From positions 3,861 through 67,860 of the forward strand of contig CAZEFW010000013.1 of NCBI GenBank assembly GCA_964511535.1: a stretch of DNA of 64,000 bases. Reading direction: 5' to 3'. The notes beneath the pieces are model-generated. The model saw only the letters and a program-made list of their open reading frames with translations. It was not told the origin of the DNA and ran no database searches. Position 1 is the stretch's first letter. Every line of letters starts with the position of its first letter. The position numbers and the translations under genes were made by a program. Positions 1 to 64,000 of this stretch are shown in pieces. Origin of the DNA: an uncultured Myxococcales bacterium. GTDB lineage: Bacteria > Myxococcota_A > Polyangia > GCA-2747355 > CAZCFB01.

Positions 1-1539
1 CTGCTGCCGCCGGGCAGCATGGCAGGCCTGGACCAGACCGCCGAGCGGATCTGCGCCGCCATCTGCGAGGGCGAGCCGGTGTCCATTTTCGGTGACTACG
101 ACGTGGACGGCATCTCCTCCACGGCGCTGGTGGGGGACTACCTGCGTCGCGCCGGCGCGCCGGCCCGGCTGCGCGTGGCCCGACGCGACGAGGGCTACGG
201 CTTCGGCGCCGTGCAGGCGCGCGAGATGGCGAGCGATGGGCGGGGCGTGCTGCTGCTGCTGGACTGCGGCACAAGCGACCACGAGGCGGTGACCCTGGCC
301 ACCGAGGCGGGCGTGGACGTGCTGGCGGTGGATCACCACCAGGTGACCCGCGGTGAGTGGCCGGGCATGGCCCTGGTCAATCCCCAGCGGCCCGACTGCG
401 GCTACAGCTTCAAGGACCTGACCACGGTGGGGCTCGCGTTCCACCTCACGGCGCGGCTGCGGCGGCTGCTCCAGGAGCGGGGCAGGGAGGCGCCAGATCC
501 GCGGGCGGGCCTCGACCTCGTGGCCCTGGGCACCATCGCTGACGTGGCGCCCCTGACCCTGGTGAACCGGGTGCTCGTGTCCGCCGGCCTGGAGTACCTG
601 TTCCGCACCCGTCGGCCAGGGCTGCGCGAGCTGATGCGGCTGTGCGACCTGGATCGCAAGAAGCTCACCAGCGAGGACGTGGCCTGGCGCATCAGCCCCA
701 GGCTCAACGCTCCCGGGCGTCTGGGAGACGCCGGGGTCTCGCTGGATTGCCTGTACGAGGACAATCCCGCAGGGGCGTGCGAGGCGGCGGGGCGGTGCCA
801 CAGCCTGAATGACGAGCGGCGGGAGCTCCAGGAGCGGGTGATGGACGAGGCCCTGGTGCAGGGACGCCAGCAGGTGGAGGAGGAGGGCACCGCCTTCGTG
901 CTGGTGGCCAGCGACAGCTGGCACCCGGGGGTGCTCGGCATCGTGGCCGCCCGCCTGACGGAGACCTTCGGCCGCCCCGCCGCCGCGGTGAACATCAACG
1001 GCGACGAGTCACGGGCCAGCGCGCGCGGGGTCCCGGGCATCGACCTGGTGGAGCTCCTGCGTGGCTGCGAGGACAGGCTGGTGCGCTACGGCGGCCACAC
1101 CGCCGCGGCGGGATTCACTGTGCGCCCGGAGGCCATCGAACCCCTGAGGCAGGGCCTCAGCGCTGCAGCCGCGCCCCTGCTGGAGCAGTACGAAGAGGTG
1201 CTCGAGCTGGAGGGCGACCTCGACCTGCAGCAGCTGGACATGGACCTGTGCCGCCAGCTCGAGCGGCTGGCGCCGTTCGGCGAGGGGAACCTGGATCCCA
1301 CGTTCCTCTGTCGTGGGGTGAAGGTGGACAGCGCCCGGGTCGTGGGTCGGGGACACCTGCTGCTGCGGGTGCGACATGGCTCCCGCGCCGTGCGCGCCAT
1401 CGGGTTCAACCTGGGCCACCACATGGAAGATCTGCCCTCCCGGGTCGACCTGGCGTGCAAGGCAGGCATCGACACCTTTCGCGAGCCCAGGGTCCAGCTC
1501 AAGCTCGAGGATCTGCGGCCGGCACAGGAGGCCTCATGA
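1..1539 (+). CDS. recJ: Single-stranded-DNA-specific exonuclease RecJ (5' end probably upstream of the window)
   Basis: DHH phosphoesterase motifs GDYDVDG, DCGT, DHH, LGTIAD, PRLNAPGRL, HPGVLGIVA, RYGGHTAAAG, LAPFGEGN. The frame is open from base 1. Confidence 0.95.
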   Translation: MLPPGSMAGLDQTAERICAAICEGEPVSIFGDYDVDGISSTALVGDYLRRAGAPARLRVARRDEGYGFGAVQAREMASDGRGVLLLLDCGTSDHEAVTLATEAGVDVLAVDHHQVTRGEWPGMALVNPQRPDCGYSFKDLTTVGLAFHLTARLRRLLQERGREAPDPRAGLDLVALGTIADVAPLTLVNRVLVSAGLEYLFRTRRPGLRELMRLCDLDRKKLTSEDVAWRISPRLNAPGRLGDAGVSLDCLYEDNPAGACEAAGRCHSLNDERRELQERVMDEALVQGRQQVEEEGTAFVLVASDSWHPGVLGIVAARLTETFGRPAAAVNINGDESRASARGVPGIDLVELLRGCEDRLVRYGGHTAAAGFTVRPEAIEPLRQGLSAAAAPLLEQYEEVLELEGDLDLQQLDMDLCRQLERLAPFGEGNLDPTFLCRGVKVDSARVVGRGHLLLRVRHGSRAVRAIGFNLGHHMEDLPSRVDLACKAGIDTFREPRVQLKLEDLRPAQEAS

Positions 1540-1775
1540 GCCGCGACGCGGACAGCCCCAGGAGCGCGCAGGACGGGGAGGCCGTGGAGTTCGACCCCAA
1601 CGCCGAGGGGCCGATCAACATGGACTACTACCACGCCACCCGCCGCAAGCCGCGCCCGCCCACCTGGCCCTACCTGATCTCGGCGGTGGTGATGTTGATC
1701 CTGCTCGTGGGAATCGTCTTCTACCAGGACAGCTGCGGGTCAGGCGTCTCGGAGCTCCTCTTCCCCGACAAATAA
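1536..1775 (+). CDS. Small single-pass membrane protein (79 aa)
   Basis: ATG at 1536 overlaps the recJ stop (ATGA). Codon usage is GC3-rich; one hydrophobic helix YLISAVVMLILLVGIVFY follows a basic patch. Confidence 0.75.
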   Translation: MSRDADSPRSAQDGEAVEFDPNAEGPINMDYYHATRRKPRPPTWPYLISAVVMLILLVGIVFYQDSCGSGVSELLFPDK

Positions 1776-1923
1776 GCCTTCTTCGGATTTGACGCGCTGC
1801 GTCCAGTGGATCGTTGACAGGATTTGACGCAACGTGTTAAAAATCCTGGAGGCAGACTGTTTCCGCTTAAACCATGAAGCGTTAAGGCCACATGCGCCGC
1901 CAGAGCCGAGGCACAGAGTCCCC

Positions 1924-2304
1924 ATGAAGAAGGCGTTTCAAGACTCCATTCAGGAAGCCCTGCAGAAGGGATGGGCTGACTTCACGACCACCCTCTCGAA
2001 TATGGAGGGGGAGGTTCAGAAACGCTACCGCCAGGTGCGCGAGCGGGTGGATCCCGGCCAGGCCAAGGTCGAGGTGCAGGAGACCCTGGCCGAGATGGGC
2101 CGAAGGATCCAGCAGAGCAGCGAGGATATCGAGCGTACCGTGGAGGAGCGCGTGCGGACCGTGGTTAGCCGCATCAAGGATCCGCTGGTGGAGGAGCTGG
2201 AGCACCTGCGGCAGCAGGCCGAAAACATCGGCTCCCGCATCGAATCGCAGATCCGCCGACAGAAAAAAGACGAGGACGAGCCTCCCGCCGAGGCGGAGGG
2301 CTGA
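1924..2304 (+). CDS. Small helical/coiled-coil protein, possibly phasin-like
   Basis: ATG at 1924; amphipathic E/Q/R-rich helices; C-terminal 'EELEHLRQQAENIGSRIE' resembles phasin-family tails. Function is inferred. Confidence 0.6.
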   Translation: MKKAFQDSIQEALQKGWADFTTTLSNMEGEVQKRYRQVRERVDPGQAKVEVQETLAEMGRRIQQSSEDIERTVEERVRTVVSRIKDPLVEELEHLRQQAENIGSRIESQIRRQKKDEDEPPAEAEG

Positions 2305-2337
2305 GCCCCCGGCGGGTCGGAGGCGCCGCGCGACCCG

Positions 2338-3213
2338 ATGAACTTTCTGGACCACCCATCAGCAGAACAGCTCCCGTATGAGAGGTGCCAGGTCGTGATG
2401 CTGCCCGTGCCTTACGAGGGCACGGTGAGCTACGGTGCTGGAGCAGCCAGGGGCCCCGCCGCCATCCTCGAGGCCTCCTCCCAGGTGGAGCTGTTCGACC
2501 TGGAGCTGGACCGCGAACCCTGGCGGGTCGGTATCCACATGGCCGCCCCCGTGGAGCCGGGCAACTCGGATCCGGCCAGGATGGCGCAGCGTGTCCAGGA
2601 GGCCTGCGCGATGCACCATGCGGCCGGGAAGCTGGTGATGACGCTGGGCGGCGAGCATGGCGTCGCAGTGGGAGCCTGCCGGGCAGCGGCCCGGGAACAT
2701 GGCGAGCTTTCGATCCTGCAGATCGACGCCCACCTCGACCTGAGGGACAGCTACGACGGTACGCGGTACAGCCACGCATGCACCGCGCGGCGAATGCTCG
2801 ACTGCGGCAGGGTGGTGGCCGTGGGCCCGCGGGTGGCGTGCCCCGAGGAGATGCGGGTGCTGTCGGAGCGAGGCCTGGCGCCGGTGTGGGGCCATGAGCT
2901 GGCAGACCTCGACGACCAGGAGCTCGCGGAGCGGGTGCTGTCCCAGCTGGGACAGAACGTCTACGTCACCCTCGACGTGGACGGCCTGGATCCGTCCATC
3001 ATCCCCGCCACCGGAACCCCCGTGCCTGGCGGGCTCGGCTGGTACCAGACGCTGGCGCTGCTGCGGGCGGTGGGGGAGAAGCGGAAGGTCGTGGGGTGCG
3101 ATATCTGTGAGCTGGCGCCGAGGGAAGGCGACCACCTGTCGGACTTCGCGGCGGCGCTGCTGGCTTACAAGATGGTGGGGTATTTTGGGGATCCGGGCGG
3201 AAGCTCCAGCTAG
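2338..3213 (+). CDS. speB: Agmatinase (ureohydrolase family)
   Basis: Motifs PYEGTVSY, GGEH, DAHLD, SHAC, DVDGLDP, PATGTPVPGG, ELAP. Confidence 0.9.
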   Translation: MNFLDHPSAEQLPYERCQVVMLPVPYEGTVSYGAGAARGPAAILEASSQVELFDLELDREPWRVGIHMAAPVEPGNSDPARMAQRVQEACAMHHAAGKLVMTLGGEHGVAVGACRAAAREHGELSILQIDAHLDLRDSYDGTRYSHACTARRMLDCGRVVAVGPRVACPEEMRVLSERGLAPVWGHELADLDDQELAERVLSQLGQNVYVTLDVDGLDPSIIPATGTPVPGGLGWYQTLALLRAVGEKRKVVGCDICELAPREGDHLSDFAAALLAYKMVGYFGDPGGSSS

Positions 3214-3325
3214 CAGACAAACAAAAAACTAGAAACAAAAAATGCTGAATGAAAAATGGAAACGCTCCCCCGCCGGGAGCATGTTCATTTGTCATTTCTA
3301 GTTTCTAGTTCCTTATTTTTTGTTC
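3214..3325. repeat. AT-rich heptamer-built inverted repeat between convergent genes; possible bidirectional terminator
   Basis: Left arm AACAAAAAACTAGAAACAAAAAATG, right arm CATTTCTAGTTTCTAGTTCCTTATTTTTTGTT, central GCTCCC-CCGCC-GGGAGC hairpin. Confidence 0.7.
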
Positions 3326-3343
3326 CCGCGCCGAAGGCGCGGG

Positions 3344-3964
3344 TCACCCTTCTTTGATCAGCCGCCTCACGACTTCCTTCAGCCGCTGCGAGCCGCCGCC
3401 GTCCCGGTAGATGAATCGCACGCCGGTTCCCTCGGCGCCGCAGTGGCTCACCTTGGCGGCGATGTCCATCGGGCTGGCGCCGCCGGGAGTGACCAGCTCG
3501 ATGATCAGATCCTCGTCGCTGGTCAACTCTTCCTCGGTGATGAGCAGGGCGCCGCCGATGGAGATGTCGTGCAGCTGGGCCTCGTGGAGCTCCGAGGAGT
3601 CGGCGCGGCGGAACTGTACATCCACCGTGACCGGGATACGCGCGTGGCGTCGACGCACCGCGTCGGCGGCCTCCCCCTGGGCGAGCCCCTTGATGAACTG
3701 GAGCGTCTCCAGATCCGCCTCATCAAAGCTGATCTGGGCGCCAGCCCGGACCCGCAGGCGGGGCAGGGCCGCCCGCCACCAGACCACGCGTCCGCGCACC
3801 AACATCTTGTTTGGCAGCTCGGGAAAGTGGACCTCGACCACCACGCGCTGGCCTTCGTTGAGGGGCGTGGTGACCGGGCAGAACAGCTGGGAGGCGTCCG
3901 CGTCGTCGGCGAAGGACTCCATGAACTCTTGACCGCTTCTGAACCTGGCTTTGAGTATCTTCAT
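3344..3964 (-). CDS. Tandem PilZ-domain protein (probable c-di-GMP receptor)
   Basis: C-terminal domain has RxxxR (RRHAR) and DxSxxG (DISIGG) and ends GVRF; the N-terminal PilZ-like domain has RGRVVW. Confidence 0.85.
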   Translation of the reverse strand: MKILKARFRSGQEFMESFADDADASQLFCPVTTPLNEGQRVVVEVHFPELPNKMLVRGRVVWWRAALPRLRVRAGAQISFDEADLETLQFIKGLAQGEAADAVRRRHARIPVTVDVQFRRADSSELHEAQLHDISIGGALLITEEELTSDEDLIIELVTPGGASPMDIAAKVSHCGAEGTGVRFIYRDGGGSQRLKEVVRRLIKEG

Positions 3965-4084
3965 GGGTAGTTTTTGGAAGATACATCACCTTAGATGTGA
4001 CTGACAATATTTCAGTTCATCCAGTCTTTTGGGTTTTTTTCGTACTTGATAGCGGACGCAGTCCGATGGATCATCTGGCCCGCC

Positions 4085-4801
4085 ATGACCGAGAAGATCC
4101 TCATCATCATCCCCACATACAACGAGTGCGATAACATCCGTCCCCTCACGGCCGCGATCCAACAGCGCCTGCCGGAGGCCCACCTGCTGTTCGTGGACGA
4201 CGCCTCCCCGGACGGCACAGGCGTGCTGGCGGACTCCCTCGCCGAAACGGACGACCGGATCCAGGTTCTACACCGCGCCGGCAAGCTCGGACTCGGCACG
4301 GCCTACATCGACGGGTTCCGCTTCGCCCTTGACCGGGACTACGAGTACATCTTCGAGATGGACGCCGACTTCTCGCACAACCCCGACCACCTGCCCGCGT
4401 TCCTGGCCGCAGCCCAGGGCGGCGCCGACCTGGTGCTCGGCTCCCGCTACGTACCGGGGGGCGGCACCGTGAACTGGGGGGTCAGCCGCAAGATCATCAG
4501 CCGCGGCGGGAGCCTTTATGCCCGGACCATCCTGGGGGTCAAGGTCAAGGACCTCACCGGCGGCTTCAAGTGCTTCCGGCGACGGGTGCTGGAGGCCATC
4601 GACCTGGACTCGATCCGCTCCGAGGGCTACTCGTTCCAGGTGGAGATGACCTACCGGACCCTGCGCCACGGCTTCTCGGTGCAGGAGGTGCCCATCACCT
4701 TCGTGGACCGAAGGGTGGGGCAGTCGAAGATGTCGCGGGACATCTTCCTCGAGGCGATCTGGATGGTCTGGAAGCTGCGCCTGGGCGGCGACGGCAGCTA
4801 G
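4085..4801 (+). CDS. Polyprenol monophosphomannose synthase (GT2, Ppm1/DPM1-like)
   Basis: Motifs IIPTYNE, VDDASPDGT, KLGLGTAY, EMDADFSH, GSRY, DLTGGFK, GYSFQVE, FVDRRVGQSKMS. Confidence 0.92.
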   Translation: MTEKILIIIPTYNECDNIRPLTAAIQQRLPEAHLLFVDDASPDGTGVLADSLAETDDRIQVLHRAGKLGLGTAYIDGFRFALDRDYEYIFEMDADFSHNPDHLPAFLAAAQGGADLVLGSRYVPGGGTVNWGVSRKIISRGGSLYARTILGVKVKDLTGGFKCFRRRVLEAIDLDSIRSEGYSFQVEMTYRTLRHGFSVQEVPITFVDRRVGQSKMSRDIFLEAIWMVWKLRLGGDGS

Positions 4802-4960
4802 GCACCGATCAGGTAAAGGGACCGAGCCAGGCGAAGCAACTGGAATCACAGGCGCGAAGCGAGGAGGGAGCTTGCTTGTGGCAAGCGACCGACGAGCGAC
4901 AAAGCCTGTGGTTTCAGGGGCGAGTCTGGGGACGGGAGTTAACCTGTTCGGTGCTTCTAG
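4798..4960 (+). mobile_element. MITE-like structured repeat, copy 1
   Basis: Terminal inverted repeats GCACCGATCAGGT (4802-4814) / ACCTGTTCGGTGC (4942-4954), with CTAG on both sides. Near-identical to 22830-22992; core shared with 39862-40018. Confidence 0.85.
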
Positions 4961-5919
4961 CTGCCGCTCCCCTCCAACAGGGCCTCCAGCCACGCGCCGA
5001 AGGCCTCGGTGCGCACCACGGCGTGGGCCACAGGGGTGGCGCGCTCCAGCGCCAGGTCGCGCACGGCGTCCTCCACGCCGAGCTCCGCCAGCAGGGCCCG
5101 CATGCTCTTGCCCGCCTCGCGCTCCAGCCCGGCCCGCAGCTCACCCCGCAGGGCCTCGCGCACCTCTTCTCTCGCCAGGTTGTGCGCCAGGAGCCGCGGC
5201 ACCAGGGCCCAGATCTCGTCGGTGGGCATCTTGGCCAGCTCCTCGTAGAAGAAGCTCACCTCCCTGCGCAGAGCCTTGTCGAACAGGTCGGCGCGCATGG
5301 CGCCCTGGAGCTTCAGCCCTCCGTCGGAGGAGGCGAGCTCGACGATCTTGCCGGTGAGGCGCGCCATGGACTGGTCCAGGAACTCGCGGACGCGCTGCTC
5401 CATCCCCTTCTCCAGCCCCTTGCCGGCGGCCCCGAGCAGCCCCTTGCCAGCGCGCTTGCCGAAGGCGCCCACCAGGCCGGCGGCGCCCGAGAGCCCGGGC
5501 AGCTTGCTCCGCTGCAGGAACCCGAGCAGGGCCTCCTGCACCACCGCGCCGAGCATGGAGCGCACGGCTTTCTGATCCACCAGGTCCTGGATGATCTCGG
5601 GGTTGATGGGCAGCGGCCGCTGCAGCAGCGCGGCCATCTCCGGCACCATCTCCCCGGGCACCGCCGCGGACACCGGCTCCGCGGTCTGGCGGGCCCTGGT
5701 CCGCTCGCGGGCGGCCGCCGGCTTCAGGTAACGGTCGATCACCTCGGAGGTGACCCCCTCGCTCAGGGCGGCGTCCACGGCCCGGACGATCCACTCCACC
5801 TCCACGAGGTGGTCCACCGGCAGGTCGAGCACCGCGTCCACCGCCAGGGTCACCAGGTCGTCCAGGGCCCCGCCCTCGGCCTTCAGCGCCTCGAGCAGGT
5901 CTTTTTCGGAAAGGGCCAT
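4957..5919 (-). CDS. Hypothetical alpha-helical protein (320 aa)
   Basis: Start overlaps the response-regulator stop (TGATG); typical codon bias; no recognisable catalytic motif. Confidence 0.75.
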   Translation of the reverse strand: MALSEKDLLEALKAEGGALDDLVTLAVDAVLDLPVDHLVEVEWIVRAVDAALSEGVTSEVIDRYLKPAAARERTRARQTAEPVSAAVPGEMVPEMAALLQRPLPINPEIIQDLVDQKAVRSMLGAVVQEALLGFLQRSKLPGLSGAAGLVGAFGKRAGKGLLGAAGKGLEKGMEQRVREFLDQSMARLTGKIVELASSDGGLKLQGAMRADLFDKALRREVSFFYEELAKMPTDEIWALVPRLLAHNLAREEVREALRGELRAGLEREAGKSMRALLAELGVEDAVRDLALERATPVAHAVVRTEAFGAWLEALLEGSGS

Positions 5920-7295
5920 CAGGCGTCCTCCTCGTACTGCCGCAGCTTCTTCCAGAGCGTGGTGCGGTTGATGCCGAGCACCTCGGCGGCGCGGGTCTTC
6001 TGGCCCCCCACCTCCTGCAGCATATGCTCGATGTGGTGTCGCTCCACCTCCTCCAGGCTCTGGCCCTCGAAGGGATATGGCGGCGGCGCCAGGCGCGGGG
6101 CCTCATCGGCAGGGGCAGGGTCCACCGGCCCGTCGGCCACGTCGGCCACGTCGATTACCGGGTCCGAGCTCAGGATCACCGCGCGCTCCATGACGTTCTC
6201 CAGCTCCCGCACGTTGCCAGGCCAGGGCTGGGCCCGCAGGTGCTCCAGCGCGCCGTCGGTGATCCCCTCGATGCGCTTGCGCGCCTTGAGGGCCGAGGCC
6301 CGCAGGAACCGGTCGACCAGCAGCGGGATGTCCTCGCGCCGCTCCCGCAGCGGCGGCACCCGCAGCCCGACCACGTTGAGGCGGTAGAACAGGTCCTCAC
6401 GGAAGCGCCCCTCTTCCACCGCCTCGGTCAGCTCGCGGTTGGTGGCGGCCACCACCCGCACGTCGACCCGGCGGGTCTCCAGCCCGCCCACCGGCTTGAC
6501 CTCGCCCTCTTGCAGCATGCGCAGCAGCTTGGGCTGCAGGTCCAGGGCCAGCTCGCCCACCTCGTCCAGGAAGAGGGTCCCCTTGTCCGCCGTGGAGACC
6601 AGGCCCATCTTGCTGGCGTGGGCGCCAGTGAAGGCGCCGCGCACATGGCCGAACAGCTCGCTCTCCAGCAGGGTGCCCACCAGGGAGCCGCAGTTCACGG
6701 TGACGAAGGAGCGCGCCGCGCGCAGGCTGTGGACATGGATCGCCCGGGCGAACAGCTCCTTGCCGGTGCCGCTCTCGCCCTGGACCAGCACGGTGGTGTC
6801 GGAGCGGGCCACCTTGCGGGCCGTCTCGAACAGCTTGCGCATGGCAGGCGAGACGCCCACGATGCTGTCGAGGCCATGCTTGGAGCGCAGGTCCCGGCGC
6901 AGCCGCTCGTTCTCCTCGGCCAGCCGCCGCTCCTTGAGCGCGCGGGCCACCACCAGGCGGATCTCGTCGGGGGTGAACGGCTTGGTGATGTAGTCCCGGG
7001 CGCCCTCCTTCATGCCGCGCACCGCCGTGTCGATGCTCGGGTAGCCGGTGACCAGGATCACCACCTGATCCGGCCGGTCGGCCAGCATCCGACGGCACAG
7101 CTCGATCCCGTCCATGGCGGGCATCTTGATGTCGGCGAGCACCACGTCGTACTCGCCCTTGTTGAACATGCCGAGCGCCACGGGCGCGGAGTCTGCGGTG
7201 TCCACCTGGTAGCCAGCGCGACGCAGGATGTCCGCGCTGAGGGTGCGGACGCCGCGCTCGTCATCCACTACGAGGATCGAAGCTGAAGCGGTCAT
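5919..7295 (-). CDS. Sigma54-dependent response regulator (NtrC/AtoC family: REC-AAA+-Fis HTH)
   Basis: ILVVDDE, DIKMP, KPF; GESGTGKE; ESELFGHVRGAFTGA; FLDEVGE; FREDLFYRL; WPGNVREL; AAEVLGINRTTLWKKL. Confidence 0.95.
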   Translation of the reverse strand: MTASASILVVDDERGVRTLSADILRRAGYQVDTADSAPVALGMFNKGEYDVVLADIKMPAMDGIELCRRMLADRPDQVVILVTGYPSIDTAVRGMKEGARDYITKPFTPDEIRLVVARALKERRLAEENERLRRDLRSKHGLDSIVGVSPAMRKLFETARKVARSDTTVLVQGESGTGKELFARAIHVHSLRAARSFVTVNCGSLVGTLLESELFGHVRGAFTGAHASKMGLVSTADKGTLFLDEVGELALDLQPKLLRMLQEGEVKPVGGLETRRVDVRVVAATNRELTEAVEEGRFREDLFYRLNVVGLRVPPLRERREDIPLLVDRFLRASALKARKRIEGITDGALEHLRAQPWPGNVRELENVMERAVILSSDPVIDVADVADGPVDPAPADEAPRLAPPPYPFEGQSLEEVERHHIEHMLQEVGGQKTRAAEVLGINRTTLWKKLRQYEEDA

Positions 7296-7346
7296 GCAGG
7301 CATTTGAAGCCAAACCGGCCCGACGGTCAACGGGCAGTGGTGGAGA

Positions 7347-8402
7347 TCACCCCGGGCCAGCCTCCCGGATGCGCTGCAGCGCGGCCTGCACGGCGTCCTC
7401 GTCGAGCACCCCCTCCGCCGTCGCCGCGGCATCCATGGCCTCGAACACCCGGCTGTTGCCCCAGCTGCGCTGGTAGCCCGCATCGCCCAGCAGCAGGACC
7501 CGCTCACCGTCGAGGGCCGGGATGTCCGCGGGCACGCCCTCGTTCCAGACCCAGTGGTCGCTGCCGGCGGGGCCCTGGTCCATGGCGCCCGCCCCCAGGG
7601 CCGTCCAGGCGTAGAGGTCCCAGGCGCCGGACACGGTGTCCGGCAGCTCCTGCGGCCCGGCCCCCCGCGCCACCGCCACCCAGTCCTGCGGCGGCGGATC
7701 CCCTGGCAGGATCCCTCCCCCGAGCAGGGTGTCCATGAGCATCACGTGCAGCTGGAAGTTGTCGGCGATGCCCGAGATGCGCAGGCGGGCGCCGCGGCCC
7801 TGCCGCGGGTGCAGCACCAGCAGCGGCTCATCGTCCAGCACCTGCAGCAGGGTCCAGACGAAGGCGCCGCCCCCGTCGTGGCGGCGCAACACGTCGGCGG
7901 CGCCTGCCAGCTGCGCGCGGACCAGCTCCCGGCCCTCGGCGGACGGGCTGAACACGGCCACCGTGGGCAGGTAGAGCGTGTGCAGGGCGGTCCAGGCCGC
8001 GTCCCCCTCGGGCTCTTCGGCGGCGGCGCGAGCCCGCGCCTCGGGGTCGCTCACCGGGTCATGCTCCTCGTCGGTGCGCTGCGCCTCCAGGCGCTCCAGG
8101 AAGCGGTCCATGGGGCCCAGGGCCCGGGCCAGGATGGCCGCCAGCGGCAGGAACGCGGGCCGCGGGTCGGCGCCGGACTCCACCAGCGCGCCAGCCACCA
8201 GGGCGCCGAAAGCGGCGCGCCCATGATCCTGCAGGGGCGTGATGCTCCGACAGAGCAGCGAGAGGTAGAGATCCGGGGCGCCGGCGCTCTGCTCCAGCAG
8301 CACCGACGCCGCGTCCCGCAGCGCCTCGTTGTCCGCGTCGGGGCTCTGCAGGGCGGCCATGAACCCTGCCACGAGGCGACGGTACGGCGTGGTCGCGTCC
8401 AT
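7347..8402 (-). CDS. Hypothetical protein between the kinase and regulator genes
   Basis: Abuts the histidine kinase stop; helical N-half; C-half has conserved-looking motifs GIADNFQLH, WVWNEGVPADIP, YQRSW. Confidence 0.75.
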   Translation of the reverse strand: MDATTPYRRLVAGFMAALQSPDADNEALRDAASVLLEQSAGAPDLYLSLLCRSITPLQDHGRAAFGALVAGALVESGADPRPAFLPLAAILARALGPMDRFLERLEAQRTDEEHDPVSDPEARARAAAEEPEGDAAWTALHTLYLPTVAVFSPSAEGRELVRAQLAGAADVLRRHDGGGAFVWTLLQVLDDEPLLVLHPRQGRGARLRISGIADNFQLHVMLMDTLLGGGILPGDPPPQDWVAVARGAGPQELPDTVSGAWDLYAWTALGAGAMDQGPAGSDHWVWNEGVPADIPALDGERVLLLGDAGYQRSWGNSRVFEAMDAAATAEGVLDEDAVQAALQRIREAGPG

Positions 8403-10591
<2,189 letters not shown>

Positions 10592-10595
<4 letters not shown>

Positions 10596-11908
10596 CGGTC
10601 CCCTCCGGCGTCAGGGGTCTGCAGCGGGGGGCCGAGCAGCCGGCGCCAGGCGCGGGCCACGCCGTCGAGGGCCTCGGCGGGGGTCGCGTCCCCGCGGAGC
10701 ACGGCCTGCACCGCCGGCGTGAAGTCGTCGAAGATGCGCGCCATGGCAGGGTGCCGTGGCCGGCCCCGTGTCTGCTTGAGCGCCGCCGCGAAGTCACCCA
10801 CCAGGCGATTGGATCGCACCGCGGTCTGGTGGTACGCAGCGCGCAGAGCGGGCAGCAGGTGGCTCTCGCCGGCGAACTGCACCTGCGCCTCCATCCCGGC
10901 CAGGGCGGCGGCGAGCTTCCACGCCTCGGCCGGCTTGCGGGCGCACTTGCTCACCATGTACCCGTGGCCGGAGAAGGGCGCGATGGGCTTGCCCGAGGGG
11001 CCGAGCGGGAAGGGCGCGATGCCGAGCTTCTGCATGTCGCGGAAGGCGGGCTGCTCCAGCAGCGAGGCGATGGCCCACGGGCCGTTGGCGATCATGGCCA
11101 CGTCCCCCCGGCCGAACAGGCGGGTCATCTCGCCGTAATCATCCGACGGCTTGCTGTTGGGTGGGCCGGCGCCCTCTGCCCGGATCAGACCGCCGTAGCG
11201 CGCCAGGGCACGCACCGCCGGCGGGCGGTTGATGAAGATCTGCCGCGTGGTTGGGTCCAGCAGCGCGCCGCCTTCGGCCCAGAGGAAGGGGAGGAACCAG
11301 TACGCCTCCCCTCGCACGAAGAAGCCCCACCGGCGACCGCCGCCGGGCTGGCCAGCGGTGTCGCCTGCCGGGGCGGCGCCGGTCAGCTCTCTGGCCCGGG
11401 CCACCAGGCGGCCAAGGGTGCGCGGCGGGGAGGGCACGAGGTCGGTGTTGTAGAGCAGGGCCAGGCAGTCGAGGCTGGCCGGCAGCATCCATCGCTTGCC
11501 CTGGTAGCGGGCCGCCCTGGCCGCCCGGGGCAGGTAGCTCGCCTCGCGGATCAGCCCGTCCGGGACCGGGTGCACCAGGCCCCGGCTGGCCAGCTCCGCC
11601 ACCCAGGGCAGCTCGGCCCGGAACAGGTCGGGGGCGCTGTCCCCGCAGCGCGTGGCCGCCCGACGCAGCTCGTTCTGGGCGCGGGCGAAGGGGATCACGG
11701 TGGCGTGGACAGCCAGCTCCGGGCGCTGTGAGCGGATCCTCGCCAGCAGCCGGTTCAGGGTGGCGGTCTCGTCGGGGTTGAAGGTGTGCCAAAGGTTGAG
11801 CACCACCGAAGGAGGCGGGGCAGCGCTCGGCCGGGTCGCGCGCTTGCAGCCGGCCAGGACCGGGCCACAGCACAGGAGCAGCAACAGGATGCGGTTGACG
11901 GGGCGCAT
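10592..11908 (-). CDS. Extracellular solute-binding lipoprotein (MalE/carbohydrate-binding family 1-like)
   Basis: Lipobox VLAGC; LWHTF, APDLF, LLYNTDL, FLWAEGG, FGRGDVAMIANGPW. Its stop overlaps the kinase start (GTGA). Confidence 0.88.
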
Positions 11909-11936
11909 GAGATTCGACTAACCCTACCAGCGTTGC

Positions 11937-11981
11937 CGTCCACTGTTGACTGTCGACTGTCGGCTGTCGACCGTTGTCTGT
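11937..11981. repeat. Degenerate heptamer tandem repeat (TGTCGAC-type)
   Basis: CGTCCAC TGTTGAC TGTCGAC TGTCGGC TGTCGAC CGTTGTC, in a divergent intergenic region. Confidence 0.75.
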
Positions 11982-11994
11982 AAACTGGAGCCCC

Positions 11995-12870
11995 ATGAGC
12001 ACGAGCATCGGCAGGAGCGAACCGGAGCTGAGCCGGGAGGTCGGCGAGCTGAAGCGGCAGGTCACCGAGACTCGCAACCAGATGATCAAGACCGCCAACA
12101 GCTTCGCCAACCTGACCTCGGAGGTGCACGAGATCAGCCGACAGCTGCAGGCGCAGCGGCGCGGCGTGCACTTCAACTCCATGGTGGCCTACATCATCTT
12201 CGTGGTGCTCGTGGCCGGGGCGGCGTACCTGATGTACACCAGCCGCATCGAGCGGGTGGACTTCGAGAAGGGGGTGCTGGCCCGGGAGCGCGCGGCGGCG
12301 CGCAGCAAGCTGGAGACGGTGCTCAAGCAGGTTGAGAAGCGTCGGGAGACCGAGCTGCGGGCGCTGGCGTTCTACCGGCTGAGCCAGTCGGGCAAGGTGA
12401 TGGCCGCCTTGAAACAGTACCCCGAGATCGCGCAGATGCCGCTGTCGGCGGTGGAGTCAGCGCTGTTCCAGGGGTGGGCGACCCAGACCCGATCCCGGCT
12501 GTCCCACGCCGCCTACACCGACGCCATGAAGGCCATCGACCGCCGGCAGTGGAAGGAGGCGGTGATCAAGTTTCAGCGCTCGGTCACCTTCGTCCCGCGG
12601 CCGAACCACGAGGCGTCCCTGCGCTACTACTACGGCATCGCGCTCAACCGGCTCGGCAGCTACCCCGAGGCGGCCGCGGAGCTGGAGCGGGCCATCGAGG
12701 TGGGGGCCGAGAAGAGCGTCAACCAGGAGGTGCGCTACTACCTCGGCTCGATCTACGAGACCATGGGGCAGTTCAAGAAGGCGCGCGCGGCGTACGAGGC
12801 GTACATGCGGCGGTTCCCCAATACCAGCCAGGCGCGGTCGGCCAAGCGGCGGCTACGGCAGCTGGACTGA
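11995..12870 (+). CDS. Membrane-anchored coiled-coil/TPR protein (C-terminus CpoB/YbgF-like)
   Basis: GGAG RBS; N-terminal coiled coil, TM helix VAYIIFVVLVAGAAYLMY, C-terminal TPRs ending YEAYMRRFPNTSQARSAKRRL. Confidence 0.8.
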   Translation: MSTSIGRSEPELSREVGELKRQVTETRNQMIKTANSFANLTSEVHEISRQLQAQRRGVHFNSMVAYIIFVVLVAGAAYLMYTSRIERVDFEKGVLARERAAARSKLETVLKQVEKRRETELRALAFYRLSQSGKVMAALKQYPEIAQMPLSAVESALFQGWATQTRSRLSHAAYTDAMKAIDRRQWKEAVIKFQRSVTFVPRPNHEASLRYYYGIALNRLGSYPEAAAELERAIEVGAEKSVNQEVRYYLGSIYETMGQFKKARAAYEAYMRRFPNTSQARSAKRRLRQLD

Positions 12871-12902
12871 ACGGCGGCCTGCAGCCGCCGATTGCCAGAA
12901 TG

Positions 12903-12945
12903 AAAGTGTCAAGGTAGGGGGTCAGACCCCACCACTTGACATTTT
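12903..12945. repeat. REP-like palindrome between convergent genes
   Basis: AAAGTGTCAAG-GTAG-GGGGTC-A-GACCCC-ACCA-CTTGACATTTT, preceded by the hairpin CGGCGGC-CTGCA-GCCGCCG. Confidence 0.65.
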
Positions 12946-12974
12946 AGCGGGGGAGGACCCGGGGGTGCTGGGCC

Positions 12975-14249
12975 CTAGCGCAGGGCCAGCTTCTCCTGCT
13001 TCTTGGCGCGCTCCTTCTTCAGCTCGAAGTACTTCTGCAGCAGCATGCGCGCGGCGGTGTGGGCCTTGATGCGCCACTTGGCAGGGTTGCCCAGCAGGAC
13101 GGCGAAGGCGATCTCCGGTTTTTTCGCCGGGGCGAAGCCCACGAACCAGCTGTAGTGCAGGAAGGGGTCCTTGCGCGACAGGGAGCCGGTCTTGCCGCCG
13201 ACCTTGATGTCGCCCAGGTAAGCAGAGCCGCGGCGGGGCTTGAACGCCTTGCGGGCGGTGCCCATGGTGGTGGTGCGGACCATCATCTGGCGCAGCTTGC
13301 GCGCCGCCTGGTGGCTCAGGACGCGCCGACCCTTGAGGCCCTCGCCGTTCTCCACGGCGCCGTCGGGCTGGACCACGCGTGAGACCAGGCGCGGCCACCT
13401 GAGCACGCCGCCGTTGGCGGCGACCCCGGCGATGACCGCGCCGTGCATGGCGCTGATCTCGGTGTGCCAGAAGCCCGCGGACACCCGGGCGAGCTCCAGC
13501 TTGTCCGACGGGATGGACGCCTTGCTCGGCTTGACGGGGAGGCTGAAGGGGATCGGCTTGTTGAAGCCGAAGCGCTCGGCCCAGCGCTTGAGCTTGCTGC
13601 TGCTGAGGTACTTGAGGGTCAGCTTGGCCATCACCGGGTTGACCGACTTGGCCACCGCGTAAGAGAGGGAGCGGCACGCCGTGTCGAGGCGAGGGTTGTC
13701 GACGATGTTGCTCATGCGAAGGCCTCGCAGGCCGCCGTGGTAGCAGACGGTGGTGTCGGCGGGCACGCCGCGCGCCAGCAGCGCTGCAGCGGTGACGACC
13801 TTGAACACCGAGGCCGCCGGAGCCCAGGGGGTGAGGGTGAGCGCCTCGGTGTCCACCTTGCGGTCCCGGGAGGAGTGCCCGGCCAGGGCCAGGACATGGC
13901 CGCTGGACACCCGGGACATCACCATGGCGCCGTAAGGCAGCTCGTAGCGCGCCATCAGCTTGCGAGCGTGGGCCTGCAGGTCGGCGTCCAGGGTCGTCTC
14001 CACGCGGGTGCCGTCGGGCATCACCTGGACCATGCGGCGGCCTTCTGCTTTGAGCGCGTCGAGATCGAGCTGGTCTTTCCAGGAGACCTTGGCAGGAGGG
14101 GGCGCGGGCTTGCGGGCTCGTTCGACAGACAGGGAGGGCTGTTTGGGCTGGTCCGGGCCGTCCTGGTGGGCCACAACGGCTCCGGTGGCGAAGATGGACA
14201 GGATCGCAAGCGCACAGGCCCCAGGCCTTTTAGCAAAAAAGCCAAACAT
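12975..14249 (-). CDS. Penicillin-binding protein, transpeptidase domain only
   Basis: SxxK (ASVFK), SxN (KSVN), KTG (GKTGS), SWFVGFAP, TTLDADLQ; N-terminal signal/anchor. Confidence 0.9.
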   Translation of the reverse strand: MFGFFAKRPGACALAILSIFATGAVVAHQDGPDQPKQPSLSVERARKPAPPPAKVSWKDQLDLDALKAEGRRMVQVMPDGTRVETTLDADLQAHARKLMARYELPYGAMVMSRVSSGHVLALAGHSSRDRKVDTEALTLTPWAPAASVFKVVTAAALLARGVPADTTVCYHGGLRGLRMSNIVDNPRLDTACRSLSYAVAKSVNPVMAKLTLKYLSSSKLKRWAERFGFNKPIPFSLPVKPSKASIPSDKLELARVSAGFWHTEISAMHGAVIAGVAANGGVLRWPRLVSRVVQPDGAVENGEGLKGRRVLSHQAARKLRQMMVRTTTMGTARKAFKPRRGSAYLGDIKVGGKTGSLSRKDPFLHYSWFVGFAPAKKPEIAFAVLLGNPAKWRIKAHTAARMLLQKYFELKKERAKKQEKLALR

Positions 14250-14268
14250 TTCAAGCTCCTGAATGAAG

Positions 14269-14303
14269 ACCTACATTGTAGGTGATGTGGGGATCTGTGT
14301 CAA
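14269..14303 (-). promoter_or_regulatory. Sigma70-type promoter of the PBP gene with an overlapping palindromic operator
   Basis: Minus strand reads TTGACA (14303-14298), 17 nt, TACAAT (14280-14275). Palindrome ACCTACA-T-TGTAGGT at 14269-14283 covers the -10 box. Confidence 0.8.
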
Positions 14304-14462
14304 AAAAATGCCCTGCTTATAAGGATAGGGTGGGGGTTCCCCGGGTTTATCGGGGGGTTGTCGAGGGTTAACTGGGGGTCGTCGGAGGTATGCGGAGGAA
14401 ATCGGACGCGTCCACGTCCACGTTGGGTTTGTTGCGGAGGCTTTATTGTGTCCGGGAGATTG

Positions 14463-15017
14463 CTACATCAGGGGTGTGCCGCGTTTGCCGCCGTCGATGA
14501 CTCTCAGGTGGCGGCGCATGCGCTCGCGTCGGATGGGCTCCAGGCCGCCTCGCAGGATCTCCGAGCCGGGGTGTCGCTCCAGCCCCTTCTCGAAGGTGGA
14601 CACCGCGTCCTCCTCACGGCCCATGACGTCCAGCAACGCTCCCTTGAGGAAGTAGAGGTCCTCTTCGAGCCAGCCTTCCTCCTCCGAGAGGCACTTGAAC
14701 GAGCGCCCCACAGCGCGCAGGGACTCGGGAAAGCGCTCGAGGTCGGCCAACACCGCGGCCCTCGTGTAGTGCGCCTCGGCGGCGCGCGGCAGGCGGCGCA
14801 GCGCCATCTCCGCCGCCGCAAGCGCTGACGGGTCGTCCTCCAGGCTGGACATCACCTGGCTCTTGAGCAGCCACGCCGAGCCCTCCAGCGGCCTCAGATA
14901 GAGCGCGTGGTTAACGTAGTCGTTGGCCTCGTGGATTGCGCCCATGGAGTCCGGATTGGCCAGCAGGCCGCTGGCCATCTCCATCAGCTCCTCGAATGAC
15001 AGGTCGAGTACTGACAT
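14463..15017 (-). CDS. TPR protein with C-terminal LRVIDGGK tail
   Basis: TPR patterns (AWLLKS, AHYTRA, LYFLKG); start overlaps the acyltransferase stop. Confidence 0.8.
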   Translation of the reverse strand: MSVLDLSFEELMEMASGLLANPDSMGAIHEANDYVNHALYLRPLEGSAWLLKSQVMSSLEDDPSALAAAEMALRRLPRAAEAHYTRAAVLADLERFPESLRAVGRSFKCLSEEEGWLEEDLYFLKGALLDVMGREEDAVSTFEKGLERHPGSEILRGGLEPIRRERMRRHLRVIDGGKRGTPLM

Positions 15018-16411
15018 TAGCCGAACACCACCGAATCACGCCGGGAGAGGCGCTCGTCCACCATGGCCTGGATCGACGACCGCACTCGCTCGGTGAGCCG
15101 CCCAACCAGCAAGCGGTCGTCTCCGCCGTTGGGGCCATACTGCCCGACGAGGTCGAGGGGCTCGCCGAAGCGGATGTACCACTTGGTCGGCAGGGGGAGC
15201 GCGCCCGCGGGACCGAGCCACGGGAAGGTCGGCGTCACCGGGATGTACGGGATGCCGAGATATTTGGCCAGCCAGGTGACCTTGGTAAGCATCGGGTGGA
15301 TCTCCTCCGCGCCCACCACGGCAGCCGGGATGATCGGGGTGCCGGTCTTGAACGCGAGCCGGATGAAGCCGCCACGGCCGAAGCGTTGCAGCTGATAGCG
15401 GTGGCGGTACAGCTTACCGATGCCCTGGATTCCCTCGGGGAATACGGCAGTGACTTGCCCCTGCCGCAGGAGCCGCTCGGCGTTGTCCTGGCAGGCGCGC
15501 ACGCACCCCACGCGGTTGAGGAACACACCGAGGAAGGGGAAGTGGAAGATGAAGTCCTCCACCAGCGGGCGGACGTCGCGGTGGGCCGGGTGGTCGTAAC
15601 GAACGGCGTACATGATCATGGCGCCGTCGTAGGGCAGCGTGCCGGAGTGGTTGGAGACGATGAGGGCGCCGCCCTGGTCCGGGACGTTCTCCATGCCCAC
15701 AGTCTCCACGCGGAACCAGTGTCGATAGAGCAGCTCGAACAGGGGTCGCCACTTGTCCGCGAAGAGCGGGTCCAGGCCGAAGTCATCAACCACCTCGGAC
15801 CGGTCGCGCATCCTGAATTCGGAGATCATCCGTCGGTAGCTGCCCGGCTGCAGCAGCTCGCCCACGCGGTCCAGCAGGCTCAGGTCGCGCGCCGAGGCGC
15901 CCCTCGCGCCGGCGCGGGCGCTCTCCGGGCCGATGCCCTCGAACAACCTGCCGCGGCCCTCTGCGGCGGCCTCGCCATCGAGGCCGGGGCCCTGGTAGGA
16001 CGACGCCGTGACATGGATCCCCGGCTCCATCTCCTCGGCGACGACCTGGCTGGCGCGACGAGCGGAGGCGCCGTCCAGCGGGGCGCCGCTGCGGAAGACA
16101 TCCCTGCGGGGCTCGGCCTGGATCTCCTCCCGGCTCACTGAATCTTCCGCGGGAGGCGGCGGCGCCGGCGGGCGCTCGCTGGTGACGGGCGCCTTCTTCT
16201 TCGCCGCTGCTTTCTTCCTGGCGGGCGCCTTCTTCTTCGGCGCGGCTTTCTTCCTGGCGGGTGCCTTTTTCTTGGCCGCGGCTTTCTTCTTCGCGGGTGC
16301 CTTTTTCTTGGCCGCGGCTTTCTTCTTCGCGGGTGCCTTTTTCTTGGCCGCAGCTTTCTTCCTGGCGGGCGCCTTCTTCTTCGTGGAGGTCCTGGCCTTC
16401 TTCTGCGCCAT
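15017..16411 (-). CDS. PlsC-type (lysophospholipid) acyltransferase with histone-H1-like N-terminal tail
   Basis: DDFGLDP, NHSGTLPYD (HxxxxD), VFPEG, FGRGGF, PIIP, PLPTKW; N-terminal KKKAPAKKKAAA repeats. Confidence 0.9.
   Translation of the reverse strand: MAQKKARTSTKKKAPARKKAAAKKKAPAKKKAAAKKKAPAKKKAAAKKKAPARKKAAPKKKAPARKKAAAKKKAPVTSERPPAPPPPAEDSVSREEIQAEPRRDVFRSGAPLDGASARRASQVVAEEMEPGIHVTASSYQGPGLDGEAAAEGRGRLFEGIGPESARAGARGASARDLSLLDRVGELLQPGSYRRMISEFRMRDRSEVVDDFGLDPLFADKWRPLFELLYRHWFRVETVGMENVPDQGGALIVSNHSGTLPYDGAMIMYAVRYDHPAHRDVRPLVEDFIFHFPFLGVFLNRVGCVRACQDNAERLLRQGQVTAVFPEGIQGIGKLYRHRYQLQRFGRGGFIRLAFKTGTPIIPAAVVGAEEIHPMLTKVTWLAKYLGIPYIPVTPTFPWLGPAGALPLPTKWYIRFGEPLDLVGQYGPNGGDDRLLVGRLTERVRSSIQAMVDERLSRRDSVVFG
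16187..16385 (-). repeat. 36-bp coding tandem repeat (KKKAPA[K/R]KKAAA, about 5.5 units)
   Basis: Recurring TTTCTTCTTCGCGGGTGCCTTTTTCTTGGCCGC(G/A)GC on the + strand. Confidence 0.9.
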
Positions 16412-17452
16412 CTATGCCTCCCCCTCGGCCTGCGCGAACTCTCTGATCACCTGGCCGATGTTGTGGCGGGGCGAGTAGCCCATCTCGTTGGCAGCCCGCG
16501 AGGTGTCCGCCACGCAGAGGTACCGCATGAAGTCGAAGTACATGGGCGGCGCGTCGAATACCTGCGTCATCCAGAGCACCTTCGCCAGGGGATAGGCCAG
16601 CGGGTGCGGCAGGGGGACGCCCACGCGGCCGGCCATGGCCAGGGCCGTGGACAGGGGCAGCACGCCTTCGCTCGCCACGTTGTACGTGCCGTTGAAGTCG
16701 AGGTCGATGACCAGCTTGAACACGTCAAGCGCGTCCTCCTCGTGGAGCACCTGGATCAGCGGGTCGTAGCCCATCATCACCGGGACGATGGGCTTTGCGA
16801 GCAGGCGGCTGACATAGTTGCTCACCCGGTGACCGAGGATGGACGCGGTCCGGAGCACCGTGACCACAGAGGCGCGGTTTTCGTTGCGGTGCCGGCGCGC
16901 CAGGCGCTCGGCCTCGATCTTGTCTGCGAAGAACCGGCTCCCGGGGACGCCGTTCAGCTTTGCGTCTTCCTTGAGGAAGTTTGGATTGCGCGGCATCGCG
17001 CCGTACAGGGCCGTCAAGCTCCAGTGCACCACCTTGTGGATCTTGCTCGCGGCGCAGGCGTTGAGCAGGTGCATGGTGCCGATGGCCTCGAGCTCGTGGG
17101 CATAGGCGGTGTTGTGCGAGGGCTTGGAGAGGAACGCCAGGTGCACCAGGGTGTCCACCTTCTCCTTGGAGAAGATGTGGGCGAGCTCACCGTCGGCGTT
17201 GGGCAGGGTCAGATCCACCTTGAAGAAGCGTGTCTTGGTCACCGGGATGTCCGGCTTGCGGATGTCGATGGCCAGGATCTTGCGGTAGCGTCGGTCCTGC
17301 TCCAGCTTTCGGATCACCTCCTGCCCGAGGAAGCTGTGCGCGCCGGTGACCGCGACGACCCGTGCGTCCGGGTCGAGGGACGACCGAATGGCGAGGTGGC
17401 GTCCCTTCATCGCCGAATCGGACGCCCCGTCCCTTGCTTTTGTGCTGTTCAT
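16412..17452 (-). CDS. NAD-dependent epimerase/dehydratase (extended SDR)
   Basis: VAVTGAHSFLG, VHLAF, LYGAMP, GYDPLIQVLHEED, GTYNVA. The usual YxxxK appears as FADK, so it may be atypical. Confidence 0.85.
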   Translation of the reverse strand: MNSTKARDGASDSAMKGRHLAIRSSLDPDARVVAVTGAHSFLGQEVIRKLEQDRRYRKILAIDIRKPDIPVTKTRFFKVDLTLPNADGELAHIFSKEKVDTLVHLAFLSKPSHNTAYAHELEAIGTMHLLNACAASKIHKVVHWSLTALYGAMPRNPNFLKEDAKLNGVPGSRFFADKIEAERLARRHRNENRASVVTVLRTASILGHRVSNYVSRLLAKPIVPVMMGYDPLIQVLHEEDALDVFKLVIDLDFNGTYNVASEGVLPLSTALAMAGRVGVPLPHPLAYPLAKVLWMTQVFDAPPMYFDFMRYLCVADTSRAANEMGYSPRHNIGQVIREFAQAEGEA

Positions 17453-17501
17453 GGTGGAAGAAATCTAGGAGATACTGCCGAGAAAGTCGAGAGTCGAGAG
17501 C

Positions 17502-19352
17502 TTGGAGCCCACAAAGCCTGCGCATATCCCCGCCATCCAGGTGCTGCCTGACGCCGTGATCGATCAGATCGCCGCCGGCGAGGTGGTGGAGCGCCCCGCA
17601 TCCGTGGTCAAGGAGCTGGTGGAGAACGCGCTGGACGCTGGCGCGCAGCGCATCCATGTCGAGGTGCGCGAGGGGGGCAAGCAGCTGATCCGCGTGGTGG
17701 ATGACGGCCGCGGCATGACCCCGGACGAGCTGCGGCTGGCCATCCAGCGCCACGCCACCAGCAAGCTGCGGGCGGTGGATGACCTGAGCTCGCTGGCCAC
17801 CATGGGCTTCCGGGGCGAGGCGCTGCCCACCATCGCGTCAGTGTCGCGGTTCAGCATCACATCGCGGGCCGGATCGGCCGGACAGGCCGCCGCCCTGCGG
17901 GTTGAGGGAGGCAAGGTGGGCGAGGTGGAGCCGGCCGGCGCCGCGCCGGGCACCACCGTCGAGGCGGCGGATCTGTTCTTCAACACCCCGGCGCGGCTCA
18001 AGTTCCTCAAGAGCACCGCCACCGAGGCCGCGCACATCACCGACATGGTCAACCGCGCAGCGCTGTGTGCGCCGCGGGTCCACTTCTCCCTGGTCACGGG
18101 CGGGCGCAAGCCGGTGGATCTTCCGCCATGTCAGGACAGGCTCGAGCGCTGCCGGGCGGTGCTGGCGCGCTGGGCAGACAGCCTGGTCGCAGGGGAGCGT
18201 CAGGTCGGGCCGCTTCGGGCCGAGGCGATCCTGGCGCCCCCGTCGGAGAGCCTGCGCACTTCGCGCCAGCTGGTGCTCGCCGTCAACGGCCGCCACGTGC
18301 GGGATCGGGCCCTGCTTCAGGCCGTCCTGGCCGGGTTCGGGCCGATGATGGATCGGGGCCGCTTCCCCGTGGCCGTGGTGTACCTGGATCTGCCGCCGGA
18401 TTGCCTCGACGTCAACGTCCACCCCCAGAAGACCGAGGTCCGGTTCGCGGAACCGCGGCGGATCTTTTCGCTGGTCAAGGGGTGCGTGGAGGAGCTGCTC
18501 GCCTCTTCACGCTGGCTGGAGCAGGGTGCGGGCCGGGCCGCCGGGCAAGGGCGCTCCCACGCTCCCGCCCGGCGCTACAGCCTGAACAGGAGCAGCGACG
18601 CCGGCTATGACGAGCACAAGCAGCGCCTGATGGAGGCCACGCGGCGGTTCTGGTCCAGGCGGCCATCGGAGAGGGGCGGGGCAGCCAGGGAGCAGTCGGA
18701 GGCGCCGTATCCCGCGGATGGCGAGGCGGCGCGGGGGTACGCCGCGAGTGTCGGAGCTGAGCCAGGGGGATACTTCAGCAGCCTCACCGTGGTGGGCCAG
18801 GCCATGGGACTGTTCGTGGTGTGCGAGGGCCAGGACGAGGTGGTGCTCATCGACCAGCACGCCGCACACGAGCGGGTCACGTTCGAGCGGCTGCGCGCGG
18901 CAGCGGACGCCGGGTCGGTCCCGACCCAGCGGCTGCTGGTGCCCGAACCGGTGGAGCTGGATCCACGGCTGGCGGCCACGGCGGAGGCGCACGCCGGGGC
19001 GCTCGAGGAGCTGGGGCTGGAGGCCGAGCACTTCGGCGGTGAGGCGTGGGCGGTCCGGGCCGTGCCAGCGGCGCTGGCAGGGGCGAACCCGGTGGAGCTG
19101 CTGCGTGACCTGCTGGAGAGCCTGACGGGGGAGTCGGAGGGCAGTGACGTGGTGCAGGAGTCCGGGGACGCCACGCTGGCCCGCATGGCGTGCCACGGGT
19201 CGGTGAGGCAGGGCAGGTCGCTGTCTGAGCAGGAGATGTCAGCCCTGCTGCGGGCCCTGGACAGGGTGGACTTTGCCACTGCGTGTCCGCACGGACGCCC
19301 TGTCATGGTGCGCCTGTCGCGGCAGGAGTTGGAGCGCCGACTCAAACGCTAG
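17502..19352 (+). CDS. mutL: DNA mismatch repair endonuclease MutL
   Basis: QIAAGEVVERPASVVKELVEN, RHATSK, GFRGEAL, DVNVHPQKTEVRF; endonuclease motifs DQHAAHERVTFE, MACH, CPHGRP. Confidence 0.97.
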   Translation: MEPTKPAHIPAIQVLPDAVIDQIAAGEVVERPASVVKELVENALDAGAQRIHVEVREGGKQLIRVVDDGRGMTPDELRLAIQRHATSKLRAVDDLSSLATMGFRGEALPTIASVSRFSITSRAGSAGQAAALRVEGGKVGEVEPAGAAPGTTVEAADLFFNTPARLKFLKSTATEAAHITDMVNRAALCAPRVHFSLVTGGRKPVDLPPCQDRLERCRAVLARWADSLVAGERQVGPLRAEAILAPPSESLRTSRQLVLAVNGRHVRDRALLQAVLAGFGPMMDRGRFPVAVVYLDLPPDCLDVNVHPQKTEVRFAEPRRIFSLVKGCVEELLASSRWLEQGAGRAAGQGRSHAPARRYSLNRSSDAGYDEHKQRLMEATRRFWSRRPSERGGAAREQSEAPYPADGEAARGYAASVGAEPGGYFSSLTVVGQAMGLFVVCEGQDEVVLIDQHAAHERVTFERLRAAADAGSVPTQRLLVPEPVELDPRLAATAEAHAGALEELGLEAEHFGGEAWAVRAVPAALAGANPVELLRDLLESLTGESEGSDVVQESGDATLARMACHGSVRQGRSLSEQEMSALLRALDRVDFATACPHGRPVMVRLSRQELERRLKR

Positions 19353-19476
19353 ATCCTTTTCTGTAATCCCAACTACATTTAGAGCCTGTTTTGTAGCGCA
19401 CATTACTCAAATCAGGTCTGGCTTTTTTCAATCGGCCCGTCACATTCAATGAGTTAGTCATGACTACGTGAGTTAG

Positions 19477-22400
19477 ATGATGCGCACATCAAGCAGGTTC
19501 TCCTCAACAAAGCTCTTGGCCATCCTGGCTTCGGCAGCAATCCTCACTCTTCTGCCCGTCACATCGCGAGCCGAGGTGGATCCCATGGGGGTCATCACCG
19601 AGCGCCTGCAGCGGGCCGAGGTCTCCATCGTGCTGGACACGTCGGGCTCCATGGCCTGGTATCCAAACCCGGCCACCAGAGTCGGCTCGGACTGCGGCGG
19701 GAACCGCAAGGGCACCGTGGACCTGTGCGGCGATGGCATGTGCAGCGGGTCCGAGGGCAGCAGCGGAAACCTGTGCGCCCAGGACTGCAACCTCTCCAGC
19801 GCCACGTCCGGCCCGGCCGGATCGCCGAAGCAGTGCAATCCAAACAACGTCAAGAATTCCCGCATGTTCATGATCAAGCGGGTGCTGCGAAATCTGCTCC
19901 CTGACCTGCGCAGGTCCGTGTCCTTCGGCATGGTCACCTTCTACCAGACCGGCTATCACCGGTACTACCTGGCAGATACGGGCACGACCAAGCAGGTGTC
20001 GGTGTTCTTCAGCCGGATGGAGCTGGAGGCGCTGGGCGCCTGGAACAAGAACAAGGAGCGGCCCCGCAACTACTTCAACTGGAACGGCACGCAGTACAGC
20101 CGCCTGAACAAGTCCGGCCTCAGCGTCAAGCGCGACAGCCTGTACGCCCGCGTGGACAACACGGGTATCGAAAACCGGTTCAAGTTCAACAAAGCAAAGC
20201 TGCTCCATACCACCGGGTCGCTGAACTGGAGCTACCGCGGCACCTACTACACCTTCGACCAGCGCCCCATTCAGGCCAACGTCTGGTTCAGCTCTCCGAC
20301 CTACAGGGGGCCGCAGTTCGTGGACGCATCCGGCAACGCCTGGGTCCACCACCGCTACGACCACAACTACAGCTCTCAGGGCATCTCGGCAGGGTCTTCC
20401 GGGATGGTTTCGGTGCCCATGGCCGCAAGCGAGGACCAGGCTGTCATCGACAACCGGCTCTTCAGCATCATGAGCAAGCTGAACACCGCTCGTAACGGCG
20501 GCATCTGGTCCTACGGCGGTACCCCGGCCGGGCCGGCCATCCAGACAGCAGAGTCGCTCTTCCGGGCCAGGCAGCAAGGCACCGGCATTTATGCCGCTGC
20601 CGGAGCGGATCCGCAGGCTTCCTGCCGGCCGCGTTTCGTCCTGCTGCTCACCGATGGCCAGTCGAACCAGGGGGTGAAGCCGTGGGTCGCCGCCCAGAAC
20701 CTGCGACTCAGCTCCACCTTCTCGGGCAACCCGATCCGCACCCTGGTGGTGGGCCTCCCGGGGCTCCCGTCTTCGGCGGTCTCCGAGCTGGACCGGGTGG
20801 CCGACCTTGGCGATGACGGCATCTCCAACAACAGCCAGAGCGCGTATGTCGCCAGCGACGAGGCGGCCCTGGCCAAGGTGCTCAAGCAGGTGCTGTTCGA
20901 GATCGTCCAGGGCGATTACACCACCACCGAGCCCGCTGTCACCACCCAGCAGGCCAGCCTCGCCACCCAGGAGGTGGCGGTCATCCCCTCCACCGAGTAC
21001 CCGGGATGGCGCGGCCAGGTCCGCGCGCTCGACCTGACCACCACCCCGCCGACAGAGCTTTGGAACGCCGGGGACATGCTGCAGAACGTCTCCTACAAGG
21101 AGCGGATCCTCTTCTCCGGTTACCCCACCCTGAACAACGGCTTGCCGGTCAAGATCATGGCCCCGGACGGGACCGTGAACATCAACGGCGGCTGCTCCGG
21201 CTGCGGAGGCGTGGGCCTGCGGCAGATCTGGAAGAAGGTCGGCACGCCGCCCACAAACAACGAGATCCGCCGCATGGTGGAGTGGCTGGCCGGCAAGGGG
21301 CGGACATGGAAGCTGCCGCCCCTGATGCACTCCACGCCTGCCGTGGTGGGCATGCCGCCCAAGTACGACCTCAAGAGCCACGGCGACTTCCGCGGGGCCT
21401 ACGCCAGCCGCGAGCGGCTGATCTATGTCGCCTCCAATGAGGGGCTGCTGCATGCCTTCCGCAACAAGGACGGCAGCGAGGCGTTCGCTTACCTGGTGCC
21501 CGACGCGCTGCCCATGTTGTACGACCTGTGGCGCCGCGGCGGGCAAGACGCGGATCCCTCCGGCTTCCGCTGGGTGCTGGCGAGCTCGCCGCGCGTGGAG
21601 GATGTCCCGTCAAGCGCGGCCTTCGGGTGGTCTACCCACCTTGTGCTCACCATGGGCGCGGCGGGAGAGCAGTTCGTGGCGCTGGACATCACCGACCCGT
21701 CGGAGTGCCACGCCACCTCTTGCACGCTCAACCCCGCCCCCTTCACGGTGGCGGCGCACTCCCGCGAGCTGCAGACGGCGTCGGTGCTGGGCGAGACCTG
21801 GTCCGTGCCGGCGCTGTATTACGACTACGTCGGTGGATCCAACGCGCCGGACGCGAAGATGTCCATGGGCAGCGGCTATGGCTCGGGCTCGGAAGGGAAC
21901 TTCTACAACCACTTCGACTCGCTGTATGCGGCGCCTGGATCCACCGAGCACAGCTCCACCGGGGCGCAGGTGGACTTCGCGGTGCTGGCCGACACGACGG
22001 CCGCCATCAACCTGGAGGACCGGCGGCAGGTCATGGCCACCTACCAGGCGGACCTGCACGGCCGCATCGCGCGCTACACAAAGGGGGACAACCAGGCGGG
22101 CTCTGTGCTGATTGACGCCGGCGCCACGCACCCGATCTACTACAGCCCGGCCACGTTCCACATGGGCAACGGCAACGTGCTGCTCGCCGCGGCCTCCCAG
22201 GCGCAGGACGAGGCGTCGCCTCCGTCGAGCGCGCGCACCGCGCTGATCATCCGCAGCGAGAAGGACGGCCAGGTGGACCTGTTCAATGACAACGTGACCT
22301 GTGACATCACCGACATCTGCTCGCAGAAGCCTGGCTGCCCGGTGACCATCCCTTCGGGCTGCGTCGCGCCGGGCGCCACGGCCAAGCCGGTGACGCGGCC

Positions 22401-22737
22401 GCTGATCATCCAGAACGAGGTCACCGCCAACAACTTCAAGTACGAGGTGTTCTACCTGCTGTACGAGGAGGCCGCCACGGCTTGCGCCGAGGGGAGCTCC
22501 TGGCTGGTACGCATCGCCACCGACGGCTCGAGCCAGCAGCTCGTCAGCGCCACGAAGTACCAGGGGATCCGGGCCACGGGCGTCACCCCGGTGGGCGGCG
22601 GCGTTGACATCGCCATCACCCAGATCGGCGTCAAGGGCAAGAAGGCGACCGCCTTTACCGTGCTCCAGAACCTCTCCACCGGCGTCCTTTCAGGCATCAA
22701 ACCCTACGTCGAAGTCTGGAAGGAAGTCGCCTACTAG
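19477..22737 (+). CDS. PilY1/PilC-like type IV pilus adhesin (vWA plus beta-propeller)
   Basis: Signal peptide; MIDAS DTSGS and LLTDG, GGTP; PilY1 motifs W.GQVRA, WNAG..L, HSTPAVVG, IYVASNEGLLHAF...DGSEAFAY.P, ALDITDP, LGETWSVP, ADLHG. Confidence 0.85.
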   Translation: MMRTSSRFSSTKLLAILASAAILTLLPVTSRAEVDPMGVITERLQRAEVSIVLDTSGSMAWYPNPATRVGSDCGGNRKGTVDLCGDGMCSGSEGSSGNLCAQDCNLSSATSGPAGSPKQCNPNNVKNSRMFMIKRVLRNLLPDLRRSVSFGMVTFYQTGYHRYYLADTGTTKQVSVFFSRMELEALGAWNKNKERPRNYFNWNGTQYSRLNKSGLSVKRDSLYARVDNTGIENRFKFNKAKLLHTTGSLNWSYRGTYYTFDQRPIQANVWFSSPTYRGPQFVDASGNAWVHHRYDHNYSSQGISAGSSGMVSVPMAASEDQAVIDNRLFSIMSKLNTARNGGIWSYGGTPAGPAIQTAESLFRARQQGTGIYAAAGADPQASCRPRFVLLLTDGQSNQGVKPWVAAQNLRLSSTFSGNPIRTLVVGLPGLPSSAVSELDRVADLGDDGISNNSQSAYVASDEAALAKVLKQVLFEIVQGDYTTTEPAVTTQQASLATQEVAVIPSTEYPGWRGQVRALDLTTTPPTELWNAGDMLQNVSYKERILFSGYPTLNNGLPVKIMAPDGTVNINGGCSGCGGVGLRQIWKKVGTPPTNNEIRRMVEWLAGKGRTWKLPPLMHSTPAVVGMPPKYDLKSHGDFRGAYASRERLIYVASNEGLLHAFRNKDGSEAFAYLVPDALPMLYDLWRRGGQDADPSGFRWVLASSPRVEDVPSSAAFGWSTHLVLTMGAAGEQFVALDITDPSECHATSCTLNPAPFTVAAHSRELQTASVLGETWSVPALYYDYVGGSNAPDAKMSMGSGYGSGSEGNFYNHFDSLYAAPGSTEHSSTGAQVDFAVLADTTAAINLEDRRQVMATYQADLHGRIARYTKGDNQAGSVLIDAGATHPIYYSPATFHMGNGNVLLAAASQAQDEASPPSSARTALIIRSEKDGQVDLFNDNVTCDITDICSQKPGCPVTIPSGCVAPGATAKPVTRPLIIQNEVTANNFKYEVFYLLYEEAATACAEGSSWLVRIATDGSSQQLVSATKYQGIRATGVTPVGGGVDIAITQIGVKGKKATAFTVLQNLSTGVLSGIKPYVEVWKEVAY

Positions 22738-22766
22738 CGCCGCACAAATCCCACCCAACATCCGCC

Positions 22767-22804
22767 CAAAATCGAGGACGCTTTTAAAAAGCGTCCTCGT
22801 TTTG
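22767..22804. terminator. Intrinsic terminator-like hairpin after the PilY1 gene
   Basis: CAAAATCGAGGACGCTTTT / AAAAAGCGTCCTCGTTTTG, a near-perfect inverted repeat ending in a T run. Confidence 0.75.
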
Positions 22805-22829
22805 CGGTGCAGCATGGGGGAGGGGGAGT

Positions 22830-22992
22830 TAGAGCACCGATCAGGAAAAGGGACCGAGCCAGGCGAAGCAACTGGAATCACAGGCACGGAGGGAGGAGGG
22901 AGCTTGCTGGAGGCAAGTGACCGACGAGCGACAAAGCCTGTGGTTTCAGGAGCTGCGCCTGGCGACGGGAGTTAACCTGTTCGGTGCTCTAG
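22830..22992 (+). mobile_element. MITE-like structured repeat, copy 2
   Basis: Terminal inverted repeats TAGAGCACCGATCAGG ... CCTGTTCGGTGCTCTA; body near-identical to 4802-4954. Confidence 0.85.
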
Positions 22993-23154
22993 TGGGGTGG
23001 AACCGAAGTTCGAGCTACATGCTCGCGCCGCAATCGTAATTCCTGGCAAGGCGCGAAGAGGGCGCGTACTGGAAGTACGCAACCGATGAGCAACGTAGCC
23101 AGGGGTCTCGAGGGCAAGCGATATGTGGGTCGAATCTAGGAGACACCCCACTAG
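22989..23154 (+). mobile_element. Second MITE-like element with different ends and a related core, abutting copy 2
   Basis: CTAG-TGGGGTG (22993-22999) ... CACCCCA (23144-23150)-CTAG; core CCTGGC-AAGGCGCGAAGAGGGC-GCGTAC-TGGAA-GTACGC-AACCGATGAGCAACGTA-GCCAGG. Confidence 0.75.
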
Positions 23155-25571
23155 TAGCAATTCGAGGTGCTGGAGCAGGCCTTGGTGTCTGCGGGAGTCG
23201 GTGCGCTGGAGCCGGTGAGGCCCTTCTTGCCGTCTCGCTCGGCAGTTGGGGCGCCGGTGGCCGAGGCGCCGCCGCTGCCGCCATTGCCCGCCGTGGCGCT
23301 GGCCTTGTCGAAGGTGCAGCTCTGGGTGATGTTGCTCTTGTAGCTCAGGATCCCGTAGCTTGCGCCGCCGCTTCCGCCGCCGCCCCCGCCGCCGTGACCA
23401 CCGTGGCCGCCCTTGGCGCCCGCGCCACCGCCGGAACGCCCGCTCTTGCCCGATCCGCCGCTCCCCCCGCTGCCGCCGCTCTGGCCCTGGCCGCCCTCAC
23501 CGCCGCTGCCGCCGGTGCCGCCGTCGCCGAGCTTGATCGCGCAGTCCCCGCCGAAGGTGATCCCCGACGCGATGGCCACCAGCCCGAAGCTGCCGCCCCC
23601 GGCCTTGCCGCCGCCGCCGCCCGTGAGCGCGGCGCAGCCACCCGCGCCACCGCCGCCGCCGCCGGCCCCTGCAAAGTCGAAGTCCTTGTCACACCCGCCG
23701 CCCCCGCCACCGCCGCCGCCGCCGCCGCCGTTCTTGCCCGCGCCGCCCTGGCCGCCAGCGCCGCCATACCAGAAGCCGCTGACCAGCGCGCCGCCGGAGC
23801 CTGCCGCGCCGGGCGCCCCGTTTTGCACTCGCCCCGCCTTGCCACCGCTGCCCTTGCCGCAGGTCGAGGCGCCGTATCCGCCGCCGCCTCTGTAACCGTA
23901 GCTGTTGTAGACATAGTAGGAGGCGTTGCTGCCTGACGAGCCGTTGCTGGCAGTGCAGTCCCCGCCGATGAGGCACTGTTTGACCCCGAAGTAGGTCTTG
24001 CATTTGGTGTCGGCCTTGCCCCCGTTGCCGCCGCCGCCCCCGGCCGGAGCGGGAGAGCCGATGCAGCTGTTGAAGCCGCCCTTGCCGCCGTAGCCATGCA
24101 CGCCGCTGTCGCAGGTGCTGTACAGCTGCTTGCCGTCACCCCCCTTGGCGCCGTTCATCACCGACGTGGCGTACACCTGAGGCGCCGGCAGCCCCTTGCC
24201 GCCCGCCTTGCCCGCCGCCCCTCTGCCCGCCTGGAGGGTGACCCGGTCGAACTTCAGGTTGAACGAGGTGTCCGCGTGCACCACGTAAGAGCTTCGGGTG
24301 CCCGCCGTGGTCTCACCCGAGGCGTCTGCCCCGACCAGCATCAGATCCATCATGGCCGCGCCCTTGCTGATGCTGTGAGCCAGCACCGTGAGGTACTGCC
24401 CGGTGCTGCTGTGCAGGCTGCCCTTGATGGTGACCATGTGCGCCGACTTGGAGCGCACGTCCCGCTTCCAGCTGCTGTCGAACCCGCCCACCACGCTGGC
24501 GCCATCCTTGAGCGTCACCACCTCGCTGTAGGTGCCCGCCTGCAGGTAGATATGCTTCTTGCCCTGGTTGGCAGCCGCGATGAACGCGTACCCGATGGTC
24601 TTGCACGGGATCTTGTGGGTGCCGCAGTTGGAATTGTCCAGGCCCGACGGCGCCACGAAGACGCCGCTCTTGAGCTCGCCGTCGATGCCGTCGCAGTTCT
24701 TGTCCTCGAACTTGCCGTCCGGCTCGTCGGTCTTGGACGGCGCCTCGCACGCGCTCCAGCCCAGGCTCTTGCCTCCGCTCCACCCCTTGGCCTCGCACTT
24801 GTAAGCGCCGGCGCAGGTGGTGCCCAGCGCCGTCTTGATGCTGCACGCCTTGGTCTTGCCGATCTTGGTCTTGTCGCAGTCGCAGGCGCCGCTGTCGGGC
24901 ACGCACTGGTTGTGGCTGGAGCCGCCGATGGTCACCGAGGTGCAGCTGTAACCGGTGGGGCACCCCTTGACCGTGCTGCAGTCCCGTCCGCAGTAGGCGC
25001 TGCCGTCCGGGTAGGGGATGCACTTGTCCGCCAGGCTGATGGAGCACTCCTTGTCGGTCTTGCACGGGGTGCACATGATGTTGTTCTCCGGCACGCACAC
25101 CTCGGTCACCTTGCCGGTCTCGACCGAGCCGAGCACGCCGAAGCAGTTGTAACCCTTGGGACAAACGGTGCCCTTGCACAGCTTGGAGCAGATTCCGCCG
25201 GTGCCGGCGAACAGGCAGATGTTGGACTGGCACTGCTTCTTGTCGGTGCACTTGGAGCCGAAGGGCAGCTTGGCCATGTCCGGCTTGAACAGCTGGTCCG
25301 GCGCGCCGCCCTCCATGACCAGATCGCCCTGGGAGCCGTCGTTGCCTGGCCCCAGGTCCACCGCGGGCCCCTTGTCTGGCCCCCCCGCCTCGGCGTACCC
25401 CGTGCACACCCCCCCGATGCAGTTCCACCCCACGGGGCAGGGGTGGTCTCCATCGCAGTTGCAGGTGGTTGTGTTGGGGTCGCAGTTTTCGATGAACACC
25501 GGCGTGGAGCTGGCGCAGGAAGCGAGGGCCAGCGTGGCGCAGGCGAGCAGGATCAGAGCAATTCTAGTCAT
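23151..25571 (-). CDS. Cys-rich, Gly-rich (PGRS-like) surface lipoprotein with a DUF1565/beta-helix-like region
   Basis: Lipobox LASC; many Cys repeats; DKNCDGIDG motif; VFVAPSG..CGT..PCKTI; long GGxGG tracts. Confidence 0.8.
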   Translation of the reverse strand: MTRIALILLACATLALASCASSTPVFIENCDPNTTTCNCDGDHPCPVGWNCIGGVCTGYAEAGGPDKGPAVDLGPGNDGSQGDLVMEGGAPDQLFKPDMAKLPFGSKCTDKKQCQSNICLFAGTGGICSKLCKGTVCPKGYNCFGVLGSVETGKVTEVCVPENNIMCTPCKTDKECSISLADKCIPYPDGSAYCGRDCSTVKGCPTGYSCTSVTIGGSSHNQCVPDSGACDCDKTKIGKTKACSIKTALGTTCAGAYKCEAKGWSGGKSLGWSACEAPSKTDEPDGKFEDKNCDGIDGELKSGVFVAPSGLDNSNCGTHKIPCKTIGYAFIAAANQGKKHIYLQAGTYSEVVTLKDGASVVGGFDSSWKRDVRSKSAHMVTIKGSLHSSTGQYLTVLAHSISKGAAMMDLMLVGADASGETTAGTRSSYVVHADTSFNLKFDRVTLQAGRGAAGKAGGKGLPAPQVYATSVMNGAKGGDGKQLYSTCDSGVHGYGGKGGFNSCIGSPAPAGGGGGNGGKADTKCKTYFGVKQCLIGGDCTASNGSSGSNASYYVYNSYGYRGGGGYGASTCGKGSGGKAGRVQNGAPGAAGSGGALVSGFWYGGAGGQGGAGKNGGGGGGGGGGGGCDKDFDFAGAGGGGGGAGGCAALTGGGGGKAGGGSFGLVAIASGITFGGDCAIKLGDGGTGGSGGEGGQGQSGGSGGSGGSGKSGRSGGGAGAKGGHGGHGGGGGGGSGGASYGILSYKSNITQSCTFDKASATAGNGGSGGASATGAPTAERDGKKGLTGSSAPTPADTKACSSTSNCY

Positions 25572-25689
25572 GCGCGCAGTTTAGCACGCAGTCCAGAGGG
25601 CGGCAGTGACGCCGATTCCACCCGGGTTTTTGTGATATTTTTCCCAGGAACCTGTTCCGTGAAGCCGCAGCCACTGAGGGAGGACGAGC

Positions 25690-27756
25690 TTGGTCGTGAA
25701 GCTGCACCCGGTGCTCTGGGCCTGTCTGGCCTTCACAGCCGCCTGCCACGACACCAGCGCCATCAATCGGCCGGGGGATTCGGCTGTTGCGGATTCGGCA
25801 GTGCCGGACGCGGCCGGGGACCTGGCGGCGATTGACGGTCAGGGGGTGGATCTGGCCGTGGCGGATCGTGGGTCTGATGCGCCGGCGGTGGACAGCGCGT
25901 TGGTCGACGCGCCGCGGCCGGAGGCCAGCACTCCTGATGCTGCTGCGCCCGAGGCAGCGGTGCCGGACCTGGCCACGCCCGACCTGGCCACAGTGGACCA
26001 GGCCGCCAATGACGCGGGGGCGCCGCCCAAGCCGAAGATCGGCGTGTGCTCCAAGGACAACTGGTGCTGGATGAATCCGCTGCCCCAGGGTCATACCCTG
26101 CACGGGGCGTGGGCCGGCGGTGGCGAGGTGTTCGCGGTGGGGGAGGGCGGCACGGTGCTGCGCCATGACGGCAAGGCGTGGTCCCTGGCGGACACGCCCA
26201 CCATCAAGACCCTGTACGGGGTGTGGGGCTCGGGGCCCAAGGATGTCTGCGCCGTGGGCGAGGCGGGCACGCTGGTCTGCGGGGATGCCAAGGGCTGGAA
26301 GAGCTACGGCACCGGGGTCAAAACGGACCTGCACGCCATCTGGGGCAGCGCGGCCGGCGATGTGTACGCCGTGGGCATGGGAGGCGTCATCCTGCACAAC
26401 AGCGGCGGCGGCTTCGGACCGGAGACCTCCGGGATCACCACATGGCTCAATGGCGTGTGGGGTAGCTCGGCCACCGACGTGTGGGCCGTGGGCGACGGCG
26501 GGGTCATCCTGCATCGCGGCAAGACCGGCACCTGGACGGCGGTGACCCCCAAGCCGACGACGGCGGACCTGTACGCTGTATGGGGTTCGGGTCCATCGGC
26601 CGTCTACGCCGTGGGCAAGGGCGGGGTCGTGGTGAGCAACGCCAGCGGCAAGTGGGCCGCGGCCAAGTCCTTCACCACCACCAACCTCAACGCCATATGG
26701 GGCACCGGCCCCAAGGACATCTGGGCCGCAGGCGCCAAGGGCGAGCTGTACCGGGATACCGGTAGCGGCTGGACCAAGCAGACCTCGCCCATGACCTCGG
26801 ACCTGCTGGCGCTGACCGGCGCCGGCGCCAAGCTGCAAGCCGTGGGAAAGGGCGGTGCCATGGCCGGGTACACAGCAGGCAAGTGGACGGCAATTTCCTC
26901 GTCGGTGAGCGAAAAGCTGCTTCGTGCCGTATGGAGCAAGTCATCAAAGGAAACATTCGCGGTGGGCAATGAAGGGACGGTCCTCCACTTTGACGGCATT
27001 TCCTGGACCAAGATGACCTCGAACACCAAGGCCACTTTGGCTGGCGTGTGGGGCAGTTCCACCAGTCATGTATATGCGGTGGGCAGTGAACATCCCTCCA
27101 AGCCAGCGGCGATTTACTACAATGGATCTGCCTGGAGTAAATCAGGGCTGCCCGCTGGTTTCTACACCCTCAGCAGCGTCTGGGGCAGCGGCCCGGGTGA
27201 TGTTTACGCGGTCGGCGGCCAGTACGCTTCGAAAGGCTCGCTCATCCTCCACAACCAGGGCAAGGGATGGGCCATTCATTCAAACTCCTACAAGTCGCTT
27301 GGCGCCTACACTGAGGTGTGGTGCTCCAGTTCCAGCGATGTCTGGATAGTTGGCGCCGAAGGTGGGAAAGCAACGCAGCATTACGATGGCGCCTCCTGGA
27401 CCGGACATACCCAGGGAACAGGAAACGGCCGGGCCGTCTGGAGCAGCCATGGCAAGGACGCATTCGTCGCTGCCCAGTTTGGCCTCGTGCATCATTTCGA
27501 CGGCAAGAAGTGGACCCAGCAGTTCCAGCACAAGGTTGGCACAGGCGGCGACTCTCCCCTCCGGGATCTCTGGGGAAGCAGCTCGACGAACGTCTACGCC
27601 GTGGGCGTCGTCGGGTCGCTACTTCGCCACGACGGCAAGTACTGGAAGCAGCAGGCGTCAGGAACCTCTCATCTCTTGCTCGGAATCCACGGCACCGGCC
27701 CCACCGACATCTTCGTCGTTGGCGACAAGGGCACCATCTTGCACAAGGGGAAGTAA
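25690..27756 (+). CDS. Beta-propeller repeat lipoprotein, paralog A
   Basis: Lipobox TAAC; Pro/Asp stalk; WCWMNPLPQG; about 14 repeats of L.xVWGSxxxDV[YW]AVGxxGxILH...W. Confidence 0.85.
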   Translation: MVVKLHPVLWACLAFTAACHDTSAINRPGDSAVADSAVPDAAGDLAAIDGQGVDLAVADRGSDAPAVDSALVDAPRPEASTPDAAAPEAAVPDLATPDLATVDQAANDAGAPPKPKIGVCSKDNWCWMNPLPQGHTLHGAWAGGGEVFAVGEGGTVLRHDGKAWSLADTPTIKTLYGVWGSGPKDVCAVGEAGTLVCGDAKGWKSYGTGVKTDLHAIWGSAAGDVYAVGMGGVILHNSGGGFGPETSGITTWLNGVWGSSATDVWAVGDGGVILHRGKTGTWTAVTPKPTTADLYAVWGSGPSAVYAVGKGGVVVSNASGKWAAAKSFTTTNLNAIWGTGPKDIWAAGAKGELYRDTGSGWTKQTSPMTSDLLALTGAGAKLQAVGKGGAMAGYTAGKWTAISSSVSEKLLRAVWSKSSKETFAVGNEGTVLHFDGISWTKMTSNTKATLAGVWGSSTSHVYAVGSEHPSKPAAIYYNGSAWSKSGLPAGFYTLSSVWGSGPGDVYAVGGQYASKGSLILHNQGKGWAIHSNSYKSLGAYTEVWCSSSSDVWIVGAEGGKATQHYDGASWTGHTQGTGNGRAVWSSHGKDAFVAAQFGLVHHFDGKKWTQQFQHKVGTGGDSPLRDLWGSSSTNVYAVGVVGSLLRHDGKYWKQQASGTSHLLLGIHGTGPTDIFVVGDKGTILHKGK

Positions 27757-27759
27757 ATC

Positions 27760-29835
27760 GTGATGGGCAAGATCGCAGCTCTCCTGAGCATCACTCTGCT
27801 GGCAGCCGCCTGCCACGACACCGGCGCCATCAAGCGACCCGGGGACGCGGCGGCGGCGGCGGACCGGGCGGTTGCGGACGGGGCGGTGGACCGGGCGGTT
27901 GCGGATGGTCCACGTAGTGAGGCAGGTGCGCCAGACGCGGTGATGCGCGAGGCGGGGGCGCCTGATCGGGCGGTGCCCGACCAGGCAGTGCCGGACCAAT
28001 CAGTGCCGGACCAGGGCGCCCCCGACATGGCGGTCGCGGACCAGGATTCGCCCGATGCGGCCCTATATGACGCGGGTGGACATGACGCGGCTGGCCCCCT
28101 CCAACCGAAGGTCGGCGTGTGCTCCAAGGACAACTGGTGCTGGATGAACCCGCTGCCCCAGGGGCACACGTTGCACGGGGCGTGGTCCGGCGGGGGCGAG
28201 GTGTTCGCGGTGGGGGAGGGCGGCACAGTGCTGCGGCATGATGGCTCTGGCTGGTCCCTGGCGGATACGCCCACCATCAAGATCCTGTACGGCGTGTGGG
28301 GCGCCGGGCCCAAGGATGTGTGCGCGGTGGGCGAGGCGGGCACGCTGGTCTGTTTCGATGGCGCCAACTGGAAGAGCTACAGCTCCGGGGTCAAGACCGA
28401 CCTGCACGCCATCTGGGGCTCCGGATCCAGCGATATGTACGCCGTGGGCATGGGCGGCGTCATCCTGCACAACACCGGCGGCGGCTTCGGCGCGGAGCAG
28501 TCCGGCGTCACCACCTGGCTCAACGGCATCTGGGGCAGCTCGGCCACCGACGTGTGGGCCGTGGGCGACGGCGGGGTCATCCTGCATCGCAGCAAGACCG
28601 GCACCTGGACCGCGGTGACGCCCAAGCCCACCACGGCGGACCTGTACGCCGTGTGGGGCGCCTCGGCCTCGGCCGTCCACGCCGTTGGCAAGGGCGGCGT
28701 GGTGGTGAGCAACACCAGCGGCAAGTGGACCGCGGTCAAGTCCTTCACCACCACCCACCTCAACGCCGTGTGGGGCACCGGCCCCAAGGACATCTGGACC
28801 GCCGGCGCCAAGGGCGAGCTGTACCGGGACACCGGCAGCGGCTGGACCAAGCAGAACTCGCCCATCACGGGCGACCTGCTGGCGCTCACCGGATCCGGCA
28901 CCAAGCTGCACGCCGTGGGCAAGGGTGGGGCCATGGCGGCGTACGCGACAGGCAAGTGGTCGGCAATTTCGTCGTCGGTGACCCGCAACAACCTCAACAG
29001 TGTCTGGGGGCTGTCAGCCACGGATATTTTCACCGTGGGCGACAAGGGCACCATCTTGCGGTTCGACGGCGTGGGGTGGGCAAAGATGACCTCGCCCAGT
29101 ACTGCCAACCTGACCGGTGTCTGGGCCGCAAGCGGTACCGTGGCCCATGCCGTGGGGTGGAAGGCCCCGCTAGACCCGGTTGCCCTGTATTTCAACGGAA
29201 ACCAGTGGGCCACCAACGCGGTCCCCGCGGGGACATATGTTCTGAACGATGTCTGGGGCAGCTCGACCACCAACATCTACGCCGTGGGCGGCCGGTCGAA
29301 TTTCACCACGCGGATCCTGCACAATACTGGCAAGGGGTGGAGCTTCCTCGCCAAGGCGCCCATTTCAGGGGACTCGTTTCGGGAAATTCAAGGCACCAGC
29401 GCGAGCAACATCTGGGTGGTGGGGGGTTCAGATAGTGCGGTGGTCAATGGTGACTACCACTTCGACGGCAGCGCCTGGGTCGGGCACGATCCGGTCAAGT
29501 ATGGGACCTACTCTGTGTGGTCAGCCCACGCCAAGGATGCATTCGTGGCAGGCAAGGGTGGGGGCATCTACCGCTGGAACGGCAAACAATGGGTGGGTCA
29601 GGTGCAGGTCAAGAAGCACTATCCCACAGGCGATTACATGTATGGCATCTGGGGCACTGGCAGCTCAAACCTGTTCTTCGTGGGCACAGCGGGTCTCATC
29701 GTTCATCATGACGGTTCGAGTTGGACTTTCCCGTCATCTGGCACTGGCCATCGCCTTGCTGACATTCATGGCACAGGTCCAAAGAACATCTTCATCGTCG
29801 GCGAAAAAGGCACGATCCTGCACAAGGGCAAGTGA
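27760..29835 (+). CDS. Beta-propeller repeat lipoprotein, paralog B
   Basis: Same architecture as 25690..27756; N-terminal repeats near-identical to it; both end KGTILHKGK. Confidence 0.85.
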   Translation: MMGKIAALLSITLLAAACHDTGAIKRPGDAAAAADRAVADGAVDRAVADGPRSEAGAPDAVMREAGAPDRAVPDQAVPDQSVPDQGAPDMAVADQDSPDAALYDAGGHDAAGPLQPKVGVCSKDNWCWMNPLPQGHTLHGAWSGGGEVFAVGEGGTVLRHDGSGWSLADTPTIKILYGVWGAGPKDVCAVGEAGTLVCFDGANWKSYSSGVKTDLHAIWGSGSSDMYAVGMGGVILHNTGGGFGAEQSGVTTWLNGIWGSSATDVWAVGDGGVILHRSKTGTWTAVTPKPTTADLYAVWGASASAVHAVGKGGVVVSNTSGKWTAVKSFTTTHLNAVWGTGPKDIWTAGAKGELYRDTGSGWTKQNSPITGDLLALTGSGTKLHAVGKGGAMAAYATGKWSAISSSVTRNNLNSVWGLSATDIFTVGDKGTILRFDGVGWAKMTSPSTANLTGVWAASGTVAHAVGWKAPLDPVALYFNGNQWATNAVPAGTYVLNDVWGSSTTNIYAVGGRSNFTTRILHNTGKGWSFLAKAPISGDSFREIQGTSASNIWVVGGSDSAVVNGDYHFDGSAWVGHDPVKYGTYSVWSAHAKDAFVAGKGGGIYRWNGKQWVGQVQVKKHYPTGDYMYGIWGTGSSNLFFVGTAGLIVHHDGSSWTFPSSGTGHRLADIHGTGPKNIFIVGEKGTILHKGK

Positions 29836-30662
29836 GCATGCATTACAGAGCAACCAGCATCCTGTGCGCGGCGGCCATCGTCGCCCTCGCCGGCTGCCCG
29901 CAATCCAAACAGAAGGGAGCGGAGCCCATGGCCAAGAAACCGAAACCGGCGCCCAGGACGCTGGCGCCCCCTCCCGAAGAATCAGCCGACAAAAAGGTTA
30001 GCGAGGGCGAGCAGCACGAGATCGTCACCTACACCGCCCACCTGGACATGGACCGCCTCTCGGGCGGCAAGCGGCTGCAGGCCACCACCATCACCCTGGA
30101 CAGCGGGCGGCAGCTCATAGCCTCGTACAGGCCGATGAAGGAGTATCTGGAGTTCGTGGACAGGCGCGTGGTGGTGCAGGGGTACCACTACGAAAACCCG
30201 CCCCATGTGCAGCAGGTGATGGCGGACCACTTCGCCATCACCTCGGTGAAGCTCGCCCCGGGCGAGCAGCCGTACGAGACCAGGCCCACCGGCCTGCCCA
30301 CGCCGCCCACCGTGGCCACCCGCGCCGAATTCGAGGCTCGCGACCGCCGCTGGGTCCAGCTGTTCGCCACCCTCAAGACCGGCAGCCAGCGCCCGGACGA
30401 CAGCTGGTGCGACACCCTCCTGACTTTGCCCGACGGCACGGAGCTGTGGGCCTCGGCCTACAAGACCACCTTCGAGCGCGTATGGAAGCCGCTGTTCGGC
30501 AAGCAGGTGAGCGTCATCGCCCAGGCGAGCATCGACAAAAAGGACCCCAAGCGTCCCCTCAAGCTCGTGGGTCAGACCGCCATCTGCGAAGGAAAGATGG
30601 AGCGCTGCGGCATGGGCCAGGATGTCTACAAGAGGAACAGCGGCCCGGTGAAGATCAGGTAA
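29832..30662 (+). CDS. Hypothetical lipoprotein
   Basis: Lipobox LAGC; start overlaps the previous stop; two beta-rich segments (RRVVVQG, GKQVSVIA) suggest OB-like domains. Confidence 0.7.
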   Translation: MSMHYRATSILCAAAIVALAGCPQSKQKGAEPMAKKPKPAPRTLAPPPEESADKKVSEGEQHEIVTYTAHLDMDRLSGGKRLQATTITLDSGRQLIASYRPMKEYLEFVDRRVVVQGYHYENPPHVQQVMADHFAITSVKLAPGEQPYETRPTGLPTPPTVATRAEFEARDRRWVQLFATLKTGSQRPDDSWCDTLLTLPDGTELWASAYKTTFERVWKPLFGKQVSVIAQASIDKKDPKRPLKLVGQTAICEGKMERCGMGQDVYKRNSGPVKIR

Positions 30663-30694
30663 TCAGAGCCCCTGAAGCCAGTCCCCCTGTGCAC

Positions 30695-30717
30695 ACGCGG
30701 CGGGACGCCGCGTCTAC
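30695..30717 (-). repeat. GTAG-type REP-like palindrome
   Basis: Minus strand reads GTAG-ACGCGGCG-TCC-CGCCGCGT, between convergent genes. Confidence 0.6.
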
Positions 30718-30737
30718 GCCTCACGCCACGGCGTCAC

Positions 30738-32807
30738 TCAATCCCAGGTCACCTTCAGGTCGTACTTGCTGGTCTTGGAGCTGTAGCCGCGCACCGCGAT
30801 GTACAGGGTGATGCCCTTGGCCTTGTCGTACTTGCAGGTCTCCTTGGAGCCGTACTTGTACGGGCGGCAGTCGTACTTCTTCTTCTCGGGGGCGGCCTCG
30901 AAGCGGGTGTACAGGTCGGCGTCGTTGGTGCCGGTCATCTGCACCACGATGTTGCGCGCCGAGCTGCCCACGTCCACGGAGAACTGGGTCATCTCGTAGC
31001 GCTTGACCTCGCCGGACTTCTTCCACTCGTTGGTCTTGGGGTCGGGGGGCAGGCTGACGTTGCAGCTCAGGCTCTTGGGCACGCACGCCATGCCCCTGAG
31101 GTAACCCGACGATGACGAACCGAACTGGCGGCACACCATGTTGGGGCCGCACCCCTTGTCGTGCAGGCACTCCTGGGCGCACACCTTCTCGGTGGTGTTG
31201 AGGGACACGCACACGTTGCCCGCCGCGCCGCACTCGGAGCTGGCGGTGCAGGTGTCGCACGACTTGGTGGCGTCGCCCAGGGGGTTGGCCAGGGGGTTGT
31301 CGTCGATGCCGTGCACGCCGTACATGGCGAAGTGCCAGCTGTAGTCGTAGCTGCTCGGGTTGAGGTCCTTGAGCAGCTTGCCGTAGGACGCGCCCTTGAC
31401 CTTGCCGTCGCTGTCGCCCACCAGCGCCCGGATGATGTCCTTGGTCTCGTCCACGCTGCTGGCGTCGGAGAACGAGGTGGTGGTGATGACGTCGGCGTTG
31501 TTCAGCCCCAGCTTGTTCGGGTTCTGCTTGAACGCCTGGGCCACGTGGTAGGTGTCGCACCCGCTCATGACGAACAGCTGGCTCTTGTCCTTGGGCAGGT
31601 CCATCTTCTTGATCTCGGGCGGGTCGAGGTCGCCCTTGCTGGTCTTGTACCAGGACGCCAGGGCGTAGCCGTAGGTGTAGCCGCTGTGGCCGGAGAAGAT
31701 GATGACGTCGCGCTTCTTCATGCTCGCCTTGAGGTCGGCCATCAGGTTGCCGGCGCCGGTGTTGGTGGTGGCGTTGGCGTTGGCCCTGCTGTCGCTCCAC
31801 TTCCAGTCGTCGCAGGCGCGCTTCTTGTTCTTCTCGTCCTTGTCCACGGCCTTGGCCCACGAGCCGTAGCTGCCGTCCTCGTCCCACGCCTCGCACGGGT
31901 CAGGGCGAAAGATGGTGACCTTCATGGTGACGGCCTTCTCGTTGATGGTGACCTCCTTGGTCAGCGGCCCGCTCAGGCGGTTGTACTCCTTGTAGGCAGC
32001 GGCGGGGGAGGTGAAGCCCATGGTGTCGGTGAGCCACTCGTAGAGCTGGCGGCTGTGGGTGATGTCGTAGCGGGCGTGGTAGTCCCAGCCGAAGTGCACG
32101 CTGATGTCGAGCACCTTGTCCTCGATGAACTTGCCGTGGTCCAGGTACGCATCGTAGGAGGCGTCGATGGGCGCCACCTTGACGTCGATGGTCTCAAGCT
32201 CGCACTTGCAGGTGTCCGGGGACCACTTGCCCGGGCTGTAGCCGGAGTGGGAGAAGCCGCCCACCAGCTTGCTGTTGGCCACCTTGGCCAGCTTCAGCTT
32301 GAAGGTGTCGGCCGAAGACGACAGCCCCTGGTCCTTGCGCAGCTTGCGCAGCAGCTCCTTGGTGCCGCCGATCTGGACCTTGAAGGTGTAGACGAACTTC
32401 AGGGTGTTGTCCTGGTCCGCCTTGAGGCCGTCGCTCTGGTAGTCGCCGTCGAGCACCATGGCGCGCAGGCCGCCGTACTTGGCCGGCTCGCCGTCCGAGG
32501 ACGACTTGTCCACCAGGTAGACATGCAGGAACCAGCCGATCTGCTCGGTGCGGCCCTCCATGATCTTGCGCGCCCGGGCGGTGCGCTCGCTCTCGCTCTT
32601 GGTCTTGTAGCTGTCGGCCAGGATGATGGGCACCTCGGCAGTGACCTCGTACTCCTGCGCCGTGTTGGAGAAGAAGTTATCTTCCTTGCCGGGAGGGGCG
32701 ATGACGAAGTCGTCCGGCTCGGCGACTGGCTCCATGGGGCTGCAGCCCAGGATCATCAGGGCAGCGGTACCGAAAAGAATGGAACGACCTGCGTTTTGCT
32801 TCAGCAT
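30738..32807 (-). CDS. Lipoprotein with C-terminal PPC domain and a candidate His/Cys catalytic domain
   Basis: GGAGG RBS; lipobox ILGC; PPC motif DADLYTRF...YDCRPY..GSKETC...YIAVRGY; VIIFSGHSG and LFVMSGCD; Cys-rich linker. Confidence 0.8.
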   Translation of the reverse strand: MLKQNAGRSILFGTAALMILGCSPMEPVAEPDDFVIAPPGKEDNFFSNTAQEYEVTAEVPIILADSYKTKSESERTARARKIMEGRTEQIGWFLHVYLVDKSSSDGEPAKYGGLRAMVLDGDYQSDGLKADQDNTLKFVYTFKVQIGGTKELLRKLRKDQGLSSSADTFKLKLAKVANSKLVGGFSHSGYSPGKWSPDTCKCELETIDVKVAPIDASYDAYLDHGKFIEDKVLDISVHFGWDYHARYDITHSRQLYEWLTDTMGFTSPAAAYKEYNRLSGPLTKEVTINEKAVTMKVTIFRPDPCEAWDEDGSYGSWAKAVDKDEKNKKRACDDWKWSDSRANANATTNTGAGNLMADLKASMKKRDVIIFSGHSGYTYGYALASWYKTSKGDLDPPEIKKMDLPKDKSQLFVMSGCDTYHVAQAFKQNPNKLGLNNADVITTTSFSDASSVDETKDIIRALVGDSDGKVKGASYGKLLKDLNPSSYDYSWHFAMYGVHGIDDNPLANPLGDATKSCDTCTASSECGAAGNVCVSLNTTEKVCAQECLHDKGCGPNMVCRQFGSSSSGYLRGMACVPKSLSCNVSLPPDPKTNEWKKSGEVKRYEMTQFSVDVGSSARNIVVQMTGTNDADLYTRFEAAPEKKKYDCRPYKYGSKETCKYDKAKGITLYIAVRGYSSKTSKYDLKVTWD

Positions 32808-32868
32808 CTGCGGTTCCTCCTTTGAAGCCCTCCGATTTTCGGGGGCAGAAAACCACACAGGGGGCGTC

Positions 32869-32884
32869 TGCAAACCACGAGCCA
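32869..32884 (-). promoter_or_regulatory. Sigma54 (-24/-12) promoter of the PPC lipoprotein gene
   Basis: Minus strand TGGCTCGTGGTTTGCA: GG-N10-GC, one mismatch to TGGCACG-N4-TTGCW, about 60 bp upstream of the ATG. Confidence 0.7.
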
Positions 32885-33008
32885 CTATTGTCGTCAAGTG
32901 TTTTCGCGCACTTATCCCTCTGGGGGGCGGATCCCCCACTGACCGGCTACAACAGTAGCCAGCCAGCCGGCTAGCCAGCGACGCAGCGCGTCAAAGGATT
33001 ACGGGGGG

Positions 33009-35030
33009 TTACGGGATGGGGGGTGGAAGCTGCTGTGGCCGGCTGGAAAACTCGAGATCTTTGATCAGCGCCTCGAGCTGCGCCTCGAGCTCCTCCTTGT
33101 CCTTCTTCCAGAGCTTGATCTGGTCGCGGATCTCCTTGAGCCGGTCCTCTTCCTTGTCCAGGGCGGTGACGTAGCGCTCTCTCAGCCGGCGCTCGTCCTG
33201 CCCGCTGCCCAGGGCGCCCAGGTTCTCCCGCAGCCGCTCCTGGTTCTCGAAGATCTGCTCGATCTCCTCCTCCAGCTCGTCGATATGCGTCTCCAGGCGG
33301 GCGGACTTCGTGTTCAGGTCCACCATGTTGTCCAGCACCGCGCGGGTGGCGTCGTCGATGAACCTGTTCTTGAGCCACACTCCAACCTGGTCGCGGTCCA
33401 CGTTGCTGATGGACCAGTGCTGCACCTCCTCGCCCTTCTCGTACACCGTGAACTTGGTGGTCTTGCCCGCAGGCGCCTCCAGCTTGAACCGGTAGAAGTT
33501 CTCGGTCTTCTCCACCGGGTCGGCGCTGTCCACCAGCTCCCAGTCATGGATGAACCGGTGCTCCAGGTACATGTCCAGCGGCCGCTTGAGCTTGCTCTTG
33601 ATGGCGTAGGTGGTCTCGCGCACACGATAGCGGTTGAGGTACAGCGAGCCGTTGACGATGCGGGCCAGGTGCACGTCGCGCAGCTTGCTGTCCTGCTCCA
33701 CCTGGATCAGCACGCCCAGCTCCACCGAAAACGGCACCAGCCGCTCCTCGCCCGGCTTCATGGTGTCGAGCATGGCCTCGCCCACGTAGGTCTCCTGCTC
33801 CAGCACGGTGACGGGGCCGCCTTCCAGGGTCACGCCGGTGCTGTTGTTGAACAGCACCGCGCTCATGGGGTTCTTGTCGCGGATCTCCTGGTTGTAGACG
33901 GCCACGCGCTTGCCCGAAAACGGCCGCTGCAGGATCGGCACCAGGGCCGACTGGTTGCGCTTCACCGTCACGGCGTTGTCGATCTCGTACTGGAACAGGT
34001 CGCCCACCTCGGAGGTGCGGGTCTTGACCTGGGTGGAGCTGCGGCGGGCCTCGGACAGCACCTCCGCGCGCTCGCTCTTGCGCAAGGCCCGCTTGGCCTT
34101 GGCCCTCATCATGCCGCCCGACGGCGCCGGCGCCGGTGGCGGCGCCATGGCGGCGGGCATGCTCATGGGCGCCTCCTCCGCGCACATCAGGTCCTCGATG
34201 CTCTCCTCCAGCTCCGGCGGCGCGTACGCCTCCTCCTCGCGAACCTCCACCACGGGCCGGCGCTTGTAGCGCGGCGAATACAGGTCGTGCACGAAGGAGA
34301 TGGGCAGCCCCGAGACCAGCGTGAGCGCCACATCTTCCCAGTCCTCGTCCTGGGTGTTGTCCACCAGGGCCCAGCCCTGGATCAGCGCGTCCTTGCCCGG
34401 CTCGTCCAGCAGCACCCGGTAGGAGGTCTTCCACACCGGCGTCTCGACGATGTACGACGCCATCACCTCACGCTCACCGGAGCCGTTGGCGAAGATGGTC
34501 AGCCGCTTGAGGTCCTTCTTCTTGGCCCCGATCAGGATGTCCAGCAGGTGTCCCAGGTCCTTCTGCAGCCCCGGATCCTTGAAGGTGATCCACTTCACCT
34601 CGGACAGGTCGAAGGAGCGCAGGGTCTTGCCGCCCACCAGCAGGTTGAGCAGGTGGCTCCAGGTGGTGGTGTCGCCCTGCTTCTGGGTCACGCTCTCGGT
34701 GCCGGTGACCAGGCCCTCGACGGTGACCTGCCCGATCTCCACCTCCACCCGGGCGCCCTTGATCTGGTCAAGCAACCCCGTCAGCGAGTTTTCGTCGGGC
34801 AGGCGGATGGCGATGTCCTCAAGCTGCTTCTCCACCGGCTTGGTGGACTCGTACGAGATGCTCGAGATGACGCCCTGCTGCAGGTCGAGCACCGTGAGCG
34901 ACTTGAGCACGTCATTCATCTCGCCAGTCTTGAACTGCAGGCTGATGGTGGCGTCGCCGGTCACCTTGCCCTGGCGCTCGAAGTAGCCCACGCCGTGCTT
35001 GTAAAGGACGATCTTGCGGATCGGGAGCAT
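33009..35030 (-). CDS. DUF4140/DUF4139-type protein with C-terminal coiled coil
   Basis: AAGGAGA RBS; LPIRKIVLYKHGVGYF, DVLKSL, WKTSYR, VDNTQDEDW.DV.LTLVSG, FQYEI...VTV, LEGGP; no signal peptide. Confidence 0.8.
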   Translation of the reverse strand: MLPIRKIVLYKHGVGYFERQGKVTGDATISLQFKTGEMNDVLKSLTVLDLQQGVISSISYESTKPVEKQLEDIAIRLPDENSLTGLLDQIKGARVEVEIGQVTVEGLVTGTESVTQKQGDTTTWSHLLNLLVGGKTLRSFDLSEVKWITFKDPGLQKDLGHLLDILIGAKKKDLKRLTIFANGSGEREVMASYIVETPVWKTSYRVLLDEPGKDALIQGWALVDNTQDEDWEDVALTLVSGLPISFVHDLYSPRYKRRPVVEVREEEAYAPPELEESIEDLMCAEEAPMSMPAAMAPPPAPAPSGGMMRAKAKRALRKSERAEVLSEARRSSTQVKTRTSEVGDLFQYEIDNAVTVKRNQSALVPILQRPFSGKRVAVYNQEIRDKNPMSAVLFNNSTGVTLEGGPVTVLEQETYVGEAMLDTMKPGEERLVPFSVELGVLIQVEQDSKLRDVHLARIVNGSLYLNRYRVRETTYAIKSKLKRPLDMYLEHRFIHDWELVDSADPVEKTENFYRFKLEAPAGKTTKFTVYEKGEEVQHWSISNVDRDQVGVWLKNRFIDDATRAVLDNMVDLNTKSARLETHIDELEEEIEQIFENQERLRENLGALGSGQDERRLRERYVTALDKEEDRLKEIRDQIKLWKKDKEELEAQLEALIKDLEFSSRPQQLPPPIP

Positions 35031-35080
35031 GTTTGTTCTCTCCTTGCGGTTCGGAAGCACGAAGTATGTCACAGAAAAGT

Positions 35081-35136
35081 GAGTCGACAGTCGTCAGTCG
35101 ACAGTCGACAGTTGGGTATCGATGGTTGACAGTTGA
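35081..35136. repeat. Degenerate heptamer tandem repeat (AGTCGAC-type)
   Basis: AGTCGAC AGTCGTC AGTCGAC AGTCGAC AGTTGGG ... GGTTGAC AGTTGA, in a divergent intergenic region. Confidence 0.75.
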
Positions 35137-35166
35137 ATGCTACGAAAGCGTTGCCCGTAAGCTTCT

Positions 35167-37260
35167 ATGATGGCTCGTGCCCACATACTGCTCGTCGCGT
35201 CCGCGCTGCTCTTCGCCGCACCAGCGAAGGCGGCGGTTCCCGAGTTTGCCCCGGACAGCGAGACGGTGCTGGTGGGGGCGGGCAGGGGGCAGCCTGCCGG
35301 GGCGTCGTCGTCAGCGGGAGAGTGGAAGAACCCGGGCGCCACGCTGCATCCTGGCAAGGCGGCCATCAAGGCGCGGGGGCACTGGCTGTTCGGGGGCGCT
35401 GGCAGCGGCTTCAAAAACGGCCAGCTGCGGGTGCGTTTCCGCAAGCACCGGCGCCTGGATGTGACATTGCTGGTGCGGGCAGCGGCGGGGGGCAAGGTGA
35501 GCAGCGGCGTGGGGATCCGGCTCAACCGGGGCTGGGTTTCGCTGGTGCGGCTGACCGACGGCAAGCCGACGGCACTGACCCGGCCGCGCAAGCTGGGCTG
35601 GGTCAGCAGCAAGAAGCAGCTGGAGGTGGTGGTGCACGCCCTGGGGCCGCACCTGGTGGCCGCGCTGTACCAGGCGCCAAAGGGCAAGGCGGTGATGGCC
35701 CTGACCGCGGGGGGCCTGGAGCCGCGGGCCGGCAAGGTCGGGCTGGTCCTGGGCAAACGCCACGACAGGCGCTCCAGGATCACCCTGGTGGCCACCCGAC
35801 CGGCCTGCCGCAAGCTCCCCGAAGCGAAGGTGGGCTGGCGGCCCCATATCATCGCCAGCATCCCCACGGAGAAGGCCGCCGGGGCCGGCGCGGCAGGGCT
35901 GGTGCTCGAGGCGCTGCCCGGCTCGCCACCGCGCACGGTGCTGCGGGCCTCGCCCGCCGGCGTGGAGCGGCTGTTCTGCGACCGGCGAGGCATCCTGAGC
36001 CTGTCGATCCGCGTTCCGTGGAAGTACTTCGACCTCGACTACCTCGGCTGGCGCAAGGCGAAGCCCAAGGTGGAGCAGAAGGACTACCCGGTGCACCAGA
36101 GCTACCTCGGGCCGGACCAGGTGGCGCGCTTCCTCAAGGCCGTGCGCCAGCGGCACCCGAAGGACTCGCTGCTCAAGGTGCTGGGAAAGTCGCACCAGGG
36201 CCGCCCGATCTACGCCCTGGGCGTGGGCGAGAAGATCCGCGAGAACCCGGGCCGCCCGACCTTCCTCATCGTGGGCGCGCACCATGGCAACGAGCCCATG
36301 AGCGTGCTGTTCGTGCTGGACGCCATCAGCCAGCTGCTCGACCGCGGCGCGCAGAGCGCGAAGGTACGGCGCTGGCTGTCGCGGGCCAACATCTGGTGCG
36401 TGCCCCTGGCCAACCCCGACGGGCTGGAGACTTACCTGGAGCATGACCGCTTCATGGGGCGAAAGAACGGCCAGGGCAGGGCGCCGCTCAAGGAAGCGAA
36501 CATGGAGCTCGGCGTGGACCTGAACCGCAACTACCCCTTCCGCTGGAACACCGGCACCCGGCGCGCGTCCAGCGGCGACGCCGCCTCTCGCTATTATCGC
36601 GGGCCGTCGGCGGGCTCAGAGCCGGAGACCCGGGCCATCATGGGCCTGGCCGACCGGGAGCGCTTCGCCGGCGTGATCACCATCCACACCGGGACCGTGG
36701 CCCTGCTGGCGCCCTACACCATCGACGACGTCAAGAACCCGGACCCCAACGAGGCATGGATGGTGGCGGAGCAGCTCATCAAGGATCTGCCCAAGCACCC
36801 CCAGGGCAAACCCTGGCTGGTGCGGCGCAATCTGTACAGCGTGGACGGCACGGACCAGGACTGGCATCGCAACGCCCACGGATCGGTGGCGCTGCTGGTG
36901 GAGGGGGCGCGCTGGTCGCCGCGCAAGGCGCACAACCGGCAGCGGCTGATCAAGGCGATCCGCCCGCTCTGGACCCGCATGCTCGACCGCTTCCTCGACG
37001 GCCCGGCCGTGGCCGGCACCGTGCTCTCCGCCGACGGCAAGCCCGCCGCTGCCGAGGTGATCCTCAAGCAGGCCCCTCCGCAGGAGGGTGAGCGCTGGAC
37101 CACTCGCCCCCGGGACGGCCGGTTCTTCCGCTTCCTGCCGGGCAAGGACACCTACCACCTGGAGGTCAAGGCCGCGGACGGGGGCCGGCGGCTGGTGACA
37201 GTGGACGCGCGCAAGGGTGGAGTGGTAGAGGTGCAGGTTCAACTGCCAGGCTCGCCGTAA
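35167..37260 (+). CDS. Secreted M14 zinc carboxypeptidase
   Basis: Signal peptide; LGKSHQGRPI, GAHHGNE (HxxE), NPDG, RKN, GVDLNRNY, SEPET, TIHT; C-terminal carboxypeptidase regulatory-like domain. Confidence 0.9.
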   Translation: MMARAHILLVASALLFAAPAKAAVPEFAPDSETVLVGAGRGQPAGASSSAGEWKNPGATLHPGKAAIKARGHWLFGGAGSGFKNGQLRVRFRKHRRLDVTLLVRAAAGGKVSSGVGIRLNRGWVSLVRLTDGKPTALTRPRKLGWVSSKKQLEVVVHALGPHLVAALYQAPKGKAVMALTAGGLEPRAGKVGLVLGKRHDRRSRITLVATRPACRKLPEAKVGWRPHIIASIPTEKAAGAGAAGLVLEALPGSPPRTVLRASPAGVERLFCDRRGILSLSIRVPWKYFDLDYLGWRKAKPKVEQKDYPVHQSYLGPDQVARFLKAVRQRHPKDSLLKVLGKSHQGRPIYALGVGEKIRENPGRPTFLIVGAHHGNEPMSVLFVLDAISQLLDRGAQSAKVRRWLSRANIWCVPLANPDGLETYLEHDRFMGRKNGQGRAPLKEANMELGVDLNRNYPFRWNTGTRRASSGDAASRYYRGPSAGSEPETRAIMGLADRERFAGVITIHTGTVALLAPYTIDDVKNPDPNEAWMVAEQLIKDLPKHPQGKPWLVRRNLYSVDGTDQDWHRNAHGSVALLVEGARWSPRKAHNRQRLIKAIRPLWTRMLDRFLDGPAVAGTVLSADGKPAAAEVILKQAPPQEGERWTTRPRDGRFFRFLPGKDTYHLEVKAADGGRRLVTVDARKGGVVEVQVQLPGSP

Positions 37261-37289
37261 GAGCCTCACGGTGTGGGGAGGATGCACCC

Positions 37290-38201
37290 ATGAACAGAGC
37301 GCTGCTAATTCTGTTTCTGTGCGCGGCAGGGGCCGGATGCGCCGATGACGGGGTAATGGTCACGGACGGCGCCGCCGCGGCAGACGCCATGGTGGAGACC
37401 GACGCCGCGGTCCCCGGGACATGGGTCACGGTCAAGGCCGGCGCCTTCTCCATGGGGTCGCCCGCCGCCGAACCCTGCCGCGACGCCGACGAGGCCGCGC
37501 ACCAGGTCACCCTCACCCGGGACTTGCTGGTCTCCGCCACGGAGACGACCCAGGGCCAGTACCGGGCGCTGATGGGCAAGAGCCCGGCCTTTCACGGCGC
37601 GTGCGGTGATGCTTGCCCGGTGGAGTGGGTCACGTGGCACGAGGCCGCGGCCTACTGCAACGCCCTGTCGGCGCTCAAGGGCCTCTCCGCCTGCTACAGC
37701 TGCAGCGGCGCCGCCGACAAGACGCGCTGCGCCCTCTTCGGATCAGGGCAGCCCGCAGCCTGCCGCGGGTTCCGCCTGCCCACCGAGGCGGAGTGGGAGT
37801 TCGTGGCCAGGGCCGGCACCGCCACGGCCTTTTACAGCGGCGGCATCTCGTCATGCATGACCACCGACGCGGGCGCCGGCGCCATCGCCTGGTACAAGGT
37901 CAACGCCTCCGGTCTGACCCGCAAGGTCAAGGGGCTGAAGGCCAACGCCCTGGGCCTGTACGACATGAGCGGCAACGTCTACGAGTGGACCGGCGACTGG
38001 TACGGCCCATACCCCGCCGGCGCGGCGACAGATCCGGCGGGGCCCTCCACCGGCACCGAGCGGGTGTTCCGCGGCGGCGCGTACTACTTCAACGCCGAGC
38101 ACGCCCGGTCGGCTAACCGGGAGCGGTTCGCGCCCGACAAGCGGCTGACCTTCGTCGGGTTCCGCTGCGTGCGCAGCCTCAGCCCCGGAGGTGCGTCATG
38201 A
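37290..38201 (+). CDS. FGE-sulfatase (SUMF1/CLec-fold) domain lipoprotein
   Basis: FSMGSP, CPVEWVTW.EA..YCN, RLPTEAEWE, NALGLYDMSGNV.EW, RGG, GFRC. Confidence 0.9.
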   Translation: MNRALLILFLCAAGAGCADDGVMVTDGAAAADAMVETDAAVPGTWVTVKAGAFSMGSPAAEPCRDADEAAHQVTLTRDLLVSATETTQGQYRALMGKSPAFHGACGDACPVEWVTWHEAAAYCNALSALKGLSACYSCSGAADKTRCALFGSGQPAACRGFRLPTEAEWEFVARAGTATAFYSGGISSCMTTDAGAGAIAWYKVNASGLTRKVKGLKANALGLYDMSGNVYEWTGDWYGPYPAGAATDPAGPSTGTERVFRGGAYYFNAEHARSANRERFAPDKRLTFVGFRCVRSLSPGGAS

Positions 38202-39055
38202 ACCAGCGGGTCATGTGGCATGTCCCCGCGCTGGCCCTGCTGGCCTGCGCCTGCGCCGACCCCGGGGCAGCGCTTCCGGCCCCCGCAGTGGGCCGCCCTC
38301 TGGCCACCGACGTGAAGGTCGCCGCGGTGCAGTACGGCACGGGCAGCCACGGGCTGGTGGACACCGACTGCGCCAGCGCCGTCCTGCCCGACGCCTGCGC
38401 CGTGGCGAAGCTGGTGGAGCAGGCCGCCAAGGCGGGCGCGAAGCTGGTGGTGACCCCGGAGTACGGCCTGGGCCAGAAGTACCTGGAGCCGGTGCCGGTG
38501 GTGGGCAAGAACCCCGGCACCGACGCCAGCTGGTCCGGTGGCTCGCTGATCAAGAGCTTCAGCCAGCGCGCGGCGCTGCTGAAGATCCACCTGGTGGTCA
38601 ACCTGCAGACCAACGGCGGGGGCGGCGCGCGGTACAACTCCCAGGTGGCCTTCAGTCCCTCCGGCGCCGTTGCCGCGATTCACCACAAGTTCGAACTCTT
38701 CGCCAGCGAGCGCAAGAGCCTCACGCCGGGCAAGGAGCTGAACGTCTTCTCCAGCCCGGTGGGCAAGGTGGGCCTGCTCATCTGCGCGGACCTGTACGGA
38801 GACCTGCGCAAGCATCGTCAGCTGACGGGTCCCCTCGGGGCGCGCGTGGTGGCCGTCTCCTCCCTCTGGACCGCGGACGGCGGCTGGCGCTGGCAGCAGA
38901 ACTTCGCCCGCAACTGGGGCGTGTACGTGGTTGGCTCCAACACCACCGGCGGGGCAGGGCGCGGCGGCGGCATCTTCGATCCCACGGGCCGCGTGCTGGC
39001 CAAGCATACCGACGGCAAGCCGGCGGTCACCCTGGCCAGCATTCCGGCGCGCTGA
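38198..39055 (+). CDS. Carbon-nitrogen hydrolase (nitrilase superfamily), secreted/lipoprotein
   Basis: VAAVQ, VVTPEYG (catalytic E), HKFELF (K), GLLICAD (C); N-terminal signal with LACAC. Confidence 0.85.
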   Translation: MNQRVMWHVPALALLACACADPGAALPAPAVGRPLATDVKVAAVQYGTGSHGLVDTDCASAVLPDACAVAKLVEQAAKAGAKLVVTPEYGLGQKYLEPVPVVGKNPGTDASWSGGSLIKSFSQRAALLKIHLVVNLQTNGGGGARYNSQVAFSPSGAVAAIHHKFELFASERKSLTPGKELNVFSSPVGKVGLLICADLYGDLRKHRQLTGPLGARVVAVSSLWTADGGWRWQQNFARNWGVYVVGSNTTGGAGRGGGIFDPTGRVLAKHTDGKPAVTLASIPAR

Positions 39056-39101
39056 GCATGTTAAGCTGACTCCTTCAACTCGACGTCGACAGGAGGAGCC
39101 C

Positions 39102-39863
39102 GTGGTCGGAAGGGTGGCAGCAAGCTGCGCGCGGTACGGTCTCGTCGCATCGCTGCTGGTCTGCCCCATGGGAGGGTGCGAGATGCGCCTGGGCGACAGC
39201 CCCTTCCTGTGCAACAGCGGCGGGAGCCCCCTGTGCCCGCCGGGTTACGAGTGCCGGCAAGGCCGCTGCGTCAAAAAGGGGGTCTGCCCCTCCGCGAGTC
39301 CGCTGTGCGGCCGCACCGAGGCCGGCGGCCCCCTGGTGGACGCCGGTCCGCCGGAGGCTGGCAAGCCGCCCCCGCCCGACAGCAAGGCGTGGCCCCCGGA
39401 CAGCGTGGCCTGGCCGCCCGACAGCAAGCCGTGGCCCCCGGACCAGAAGACCTGGCCGCAGGACATGCCGCCCCCGCCGCCGGACATGCCGCCCCCGCCG
39501 CCGGACATGCCACCCCCGCCGCCGGACATGCCGCAGCCGAAGCCTGATCTGCCGCCCACCGCGGGTGGGTACGGCGCCACCTGCGGCGGCATCTACCCCG
39601 GGTGCAAGCCCGGCTTCACCTGTATGGCGATCCCGGGCCACACGCCGTCGTTCTGCACCGTAAAATGCCCCAGCATCGGCCAGACCTGCAGCGGCACCCC
39701 GGGCAACACCCACGCCAAGTGCGTGCTCAAGGATAGCGGCGGCCAGCTCTGGTGCGCGTTCATCTGCGCATACAACATGCAGAAGTGGCCATGCCCCAAC
39801 AACATGACCTGCGCAAAGCTGCCCAACCCGCCCACCAGCCTGCAGTACCCGTGCATGCCCTGA
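39102..39863 (+). CDS. Cys-rich lipoprotein with a Pro-rich heptapeptide stalk
   Basis: AGGAGGAG RBS before GTG at 39102; two Cys-rich domains separated by PPDxxxx repeats. Confidence 0.75.
   Translation: MVGRVAASCARYGLVASLLVCPMGGCEMRLGDSPFLCNSGGSPLCPPGYECRQGRCVKKGVCPSASPLCGRTEAGGPLVDAGPPEAGKPPPPDSKAWPPDSVAWPPDSKPWPPDQKTWPQDMPPPPPDMPPPPPDMPPPPPDMPQPKPDLPPTAGGYGATCGGIYPGCKPGFTCMAIPGHTPSFCTVKCPSIGQTCSGTPGNTHAKCVLKDSGGQLWCAFICAYNMQKWPCPNNMTCAKLPNPPTSLQYPCMP
39372..39540 (+). repeat. 21-bp coding tandem repeat (PPDSKAW/PPDMPPP, 8 units)
   Basis: GGACATGCCGCCCCCGCCGCC repeated from 39461; the four preceding units have the same 21-bp period. Confidence 0.85.
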
Positions 39864-40018
39864 GGGCTGACCAACAATCCTCCCGTCGCCAGGCTTGCTC
39901 CTGAAACCACTGGCTTTGTTGCTCGTCGGTCACTTGCCACCAGCAAGCTCCCTCCTCGCGCCTCGCCAGTGATTCCAGTTGCTTCGCCTGACTCGGTCCG
40001 GATCATTGGTCACCCCTC
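39862..40018 (-). mobile_element. MITE-like structured repeat, copy 3 (same core, different terminal repeats)
   Basis: The reverse complement of 39881-40000 matches the core of copies 1 and 2; the ends are GAGGGCTGACCAACAATCC / GGATCATTGGTCACCCCTC. Confidence 0.85.
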
Positions 40019-40029
40019 TGCTGGCCGGC

Positions 40030-41346
40030 TCAGCGCACCCACACCTCCAGGTAAGCGCCGGCCTTGATGATGAAGCCCTGGTTCTTCTTGGCCACCACCA
40101 CGCGCACGATGTCGAGCTTGCCGTTGCCGTCCAGGTCACCCAGGTCGATGCCATAGGCGTTGACGCTGGACGCGGACTCCACCGGGGCGCCGGGCGGGAA
40201 GGTCTTGGCGTCGGGCAGCCTGGCCGCGCTGTCCTCGGTCCAGGTCTTGCCCGTGCCGTCGCCCAGGTAGAGGCGCAGCCCCTGGCTCGCCTCGTGGGTC
40301 ACCAGGTCGGGGTTGCCGTCGCCGTCCATGTCGCCCAGGTGCGAGATGTGCGCGCTGTCCACCTGCGCTGCCTGCTTGAACGACGTGCCCTTGTCGCTCA
40401 GGTAGATGGTCCCGCCCGCGGACACATCGGGGAAGGTGTCGCCGTTGACATCCCCCACCGAGCCCTGCACCGGCGTGCCCACGCCGGGGTAGGAGCCGCC
40501 CTGCAGGCTGGCCACCTCGGTCCAGCTGCTGCCGTCCCCGCCGTTGGCGTAGACCTTACAGATCACGCCCCCGCCGCTCTTGTGGGCCTGGCCGAAGGCG
40601 AACAGGTCCTGATCCCCGTCCGCGTCCATGTCCACCATGGCGAAGTGGCCCACGTTGGAGAAGGTGCCGCCCTTGCCGAAGCTGGGCAAGCCGCTGGCGG
40701 TGGCCTCGGTGAAGCCCCCCTTGCCGTCGCCCAGCAGCAGGCGCACGCCAGCGGCGAACTGGTCCGCGCCCAGCACCAGATCGAGCTTGCGGTCGCCGTT
40801 GACCTCCCCCAGCCCGGCGCCGCTGTATGTGCCCTTGAGCCCCGACGGCGAGCTCTCCTTGAACGAGCCCGCGCCGTCGTTCAGGTACACCTTCACGCCA
40901 GCGACATGGTCCCCGAAGGCGACGTCCATGTCCCCGTCGCCGTCCAGGTCCCCCACATCGCCGCCCCAGCCGCCGGCGAACCCGCCGCTGTTGAGCTTGG
41001 TGGGCGTCGCGAACTTGCCCTTGCCTTGGCCCATGTAGACGTAGAACGCCTTGAGCCGCGGGTTGAGGCTCAGGTCGGCCACGCCGTCGCCGTTGAAGTA
41101 CCCGATCTGCGGCACCGCCTTGTGCCCGGAGTCGGAGCCGATGGTGCTCCACCAGGCCAGGGAGAACGCCCCGGACGCGGGCTTGCCCATGGGCACCACC
41201 GTGCTGGAGCCGGTCTTGATGCCCGCAAAGGACGAGTCCACGCCGGGGGTGACGCCGCCGTCAGCGGCCCCGCCATCGCCCACCGAAGATTTACCGCCGC
41301 CGCAGGCCGCCAGCAGGGCGAAGGAGAGCAGGATTCGTGTGTTCAT
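40030..41346 (-). CDS. FG-GAP/VCBS repeat lipoprotein
   Basis: Lipobox LAAC; repeated GDLDGDGDMD, GEVNGDRKLD, DMDADGDQD, GDVNGDTFPD, GDMDGDGNPD, GDLDGNGKLD. Confidence 0.9.
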   Translation of the reverse strand: MNTRILLSFALLAACGGGKSSVGDGGAADGGVTPGVDSSFAGIKTGSSTVVPMGKPASGAFSLAWWSTIGSDSGHKAVPQIGYFNGDGVADLSLNPRLKAFYVYMGQGKGKFATPTKLNSGGFAGGWGGDVGDLDGDGDMDVAFGDHVAGVKVYLNDGAGSFKESSPSGLKGTYSGAGLGEVNGDRKLDLVLGADQFAAGVRLLLGDGKGGFTEATASGLPSFGKGGTFSNVGHFAMVDMDADGDQDLFAFGQAHKSGGGVICKVYANGGDGSSWTEVASLQGGSYPGVGTPVQGSVGDVNGDTFPDVSAGGTIYLSDKGTSFKQAAQVDSAHISHLGDMDGDGNPDLVTHEASQGLRLYLGDGTGKTWTEDSAARLPDAKTFPPGAPVESASSVNAYGIDLGDLDGNGKLDIVRVVVAKKNQGFIIKAGAYLEVWVR

Positions 41347-41378
41347 GCTCCCAGTATAGCCGCCGTCCAGGAGCCGCC

Positions 41379-41418
41379 TTGACTGTCAACCGTCAACTGC
41401 CAACAGTTGACGGTTGAA
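41379..41418. repeat. Heptamer inverted/tandem repeat (GTCAAC/GTTGAC)
   Basis: TTGAC TGTCAAC CGTCAAC TGCCAAC AGTTGAC GGTTGAA, forming the hairpin TCAACCGTCAACTG ... CAGTTGACGGTTGA. Confidence 0.75.
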
Positions 41419-41431
41419 CGGCCCGAGGCAC

Positions 41432-42703
41432 CTACAGATCACCACCCTTGATCAACGCCGCGATGATCTTCGCCGCGCCCGTCAGGCTGCCTCGTCCCGG
41501 GTAGCCGGCCAGGGCCACGATCCAGCGGCTGCGGTGCTTCGGGTTGTAGATGTAGATGTTCTCGCTCAGCCAGTCGCGGGAGAAGCCGGCCTTGCGGAAC
41601 AGGGCGTAGCCTTCCTTCTCGGGGAAAGCCCGGGCGAAGGCGTCCCACACCCGGTCGCTGCGGCCCTTGCGCTTGCGGTTCATGGCCCGGCGCAGCAGCT
41701 TCAGGTGCTGGCTCTGGCCGTCGTCGCCCAAGCGCAGGCGCCGCCGCCGGGGCAGCTGTTCGTGCAGCATCATGCGGCACATGGTCTTGGCCAGGTCGCT
41801 CAGGGTTGTGCAGGCCGCGCCCTGGCACGGGTAGCGTCCCTTGCCCACGCGCGCCGGGAGCTTCTTGCGGCGCTTGCCCTCGCGCAGGGTGATGGCCGGG
41901 GACTTTTTGAGCCGCTTGCCGTGCCCCTGGCTGGCCCACTGCTGGGCAGCGTAGGCCCGTATGATGTAGGTGTGCTCCAGGCCGGCCCGCCGCAGGGTGC
42001 CGCCCTTGCCGTTGAGCGCGTCATAGCCGGCCAGCTGCACCAGCCGGTTGTGGGGGATGTTCTTGCTCAGATGCACCGCCTCCTCGAACAGGTCCTGGAT
42101 TCCGAAGGTGCGGTCGCCCTTCCTGTAATGAAAGGTCACCTGGGTCTTGACGCCGAAGCGGTGCCGCCGCAGCAGCTCCAGCGCGCCGATGGCGGAGAAG
42201 AGCTTCACCGTGGAGGCCGGGTTCCAGCCGTACGGCTCCGACGCCAGCTTGCCGTATGAGAGCAGGCGGTGGCTCTGCACCCGCGTCCCCCCGCGGCTGA
42301 GGCGGATCTCCGCCACCATGGCGCGGAACTTCTTCGGCGGGGAGAAGCCTCGCTTGCGCATCTTATTCCGCAGGGCGCCCTCGGCGAAGTCGTCGGCGCT
42401 CCAGTCGCACTGGCCGCGCACGAAGCGCCCGGCGGCGCCGCGTCCCTCGCGCCCCTTGCCCCCCTTGCGCCCCTGACACCGCGGCACCTGCAGCTCCTGC
42501 CCGGGCCAGATCTTGTCCGGCGCCTTGAGCACTCCCCGGTTGGCCGCCATCAGCTGGTCCACGGAGCAGCCGGTGCGCAGCGCGATATGTCCCAGGGTCT
42601 CGTCCTGGCGCACGGTGACCTTGCCGCCGCCGGCCGACGCTGCCGCGGGGGCCAGGGCTGCGAGGCTGGCAGCCAGCAGGGCTATGGCCGCCGCCCGCTG
42701 CAT
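41432..42703 (-). CDS. LysM-domain serine hydrolase (class A beta-lactamase/DD-peptidase fold)
   Basis: Signal peptide; LysM (VTVRQDETLGHIA...LMAAN...KIWPGQELQVP); SxxK (PASTVK), SxN (SKN), KAG in place of KTG. Confidence 0.8.
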   Translation of the reverse strand: MQRAAAIALLAASLAALAPAAASAGGGKVTVRQDETLGHIALRTGCSVDQLMAANRGVLKAPDKIWPGQELQVPRCQGRKGGKGREGRGAAGRFVRGQCDWSADDFAEGALRNKMRKRGFSPPKKFRAMVAEIRLSRGGTRVQSHRLLSYGKLASEPYGWNPASTVKLFSAIGALELLRRHRFGVKTQVTFHYRKGDRTFGIQDLFEEAVHLSKNIPHNRLVQLAGYDALNGKGGTLRRAGLEHTYIIRAYAAQQWASQGHGKRLKKSPAITLREGKRRKKLPARVGKGRYPCQGAACTTLSDLAKTMCRMMLHEQLPRRRRLRLGDDGQSQHLKLLRRAMNRKRKGRSDRVWDAFARAFPEKEGYALFRKAGFSRDWLSENIYIYNPKHRSRWIVALAGYPGRGSLTGAAKIIAALIKGGDL

Positions 42704-43594
42704 CTACTCCGCGGCGCCTTCCCGGGCCAGGGCCTTTGCCTGCGCCACGGTGGCCGCGCAGCGGAAGCCGAAGTGATGGTACGGCTTGTTGCCCGGCACA
42801 TGGGAACGCCGGTAGTAGGTGGTGGCGTAGGAAGCCGGCCAGTACCAGGACCCGCCGCGAACCACCCGACGCCGGAGCCGCTTGCACGGCTCCGCCCCGC
42901 CGCAGGGCCCCTTCGGCTCGATGCCCTGGCACGCCGCGCCGCACCGCTTGTAGCTCGAGGTGTACCAGTCGAGCACCCACTCCCAGGAGTTGCCCGCCAT
43001 GTCGTACAGCCCGAACTGAGTCGGCGCGCGCTGGCCCACCTCCCAGGTGCGCCCCTTCTCCGGCTTGCGCCCCTTCTTCTTCACACCGCACGAGCGCCGC
43101 CCCCGGCGGTCCATGATGATGGCCCGCTTGCAGGTGGCCGGCTCGTCGCCCCAGGGGAACTTGCGTCCGTCCACGCCCCGGGCCGCCTTCTCCCACTGGG
43201 CCTCGGTGGGCAGGGTCTTGCCCATGACCTCACAGTAGGTCTTCGCGTGGTACCAGCTCACCCCGACCTTGGGCTGGCGCGGCCGGCTGTAGTCGTTGTA
43301 GGCGGTCTTCGCCCGCTTGCACTTGCCCGCCTTGACGCAGGCGACGTATCGCTCAACCGTCACCTCGTATCTGTCCATGTAGAAAGTCTGAACCCAGACC
43401 TTCTCCCGGGGGCGTGCGTGTTTGGGCCCGTCATCCGCGCCGCGGAGGAACCAGCCGCCCGGTACGCAGCCCATGTCCATGGGACCCGGCGCGCAGGGCA
43501 GCGCCGCGGGAGGAGTGGCTGGCGCGTCGGCGTGAGCCGGGAGGGAGGGGAGGGCAAAAAGCAGTGAAGCGAGTGGTAGGATTGCGCGTCTCAT
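42704..43594 (-). CDS. FGE-sulfatase (SUMF1/CLec-fold) domain secreted protein
   Basis: FYMDRYEVT, LPTEAQWEKAARG, FPWG, GLYDMAGNSWEW, VVRGGSW, GFRCA. Confidence 0.9.
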   Translation of the reverse strand: MRRAILPLASLLFALPSLPAHADAPATPPAALPCAPGPMDMGCVPGGWFLRGADDGPKHARPREKVWVQTFYMDRYEVTVERYVACVKAGKCKRAKTAYNDYSRPRQPKVGVSWYHAKTYCEVMGKTLPTEAQWEKAARGVDGRKFPWGDEPATCKRAIIMDRRGRRSCGVKKKGRKPEKGRTWEVGQRAPTQFGLYDMAGNSWEWVLDWYTSSYKRCGAACQGIEPKGPCGGAEPCKRLRRRVVRGGSWYWPASYATTYYRRSHVPGNKPYHHFGFRCAATVAQAKALAREGAAE

Positions 43595-43641
43595 GGTTTT
43601 GTTGACGACATCCATGGGTGATTTCATCGTCAAAGGGTCCT

Positions 43642-43680
43642 GAAACAAAAAACAAAAAACAAGGAACAAAAAAACAAAGA
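43642..43680. repeat. A-rich heptamer tandem repeat (AAACAAA-type)
   Basis: GAAACAAAAAACAAAAAACAAGGAACAAAAAAACAAAGA directly before the M23 ATG; related to the arms at 3214-3325. Confidence 0.75.
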
Positions 43681-44808
43681 ATGTATCGGGTAAGGGCAGC
43701 GGTGGTCTTGGTGGCATGGGTGGCTGCCTGTTCGGGGCCGGCGCCCGCGCGGCGGGCTGCTCTGCCTCCGCGCCCGCCCGAGCCGGACGCCGGGGTCGTG
43801 GCCGCCCCGGATCTTCCGCCGCCAGACCTGGACGCACCGGACCTGGCGCCGCCGGCGCCGCCGATCCAGCTGAGCGATCGCCCCTCCATCGTCATCAGCA
43901 CTGGCGAGGCGTCCCCCGAGGAGCTGCGGGTACACGGTGAGCACAGCACCGGCTACACGCCCCCGGTCCCGGCGAGGAACATCAACCGCGCCAACCGCTG
44001 GGGCCGCCCCGGCAAGGGCTCCATCCCCGGCGATGGCGAGACAGGCGCCCAGCCGGACCCGCGGGACTGGAAGTACACCGGCCAGTCCCCTTACGAGACC
44101 CGCTTCATCAAGAGAGGCCGCGGCAAGGGCCTGGCCCTGCCGTACCCGCTGACCTTCGTGATCAAGAAGCTCGGCAAGTGCCGCCGCGGCAAGCGCGGCC
44201 ACATCGCCATCGACCTGGGCGGCATCGGCCCCAACCATGGCCTCGGCACGCCGATCCGGTCTCTTGCCCGGGCCAAAGTGATCCGCATCGGCCTGCCCAG
44301 ACGGGACGAGGGCGAGTTCGGCCAGCCGGACCTGGACTCGGGCTACGCCTACCGCCGGGGCCGGGCCCTGCCGCGCTCCATGCTGGTGCCGGGATACGGG
44401 CGGGTGCGGTTCTTCACCCACGACTACGGCCGCTGGCGCTCCGGCGTGGTGATCAGCACGCGGATCCTCGAGGGGCGCTACAAGGGATACAAGGCGCGCT
44501 ACATGCACCTCGGCGCGGTGCACCCCGGGCTGCGGGTGGGATCCGTGGTGGACGCCGGGCAGGAGATCGGGCTGATGGGCTGCACCGCCATCCTCAACGA
44601 CCTGCCGCACCTGCACTTCGACATCTGGACGCCGGGGGACCGCCGCCGGGTGGATCCGTCGCCCATCCTCGGGCTGTCCAGCGGCCGGGTCGGCTGCCGT
44701 CGGAAGCGTCAGCGCAAGCGCCGCAAGCGGCGCCGACGGGCAAAGAAAGCTGGATCCTCCCGGGCAAAGACGGTTAGCTCGAAGGGCACCAAGGAGAAGA
44801 AGCGGTGA
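43681..44808 (+). CDS. M23 family metallopeptidase lipoprotein with a polybasic tail
   Basis: Lipobox VAAC; HxxxD (HIAID), YMHL, GQEIGLMG.T, HxH (PHLHF), VDP; tail RRKRQRKRRKRRRRAKK. Confidence 0.85.
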   Translation: MYRVRAAVVLVAWVAACSGPAPARRAALPPRPPEPDAGVVAAPDLPPPDLDAPDLAPPAPPIQLSDRPSIVISTGEASPEELRVHGEHSTGYTPPVPARNINRANRWGRPGKGSIPGDGETGAQPDPRDWKYTGQSPYETRFIKRGRGKGLALPYPLTFVIKKLGKCRRGKRGHIAIDLGGIGPNHGLGTPIRSLARAKVIRIGLPRRDEGEFGQPDLDSGYAYRRGRALPRSMLVPGYGRVRFFTHDYGRWRSGVVISTRILEGRYKGYKARYMHLGAVHPGLRVGSVVDAGQEIGLMGCTAILNDLPHLHFDIWTPGDRRRVDPSPILGLSSGRVGCRRKRQRKRRKRRRRAKKAGSSRAKTVSSKGTKEKKR

Positions 44809-45899
44809 GACAGGATCCCGCCCAGAAGAAGGCCAGCACGGCCCCGCTCCTCGTGGCCGCCCTGGCGCTGGTAGGCGCCTCGTTGGCTCCGGCCGGGGTC
44901 AACGCCCTCGAGCCGCTCCCGCCAGCCACCGCCGCGCTGCTGGCCCGGATCCGCCCGGACAAGCCCCCCGAGAAGCTGACCCAGGAGACCCACTTCGTGG
45001 TCTCCGACGAGCTGCGCCACGACCAGTTCCGCGAGGCCGTCACCGGGCTGGGCGGCGCCTACGTGGGGGTCGGCACGGATCAGAACTACACCATGGCCGC
45101 GTGGGCGCGGCCGGAGGTCATGATCCTGCTCGACTTCGATCAGATCGTGGTGGACCTGCACAGGGTGTACGGCCTCGCCTTCGCGCGCTGCGCGGACACC
45201 CCCTGCTTCATCGACTTCTGGTCGCCGGAGAAGCGCCCCGGGATCCTGGAGCTGATCAAGGAGTCCTACGCGGACCCGCGCATGCGGCGCCGCGTGTCCG
45301 CCGCCTACCGCATGGGACAGAAGCGGGTGCACCGGCGGCTGCTCAAGCTGAAGAAGGTCTACAGCTGGCTCAAGGTGCCCCACTTTTTGACCCACCAGGC
45401 GCAGTTCGACTACCTCAAGGCCATGTTCGCGACGGGCAGGGTATTCATGGTGCGCGGCGACTTGACCGCCGACGTGACCATGCGAGACCTGGCAGGCGCC
45501 CTGCGCGGCGCGGGCCTGGTGACCCGGGTGCTCTACATCTCCAACTGCGAGATGTACTTCAAGTACAGCAAGCCGTACCGCAAGAACATCCGCCGCATGC
45601 CGGTGGACGAGCGCTCGGTGCTGCTGCGCACCCGCGCCTGGCGCCAGTGGGTCCGCGAGGGCAAGAAGCCGCTGCACTACCTGTACGTAGTCCAGGCGTA
45701 CGAGAACTTCCGCGGCTGGCTTCGACACCGGTCGGTCAAGAGCATCAAGCAGCTGATCCCGTACAGCGTGCTCAAGCCCGGGGTGCTGTACTACGAGATC
45801 AACGAGACCCTCGCGCAGCGCCGGGAGCGGCTGCGAGCGGAGCGACGGGCGGCGCGGCTCAAGTCCAGGGCCGGCAAGAAGCGGAGGGCATCACCATGA
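44805..45899 (+). CDS. Hypothetical secreted protein, possibly Rossmann/methyltransferase-like fold
   Basis: GTG overlaps the M23 stop; signal-like N-terminus; GGAYVGVGTDQNY, ILLDFD, RGDL, LYISN.E; basic C-terminus. Confidence 0.7.
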   Translation: MRQDPAQKKASTAPLLVAALALVGASLAPAGVNALEPLPPATAALLARIRPDKPPEKLTQETHFVVSDELRHDQFREAVTGLGGAYVGVGTDQNYTMAAWARPEVMILLDFDQIVVDLHRVYGLAFARCADTPCFIDFWSPEKRPGILELIKESYADPRMRRRVSAAYRMGQKRVHRRLLKLKKVYSWLKVPHFLTHQAQFDYLKAMFATGRVFMVRGDLTADVTMRDLAGALRGAGLVTRVLYISNCEMYFKYSKPYRKNIRRMPVDERSVLLRTRAWRQWVREGKKPLHYLYVVQAYENFRGWLRHRSVKSIKQLIPYSVLKPGVLYYEINETLAQRRERLRAERRAARLKSRAGKKRRASP

Positions 45900-46435
45900 A
45901 CCCCCTCTCCATGGTCATCGTCTACATGCTCGGGGGCGTCGGGGTGGGGCTCGCCATCGTCCGGACGGTGCAGGTGTTCCGCTGGCAGATCAACATCCCC
46001 GCCTTCAACGCCGCGCTGATCAAGCTGGCCCGCGCCGGCAACATGGAGCGCGCGCTGAAGCTGTGCCGGGTGGCGCCCAACGCGATCTACGCCCGCATGG
46101 TCACCCCCGCGATCCAGGCCGCCATGGACCAGGAGACGGACGGCCTGCGGCGGGCGGCGGCCATGGAGCGAGCCTTCGCCGAGGCCGAGCCGGCGGCCAT
46201 GAAGCTGGACCACAACGGCCCGCTGCTCAGCGGGATCGCCCTGGCGGCGTGTGTCGCCGCGGCGGCAGTGGCGCTGGTGAGCGGCGTGGCTCCGGTGCAG
46301 TATGTGCTGGCAGGCGCCGCCGCACCGGCGGCGGTTTCGCTCTTCTCTCTGAACGCCAGCCGCAGGCTCCGCAGGAACGCCCGACCACGCTTCCAGGAGC
46401 TGGTGGCCGCGGTGCGCAAGAGCACGGAGGATTGA
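45896..46435 (+). CDS. Three-TM membrane protein with a MotA/TolQ/ExbB-like N-half
   Basis: ATG overlaps the previous stop; TM1 followed by INIPAFNAALIKL..AGNMERALKLC; two further TM helices. Confidence 0.65.
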   Translation: MNPLSMVIVYMLGGVGVGLAIVRTVQVFRWQINIPAFNAALIKLARAGNMERALKLCRVAPNAIYARMVTPAIQAAMDQETDGLRRAAAMERAFAEAEPAAMKLDHNGPLLSGIALAACVAAAAVALVSGVAPVQYVLAGAAAPAAVSLFSLNASRRLRRNARPRFQELVAAVRKSTED

Positions 46436-46468
46436 CGGATCCCGTCGCGGAGTAGGAAGATCCTCTAC

Positions 46469-48637
46469 ATGAGATGCTCCCGCCTCGCTGTCCCCCTCTT
46501 GTTTTGCCTGATCTCGGGCCTCGCGGCCTGCCACAACACGACGCCGATCCCGGGGCGAGATCTGGGCGGAGACGCCGCCATCGCGGCGGACCTCTCGGCC
46601 GGGGAGGGCGGCAGCACCGCCTTCGACGCGTATATCCATGATCCCGATCTGGGGCCGGGCGATGCCGCGCCCGTTGACGCCCCCGCGGCCGACGCCGGGG
46701 CGCCCGACCAGACCCAGCCCGACTTGACCCCGCCCGACCAGACCCAGCCCGACCTGACGCCGCCCGACATGCTCCAGCCGGATCAGCTGCTGCCCGATCA
46801 GATGCTGCCAGACATGCAACAGCCGGACATGGCCCAGCCGGACATGATGCCGCCCGATCAGATGCTGCCGGACACCATGCCCCACGACACATACTTGCCG
46901 CCGGTGGCGTGCAAGTTCACCTCGCCCTCCAGGGCCGCCATGCTCACCGGCTCGCCCGCCATCACCCTCAAGGGCAAGGTGACCGGGCCGCTGTCGAGCC
47001 TCGACTATGTGCAGGTCAACGGCAAGAACGTCGCCCCGTGGCCCAACGGCGAGTTCTTCGTGCCGATGACCGCCAAGTGGGGGCTGAACATCATCACCCT
47101 GGTGTGCGTGGACAAGGCCAAGAACGTCGACGCCAGCGTCCAGGCTTTCCACTATTCCACCAAGTACTGGCCCCTGACCTCCTCCGGCGCGTCCGTGTCC
47201 GCGGGCGCCCTGGCGCGGCTGTATCAGAAAGCCATCGACGACGGACACCGCCCCAGCCTCAACGACATGGCGTCGATCCTGCAAAAGGTGATCAACTCGC
47301 TCAACTTCGACAAGCTGGTGCCGTCGACCCTGGTGAGCGGCAAGTACAAGATCCCGCCCTGGGGGCCCACGATCTCCTACTCGGTGACCAAGAACGGCAA
47401 GTTCAAGGTCAACCCGTTCAGCATCGCGCTCAAGGCGCGCAGCGGGGGCGTGCGGGTCACCGGAAAGACCAGCTACCTGGAGCTGCCGGTGCGGGCCAAG
47501 GCTGGCCTGACCGTCTCGGGCAAGGTGAAGATCTACAACCTGAGCATGGTGGGGGACGTCAACATCTCGAAGAAGAGCGGCGGGGCGGTGTCGGTGAGCG
47601 TGCCGTACCTGAAGATGAGCTACTCCAGCCTCAAGGTGGAGATCGGCGGCGGCATCATCGGCACCATCATGTCCGCCATCACCAACGGCATCGTGTCGCT
47701 GTTCAAGAACAGCATCATCGCCAAGATGGAGGCCGAGGTGAAGAAGGCGATCCCCGGCCCGGTCAAGAGCTTCGTCAGCGGCTTCACCTTCGCCCAGTCG
47801 TTCAAGCTGCCCGCGGTGCTCGGCAGCAAGACGCTCAAGATCAAGACCAACCTCGACACCATCAAGTTCGACTCTTACGGGGGCAACATCGGCATGAACC
47901 CGTCGGTGTACGCGTCCAAGGCGATCCCGAGCGGCAAGCTGGGCAGCATCAGCATCGCCGGCACGTACAAGCCGCCTGCCAGCAGCTCCGACGCCATGCT
48001 GGTGGGGCTGCGCCACGACACCCTGAACCAGGTGCTCGCCGCGGCGTGGTACACCGGGGCGCTCAAGCGGGACCTGACCAGCCTGGTCAAGGGCGCCATC
48101 GGCTCCGGCAGCGGGCTGCCCTTTACGGTGAGCAACCTGAAGCTCACCGTGGACGCGCTGCTGCCGCCGATCCTGATGCCCGGCAGCTCCACCAACGACT
48201 TCAAGATCGGGGTGGGCGATCTGAAGATGAAGGTCTCTGCAGACCTGACCACGGGCTCCGGCGCGCCGAGCAAGGTCTCGGCGGATGTCTATGTCAGCAC
48301 GGTGACCGGCGGCACCATGAAGCTGGGCAGCAACAACACCCTCACCGTCACCCTCTCCACCCAGATCAACCCGATGGAGATCCAGGTGGATAACCTGGTA
48401 ATCCTGGGCCAGAGCACCGGGCTCGGCGGCGCCTTCGGGCTGCTGATCAAGGAGCTGGTCAAGGTGGTCCTGCCGCAGCTCGGACCGAACATCATCCAGA
48501 GCTTCCCGATCCCGGCCATCGACCTGTCCTCCCTCGGCGGCAGCTACGGCATCCCCAAGGGCACCATGCTCAAGCTGAAGAACGGCAAGCTGAAGCAGCA
48601 GGGCAACCACGTGGTGCTGAGCGGGGACCTGGGGTAG
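46469..48637 (+). CDS. Lipoprotein with PD-repeat stalk, Ig-like domain and putative BPI/LBP (TULIP) lipid-binding domains
   Basis: Lipobox LAAC; pentapeptide PDxxx repeats; Ig-like GLNIITL...D.AKN; BPI-like segments ALARLYQKAID, MLVGLRHDTLN, FPIP...HVVLSGD. Confidence 0.7.
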   Translation: MRCSRLAVPLLFCLISGLAACHNTTPIPGRDLGGDAAIAADLSAGEGGSTAFDAYIHDPDLGPGDAAPVDAPAADAGAPDQTQPDLTPPDQTQPDLTPPDMLQPDQLLPDQMLPDMQQPDMAQPDMMPPDQMLPDTMPHDTYLPPVACKFTSPSRAAMLTGSPAITLKGKVTGPLSSLDYVQVNGKNVAPWPNGEFFVPMTAKWGLNIITLVCVDKAKNVDASVQAFHYSTKYWPLTSSGASVSAGALARLYQKAIDDGHRPSLNDMASILQKVINSLNFDKLVPSTLVSGKYKIPPWGPTISYSVTKNGKFKVNPFSIALKARSGGVRVTGKTSYLELPVRAKAGLTVSGKVKIYNLSMVGDVNISKKSGGAVSVSVPYLKMSYSSLKVEIGGGIIGTIMSAITNGIVSLFKNSIIAKMEAEVKKAIPGPVKSFVSGFTFAQSFKLPAVLGSKTLKIKTNLDTIKFDSYGGNIGMNPSVYASKAIPSGKLGSISIAGTYKPPASSSDAMLVGLRHDTLNQVLAAAWYTGALKRDLTSLVKGAIGSGSGLPFTVSNLKLTVDALLPPILMPGSSTNDFKIGVGDLKMKVSADLTTGSGAPSKVSADVYVSTVTGGTMKLGSNNTLTVTLSTQINPMEIQVDNLVILGQSTGLGGAFGLLIKELVKVVLPQLGPNIIQSFPIPAIDLSSLGGSYGIPKGTMLKLKNGKLKQQGNHVVLSGDLG
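46703..46890 (+). repeat. 15/30-bp coding tandem repeat (PDxxx, about 12 units)
   Basis: PDQTQ PDLTP PDQTQ PDLTP PDMLQ PDQLL PDQML PDMQQ PDMAQ PDMMP PDQML PDTMP. Confidence 0.85.
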
Positions 48638-48639
48638 GA

Positions 48640-48807
48640 GAGGGGGGAGGGGGGTGAGTCCCTCCCCCACGCGAGTTCATCGCACGATGTGGGGGCTTTC
48701 CCCTGCGGCGAGGCGCTACCGCGGCACCGTCGCGCCCTGGCAACGCGCCTCCGGCGGAGCGCCCCGTGCTCGCCTCCTTCGGAGGCTCCGCGATGAAGCG
48801 GGGCGCT
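48640..48807. repeat. Multi-hairpin palindromic element between convergent genes
   Basis: GGGGGAGGG/CCCTCCCCC hairpin; AGCGCCCCG (48758-48766)/CGGGGCGCT (48799-48807) enclosing GCCTCC-TTCG-GAGGC. Confidence 0.6.
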
Positions 48808-50029
48808 ACTTCAGCTTGAACACCTTGATCTTCAGGTTCCCGCCGTCGAGGACGTAGATGTAGCCGGCGCTGTCCACGTCCACGCCGGTGGGCCCGTAGA
48901 GGCGGGCCTTGCCGATGGGGCCGTCCTTGTCGTTCCAGTCGTCCCCGCCGGCGAGGGTGGTCACGACGCCGTTGTGGATCTGGCGGATCCGGTTGCAGTT
49001 CTCGTCGGCCACCAGCACCCGGCCCTCCCTCGCCATGGCCACGTCGATGGGGTAGGCCAGGGAGGCCTTGGACAGGGCGCCGCCGTCGGCGCAGGTCTGT
49101 TGGGACGACGGCAGGCAGCCGGTCTTTTGTCCTGCGATGGTCAGCACCGTCCGGTCGGCGCGTAGCATGCGCACAGCGCAGTTGCCGATGTCGCCGATGA
49201 ACAGGTTGCCCGAGGGGTCGGTGTCGATGCCGATGGGCATGTTGAACCGGGCGACGGTGCCCTTGCCGTCGGCGTAGCCGGACTGCGGCTTGCCGCCGTT
49301 GGGGTTCTGCCCGGCCACGGTGTAGACCTTGCCGGCCTTGATGCGGCGGATGACATGGCTCTCGGAGTCCGAGACGAACACGCCTCCGCCGCTGTCCACG
49401 GCCACGCCGGTGGGGTTGCGGAAGCTGGCCGTGGAGGCGACGCCGTCCCTGTCCCCCCAGGACCCGCCGGCGAGCAGCGTGACCTTGCCGCCGCTGATGC
49501 GGCGCACGCCGCCGTTGCCGGGGTCGCCCACGAAGAGGTCTCCCTTGGGGCCGAAGGCCAGCCCGGAGGGGTAGTCGAACCGCGCCTCCAGCAGCGGCCC
49601 GTCGTCGCTGCCCTTCTTGCCCGACCCCGCCCAGGTGGTCACCTCGCCGTCCATGATCTTGCGGATCACATGCTTCTCCCCCTCCACCACATACACCTCG
49701 CCGGGGCTCGCCACGGCCAGATCCACCGCGTAGTGGAACCGCGCCGTGGCGGCCGGGCCGTTCTTGATCCCCTTCTCCCGGGTGCCCGCCAGGGTGATCA
49801 TGCAGCCGGGCGCCGGCGCCCAGGTGAAGCGGCTGAACACCGGGTCGCAGGCCCTGCAAGTGTCCCCTGCGAGGGTGCCGCCGCGCGGGTAGCACTGCCC
49901 GGCGATGGCGCAGCTGTCGTCGCCGCACAGGGCCGGATCGATGGGGTTGTCCAGAGACCAGCACCCCTGGCAGGCGAGGGCTGCCAGGGCCAGGCATGCG
50001 AGCAGGGCGGCGCGGCGTGGGGTCGTCAT
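48806..50029 (-). CDS. NHL-repeat lipoprotein
   Basis: Lipobox-like CQGC; repeats of DG...ARF.xPxGxAxD...LFV.D..N..IRxI; ATG overlaps the upstream stop (TGATG). Confidence 0.88.
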   Translation of the reverse strand: MTTPRRAALLACLALAALACQGCWSLDNPIDPALCGDDSCAIAGQCYPRGGTLAGDTCRACDPVFSRFTWAPAPGCMITLAGTREKGIKNGPAATARFHYAVDLAVASPGEVYVVEGEKHVIRKIMDGEVTTWAGSGKKGSDDGPLLEARFDYPSGLAFGPKGDLFVGDPGNGGVRRISGGKVTLLAGGSWGDRDGVASTASFRNPTGVAVDSGGGVFVSDSESHVIRRIKAGKVYTVAGQNPNGGKPQSGYADGKGTVARFNMPIGIDTDPSGNLFIGDIGNCAVRMLRADRTVLTIAGQKTGCLPSSQQTCADGGALSKASLAYPIDVAMAREGRVLVADENCNRIRQIHNGVVTTLAGGDDWNDKDGPIGKARLYGPTGVDVDSAGYIYVLDGGNLKIKVFKLK

Positions 50030-51080
50030 CAGAACCACCCCCGGATCCCGACGCCAGCGGGGCGGACACCCACGGCGCCAGTTGCCCGGGCCGCGGCGGT
50101 CTTTCGGCCCTCGCCAGCGGGAGGTCGGGTTACGAACAGGTAGACGGCCACGCCCAGCGCAGCGGCGGCCACTCCCGCGGCTACATGCCCGCCGATTACG
50201 AGTTTCTGGGCAGCCTCAACGTCCTGCCGGTGCAGGGCAGCCTCGACCGGGTCGGTGGTGGCCTTGTACTTCTCGTGAGCTTCGTTGCCCTGTTCCATCC
50301 CGAGGCCATACAGCGCCCCGGCGCCGGCAGCGGCCAGGGCGGCCAGGCTGAGGGTGGTGTAGCCGATGATGGCGCGGGTGCGGCGGGAGCTCCCCGCATC
50401 GTCTGCGACGCCGGCGGGCGCTGCGACGCCGGGGGCAGGGCGCGGCGCCGCCGCGGGACGGGCACGCCCCGGCAGCAGCGTGAAGTGGTTCAGCTGCCCC
50501 TCGAGGATCATCTTCCGCTGGCCCGCGTCGGGTCGGGGCCAGGCCGGCACCATCACCTCGCGCGTGCGCGGCCGGTAGCCGGTGGTGCGCACCTCCACGC
50601 GGTGCTCTCCTGCCAGCAGAGGCAACGGTGAATCGAGGCTGCGCTTCACGGTCTCGCCGTCCACCAACACCTGGTGCTCGCCCGGGCCGAGCCGCAGTCG
50701 CAGCAGGCCCACCATGGCGGCGCGCGCCAGCCTGAAGGTCTGGATCACGGCCGGCTTGTGGGCGCCCGGCTCCGGGTCCATGGCCGGCGCGAGCTTCACC
50801 GCGCGGCTGAACGCGGCGTTGGCCTCCTCCGGGCGCTTGAGCTCCACCTGGTTGCAGCCGATGTAGAAGTGAACCCGGGAGAGGGCGGCCGGGTCGGTGG
50901 TGGTGGCGGCGGCCTTCTCCAGGGCCCGGATGGAGCCCTTGAAGTCGGCCAGGCCGTAGCGCTCGATCCCCTTGTTCAGGGCGCTCTGGCCGTCGTCGGC
51001 GTGGGCCACGGGAACGGGGAAGGGGAGAGGGTGGGCCAGAGCCAGGACGAGGGCCAGGGCCAGGGGGGTGGGGCGCATGG

Positions 51081-51084
<4 letters not shown>
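50029..51084 (-). CDS. Secreted TPR-PEGA protein with C-terminal hydrophobic hairpin
   Basis: Signal peptide; TPRs; PEGA-like VLVDG...LLAGEHRVEV...GY; two hydrophobic segments; ends GIRGWF. Confidence 0.8.
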
Positions 51085-52664
<1,580 letters not shown>

Positions 52665-52667
52665 GGC

Positions 52668-55600
52668 TCACCCGGTCAGGCGCCTGCGGAAGCGCGGGTA
52701 GGCCTCGCTGGCGGCGAAGGTCACGAGGTCTCGCAGCGCCGCCGACCCCTCCATGGCGCCGGGATCCCCCGGGTCGCCGAGGCCCTCTTCCCGGGCGATG
52801 ATGCGGGCGGCCAGCTCGAAGTCTCCGCACAGCAGCAGGCCCGCGCGGTTGGCGCCGTGCCAGGAGGCTTGCCGCCATCGCGCGCTGTCGAAGGGCCAGC
52901 TGCCGAGCTCGCGGAACAGCTCGCCCAGCCGCCGCGCGACCTTGAACGGCAGGGCGCGGCGGAACAGGCTCACCTGCTCCAGCGCCGCCTTGTCCAGGTC
53001 CTTGCGGCCCCGCATGTGGCGGGGGTGGAACGCCCGCAGCACCTTGAGCATCAGGGCGGCAAAGGCGTCCTGCTCCTGGCCCGCGGCCAGCACGCCGGTC
53101 GGGCCGGTCGCCTCCAGGGCTCTGCCCAGCAGGAACAGCAGCTCCGCGGTGCCGCGCCCCTCGAGGTCCCCCGGGCTGGCCACCACGGCGGGCATGGCCA
53201 TGGCCACCACCCTCGGGGTGGGGGCGCGCAGCGGGTGGTCTTCATCGACGAGGAACAGCTGGGCGCCGGACCGCCCCAGCGCCCTTGCCGCGGCGTTGAA
53301 CGCCAGCGCCGGTGCCGAGGGGTCCATGGGCGGGACCTTGTCGGCGGGGTCCAGCCCGACCTCCTCCGGCTCCAGGGGGAACAGGGTCTTGGCCTGGGCC
53401 CACAGCAGCTGGAACATCTCCTCCAGGGCCGGCGACATTGGCAGCGGGGAAAGCGCCTCCCGATCCTCCTCGATGAGCTGGCCGGCGTAGGGGCGCTCGG
53501 CGTCCAGCTCGGCCGGACAGTAGCCGGCCAGGTACGCCTCGCCCGCGCCGTCCAGCCCGCCCAACAACCTCAGCGCCTGGTACAGGGCGCGCGCCTGCTC
53601 CGGCTCGGTGCGCAGCGCGGCGGCGGCCAGTGCGCGCAGGGACTCCACCCGGCAGCCGTCCAGGGCGAGGATCCGGCGGTGGTGCCCCAGGGCCACGCCG
53701 GGGTCCACCTCGGGCAGCAGCCCGTACATGGCGCCCAACTCCTCGAGCAGCTCCAGATCGTCGCCCAGCATGTCCAGGGCCTCTTCCAGCGCGGCGACGG
53801 CTCCCTGGATCTTGCCCTGCGCCCTGAAGGCCCGGGCCATCAGCCGGAGCAGGCGGCCCCGACGGGACTTCCCTGCCTCCGTGGGGGGCGGCGGGCGACC
53901 GGTGACATATTCGCCCGCCAGCTGCGCCGCCTCCTCGTAGGACTCCTGCTCGACCAGGTAGGCGGTGAGCCCCTCCACCGCCTTGCCGCTCGACGGGTCG
54001 AGGGCCAGCACCTCGCGCCAGCGGCTGGCCGCTTGCTCGGCCTGGCCGGCGGCCATGCGCGCCCCGGCCGCCGTGAGCAGCAGCTCGCTGCTCTGGCGCG
54101 GCTCGTCCAGCAGCGCGGCCAGGTCCTCGGCCACCGCCGCGCCGGCGGCGTGGCGGCCAGCCGACCGGAGCACCGAGAGCATCCCGGGCAGCACCTCCAG
54201 CTTGGTGGCGTCGTCATCCCCCAGCAGGCTGTGCAGCTCCTCGTAGCAGCCGGCCGCGCCGGGCAGATCGTTCAGGTGATCCCGGCGCAGGTCCCCCTGC
54301 AGCCGCAGCAGGTCGAGGCGGCGAGCGGGATCGTCGGTGATGCCGAGCAGCCGGTCCAGGGCGCCCGCGGCGCGGCTCCACTGCTCGTTGTCCATGGAGA
54401 TGAACGCCAGCTCCGTCAGGGCGTGGTCATGCTCCGGGTCCACCGACAGCGCCCCTTGCAGCAGCTCCACCGCCTGCTCCGCGCGATCCAGGGCCGCGGC
54501 GCTGCGGCCGCCGGCGTACAGTGCCTCGGCCAGGTCCGCCCGCGGGATCCCCTCGCGCTCCACGCGCAGCAGCGGCTCCAAATAATCCAGCGCCTCGCGC
54601 CAGCGCTCCAGCTGGAACCGGTTGAGCCCCACCGCCAGGCGCAGCATCGGGTCCTCCGGATCCTTTCGGTGGGCGTCGAGCAGGAAGGTGAACGCCTCTG
54701 CGTGCTGGCCGAGCCGCTGGTACACCTCCCCGAGGCGCATGCCGAGCAGCCCGGACGCCGTGCCCCCGCTCAGCCGGGTCAGCGCGTCCTCCAGCAGCAG
54801 CCGGGCCGCGTCCAGGCGGTCCTGCTCCACCAGCAGCCTCGAGAGGCCGTCCACGGCTTCGGGGAGGTCATCGCACAGCTCCAGGGCGCGCTGGAACAGC
54901 TCCTCGGCCTCCGAGGCGGAGGCCCCGCGTGACAGCCGCAGGTCGGCCAGCTCGGCCAGAGTGGCGGCCTGCCCCCGCGGATCCTGGACAAGCTCTGACT
55001 TGCGCCGCAGGAGCTGCTCGGCGCGCTCGGCCCCGCTGCGCCCGCTGAGCCGGATCACCGCGTCCATGGCGGGCAGGTGGTCCGGGCTGCGCTGCAGCAC
55101 GCGCTCGTAGAGCTGCCTGGCCCGGTCCGGATCGCCGGCGTTGTTCTCCAGCACATGGCCGGTGACCATGAGCGAGTCGTCCACGTCCACCTCGCCGGGC
55201 GCCAGGTCGATAATCCGCTCCAGCGCGTCGGCGTACTGCGCCCATGATTCATGCCGCCAGTGGTAACTGGAGATGGCCTGCAGCACGGCCACATGCTCCG
55301 GGGCCAGCTCACTGGCCTGCTCCAGCGCGCCCCACGCGTCTTCCGCGCGCTCCAGCCCGGCGTCGAGCACCTCGGCCAGCTGCACCAGGAGCTCCGCCTG
55401 CGCCACCGCCGGGGCGCCGCTGTCTCGCGCGGCGGCCAGCCGATCCTGCAGCAGGCCGGCGGCCTCCTCGGCGCGGTCGCCTCGCAGCAGCAGCCCGGTG
55501 AGCTCCTCGTCCAGCGCGGGATCCGCTTCACCCATGGCCCGGGCTCGCTGCAGGTGGGCAACGGCGGCGTCCATGTCGTCCTCGCCCACCAGGCGGGCCA

Positions 55601-58600
55601 GCCGAACCAGCAGGGGCCGCGCCTCGGCGGGGTCGTCGCCGGCCAGCTCGACCCACTGCTGGATCAGCGACAGCAGGTCGTCCCTTCGCTCGTGCTGCTC
55701 GTACAGCTCCGCCAGGGCGCGCAGGGCCGCCCGGTCACCCGGGTCCAGCTCCAGCAGCTGCTTGTAGACCTCCATGGCGCGATCCGGCAGCTCGAGCTCG
55801 TCCTGCTGGACCCCCGCCAGCCGGTGAAGCGCGGCCAGCGCCGCGGGCCGGTCGTCCTCCTCCAGGCTGCGCTCGCTGATCTGCTCCAGGGTCGCCACGA
55901 GGTCCGCCCACTCGCCGAGCTCCTGGTACAGGTTCGCCAGCCGCAGCAGCAGGTCCCGCCCGCACCCGGGGAGCTGGACCAGGCGTCCGAGGAACCGGGT
56001 GGCCTCCTCGGGCTGCCGCAGCCGCTCCTGGTGCAGGTCGGCCAGCTGGCGCAGGCGATCCGCCAGCGCCTCCGGTTCGAGCCCGCGCTCCAGCGACCGC
56101 AGCTGGCGGGCCTTCAGCTCGGCGAGGTCGGGCAGCCGCTGCAGCCGCTCCAGCAGGTCGGCCAGGGTCTGCTCCGCGGCGGCGCAGCCCGGATCCAGCT
56201 CCAGCGCCTCCCGCAGGTGCTTCTCGGCCTCGGCCTCGCGCCCACGCTCCAGCAGCAGATCGGCCACGCGCAGCTCCAGCCGAAGCAGCTGCCCGGCGTC
56301 GGTGGCGCGCTCCACGGAGTCGGCCAGGATGCGGATCAGATCATCCACCCGCCCGTGCGCTCGGCACAGCGACTCCAGCGCCTCCGAGACCTCCTCATGC
56401 TCCGGGTCCAGGGCCGCGGCCTCGGCCAGCACGCCGAGGGCGCGCTCCACATCGCCGGCGCCCTCCTGCCAGACCCGCGCCTGCCGCAGCAGCCAGCCCA
56501 CGCGCACGGCGGGGGAGGAGGCCGGCAGGTCCCGGTAGGTCTCGGCCAGCTCGGCCCAGGCGTCGATGGTCGGCTCCGGCGGCCGCGGCGGCCCCGGCCG
56601 GAGCTCGGCCGAGAGCACGTCGGCATCCCCCAGCTCCAGGGTGGCGCCCTCCTCGTCGTCGTCCGCGCCGGGCAGGGCGCCGTCGGGCAGCGTGGGCTCG
56701 TCCAGCCCCTCTCCCGGGCCGGGGGTCAGGTCCTCGACCCCCATGGCCTCCATGTCATCGGTCATCACCTCGTGGAGCGCGCCGTCCTCGTCTGTCAGCG
56801 CCATGCCCTCCGACCCCTCCTCGTCCACCTCCTCGAGGCCCATGGTCTCCAGGTCCACCTCCTGGGTCGCGTCGCCCCGACCTTCGCCCTCCGCCTCGAC
56901 GTCGATCTCGATGGACTCGGCGCTGACATCGGAGCCGAGGTCTATCTCGATGGACTCGCCGGTCTCGGTGACCACCGGCGGGGGCGATGACTTGCCGCAC
57001 AGCTCCGTGGCCAGCCGCCACAGGTGCTCCTCGGAGATCTCCTCCTCCGGAGCGAGGGTCAGCGCCTGCAGGTAGGTGCGGAAGGCGGGCACCTTCAGGC
57101 CCGCCTTCTCCTCCTGGAGCGAGGCCATGTGCCACAGCAGGCTGAGCCGCTCCTGCGCGGAGTCCACCAGGTCCACCCGGCGCAGGTGAATCTCCAGCAC
57201 CTCGCCCCAGCGGTTCGCCCTCTCGGCGAGGCGCTCGGCCTCTTCGGGCAGCCAGGCCAGATCGGGCTCGAACCCGCCCAGGGCGGCCAGCGCCTTGAGC
57301 GCGTGGCCGGGGTCCTCCAGCGCCTGCTCCGCCAGGGAGGCCTCCCGCTGCAGCAGCTCCCGGCGCCGCTCGGCATCCTGCTCGCTGGTGGCCACCTTGC
57401 GGTAGACACCCAGCAGCTTGCGCTGCTCCTCCGGCGCCGTGGCCAGCGCCTCGAGCCGGGGCAGCACCTCCAGGCCCGCCGGGTCCACAGAAAGCCCCTG
57501 CACCAGCTCCTCGAAGGCCGAGGCCGGGTCCTCCAGCTCCTCCTGGCAGATCTCGGCCACGCGGAAGGTGAGCTGCAGGAACCGCTCCGGGCGCCCCTCT
57601 CGCTGCCGCTGCTCCAGCAGCAGCACCGACAGATCGTCCCACAGCCCGTGCTCCCGGGTGAGCCGCTCCAACTCCGCGGTGATCTCCTCCCGGCCGCCAG
57701 AAAGCTCGTGGGCTCGACGCAGCCAGCCGAAGGCGGCCGCGCTGTCGTGCAGGTCCTCCTCGTAAAGGCGGGCCATCTCCACCAGCAGATCCAGCTGCTG
57801 GCCTGGATCGGCCAGGGCCCCGAGCAGGGCCTGACCCACCCGCGCGGTGCGCTGATGGGCCTCGCTCCCCCGCACCAGTTCGTACAGCTCCTGCAGCGCG
57901 TCGAGGTGCTCCGGGTCGAGCCCGAGGACCCGCTCATAGGCCAGCACCGCCCGGGAGCTCGCCCCCTCCGCGGCGGCCCACATGCGCGCCACCTCCAGGG
58001 CCAGCGCCGTGCGCTCTCGCGGGTCGCCGGTGAGCAGGGAGAGCTCGCGCTCGGCCAGCTCGCACACCCTCGCCTCGTCGCCCCGGGCCTGGTGCAGCGC
58101 GCGCAGGCGATGGTGCAGATCGAGGTCGCCGGGGACGTCCTTTCGCAGCACCCGCTCCAGCAGCTCCAGCGCCGCCCCGGGGTCGTCCAGCCGCTCCTCG
58201 TACAGGTCCGCCAGGCGGAACGCGATGGCCACCCTGTCCTCGGGGTCCTCCGCCAGCTCCAGCTGCTCGGTCAGCATCTCTGCCGCCTCGCTGAAGCGCC
58301 CCAGCTGGCCCAGCAGCCGCACCAGCGCGTCCCGGGTGGCCCTGTCCGCGGGCAGCAGCTCGGCCCGGCGCCGGTAGGCCTCCACCGCGTCGCCTGGCAG
58401 GTCGAGCTGCTCCTCGGCGAGCAGGGCGATCTCGGACAGCAGCATGACCAGGGGGCCCACCGGCTGCTCCGGCAGCGCCGCCTGCCGCCGCTTGAGCAGG
58501 GCGAGCAGGTCGTGCATGCGGCCCGCGTCGCGGTACAGGCCGCTCAGCGCCTCCATGGCGTCGGCGTTGTCCGGGTCGAGGGTCAGGATCTGCTCGTAGG

Positions 58601-60764
58601 CCTGGGTGGCCCGGCTGTGGTCGTCGAGCTCTCCGCCGGCGATGGCGGCCACCCGCTCCAGCGACTCCACCCGGCGGGCCATGCTGCGAGAGGTCTGGGC
58701 GCGCTGCTCCAGGAACCGGAGCAGGCCCTCGAGGTCCTCGGTCTCCTCCAGCAGGCGCAGCACCCGCTCCTGCACCCGGTAGTCTGACGGGTTCAGCTCC
58801 AGCAGGGCCTGGTAGGCGGACAGCGCCCGGCCGGGGTTGCCCAGCTTGGTGCCGTGCAGGCCGCCGACGCGCCGCAGGATGGAGATGCGCTCGGCCTTGG
58901 TCATCATGCCGTCGAGCTGGGCGGTGAGCGCCTCGGCGAGCCCCGCGAAGTCGGCCTCCCGCTCGCAGATGTCCACCCGCATGCGCATGGCGTGCTCGTC
59001 CTGGGGCGACAGCTCGAGGATCTCCTGCAGGATCGCCATGGTTCGCTCGGGGTCCACCTGCCACTCGAAGTAGACCTTGGCCATGCGCCGCAGCGCCTGG
59101 ACCCGCTGGGTCTGGCTCACCGCCTCGGCGGCCTCCCGCTCCAGGGCCTGGATCTTCTGCTGCCAGCTCTGCATACGGACGCCCAGGCGCTCCAGCGCCT
59201 CTTGCGACTTCTGGGTGTCCGGGTGGAGCTCGGCGATCTGCTGCCACGCCTCCACCGCGCCCTCCAGGTCCCCGAGGCGGCGCTCGGATATGTCCGCCAC
59301 CTCCTCCAGCAGGACGCACACCTCCAGGGCCGGCATCCCGGCCTGGCGCTGCTGGTCAGCCAGGAACCGCTGGAGGTTGACCAGGTTGCGGTAGTCGCCC
59401 TTGCTCCGGAAATAGCTCTGGTACGCCTGCTGGGCCTCGACGTTATCGGGCTGCAGCTGCATCACCTCGTGGATCAGGTGGCCTGACGCCTCGGGGTCGT
59501 CCAGGCGGTCTCGCAGGGTGGCGCTGATCTCGAGCATCAGCGCCACCCTGGAGTCGAGGGTGGTGCACGCGTCCAGCTGCGCCTCGAGCACCTGGACCGC
59601 CTTCGCCCAGTGGCGCCCCTCCCGGTAGATGTCCAGCAGCTGGGCCGCTGCCTCGCCCACCGGCCCCTGGTAGGGCAGGGCGGCCTCGTAGCAGCGGCGA
59701 GCGTCGTCCGTGCGGCCCAGGTGTCGCAGCAGAAGGTCAGCCCGATACATCTGCAGGGTGGCGGCATCCTGCTCGCTGCTCGCGGCGATGCGCTGGCTGT
59801 ACAGGCGCTCCAGCTCGTCCCAGGCCTCCCTTTGCTGGTAGGCCGCCTCGAGCGCCCTGAACGCTTCATCGTCCGAGGGGTTCGCCCCCAGCGCCCGGCG
59901 CAGCAGCTCCACGGCGCCCTCGTGGTTCTCCGCCGCCTCGCGGGCCCGGGCGATGTGCAGGAACTCGGCCGCGGCCCGGGTCAGGCCGTCCTCCCCGGGG
60001 TAGTCGGGCGAGGAGTACAGCTCTCCAAGGGCCAGCTGCAGCTCCTCGTCCTCGGGCAGCAGGGCGCGGGCGTCGGCGAGCGTCCGCGCCGCGTCGAGCA
60101 GGGCCCCCTGGCGGCGCCACTGGATCTCGCCCAGCTCTCGCAGCAGGCCTGCCCGGGCCGCCGGGTCCTCTGTAATGGACACCTCCAGGCCGAGCAGCGA
60201 GGCGGCGCCGTCCCACAGCCCGAGGGAGGCGTAGATTCGCCGCCCGGCCGCCAGCGCCTCGGCGTGGCTGCGATCCGCCTCGAAGGCGCGCTGGTAGCAG
60301 GCCAGGGCCTCGTCAGCCCGGCTCAGGCGCTGCTCCCACAGCTGACCCGACCGGTACTCCAGGTCCGCCAGCAGCGGAGCGGCGCCCGCGTCGGTCCGGG
60401 CCGCCAGCAGCTCGACCTGTACCGCCAACAGCCCGGCCAGGTCGGCCCACTGCTCCCGGTCTGTGAACAGCTGGTCCAGGCGCTCGAGCACCCGCGGGTC
60501 GCGGTTGTCCTGGGCCAGGGCCCGGGACAGCACCCGCACCTCGGCGTCGCCGTCGCCCGCCTCCTCGTGGATACGCGCCGCCTCCCACAGCAGATCCACC
60601 GCGCCGGTGGTGGGGTCCAGGTGGGCCGCCCGGGTCTCCTGCGTCCTGGCCAGCTCGGCCAGGCGCCCCTCGGCCCGGTACGCGTCACTCAGCGCCGCGA
60701 ACGCCTCCTGATCGGAGGGGTCCCTGGCGAAGGCGCGCTCGAGGGTTCGAAGGTCCTGTGACAA
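52668..60764 (-). CDS. Giant TPR protein (2698 aa), AgmK-like
   Basis: TTG start with AGGAG RBS; continuous TPRs (A...Y...LELDP...A..AL..LY); central acidic linker; C-terminal ANRAGLLLCGD...F...R domain typical of myxobacterial giant TPR proteins. Confidence 0.85.
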   Translation of the reverse strand: MSQDLRTLERAFARDPSDQEAFAALSDAYRAEGRLAELARTQETRAAHLDPTTGAVDLLWEAARIHEEAGDGDAEVRVLSRALAQDNRDPRVLERLDQLFTDREQWADLAGLLAVQVELLAARTDAGAAPLLADLEYRSGQLWEQRLSRADEALACYQRAFEADRSHAEALAAGRRIYASLGLWDGAASLLGLEVSITEDPAARAGLLRELGEIQWRRQGALLDAARTLADARALLPEDEELQLALGELYSSPDYPGEDGLTRAAAEFLHIARAREAAENHEGAVELLRRALGANPSDDEAFRALEAAYQQREAWDELERLYSQRIAASSEQDAATLQMYRADLLLRHLGRTDDARRCYEAALPYQGPVGEAAAQLLDIYREGRHWAKAVQVLEAQLDACTTLDSRVALMLEISATLRDRLDDPEASGHLIHEVMQLQPDNVEAQQAYQSYFRSKGDYRNLVNLQRFLADQQRQAGMPALEVCVLLEEVADISERRLGDLEGAVEAWQQIAELHPDTQKSQEALERLGVRMQSWQQKIQALEREAAEAVSQTQRVQALRRMAKVYFEWQVDPERTMAILQEILELSPQDEHAMRMRVDICEREADFAGLAEALTAQLDGMMTKAERISILRRVGGLHGTKLGNPGRALSAYQALLELNPSDYRVQERVLRLLEETEDLEGLLRFLEQRAQTSRSMARRVESLERVAAIAGGELDDHSRATQAYEQILTLDPDNADAMEALSGLYRDAGRMHDLLALLKRRQAALPEQPVGPLVMLLSEIALLAEEQLDLPGDAVEAYRRRAELLPADRATRDALVRLLGQLGRFSEAAEMLTEQLELAEDPEDRVAIAFRLADLYEERLDDPGAALELLERVLRKDVPGDLDLHHRLRALHQARGDEARVCELAERELSLLTGDPRERTALALEVARMWAAAEGASSRAVLAYERVLGLDPEHLDALQELYELVRGSEAHQRTARVGQALLGALADPGQQLDLLVEMARLYEEDLHDSAAAFGWLRRAHELSGGREEITAELERLTREHGLWDDLSVLLLEQRQREGRPERFLQLTFRVAEICQEELEDPASAFEELVQGLSVDPAGLEVLPRLEALATAPEEQRKLLGVYRKVATSEQDAERRRELLQREASLAEQALEDPGHALKALAALGGFEPDLAWLPEEAERLAERANRWGEVLEIHLRRVDLVDSAQERLSLLWHMASLQEEKAGLKVPAFRTYLQALTLAPEEEISEEHLWRLATELCGKSSPPPVVTETGESIEIDLGSDVSAESIEIDVEAEGEGRGDATQEVDLETMGLEEVDEEGSEGMALTDEDGALHEVMTDDMEAMGVEDLTPGPGEGLDEPTLPDGALPGADDDEEGATLELGDADVLSAELRPGPPRPPEPTIDAWAELAETYRDLPASSPAVRVGWLLRQARVWQEGAGDVERALGVLAEAAALDPEHEEVSEALESLCRAHGRVDDLIRILADSVERATDAGQLLRLELRVADLLLERGREAEAEKHLREALELDPGCAAAEQTLADLLERLQRLPDLAELKARQLRSLERGLEPEALADRLRQLADLHQERLRQPEEATRFLGRLVQLPGCGRDLLLRLANLYQELGEWADLVATLEQISERSLEEDDRPAALAALHRLAGVQQDELELPDRAMEVYKQLLELDPGDRAALRALAELYEQHERRDDLLSLIQQWVELAGDDPAEARPLLVRLARLVGEDDMDAAVAHLQRARAMGEADPALDEELTGLLLRGDRAEEAAGLLQDRLAAARDSGAPAVAQAELLVQLAEVLDAGLERAEDAWGALEQASELAPEHVAVLQAISSYHWRHESWAQYADALERIIDLAPGEVDVDDSLMVTGHVLENNAGDPDRARQLYERVLQRSPDHLPAMDAVIRLSGRSGAERAEQLLRRKSELVQDPRGQAATLAELADLRLSRGASASEAEELFQRALELCDDLPEAVDGLSRLLVEQDRLDAARLLLEDALTRLSGGTASGLLGMRLGEVYQRLGQHAEAFTFLLDAHRKDPEDPMLRLAVGLNRFQLERWREALDYLEPLLRVEREGIPRADLAEALYAGGRSAAALDRAEQAVELLQGALSVDPEHDHALTELAFISMDNEQWSRAAGALDRLLGITDDPARRLDLLRLQGDLRRDHLNDLPGAAGCYEELHSLLGDDDATKLEVLPGMLSVLRSAGRHAAGAAVAEDLAALLDEPRQSSELLLTAAGARMAAGQAEQAASRWREVLALDPSSGKAVEGLTAYLVEQESYEEAAQLAGEYVTGRPPPPTEAGKSRRGRLLRLMARAFRAQGKIQGAVAALEEALDMLGDDLELLEELGAMYGLLPEVDPGVALGHHRRILALDGCRVESLRALAAAALRTEPEQARALYQALRLLGGLDGAGEAYLAGYCPAELDAERPYAGQLIEEDREALSPLPMSPALEEMFQLLWAQAKTLFPLEPEEVGLDPADKVPPMDPSAPALAFNAAARALGRSGAQLFLVDEDHPLRAPTPRVVAMAMPAVVASPGDLEGRGTAELLFLLGRALEATGPTGVLAAGQEQDAFAALMLKVLRAFHPRHMRGRKDLDKAALEQVSLFRRALPFKVARRLGELFRELGSWPFDSARWRQASWHGANRAGLLLCGDFELAARIIAREEGLGDPGDPGAMEGSAALRDLVTFAASEAYPRFRRRLTG

Positions 60765-60901
60765 GGAGGCTCCTGCTGAATAGGGTGACGATCAATGTAC
60801 ACCGGCACTCCCTCGAATTCCCAGACCATTTTCATGGTCGCGCTGCCTGACCGTGGCCACCTCGCGTGCTAAGTTGAGCAGTCGTTCCCAACAGGAGAAT
60901 C

Positions 60902-62755
60902 ATGAGCACGATTGACCAGTACTGGCGTCGTCTGGAGGGCTGGCGCCCGCTTCGCGCTTGCCTCAACCGCGTCTTCGCGCCCGATGAACTCGCTCAGATT
61001 CTGGCCGCACGCCCGGCCCCGGACGCCGAGCCCTGTCCGGTGGCGTACTGCGTGTACGAGAACCCGTTCGCGGTGGGGGGTGGGGTGTACCAGGTGGCGT
61101 GGAACCTGGCGCGCGCCCAGCGACAGCGCGGACGCCAGGTCGTGCTGCTCAGCCCGCACCACGGGCGCCTCGCCACTGCGCCGGACCCCCGGCATCTGAA
61201 TCGCACCGGGCAGGTGGAGGTCCCCTTCGGCGATGGTCTGGTGCCGGTGGCGCTGCTGGAGCCGAACTGGCCGGAGATCCTCGCCGCCCGGGGCGTCCCC
61301 GATAGCGACGCCCCGCCGCACACGGAGGCGCGCTGGGTTCTGCTCGACGCGCCTGGGTTCTTCGAGGCCAGCGGCGGCGACGGCGGGACCAGCCCGTACG
61401 CCGGCGGCGAGGACGAAGAGGCGTCCCTGCTGCGGGACAGCCTGCTGCTGTGCGCGGCGATCCCCCGGGCCCTGGCCGCCCTCGGGCTCACCCGCGACGT
61501 CATGGTCCACGCCCAGGACTGGGAGCTGGCGAGCGTCGCGCTGACCGTAAAAGAGGCGCTGCTGGCGCCGCCCGACGGCCGGGTGCCCCTGCTGCACTCC
61601 GCCGCGGTGGTGCTCACCAGCCACAACCCGTACGACCGCCACCTGCCCCGGGAGCTGCTGCGGCTCATCTCGGCCAGGCCGCTCCCGGGCGAGACGGTAT
61701 ACCAGCGCATGATCCCGCTGACCGACGCGCCGGTCTCCACAGTCAGCCGCACCTTCGCCCGGGAGCTGACCCGGGATCCGCTGCTGGCCGGGGTCTACGC
61801 CGAGCACATGCGCGGAGCCCTGCGCGGCCAGGGCGTGGTGGGCGTGGACAACGGCCCGTTCCGCACAGGGGATCCGCCCTTCAGCGCCAAGGCAGTGAGC
61901 TCGGCCAGGGCCGGGGATCCCGGAGAGATCCTGGAGCAGAAACAGGCGGCGCGCTTCGCCATGCTCCGGCTGCTGGACGACCATCGGCCGGACGGGGTCA
62001 TCGGCCAGCTGGAGGGCGAGCCTGACTGCCCGGCGACGACCCTGGCCGACGATGTCCCGGTGTTCATGATGTATGGGCGGCTGGATCCGGGGCAGAAGGG
62101 GTTCGACCTGCTGGCCCGGGCAATGGAGCTGCTGCCCAGGGGGCGGGCCCGGCTGGTGCTCGCGCCGAGCCAGGCCTCGGCCGGGGATCCTTTCCTGGAC
62201 GATCTGGCGCGCCTGGCAGAGAACCGAAAGGGCGAGGTGGTCATCTACCCCTTCATCCTCGGCGGGCTGCACTCGGACCTGGTGTCAGGGGCGACCTTCA
62301 CGGTGTGGCCGTCCCTGTATGAGCCCTTCGGCGGAGCCAGCGAATCCTACCTGGCCGGCACGCCCATCGTGGCGCGGGCCACCGGGGGCCTGGTCCAGCA
62401 GGTGGTGGACGCCGACGCCGATCCGGCCTCGGGGACCGGCTTCCTGTTCGCCGAGGACCCGAGCCCGCCCGCCGGCGAGGGGCGCGACGCCTACCTGGCC
62501 CGGAGCTGGCGCCGGATCCAGGAGCTCCGGACGCCGGATGAGCGGCAGCAGGTGCCGCTGTACTGGCACCTGGTGGGTGGACTGGCCGCGGCGCTGACCC
62601 GCGCAGAGCAGGTCCACGCCAGGCAGCCCCGGCGGTACGGCGCCATGCTGGCCAACCTCGAGCAGGCGCGCAGACGCCACGACTGGGACCGGGCCGCCTC
62701 GGAGTACGACCTGCTGTACGGGGTCGCCGCCGCGCAGGGGAGCGACGGCCGGTGA
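60902..62755 (+). CDS. Glycogen/starch synthase-like glycosyltransferase (GT-B)
   Basis: GGAGA RBS; ENPFAVGGGV, HAQDW, TSHN, STVS.TFA.E, GVDNG, GRLDPGQKG.D, PSLYEPFG, PIVARATGGL, TGFLF. Confidence 0.85.
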   Translation: MSTIDQYWRRLEGWRPLRACLNRVFAPDELAQILAARPAPDAEPCPVAYCVYENPFAVGGGVYQVAWNLARAQRQRGRQVVLLSPHHGRLATAPDPRHLNRTGQVEVPFGDGLVPVALLEPNWPEILAARGVPDSDAPPHTEARWVLLDAPGFFEASGGDGGTSPYAGGEDEEASLLRDSLLLCAAIPRALAALGLTRDVMVHAQDWELASVALTVKEALLAPPDGRVPLLHSAAVVLTSHNPYDRHLPRELLRLISARPLPGETVYQRMIPLTDAPVSTVSRTFARELTRDPLLAGVYAEHMRGALRGQGVVGVDNGPFRTGDPPFSAKAVSSARAGDPGEILEQKQAARFAMLRLLDDHRPDGVIGQLEGEPDCPATTLADDVPVFMMYGRLDPGQKGFDLLARAMELLPRGRARLVLAPSQASAGDPFLDDLARLAENRKGEVVIYPFILGGLHSDLVSGATFTVWPSLYEPFGGASESYLAGTPIVARATGGLVQQVVDADADPASGTGFLFAEDPSPPAGEGRDAYLARSWRRIQELRTPDERQQVPLYWHLVGGLAAALTRAEQVHARQPRRYGAMLANLEQARRRHDWDRAASEYDLLYGVAAAQGSDGR

Positions 62756-63849
62756 AGGTCCTGTTCCTGCACTCCTCCGGGGACAACATCGCGGGCAGCG
62801 AGCTGGTGCTGCTCAAGCTGCTGCGGGGCCTGTCCGGAGCGGTGGAGTGTGCGGTGGCGCTCCCCGGCGAGGGCCGCTTCTTCAGCATGCTCGGCGACGA
62901 GGGGGTGCGCGTGGTGAGCGCCGGGCTGGAGGCCACCGAGAGCCTGGATCCGCGGCCGCTGGTGTCAAGCCTGCCGCGGTTCGCCCGGCTCCTGCAGCAG
63001 GAGGCGCCCGATCTGGTGCACACCAGCAGCGCCTCGCCAGTTCAGTACGCCTGGCCCGCCTGCAGTCAGCTCGGAGTGCCGCTGGTTTGCCACCTGCAAG
63101 CGCCTTACGAGGCAGACGAGATCAGCCTGCTGCAGGTGCACCGGGCGGACCGGATCATCGCGCTGAGCCGGTTCATCCGGACCATGCTGGAGCCTGCCGT
63201 GCGCGAGCGTGCCACGGTGATCCACAGCGGCGTCGAGCTGCCGCGGATGCTCACCAGGCAGCAGCGAGCCGGGGTGCGCGCGGAGCTCGGGCTGGCGAGC
63301 GAGGCCCCGGTGGTGTGCTACGCGGGGCAGCTGATCCACCGCAAGGGGGTGGACACCCTGATGCAGGCCCTGGGCAGGCTGCAGCGGATCTTCCCCTGCA
63401 TCCAGCTGGTCATGGTGGGGCGGGATGACTCGGCCTACGCCGGGGAGCTGCGGGCGATGGCCGCCCCCCTGGGCATCGCGCAGCGCATCACCTGGACTGG
63501 CTTCAGGGATGATGTTCAGCGGCTGATGGCGGCCGCGGACCTGGTGGCGGTACCCTCCCGCAGCGAGGGGCTGGGGCGCGTGGCAGCCGAGGCGCTGGCC
63601 GTGGGCACGCCGGTGGTGGCCAGCCGCACCGGCGGTCTGCCCGAGATGGTGGAGGACGGCCGAAACGGCTTCCTGGTTCCGGTGGGCAGCCCGGACCGGC
63701 TGGCGGACGGCATGACGCTGCTGCTGGCGAACCCCACAGTGGCCGCCTCCATGGGGCGCCGCGGGCGCAAGAAGATGGCGGCGGAGTTCTCCCTGGAGCA
63801 GGAGCTTCAGCAGGTGGTCAGCGAGTACGAGGCTTTGCTCGCTTCCTGA
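62752..63849 (+). CDS. GT4 family glycosyltransferase
   Basis: GTG overlaps the previous stop; AGSE, PDLVH, AGQL..RKG, GFRDD, PSRSEGLG...AEA (Ex7E), GGLPE, NGFLVP. Confidence 0.92.
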   Translation: MKVLFLHSSGDNIAGSELVLLKLLRGLSGAVECAVALPGEGRFFSMLGDEGVRVVSAGLEATESLDPRPLVSSLPRFARLLQQEAPDLVHTSSASPVQYAWPACSQLGVPLVCHLQAPYEADEISLLQVHRADRIIALSRFIRTMLEPAVRERATVIHSGVELPRMLTRQQRAGVRAELGLASEAPVVCYAGQLIHRKGVDTLMQALGRLQRIFPCIQLVMVGRDDSAYAGELRAMAAPLGIAQRITWTGFRDDVQRLMAAADLVAVPSRSEGLGRVAAEALAVGTPVVASRTGGLPEMVEDGRNGFLVPVGSPDRLADGMTLLLANPTVAASMGRRGRKKMAAEFSLEQELQQVVSEYEALLAS

Positions 63850-64000
63850 TGGGGGCGGACGGCGCGCCGGTGATGCGGAACTTGTAGTCCATGTTGTAGG
63901 TCCGCACGAACAGCGCGCTGCCCCGGCGCAGGATGAACGACGGGCCGGTCTTGAGCTTCAGGCGCTGGGCCACCTTGCCGGTGGCGCGGTCGAGCACGTA
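63818..64000 (-). CDS. 3' end of a CDS entering from the right edge (beta-propeller-like C-terminus)
   Basis: Open frame YVLDRATGKVAQRLKLKTGPSFILRRGSALFVRTYNMDYKFRI...; TGA at 63820-63818 overlaps the GT4 3' end. Confidence 0.6.
   Translation of the reverse strand, partial: YVLDRATGKVAQRLKLKTGPSFILRRGSALFVRTYNMDYKFRITGAPSAPIRKRAKPRTR

Follow-up and report, generated by a model that had tools for sequence, protein, structure and literature searches.

ERIC elements (also termed IRU or RU-1) of the Enterobacteriaceae and Vibrionaceae are, in the sections of the literature that deal with them, small palindromes with terminal inverted repeats and TA termini that lie mostly at gene ends, and in all these respects they resemble the family described here. 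The relevant parts of three papers report their gene-end location and their transcription as long hairpins (PMC2229807, PMC3184786, PMC10969869). The Correia elements (NEMIS) of Neisseria and the RUP elements of Streptococcus pneumoniae also give RNA hairpins, which are processed by RNases according to the passages on them in PMC2229807 and PMC10969869, and the same passages state that the RNA hairpins of ERIC and Correia elements alter mRNA stability via RNase E or RNase III. Elements of the IS630 family insert at TA and duplicate it, as the pertinent section of PMC2170065 describes. Known MITE families have conserved ends and an interior that is filler; in the family reported here this is reversed.

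The window, by which we mean the whole 64-kb stretch of DNA analysed, contains four copies of a palindromic, TA-flanked, non-coding element of ~160 bp. A covariance model of the core matches exactly four sites within it (71.0-86.8 bits, E <= 2.6e-16), a set of matches that is not attributable to chance and that recovers the same four elements, with the same positions and strands, as an earlier note on this DNA. The copies and their central modules, the latter as found with covariance model R1, are as follows.

4801..4957, + strand: copy 1, terminal-repeat class B, end G-GCACCGATCAGG...
4837..4922, + strand: central module of copy 1, 71.7 bits
22832..22989, + strand: copy 2, class B, with TA at 22830-22831 on the left
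22869..22954, + strand: central module of copy 2, 71.0 bits
22992..23151, + strand: copy 3, divergent subfamily, ends GTGGGGTGGAACCGA.../...GGAGACACCCCAC
23031..23116, + strand: central module of copy 3, 82.8 bits
39862..40018, - strand: copy 4, ends GAGGGGTGACCAAT.../...TTGGTCAGCCCTC
39896..39981, - strand: central module of copy 4, 86.8 bits

Copy 1 is flanked by TA at 4799-4800 and at 4958-4959, and each TA belongs to a TAG stop codon; the ORFs that end there converge on the element, one at 4046-4801 (+, glycosyltransferase family 2) and the other at 4957-5919 (-). Copy 3 adjoins copy 2 directly, the TA at 22990-22991 being common to the right flank of copy 2 and to copy 3, and the TA to the right of copy 3 (23152-23153) lies within the stop codon of ORF 23151-25571 (-). 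The flanks of copy 4 are decayed (CA and AG), and it is located between the convergent ORFs 40030-41346 (-) and 38931-39863 (+). Placement mostly at gene 3' ends, as the earlier note had it, is also seen in the genome at large, where convergent genes enclose 16 of 39 copies and the TA flank often contains the neighbouring stop codons. The presumed insertion site, TA, is often CTAG or T(A/T)A, and in the GC-rich source genome it is mostly within stop codons.

The module of copy 1 passes from an outer stem through a helix studded with G.A pairs to an apical hairpin. The outer stem CACAGGC/GCCTGTG is present in copies 1 and 2, and the inner hairpin is GCTTGC/GCAAG(C/T) in three copies and GCGTAC/GTACGC in copy 3 (22989-23154 in the earlier delimitation), all as previously described. 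The compensatory outer stem CACTGGC/GCCAGTG also exists, but it belongs to copy 4 on the minus strand and not to copy 3, to which it had been assigned; the compensatory change in copy 3 gives CCTGGC/GCCAGG. In the fold, full pairing of the stem CTGGAATCAC/GTGGTTTCAG needs G-U pairs, which form on the given strand only, as had been claimed. The ends had been taken for three unrelated inverted repeats; TGGGGTG of copy 3 is clearly different, but a single template, (T/C)AGAG-4 nt-GA(T/C)C-A, accounts for those of copies 1, 2 and 4 and is common to most copies in the genome. With RNA parameters the whole of copy 4 is predicted to fold at -97.9 kcal/mol (z -12.1), against -63.1 kcal/mol for the opposite strand.

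Further genomic copies, on whose existence the earlier note had made its reading depend, are numerous: an nhmmer search of the source genome, a marine MAG of 9.45 Mb that probably belongs to Myxococcota, gave 53 matches, 39 of them near-full, with arms that fall into classes. At least 118 stretches, drawn from many phyla, contain a letter-identical 42-nt centre, which almost always sits in a hairpin element of ~169 bp with differing arms. By their record titles these come from Myxococcota, Acidobacteriota, Bacteroidota, Verrucomicrobiota and Actinomycetota, as well as Gemmatimonadota, Eremiobacterota, Thermodesulfobacteriota and Alpha- and Gammaproteobacteria, and cultured carriers include Sphingomonas sp. 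CFBP 13720, Sphingopyxis sp. H053, Aureimonas sp. ME7 and Nannocystis radixulma. The closed genome G043 alone has 54 exact centres and, judged by end pairs, about 170 copies. Exact matches to the 42-nt pattern were not found in viral contigs, nor was there a BLAST match to the 86-nt module in plasmids.

The four elements are very probably members of a large family of non-autonomous transposable elements (MITEs) of ~160 bp, being small, without coding capacity, dispersed in many copies and bounded by terminal inverted repeats. The family has no conserved reading frame, and stem and loop vary. A flanking inverted repeat accompanies 103 of 121 motif occurrences, and 11 of the remaining 18 are cut by a contig end. 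Of 79 elements of other genomes, 40 have TA no more than 4 nt from each end, as do 9 of 31 in the source genome, whereas control positions 14 nt further out have it in 1 of 79 and 0 of 31 respectively; many flanks are decayed, and since CTAG is palindromic, a TA duplication there is indistinguishable from an extended inverted repeat. Some classes are flanked by TAA or TTA instead of TA. About 20 'odd' loci, in which the right end is apparently absent, have the size of a MITE and possess an additional hairpin. Among the sequencing runs listed, the locus occurs in four DNA runs of one marine-metagenome study and in no RNA run; contigs from these four break inside the elements (at 4889, 22876 and 23125), and among the matches listed for these runs there was no bridging or empty-site contig across an element.

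The interior is the most conserved part of the element, its centre being highly conserved in sequence on both strands, whereas the ends vary. Its apparent internal loop is, on comparative evidence, a helix built of alternating tandem G.A pairs and covarying Watson-Crick pairs. Alignments A4 and A5, having been fitted to the model, are biased in favour of its structure. Pairing is seen in 91.4% of cells among 135 sequences compared with 71.2% in shuffles (0 of 500 shuffles reaching the observed value) and 26-41% when the partners are slid, and among 81 more diverse sequences in 93.0% compared with 67.5%. Both-sided changes occur in the latter set at 20 of the 21 pairs, including those between the G.A tandems, one of which is GC 66 times, CG 7 times, AU 3 times and UA once. 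The G.A and A.G positions themselves are nearly invariant, and positions 35 and 58 change jointly from A.G to C.A or back in 12 non-overlapping pairs of closely related sequences. The commonest version of the module has the 5' strand GGCGCGAGGAGGG(A/C)G and the 3' strand (Y)(G/A)ACCGACGAGCAAC. The apical hairpin that caps the helix is free in sequence and its changes are always compensatory, the GCTTGC letters being one local form of a stem whose sequence differs freely from member to member. In L257, a member of the family, CCC/GGG replaces the inner G.A tandem.

The family is new to Rfam 15 and to the MITE reviews and survey examined. Rfam 15 gave no matches in the window at the gathering threshold and none in five loci at E <= 1, and nine further loci gave only tRNAs and sub-threshold chance matches; the comparison with Rfam urged by the earlier note gave no matching family. 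Literature searches by keyword returned nothing on the family, although MITE catalogues in supplements (e.g. PMC11602168) may list it, and those by sequence string returned unrelated papers only.

The autonomous transposase with matching ends that the earlier note had envisaged was found for one end class in another organism. There, an IS630-type element of ~1165 bp (L202) with a 378-aa DDE_3 ORF has the end CTAGTGTCCCGTCCGAGTAATT, which is identical at 22 of 23 bases to the end CTAGTGTCCCGTCCGAGAAATT of a family member (L108). No cognate transposase was found for the end classes of the window, nor for the main class of G043, where DDE_Tnp_1 and DDE_3 are represented by only one gene each; the ends of the DDE_3 element differ from those of the family, and the DDE_Tnp_1 locus has no matching end. 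When genome lists were compared by hand, DDE_3 presence was not linked to the element (12 of 32 genomes with it versus 43 of 119 without). PF13359 was not found in the five genomes searched, and the module was present inside none of nine transposase loci. Several other leads were rejected: short end motifs in the source genome proved to be mostly chance matches, plus three solo ends with no adjoining transposase; a complete IS of 2054 bp makes up contig C329, with ends unlike those of the elements; and an IS5/IS427-like IS of G042 has TA flanks but different ends. The family is presumably mobilized in trans by IS630-type DDE transposases, and the T(A/T)A-flanked classes perhaps by IS5-type transposases.

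The two strands of the element are far from equivalent. The top strand is predicted to be more stable than the bottom in 39 of 39 source-genome copies (mean difference -20.4 kcal/mol) and in 75 of 88 copies from other genomes (mean difference -11.8 kcal/mol), and purine-purine and G.T mismatches in the arms are far commoner than their complements. Tests of pairing, covariation and strand stability uphold the central proposal of the earlier note, namely that miniature elements with differing ends carry a single-strand fold that is conserved, covaries and is specific to one strand. No orientation bias with respect to genes or replication is consistent across the genomes examined. In tandem gene contexts of the source genome 6 copies are sense and 8 antisense, and in that genome the two strands face gene ends about equally often (top 23 of 37, bottom 24 of 38); in G043, for which gene calls are rough, it is the bottom strand that faces gene ends more (27 of 37 versus 16 of 35 for the top). 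The orientation data do not support a cis role on host mRNA.

The best explanation, to which as a whole we give an even chance, combines a MITE family, a module that folds on one strand and a likely role as RNA. The elements would insert at TA, moved in trans by DDE transposases, and every copy carries one common central module, which folds into a continuous irregular helix on one strand only. Read-through of a neighbouring gene would let the top strand form a very stable RNA hairpin, the G.A-studded centre of which could offer a conserved host factor a place for docking or for processing; by keeping the module, an element lineage would persist and spread. Such elements may act as ERIC and Correia elements do, altering the stability of host mRNAs. 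We infer that the module most likely acts as RNA, and that in this state it would bind a host factor and affect mRNA. A more far-reaching reading, which we consider unlikely, is that the G.A-studded hairpin represents a new class of structured nucleic acid spanning many phyla and is itself the true unit of selection, a passenger that recruits a universally conserved host factor and has been repeatedly re-armed with the ends of different transposon families, both the TA-duplicating IS630 type and the TAA/TTA-flanked type. The host factor and the mobilizing enzyme might then even be one and the same, and the occurrence of copy-rich genomes that have no cognate transposase would be explained.

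The fold could instead act as single-stranded DNA or a cruciform during replication or transposition, recognized by a mobilizing enzyme or by a host protein that binds DNA structures, with transcription being irrelevant. The lack of a gene-orientation bias in the source genome favours this, as do a bias in G043 that is opposite to an mRNA role, the existence of copy-rich genomes without a detected cognate DDE transposase, and a fold of copy 4 that is significant with DNA parameters too (-41.8 kcal/mol, z -7.2). Tandem sheared G.A pairs are stable in DNA, and tandem G.A and G.T pairs form in single-stranded DNA as well, so the chemistry of the pairs cannot decide between RNA and DNA. Movement as single-stranded DNA on the lagging-strand template would, however, be expected to leave a replication-strand bias, and G043 shows none, its 54 exact copies being 29 forward and 25 reverse, interspersed along the full length of the chromosome. 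Moreover, Y1 transposase genes (IS200/RAYT-type, PF01797) were found in two of five copy-rich genomes and not in the other three, with no candidates in G043, and the TA flanks and IS630-type ends suggest double-strand cut-and-paste; action as DNA is rather improbable. We regard it as very unlikely that a transposase or a nucleoid protein recognizes the centre as two binding sites in double-stranded DNA, with the fold a by-product of a palindromic origin. The high conservation of both strands would fit such sites, GGACCGAG and CGACGGGAG, which are subterminal motifs, look like the two centre strands in swapped order, and GTCCGAG also occurs inside the IS630-type end. Duplex recognition, however, predicts none of the following: an apical stem that changes freely and always in a compensatory manner, Watson-Crick pairs between the G.A tandems that flip from GC to CG or AU, the joint switching of positions 35 and 58 in 12 independent close pairs, and mismatch types that are strongly strand-asymmetric.

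A kinship with ERIC by common descent, with the elements as a divergent branch of that family and not just alike in design, is possible but doubtful. Both are TA-flanked palindromes (127-170 bp) whose fold is strand-specific; in 11 of 11 E. coli K-12 copies of ERIC the strand GGAGCTTAC...GTAAGTGAC is the more stable, and the closing motif GGA-stem...stem-(T)GAC occurs in both. With model R2, 4 of 11 ERIC copies can be aligned full-length in the same register, lining up AAG, GAG..GA, GAC and GA.CGA.CG..AGCC, and the CCC/GGG of L257 stands where ERIC also has it. Against this, an R1 search of the whole E. coli K-12 genome returned nothing at E <= 10. With filters off, ERIC copies at loci preselected by the hairpin motif scored 8.7-14.5 bits (E 0.1-2), and unrelated IS loci reach equal noise of up to 14.1 bits. 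Tested against shuffles, the similarity of the flanks to ERIC has p values of 0.04-0.19 (5') and 0.002-0.37 (3') for copies that are not independent of one another, and ERIC-like stem letters are limited to one lineage within the family. The resemblance to ERIC in the earlier note thus holds for the architecture and the surroundings of the apical hairpin but does not extend to model scores, which at 9-14 bits are noise, or to the flanks, where similarity is weak; with ERIC copies scoring at this level, kinship is not established.

The identity of a 42-nt centre across phyla, together with clear covariation, also of non-Watson-Crick pairs, while arms and ends change, indicates a function that depends on something common to all bacteria, and the conserved folded centre probably serves a purpose. 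The cultured carriers make three questions directly testable, namely the binding partner, action as RNA or as DNA, and the reason why orphan MITEs, ERIC and Correia among them, last in the absence of a transposase.

Among known systems ERIC is alike in its strand-specific fold and in a similar closing motif around the apical hairpin, but it is shorter (~127 bp versus ~160 bp), it has a CCCC/GGGG helix where the family has G.A tandems, and the review sections concerned place it only in enteric bacteria and vibrios, whereas the family occurs in many phyla. Correia and RUP are, as the sections on them describe, orphan or IS630-linked MITEs, as the family probably is, and show TA duplication, but they have no sequence relation to it and are confined to one genus each; the passages describing them in PMC2229807 and PMC10969869 mention no conserved G.A-rich centre. 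MITEs derived from IS630/Tc1/mariner elements (bacterial and Stowaway-like) use a TA target, as the family probably does, and duplicate it, according to the part of PMC2170065 that covers them, but have only their ends in common with the parent and an arbitrary interior, in contrast to the conserved interior and variable ends seen here. REP/REPIN (RAYT) and IS200/IS605-derived palindromes are likewise repeated hairpins in which single-strand structure matters, but they are hairpins of 20-40 nt without terminal inverted repeats or TA duplication, and an identity of this type was rejected, there being no Y1 gene found in three of the five copy-rich genomes and no replication-strand bias in G043. 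Integron attC sites are imperfect palindromes that are recognized as a folded single strand, their structure being kept while their sequence varies. They are similar to the family in length, but they form arrays between cassettes beside an integrase, whereas the elements described here are dispersed singly at gene ends with TA flanks.

The four ERIC-like elements that an earlier note had picked out from the sequence alone lie where it placed them, at 4798-4960 (+), 22830-22992 (+), 22989-23154 (+) and 39862-40018 (-) (copies 1 to 4 respectively), align with one another over ~160 nt, and are the only ones found in the 64-kb window by a covariance model search (71-87 bits). That observation is confirmed and can be considerably extended. 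The elements are very probably MITEs, and they are unusual in that the interior is conserved instead of the ends, as a G.A-studded helix that is specific to one strand and retained in many phyla. The compensatory stem changes listed in the note are real, but the CACTGGC/GCCAGTG pair belongs to copy 4 and not to copy 3. Both TA flanks of copy 1 fall within the TAG stop codons of its two convergent neighbour genes, a stop codon contains the right TA flank of copy 3, and a single TA is common to copies 2 and 3. The two convergent ORFs flanking copy 1 (4790-4969) have identical terminal letters, ...GGCAGCTAG, each on its own strand, and without the element the site would form a perfect palindrome of 14 nt in which the stop codons overlap; either the element was inserted at a CTAG site that was itself palindromic, or its inverted repeat extends into both genes. 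A 10-bp hairpin at 22773-22806 (GAGGACGCTT...AAGCGTCCTC), followed by GTTTTG and situated between copy 2 and the end of ORF 19477-22737, looks like the ORF's own terminator, missed by a consensus terminator scan because it has only four Ts.

ORFs of the window
7554-11138, no Pfam match at E <= 1e-5 (806-1194 aa range)
19477-22737, no Pfam match at E <= 1e-5 (806-1194 aa range)
23151-25571, no Pfam match at E <= 1e-5 (806-1194 aa range)
45791-48670, no Pfam match at E <= 1e-5 (806-1194 aa range)
52668-60764, ORF of 2698 aa

The host assembly (9.45 Mb, 340 contigs, 68.7% G+C, 86.6% complete) contains further copies, with 53 matches to a 117-nt core found by iterated nhmmer, 39 of which span at least 96 core positions. 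In a protein atlas the best neighbour cluster of this assembly consists mostly of Myxococcota, a tentative pointer to its affiliation. The centre varies least, letters differing from the majority making up 6-14% there and 34-51% at the ends (alignment A2). The ends form classes, and since (T/C)AGAG-4 nt-GA(T/C)C starts most of them, those of copies 1, 2 and 4 go back to a single template in variant forms; of the three unrelated ends described earlier, only that of copy 3 stands apart, as a more distant group.

The strands around the 6-bp hairpin, described earlier as conserved loop strands, are indeed conserved, but they do not form an unpaired loop, several of the positions being paired by RNAalifold. 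Across the 135 sequences of alignment A3 the centre can be read as a single helix, in which Watson-Crick pairs are interleaved with tandem mismatches of the G.A kind.

Pairs of the central helix (A3 columns)
Watson-Crick pairs: G22-C71, G25-C68, C26-G67, G29-C64, G32-C61, G33-C60
Interleaved tandem mismatch pairs: G23.A70/C24.A69, G27.A66/A28.G65, G30.A63/A31.G62, G34.A59/N35.N58

The G.A and A.G positions are conserved in 129-135 of the 135 rows, a near-invariance due in part to the gathering of 104 rows by exact pattern; the same layout is present in the 31 host-genome rows, which were not gathered in this way, and in 29 divergent relatives found by the model. When divergent relatives are aligned, the interleaved Watson-Crick pairs are seen to flip: G29-C64 is GC in 66, CG in 7, AU in 3 and UA in 1, and G32-C61 is GC in 68, AU in 6 and CG in 4. 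At position 35/58, 77 rows have A.G, 54 have C.A and 4 some other combination, and the changes are repeated and coordinated, since in 12 disjoint pairs of sequences that are otherwise close both columns change together from one main state to the other; A.G and C.A may substitute for each other in sheared-type RNA pairs. Pairing across the module as a whole stands at 91.4% of cells, compared with 71.2% in shuffles (none of 500 reaches the observed value), and pairing drops to 26-41% of cells when the partners are slid. An 81-row alignment, itself fitted to the model, gives 93.0% against 67.5%, with two-sided changes in 20 of 21 pairs.

Folded as RNA, the strand carrying GCGAGGAGGG is more stable than its complement in all 39 host-genome copies (mean difference -20.4 kcal/mol) and, among the 88 copies from other genomes, in 75 (12 reverse, 1 tie; mean -11.8 kcal/mol). 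For copy 4 the values are -97.9 kcal/mol (z -12.1 against 200 shuffles) and, on the opposite strand, -63.1 kcal/mol (z -5.3). Mismatches in the arms outside the centre number 269 G.A, 132 A.G, 146 G.G and 242 G.T/T.G, and the complementary kinds 66 C.T/T.C, 48 C.C and 153 A.C/C.A, a skew that runs in the same direction in the host-genome copies. The strand-specific stability and the mismatch skew support the earlier suggestion of selection on a single-stranded fold, and because of them this selection extends over the entire element and not the centre alone.

The elements prefer gene 3' ends, as judged from rough gene calls (stop-to-stop ORFs with high third-position G+C): 16 of the 39 host-genome copies lie between convergent genes, 6 between divergent genes and 14 in tandem contexts (6 sense, 8 antisense), with a gene called on one side only for 3. 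For 46 of the 54 copies of another genome, G043, 27 of 37 genes lying 3' of the top strand are directed towards the element, and 16 of 35 of those lying 5' of it. The role we consider the likeliest, at about even chances, is that the module would act as RNA, co-transcribed with neighbouring genes, although the rough gene calls of these two genomes reveal no consistent preference for transcription of the well-folding strand. That it acts instead as single-strand DNA seems unlikely: no replication-strand bias is seen along the closed G043 chromosome, where 29 copies are forward, 25 are reverse and the strand does not switch along the length, although with DNA parameters the same strand of copy 4 still folds at -41.8 kcal/mol (z -7.2). 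Duplex binding sites are a quite improbable explanation for a module conserved as a fold of one strand.

Among elements with callable boundaries, 40 of 79 foreign and 9 of 31 host-genome ones have a TA no more than 4 nt from each end, as against 1 of 79 and 0 of 31 at control positions 14 nt further out; each end carries CTAG in 13 of 79 and 4 of 31, and other end classes have TAA or TTA flanks. G043 carries an IS630-type element of ~1165 bp whose ends agree at 22 of 23 bases with those of a member of the family in a Myxococcota MAG. IS630/Tc1/mariner elements insert at and duplicate TA (PMC2170065), so at least the CTAGTG class has IS630-type ends. G043 also has ~170 end pairs (the patterns match 197 and 193 times, the control 24 and 28), copies that are ~90% alike, and head-to-tail arrays with 159-161-bp spacing, of three copies (C1:2740413-2740770) and two (C1:3580269-3580469); a similar partial tandem is found at another locus (L007). 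Its transposase genes are one DDE_Tnp_1, at whose locus a matching end is absent, and one DDE_3, whose element has different ends; DUF4096, DDE_Tnp_4 and Y1 genes were searched for there and none was found. In a sample of 151 genomes, of which related ones are not independent, 12 of 32 element-bearing genomes have DDE_3, as do 43 of 119 element-free ones.

No autonomous partner of the window's own end classes was found in the host genome or in G043, and in the former solo element ends adjoin ordinary genes. The only clear IS of the host genome (2054 bp) occupies an entire contig (C329, 1-2054; locus L197), with inverted ends CTAGCAGCGTTCGGG and a 557-aa frame matching DDE_Tnp_1; its ends differ from those of the window elements, and their first eight letters are the same as in the main MITE ends of G043. 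Genome G042 has eight copies (L186-L194), 97-100% alike, of an 839-bp IS5/IS427-like IS with a 262-aa frame, whose ends read GAACCTATCTCAAAAT directly after TA, with TA on both sides, in the style of the MITEs and with a different sequence.

Core DNA is matched in 10 of 41 related genomes, and the model matches 32 of the 151 sampled from the phylum, with a patchy distribution. When species-representative genomes were scanned with the exact centre pattern, GCGAGGAGGG-15 to 21 nt-ACCGACGAGCAAC, at least 118 stretches were found. By record title, the matches listed come from Myxococcota, Acidobacteriota (mainly Vicinamibacteria), Eremiobacterota, Actinomycetota, Gemmatimonadota, Verrucomicrobiota, Bacteroidota, Thermodesulfobacteriota, and Alpha- and Gammaproteobacteria. 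Some lie on closed chromosomes, and some in isolates grown in culture (Sphingomonas, Sphingopyxis, Aureimonas and Nannocystis radixulma). A flanking inverted repeat surrounds 103 of the 121 motif occurrences listed (median span 169 bp), a contig end cuts 11, and 7 have complete flanks without a repeat, one of which (L111) seems to be a chance occurrence within a coding region. The exact pattern is absent from 2.9 million viral contigs, and the 86-nt module has no match in 72,556 plasmids. Two loci from a MAG titled Promethearchaeota (L029, L078) have arms nearly as in Thermodesulfobacteriota MAGs (L095, L122), which points to bacterial contigs binned in error rather than to an archaeal host. 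In a Nannocystaceae MAG (L038, ~3110-3190) the right arm is replaced by a tandem run of a 12-nt unit, AAGACGAGCAAG, expanded from the module 3' strand, and at G143:C114:9335-9560 (L263) the G.A helix and hairpin are wholly and cleanly absent, with both outer stems kept (...GGCGCG joined to GCAACGCAG...).

Rfam 15 has no matching family, and none was found in the literature by keyword or sequence string, with ISfinder, Dfam, subscription journals and supplements outside the scope. In the portions covered of a 2024 MITE review (PMC10969869), the Delihas reviews (PMC2229807, PMC3184786) and a MITE survey of 183,232 genomes (PMC11602168), the hosts of ERIC are Enterobacteriaceae and Vibrionaceae, Myxococcota are unmentioned, and Acidobacteria occur once, as a phage host name. 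The hairpin motif quoted in the earlier note finds 11 ERIC copies in E. coli K-12, and the resemblance it proposed holds in part. ERIC and the elements have a common design and the same letters closing the apical hairpin, all 11 ERIC copies are more stable on the same strand, model R2 aligns 4 of them over their full length in a plausible register, and one relative (L257) has CCC/GGG at the place of ERIC's CCCC/GGGG. Kinship by descent is nevertheless less likely than not: a search of the E. coli K-12 chromosome with model R1 gives no match at E <= 10, ERIC copies scored with filters off reach 8.7-14.5 bits where noise at unrelated transposase loci reaches 14.1, the flank similarity is weak, and the ERIC-like stem letters are a local variant of a stem that varies freely in the family. 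The elements are therefore classed here as ERIC-like in design.
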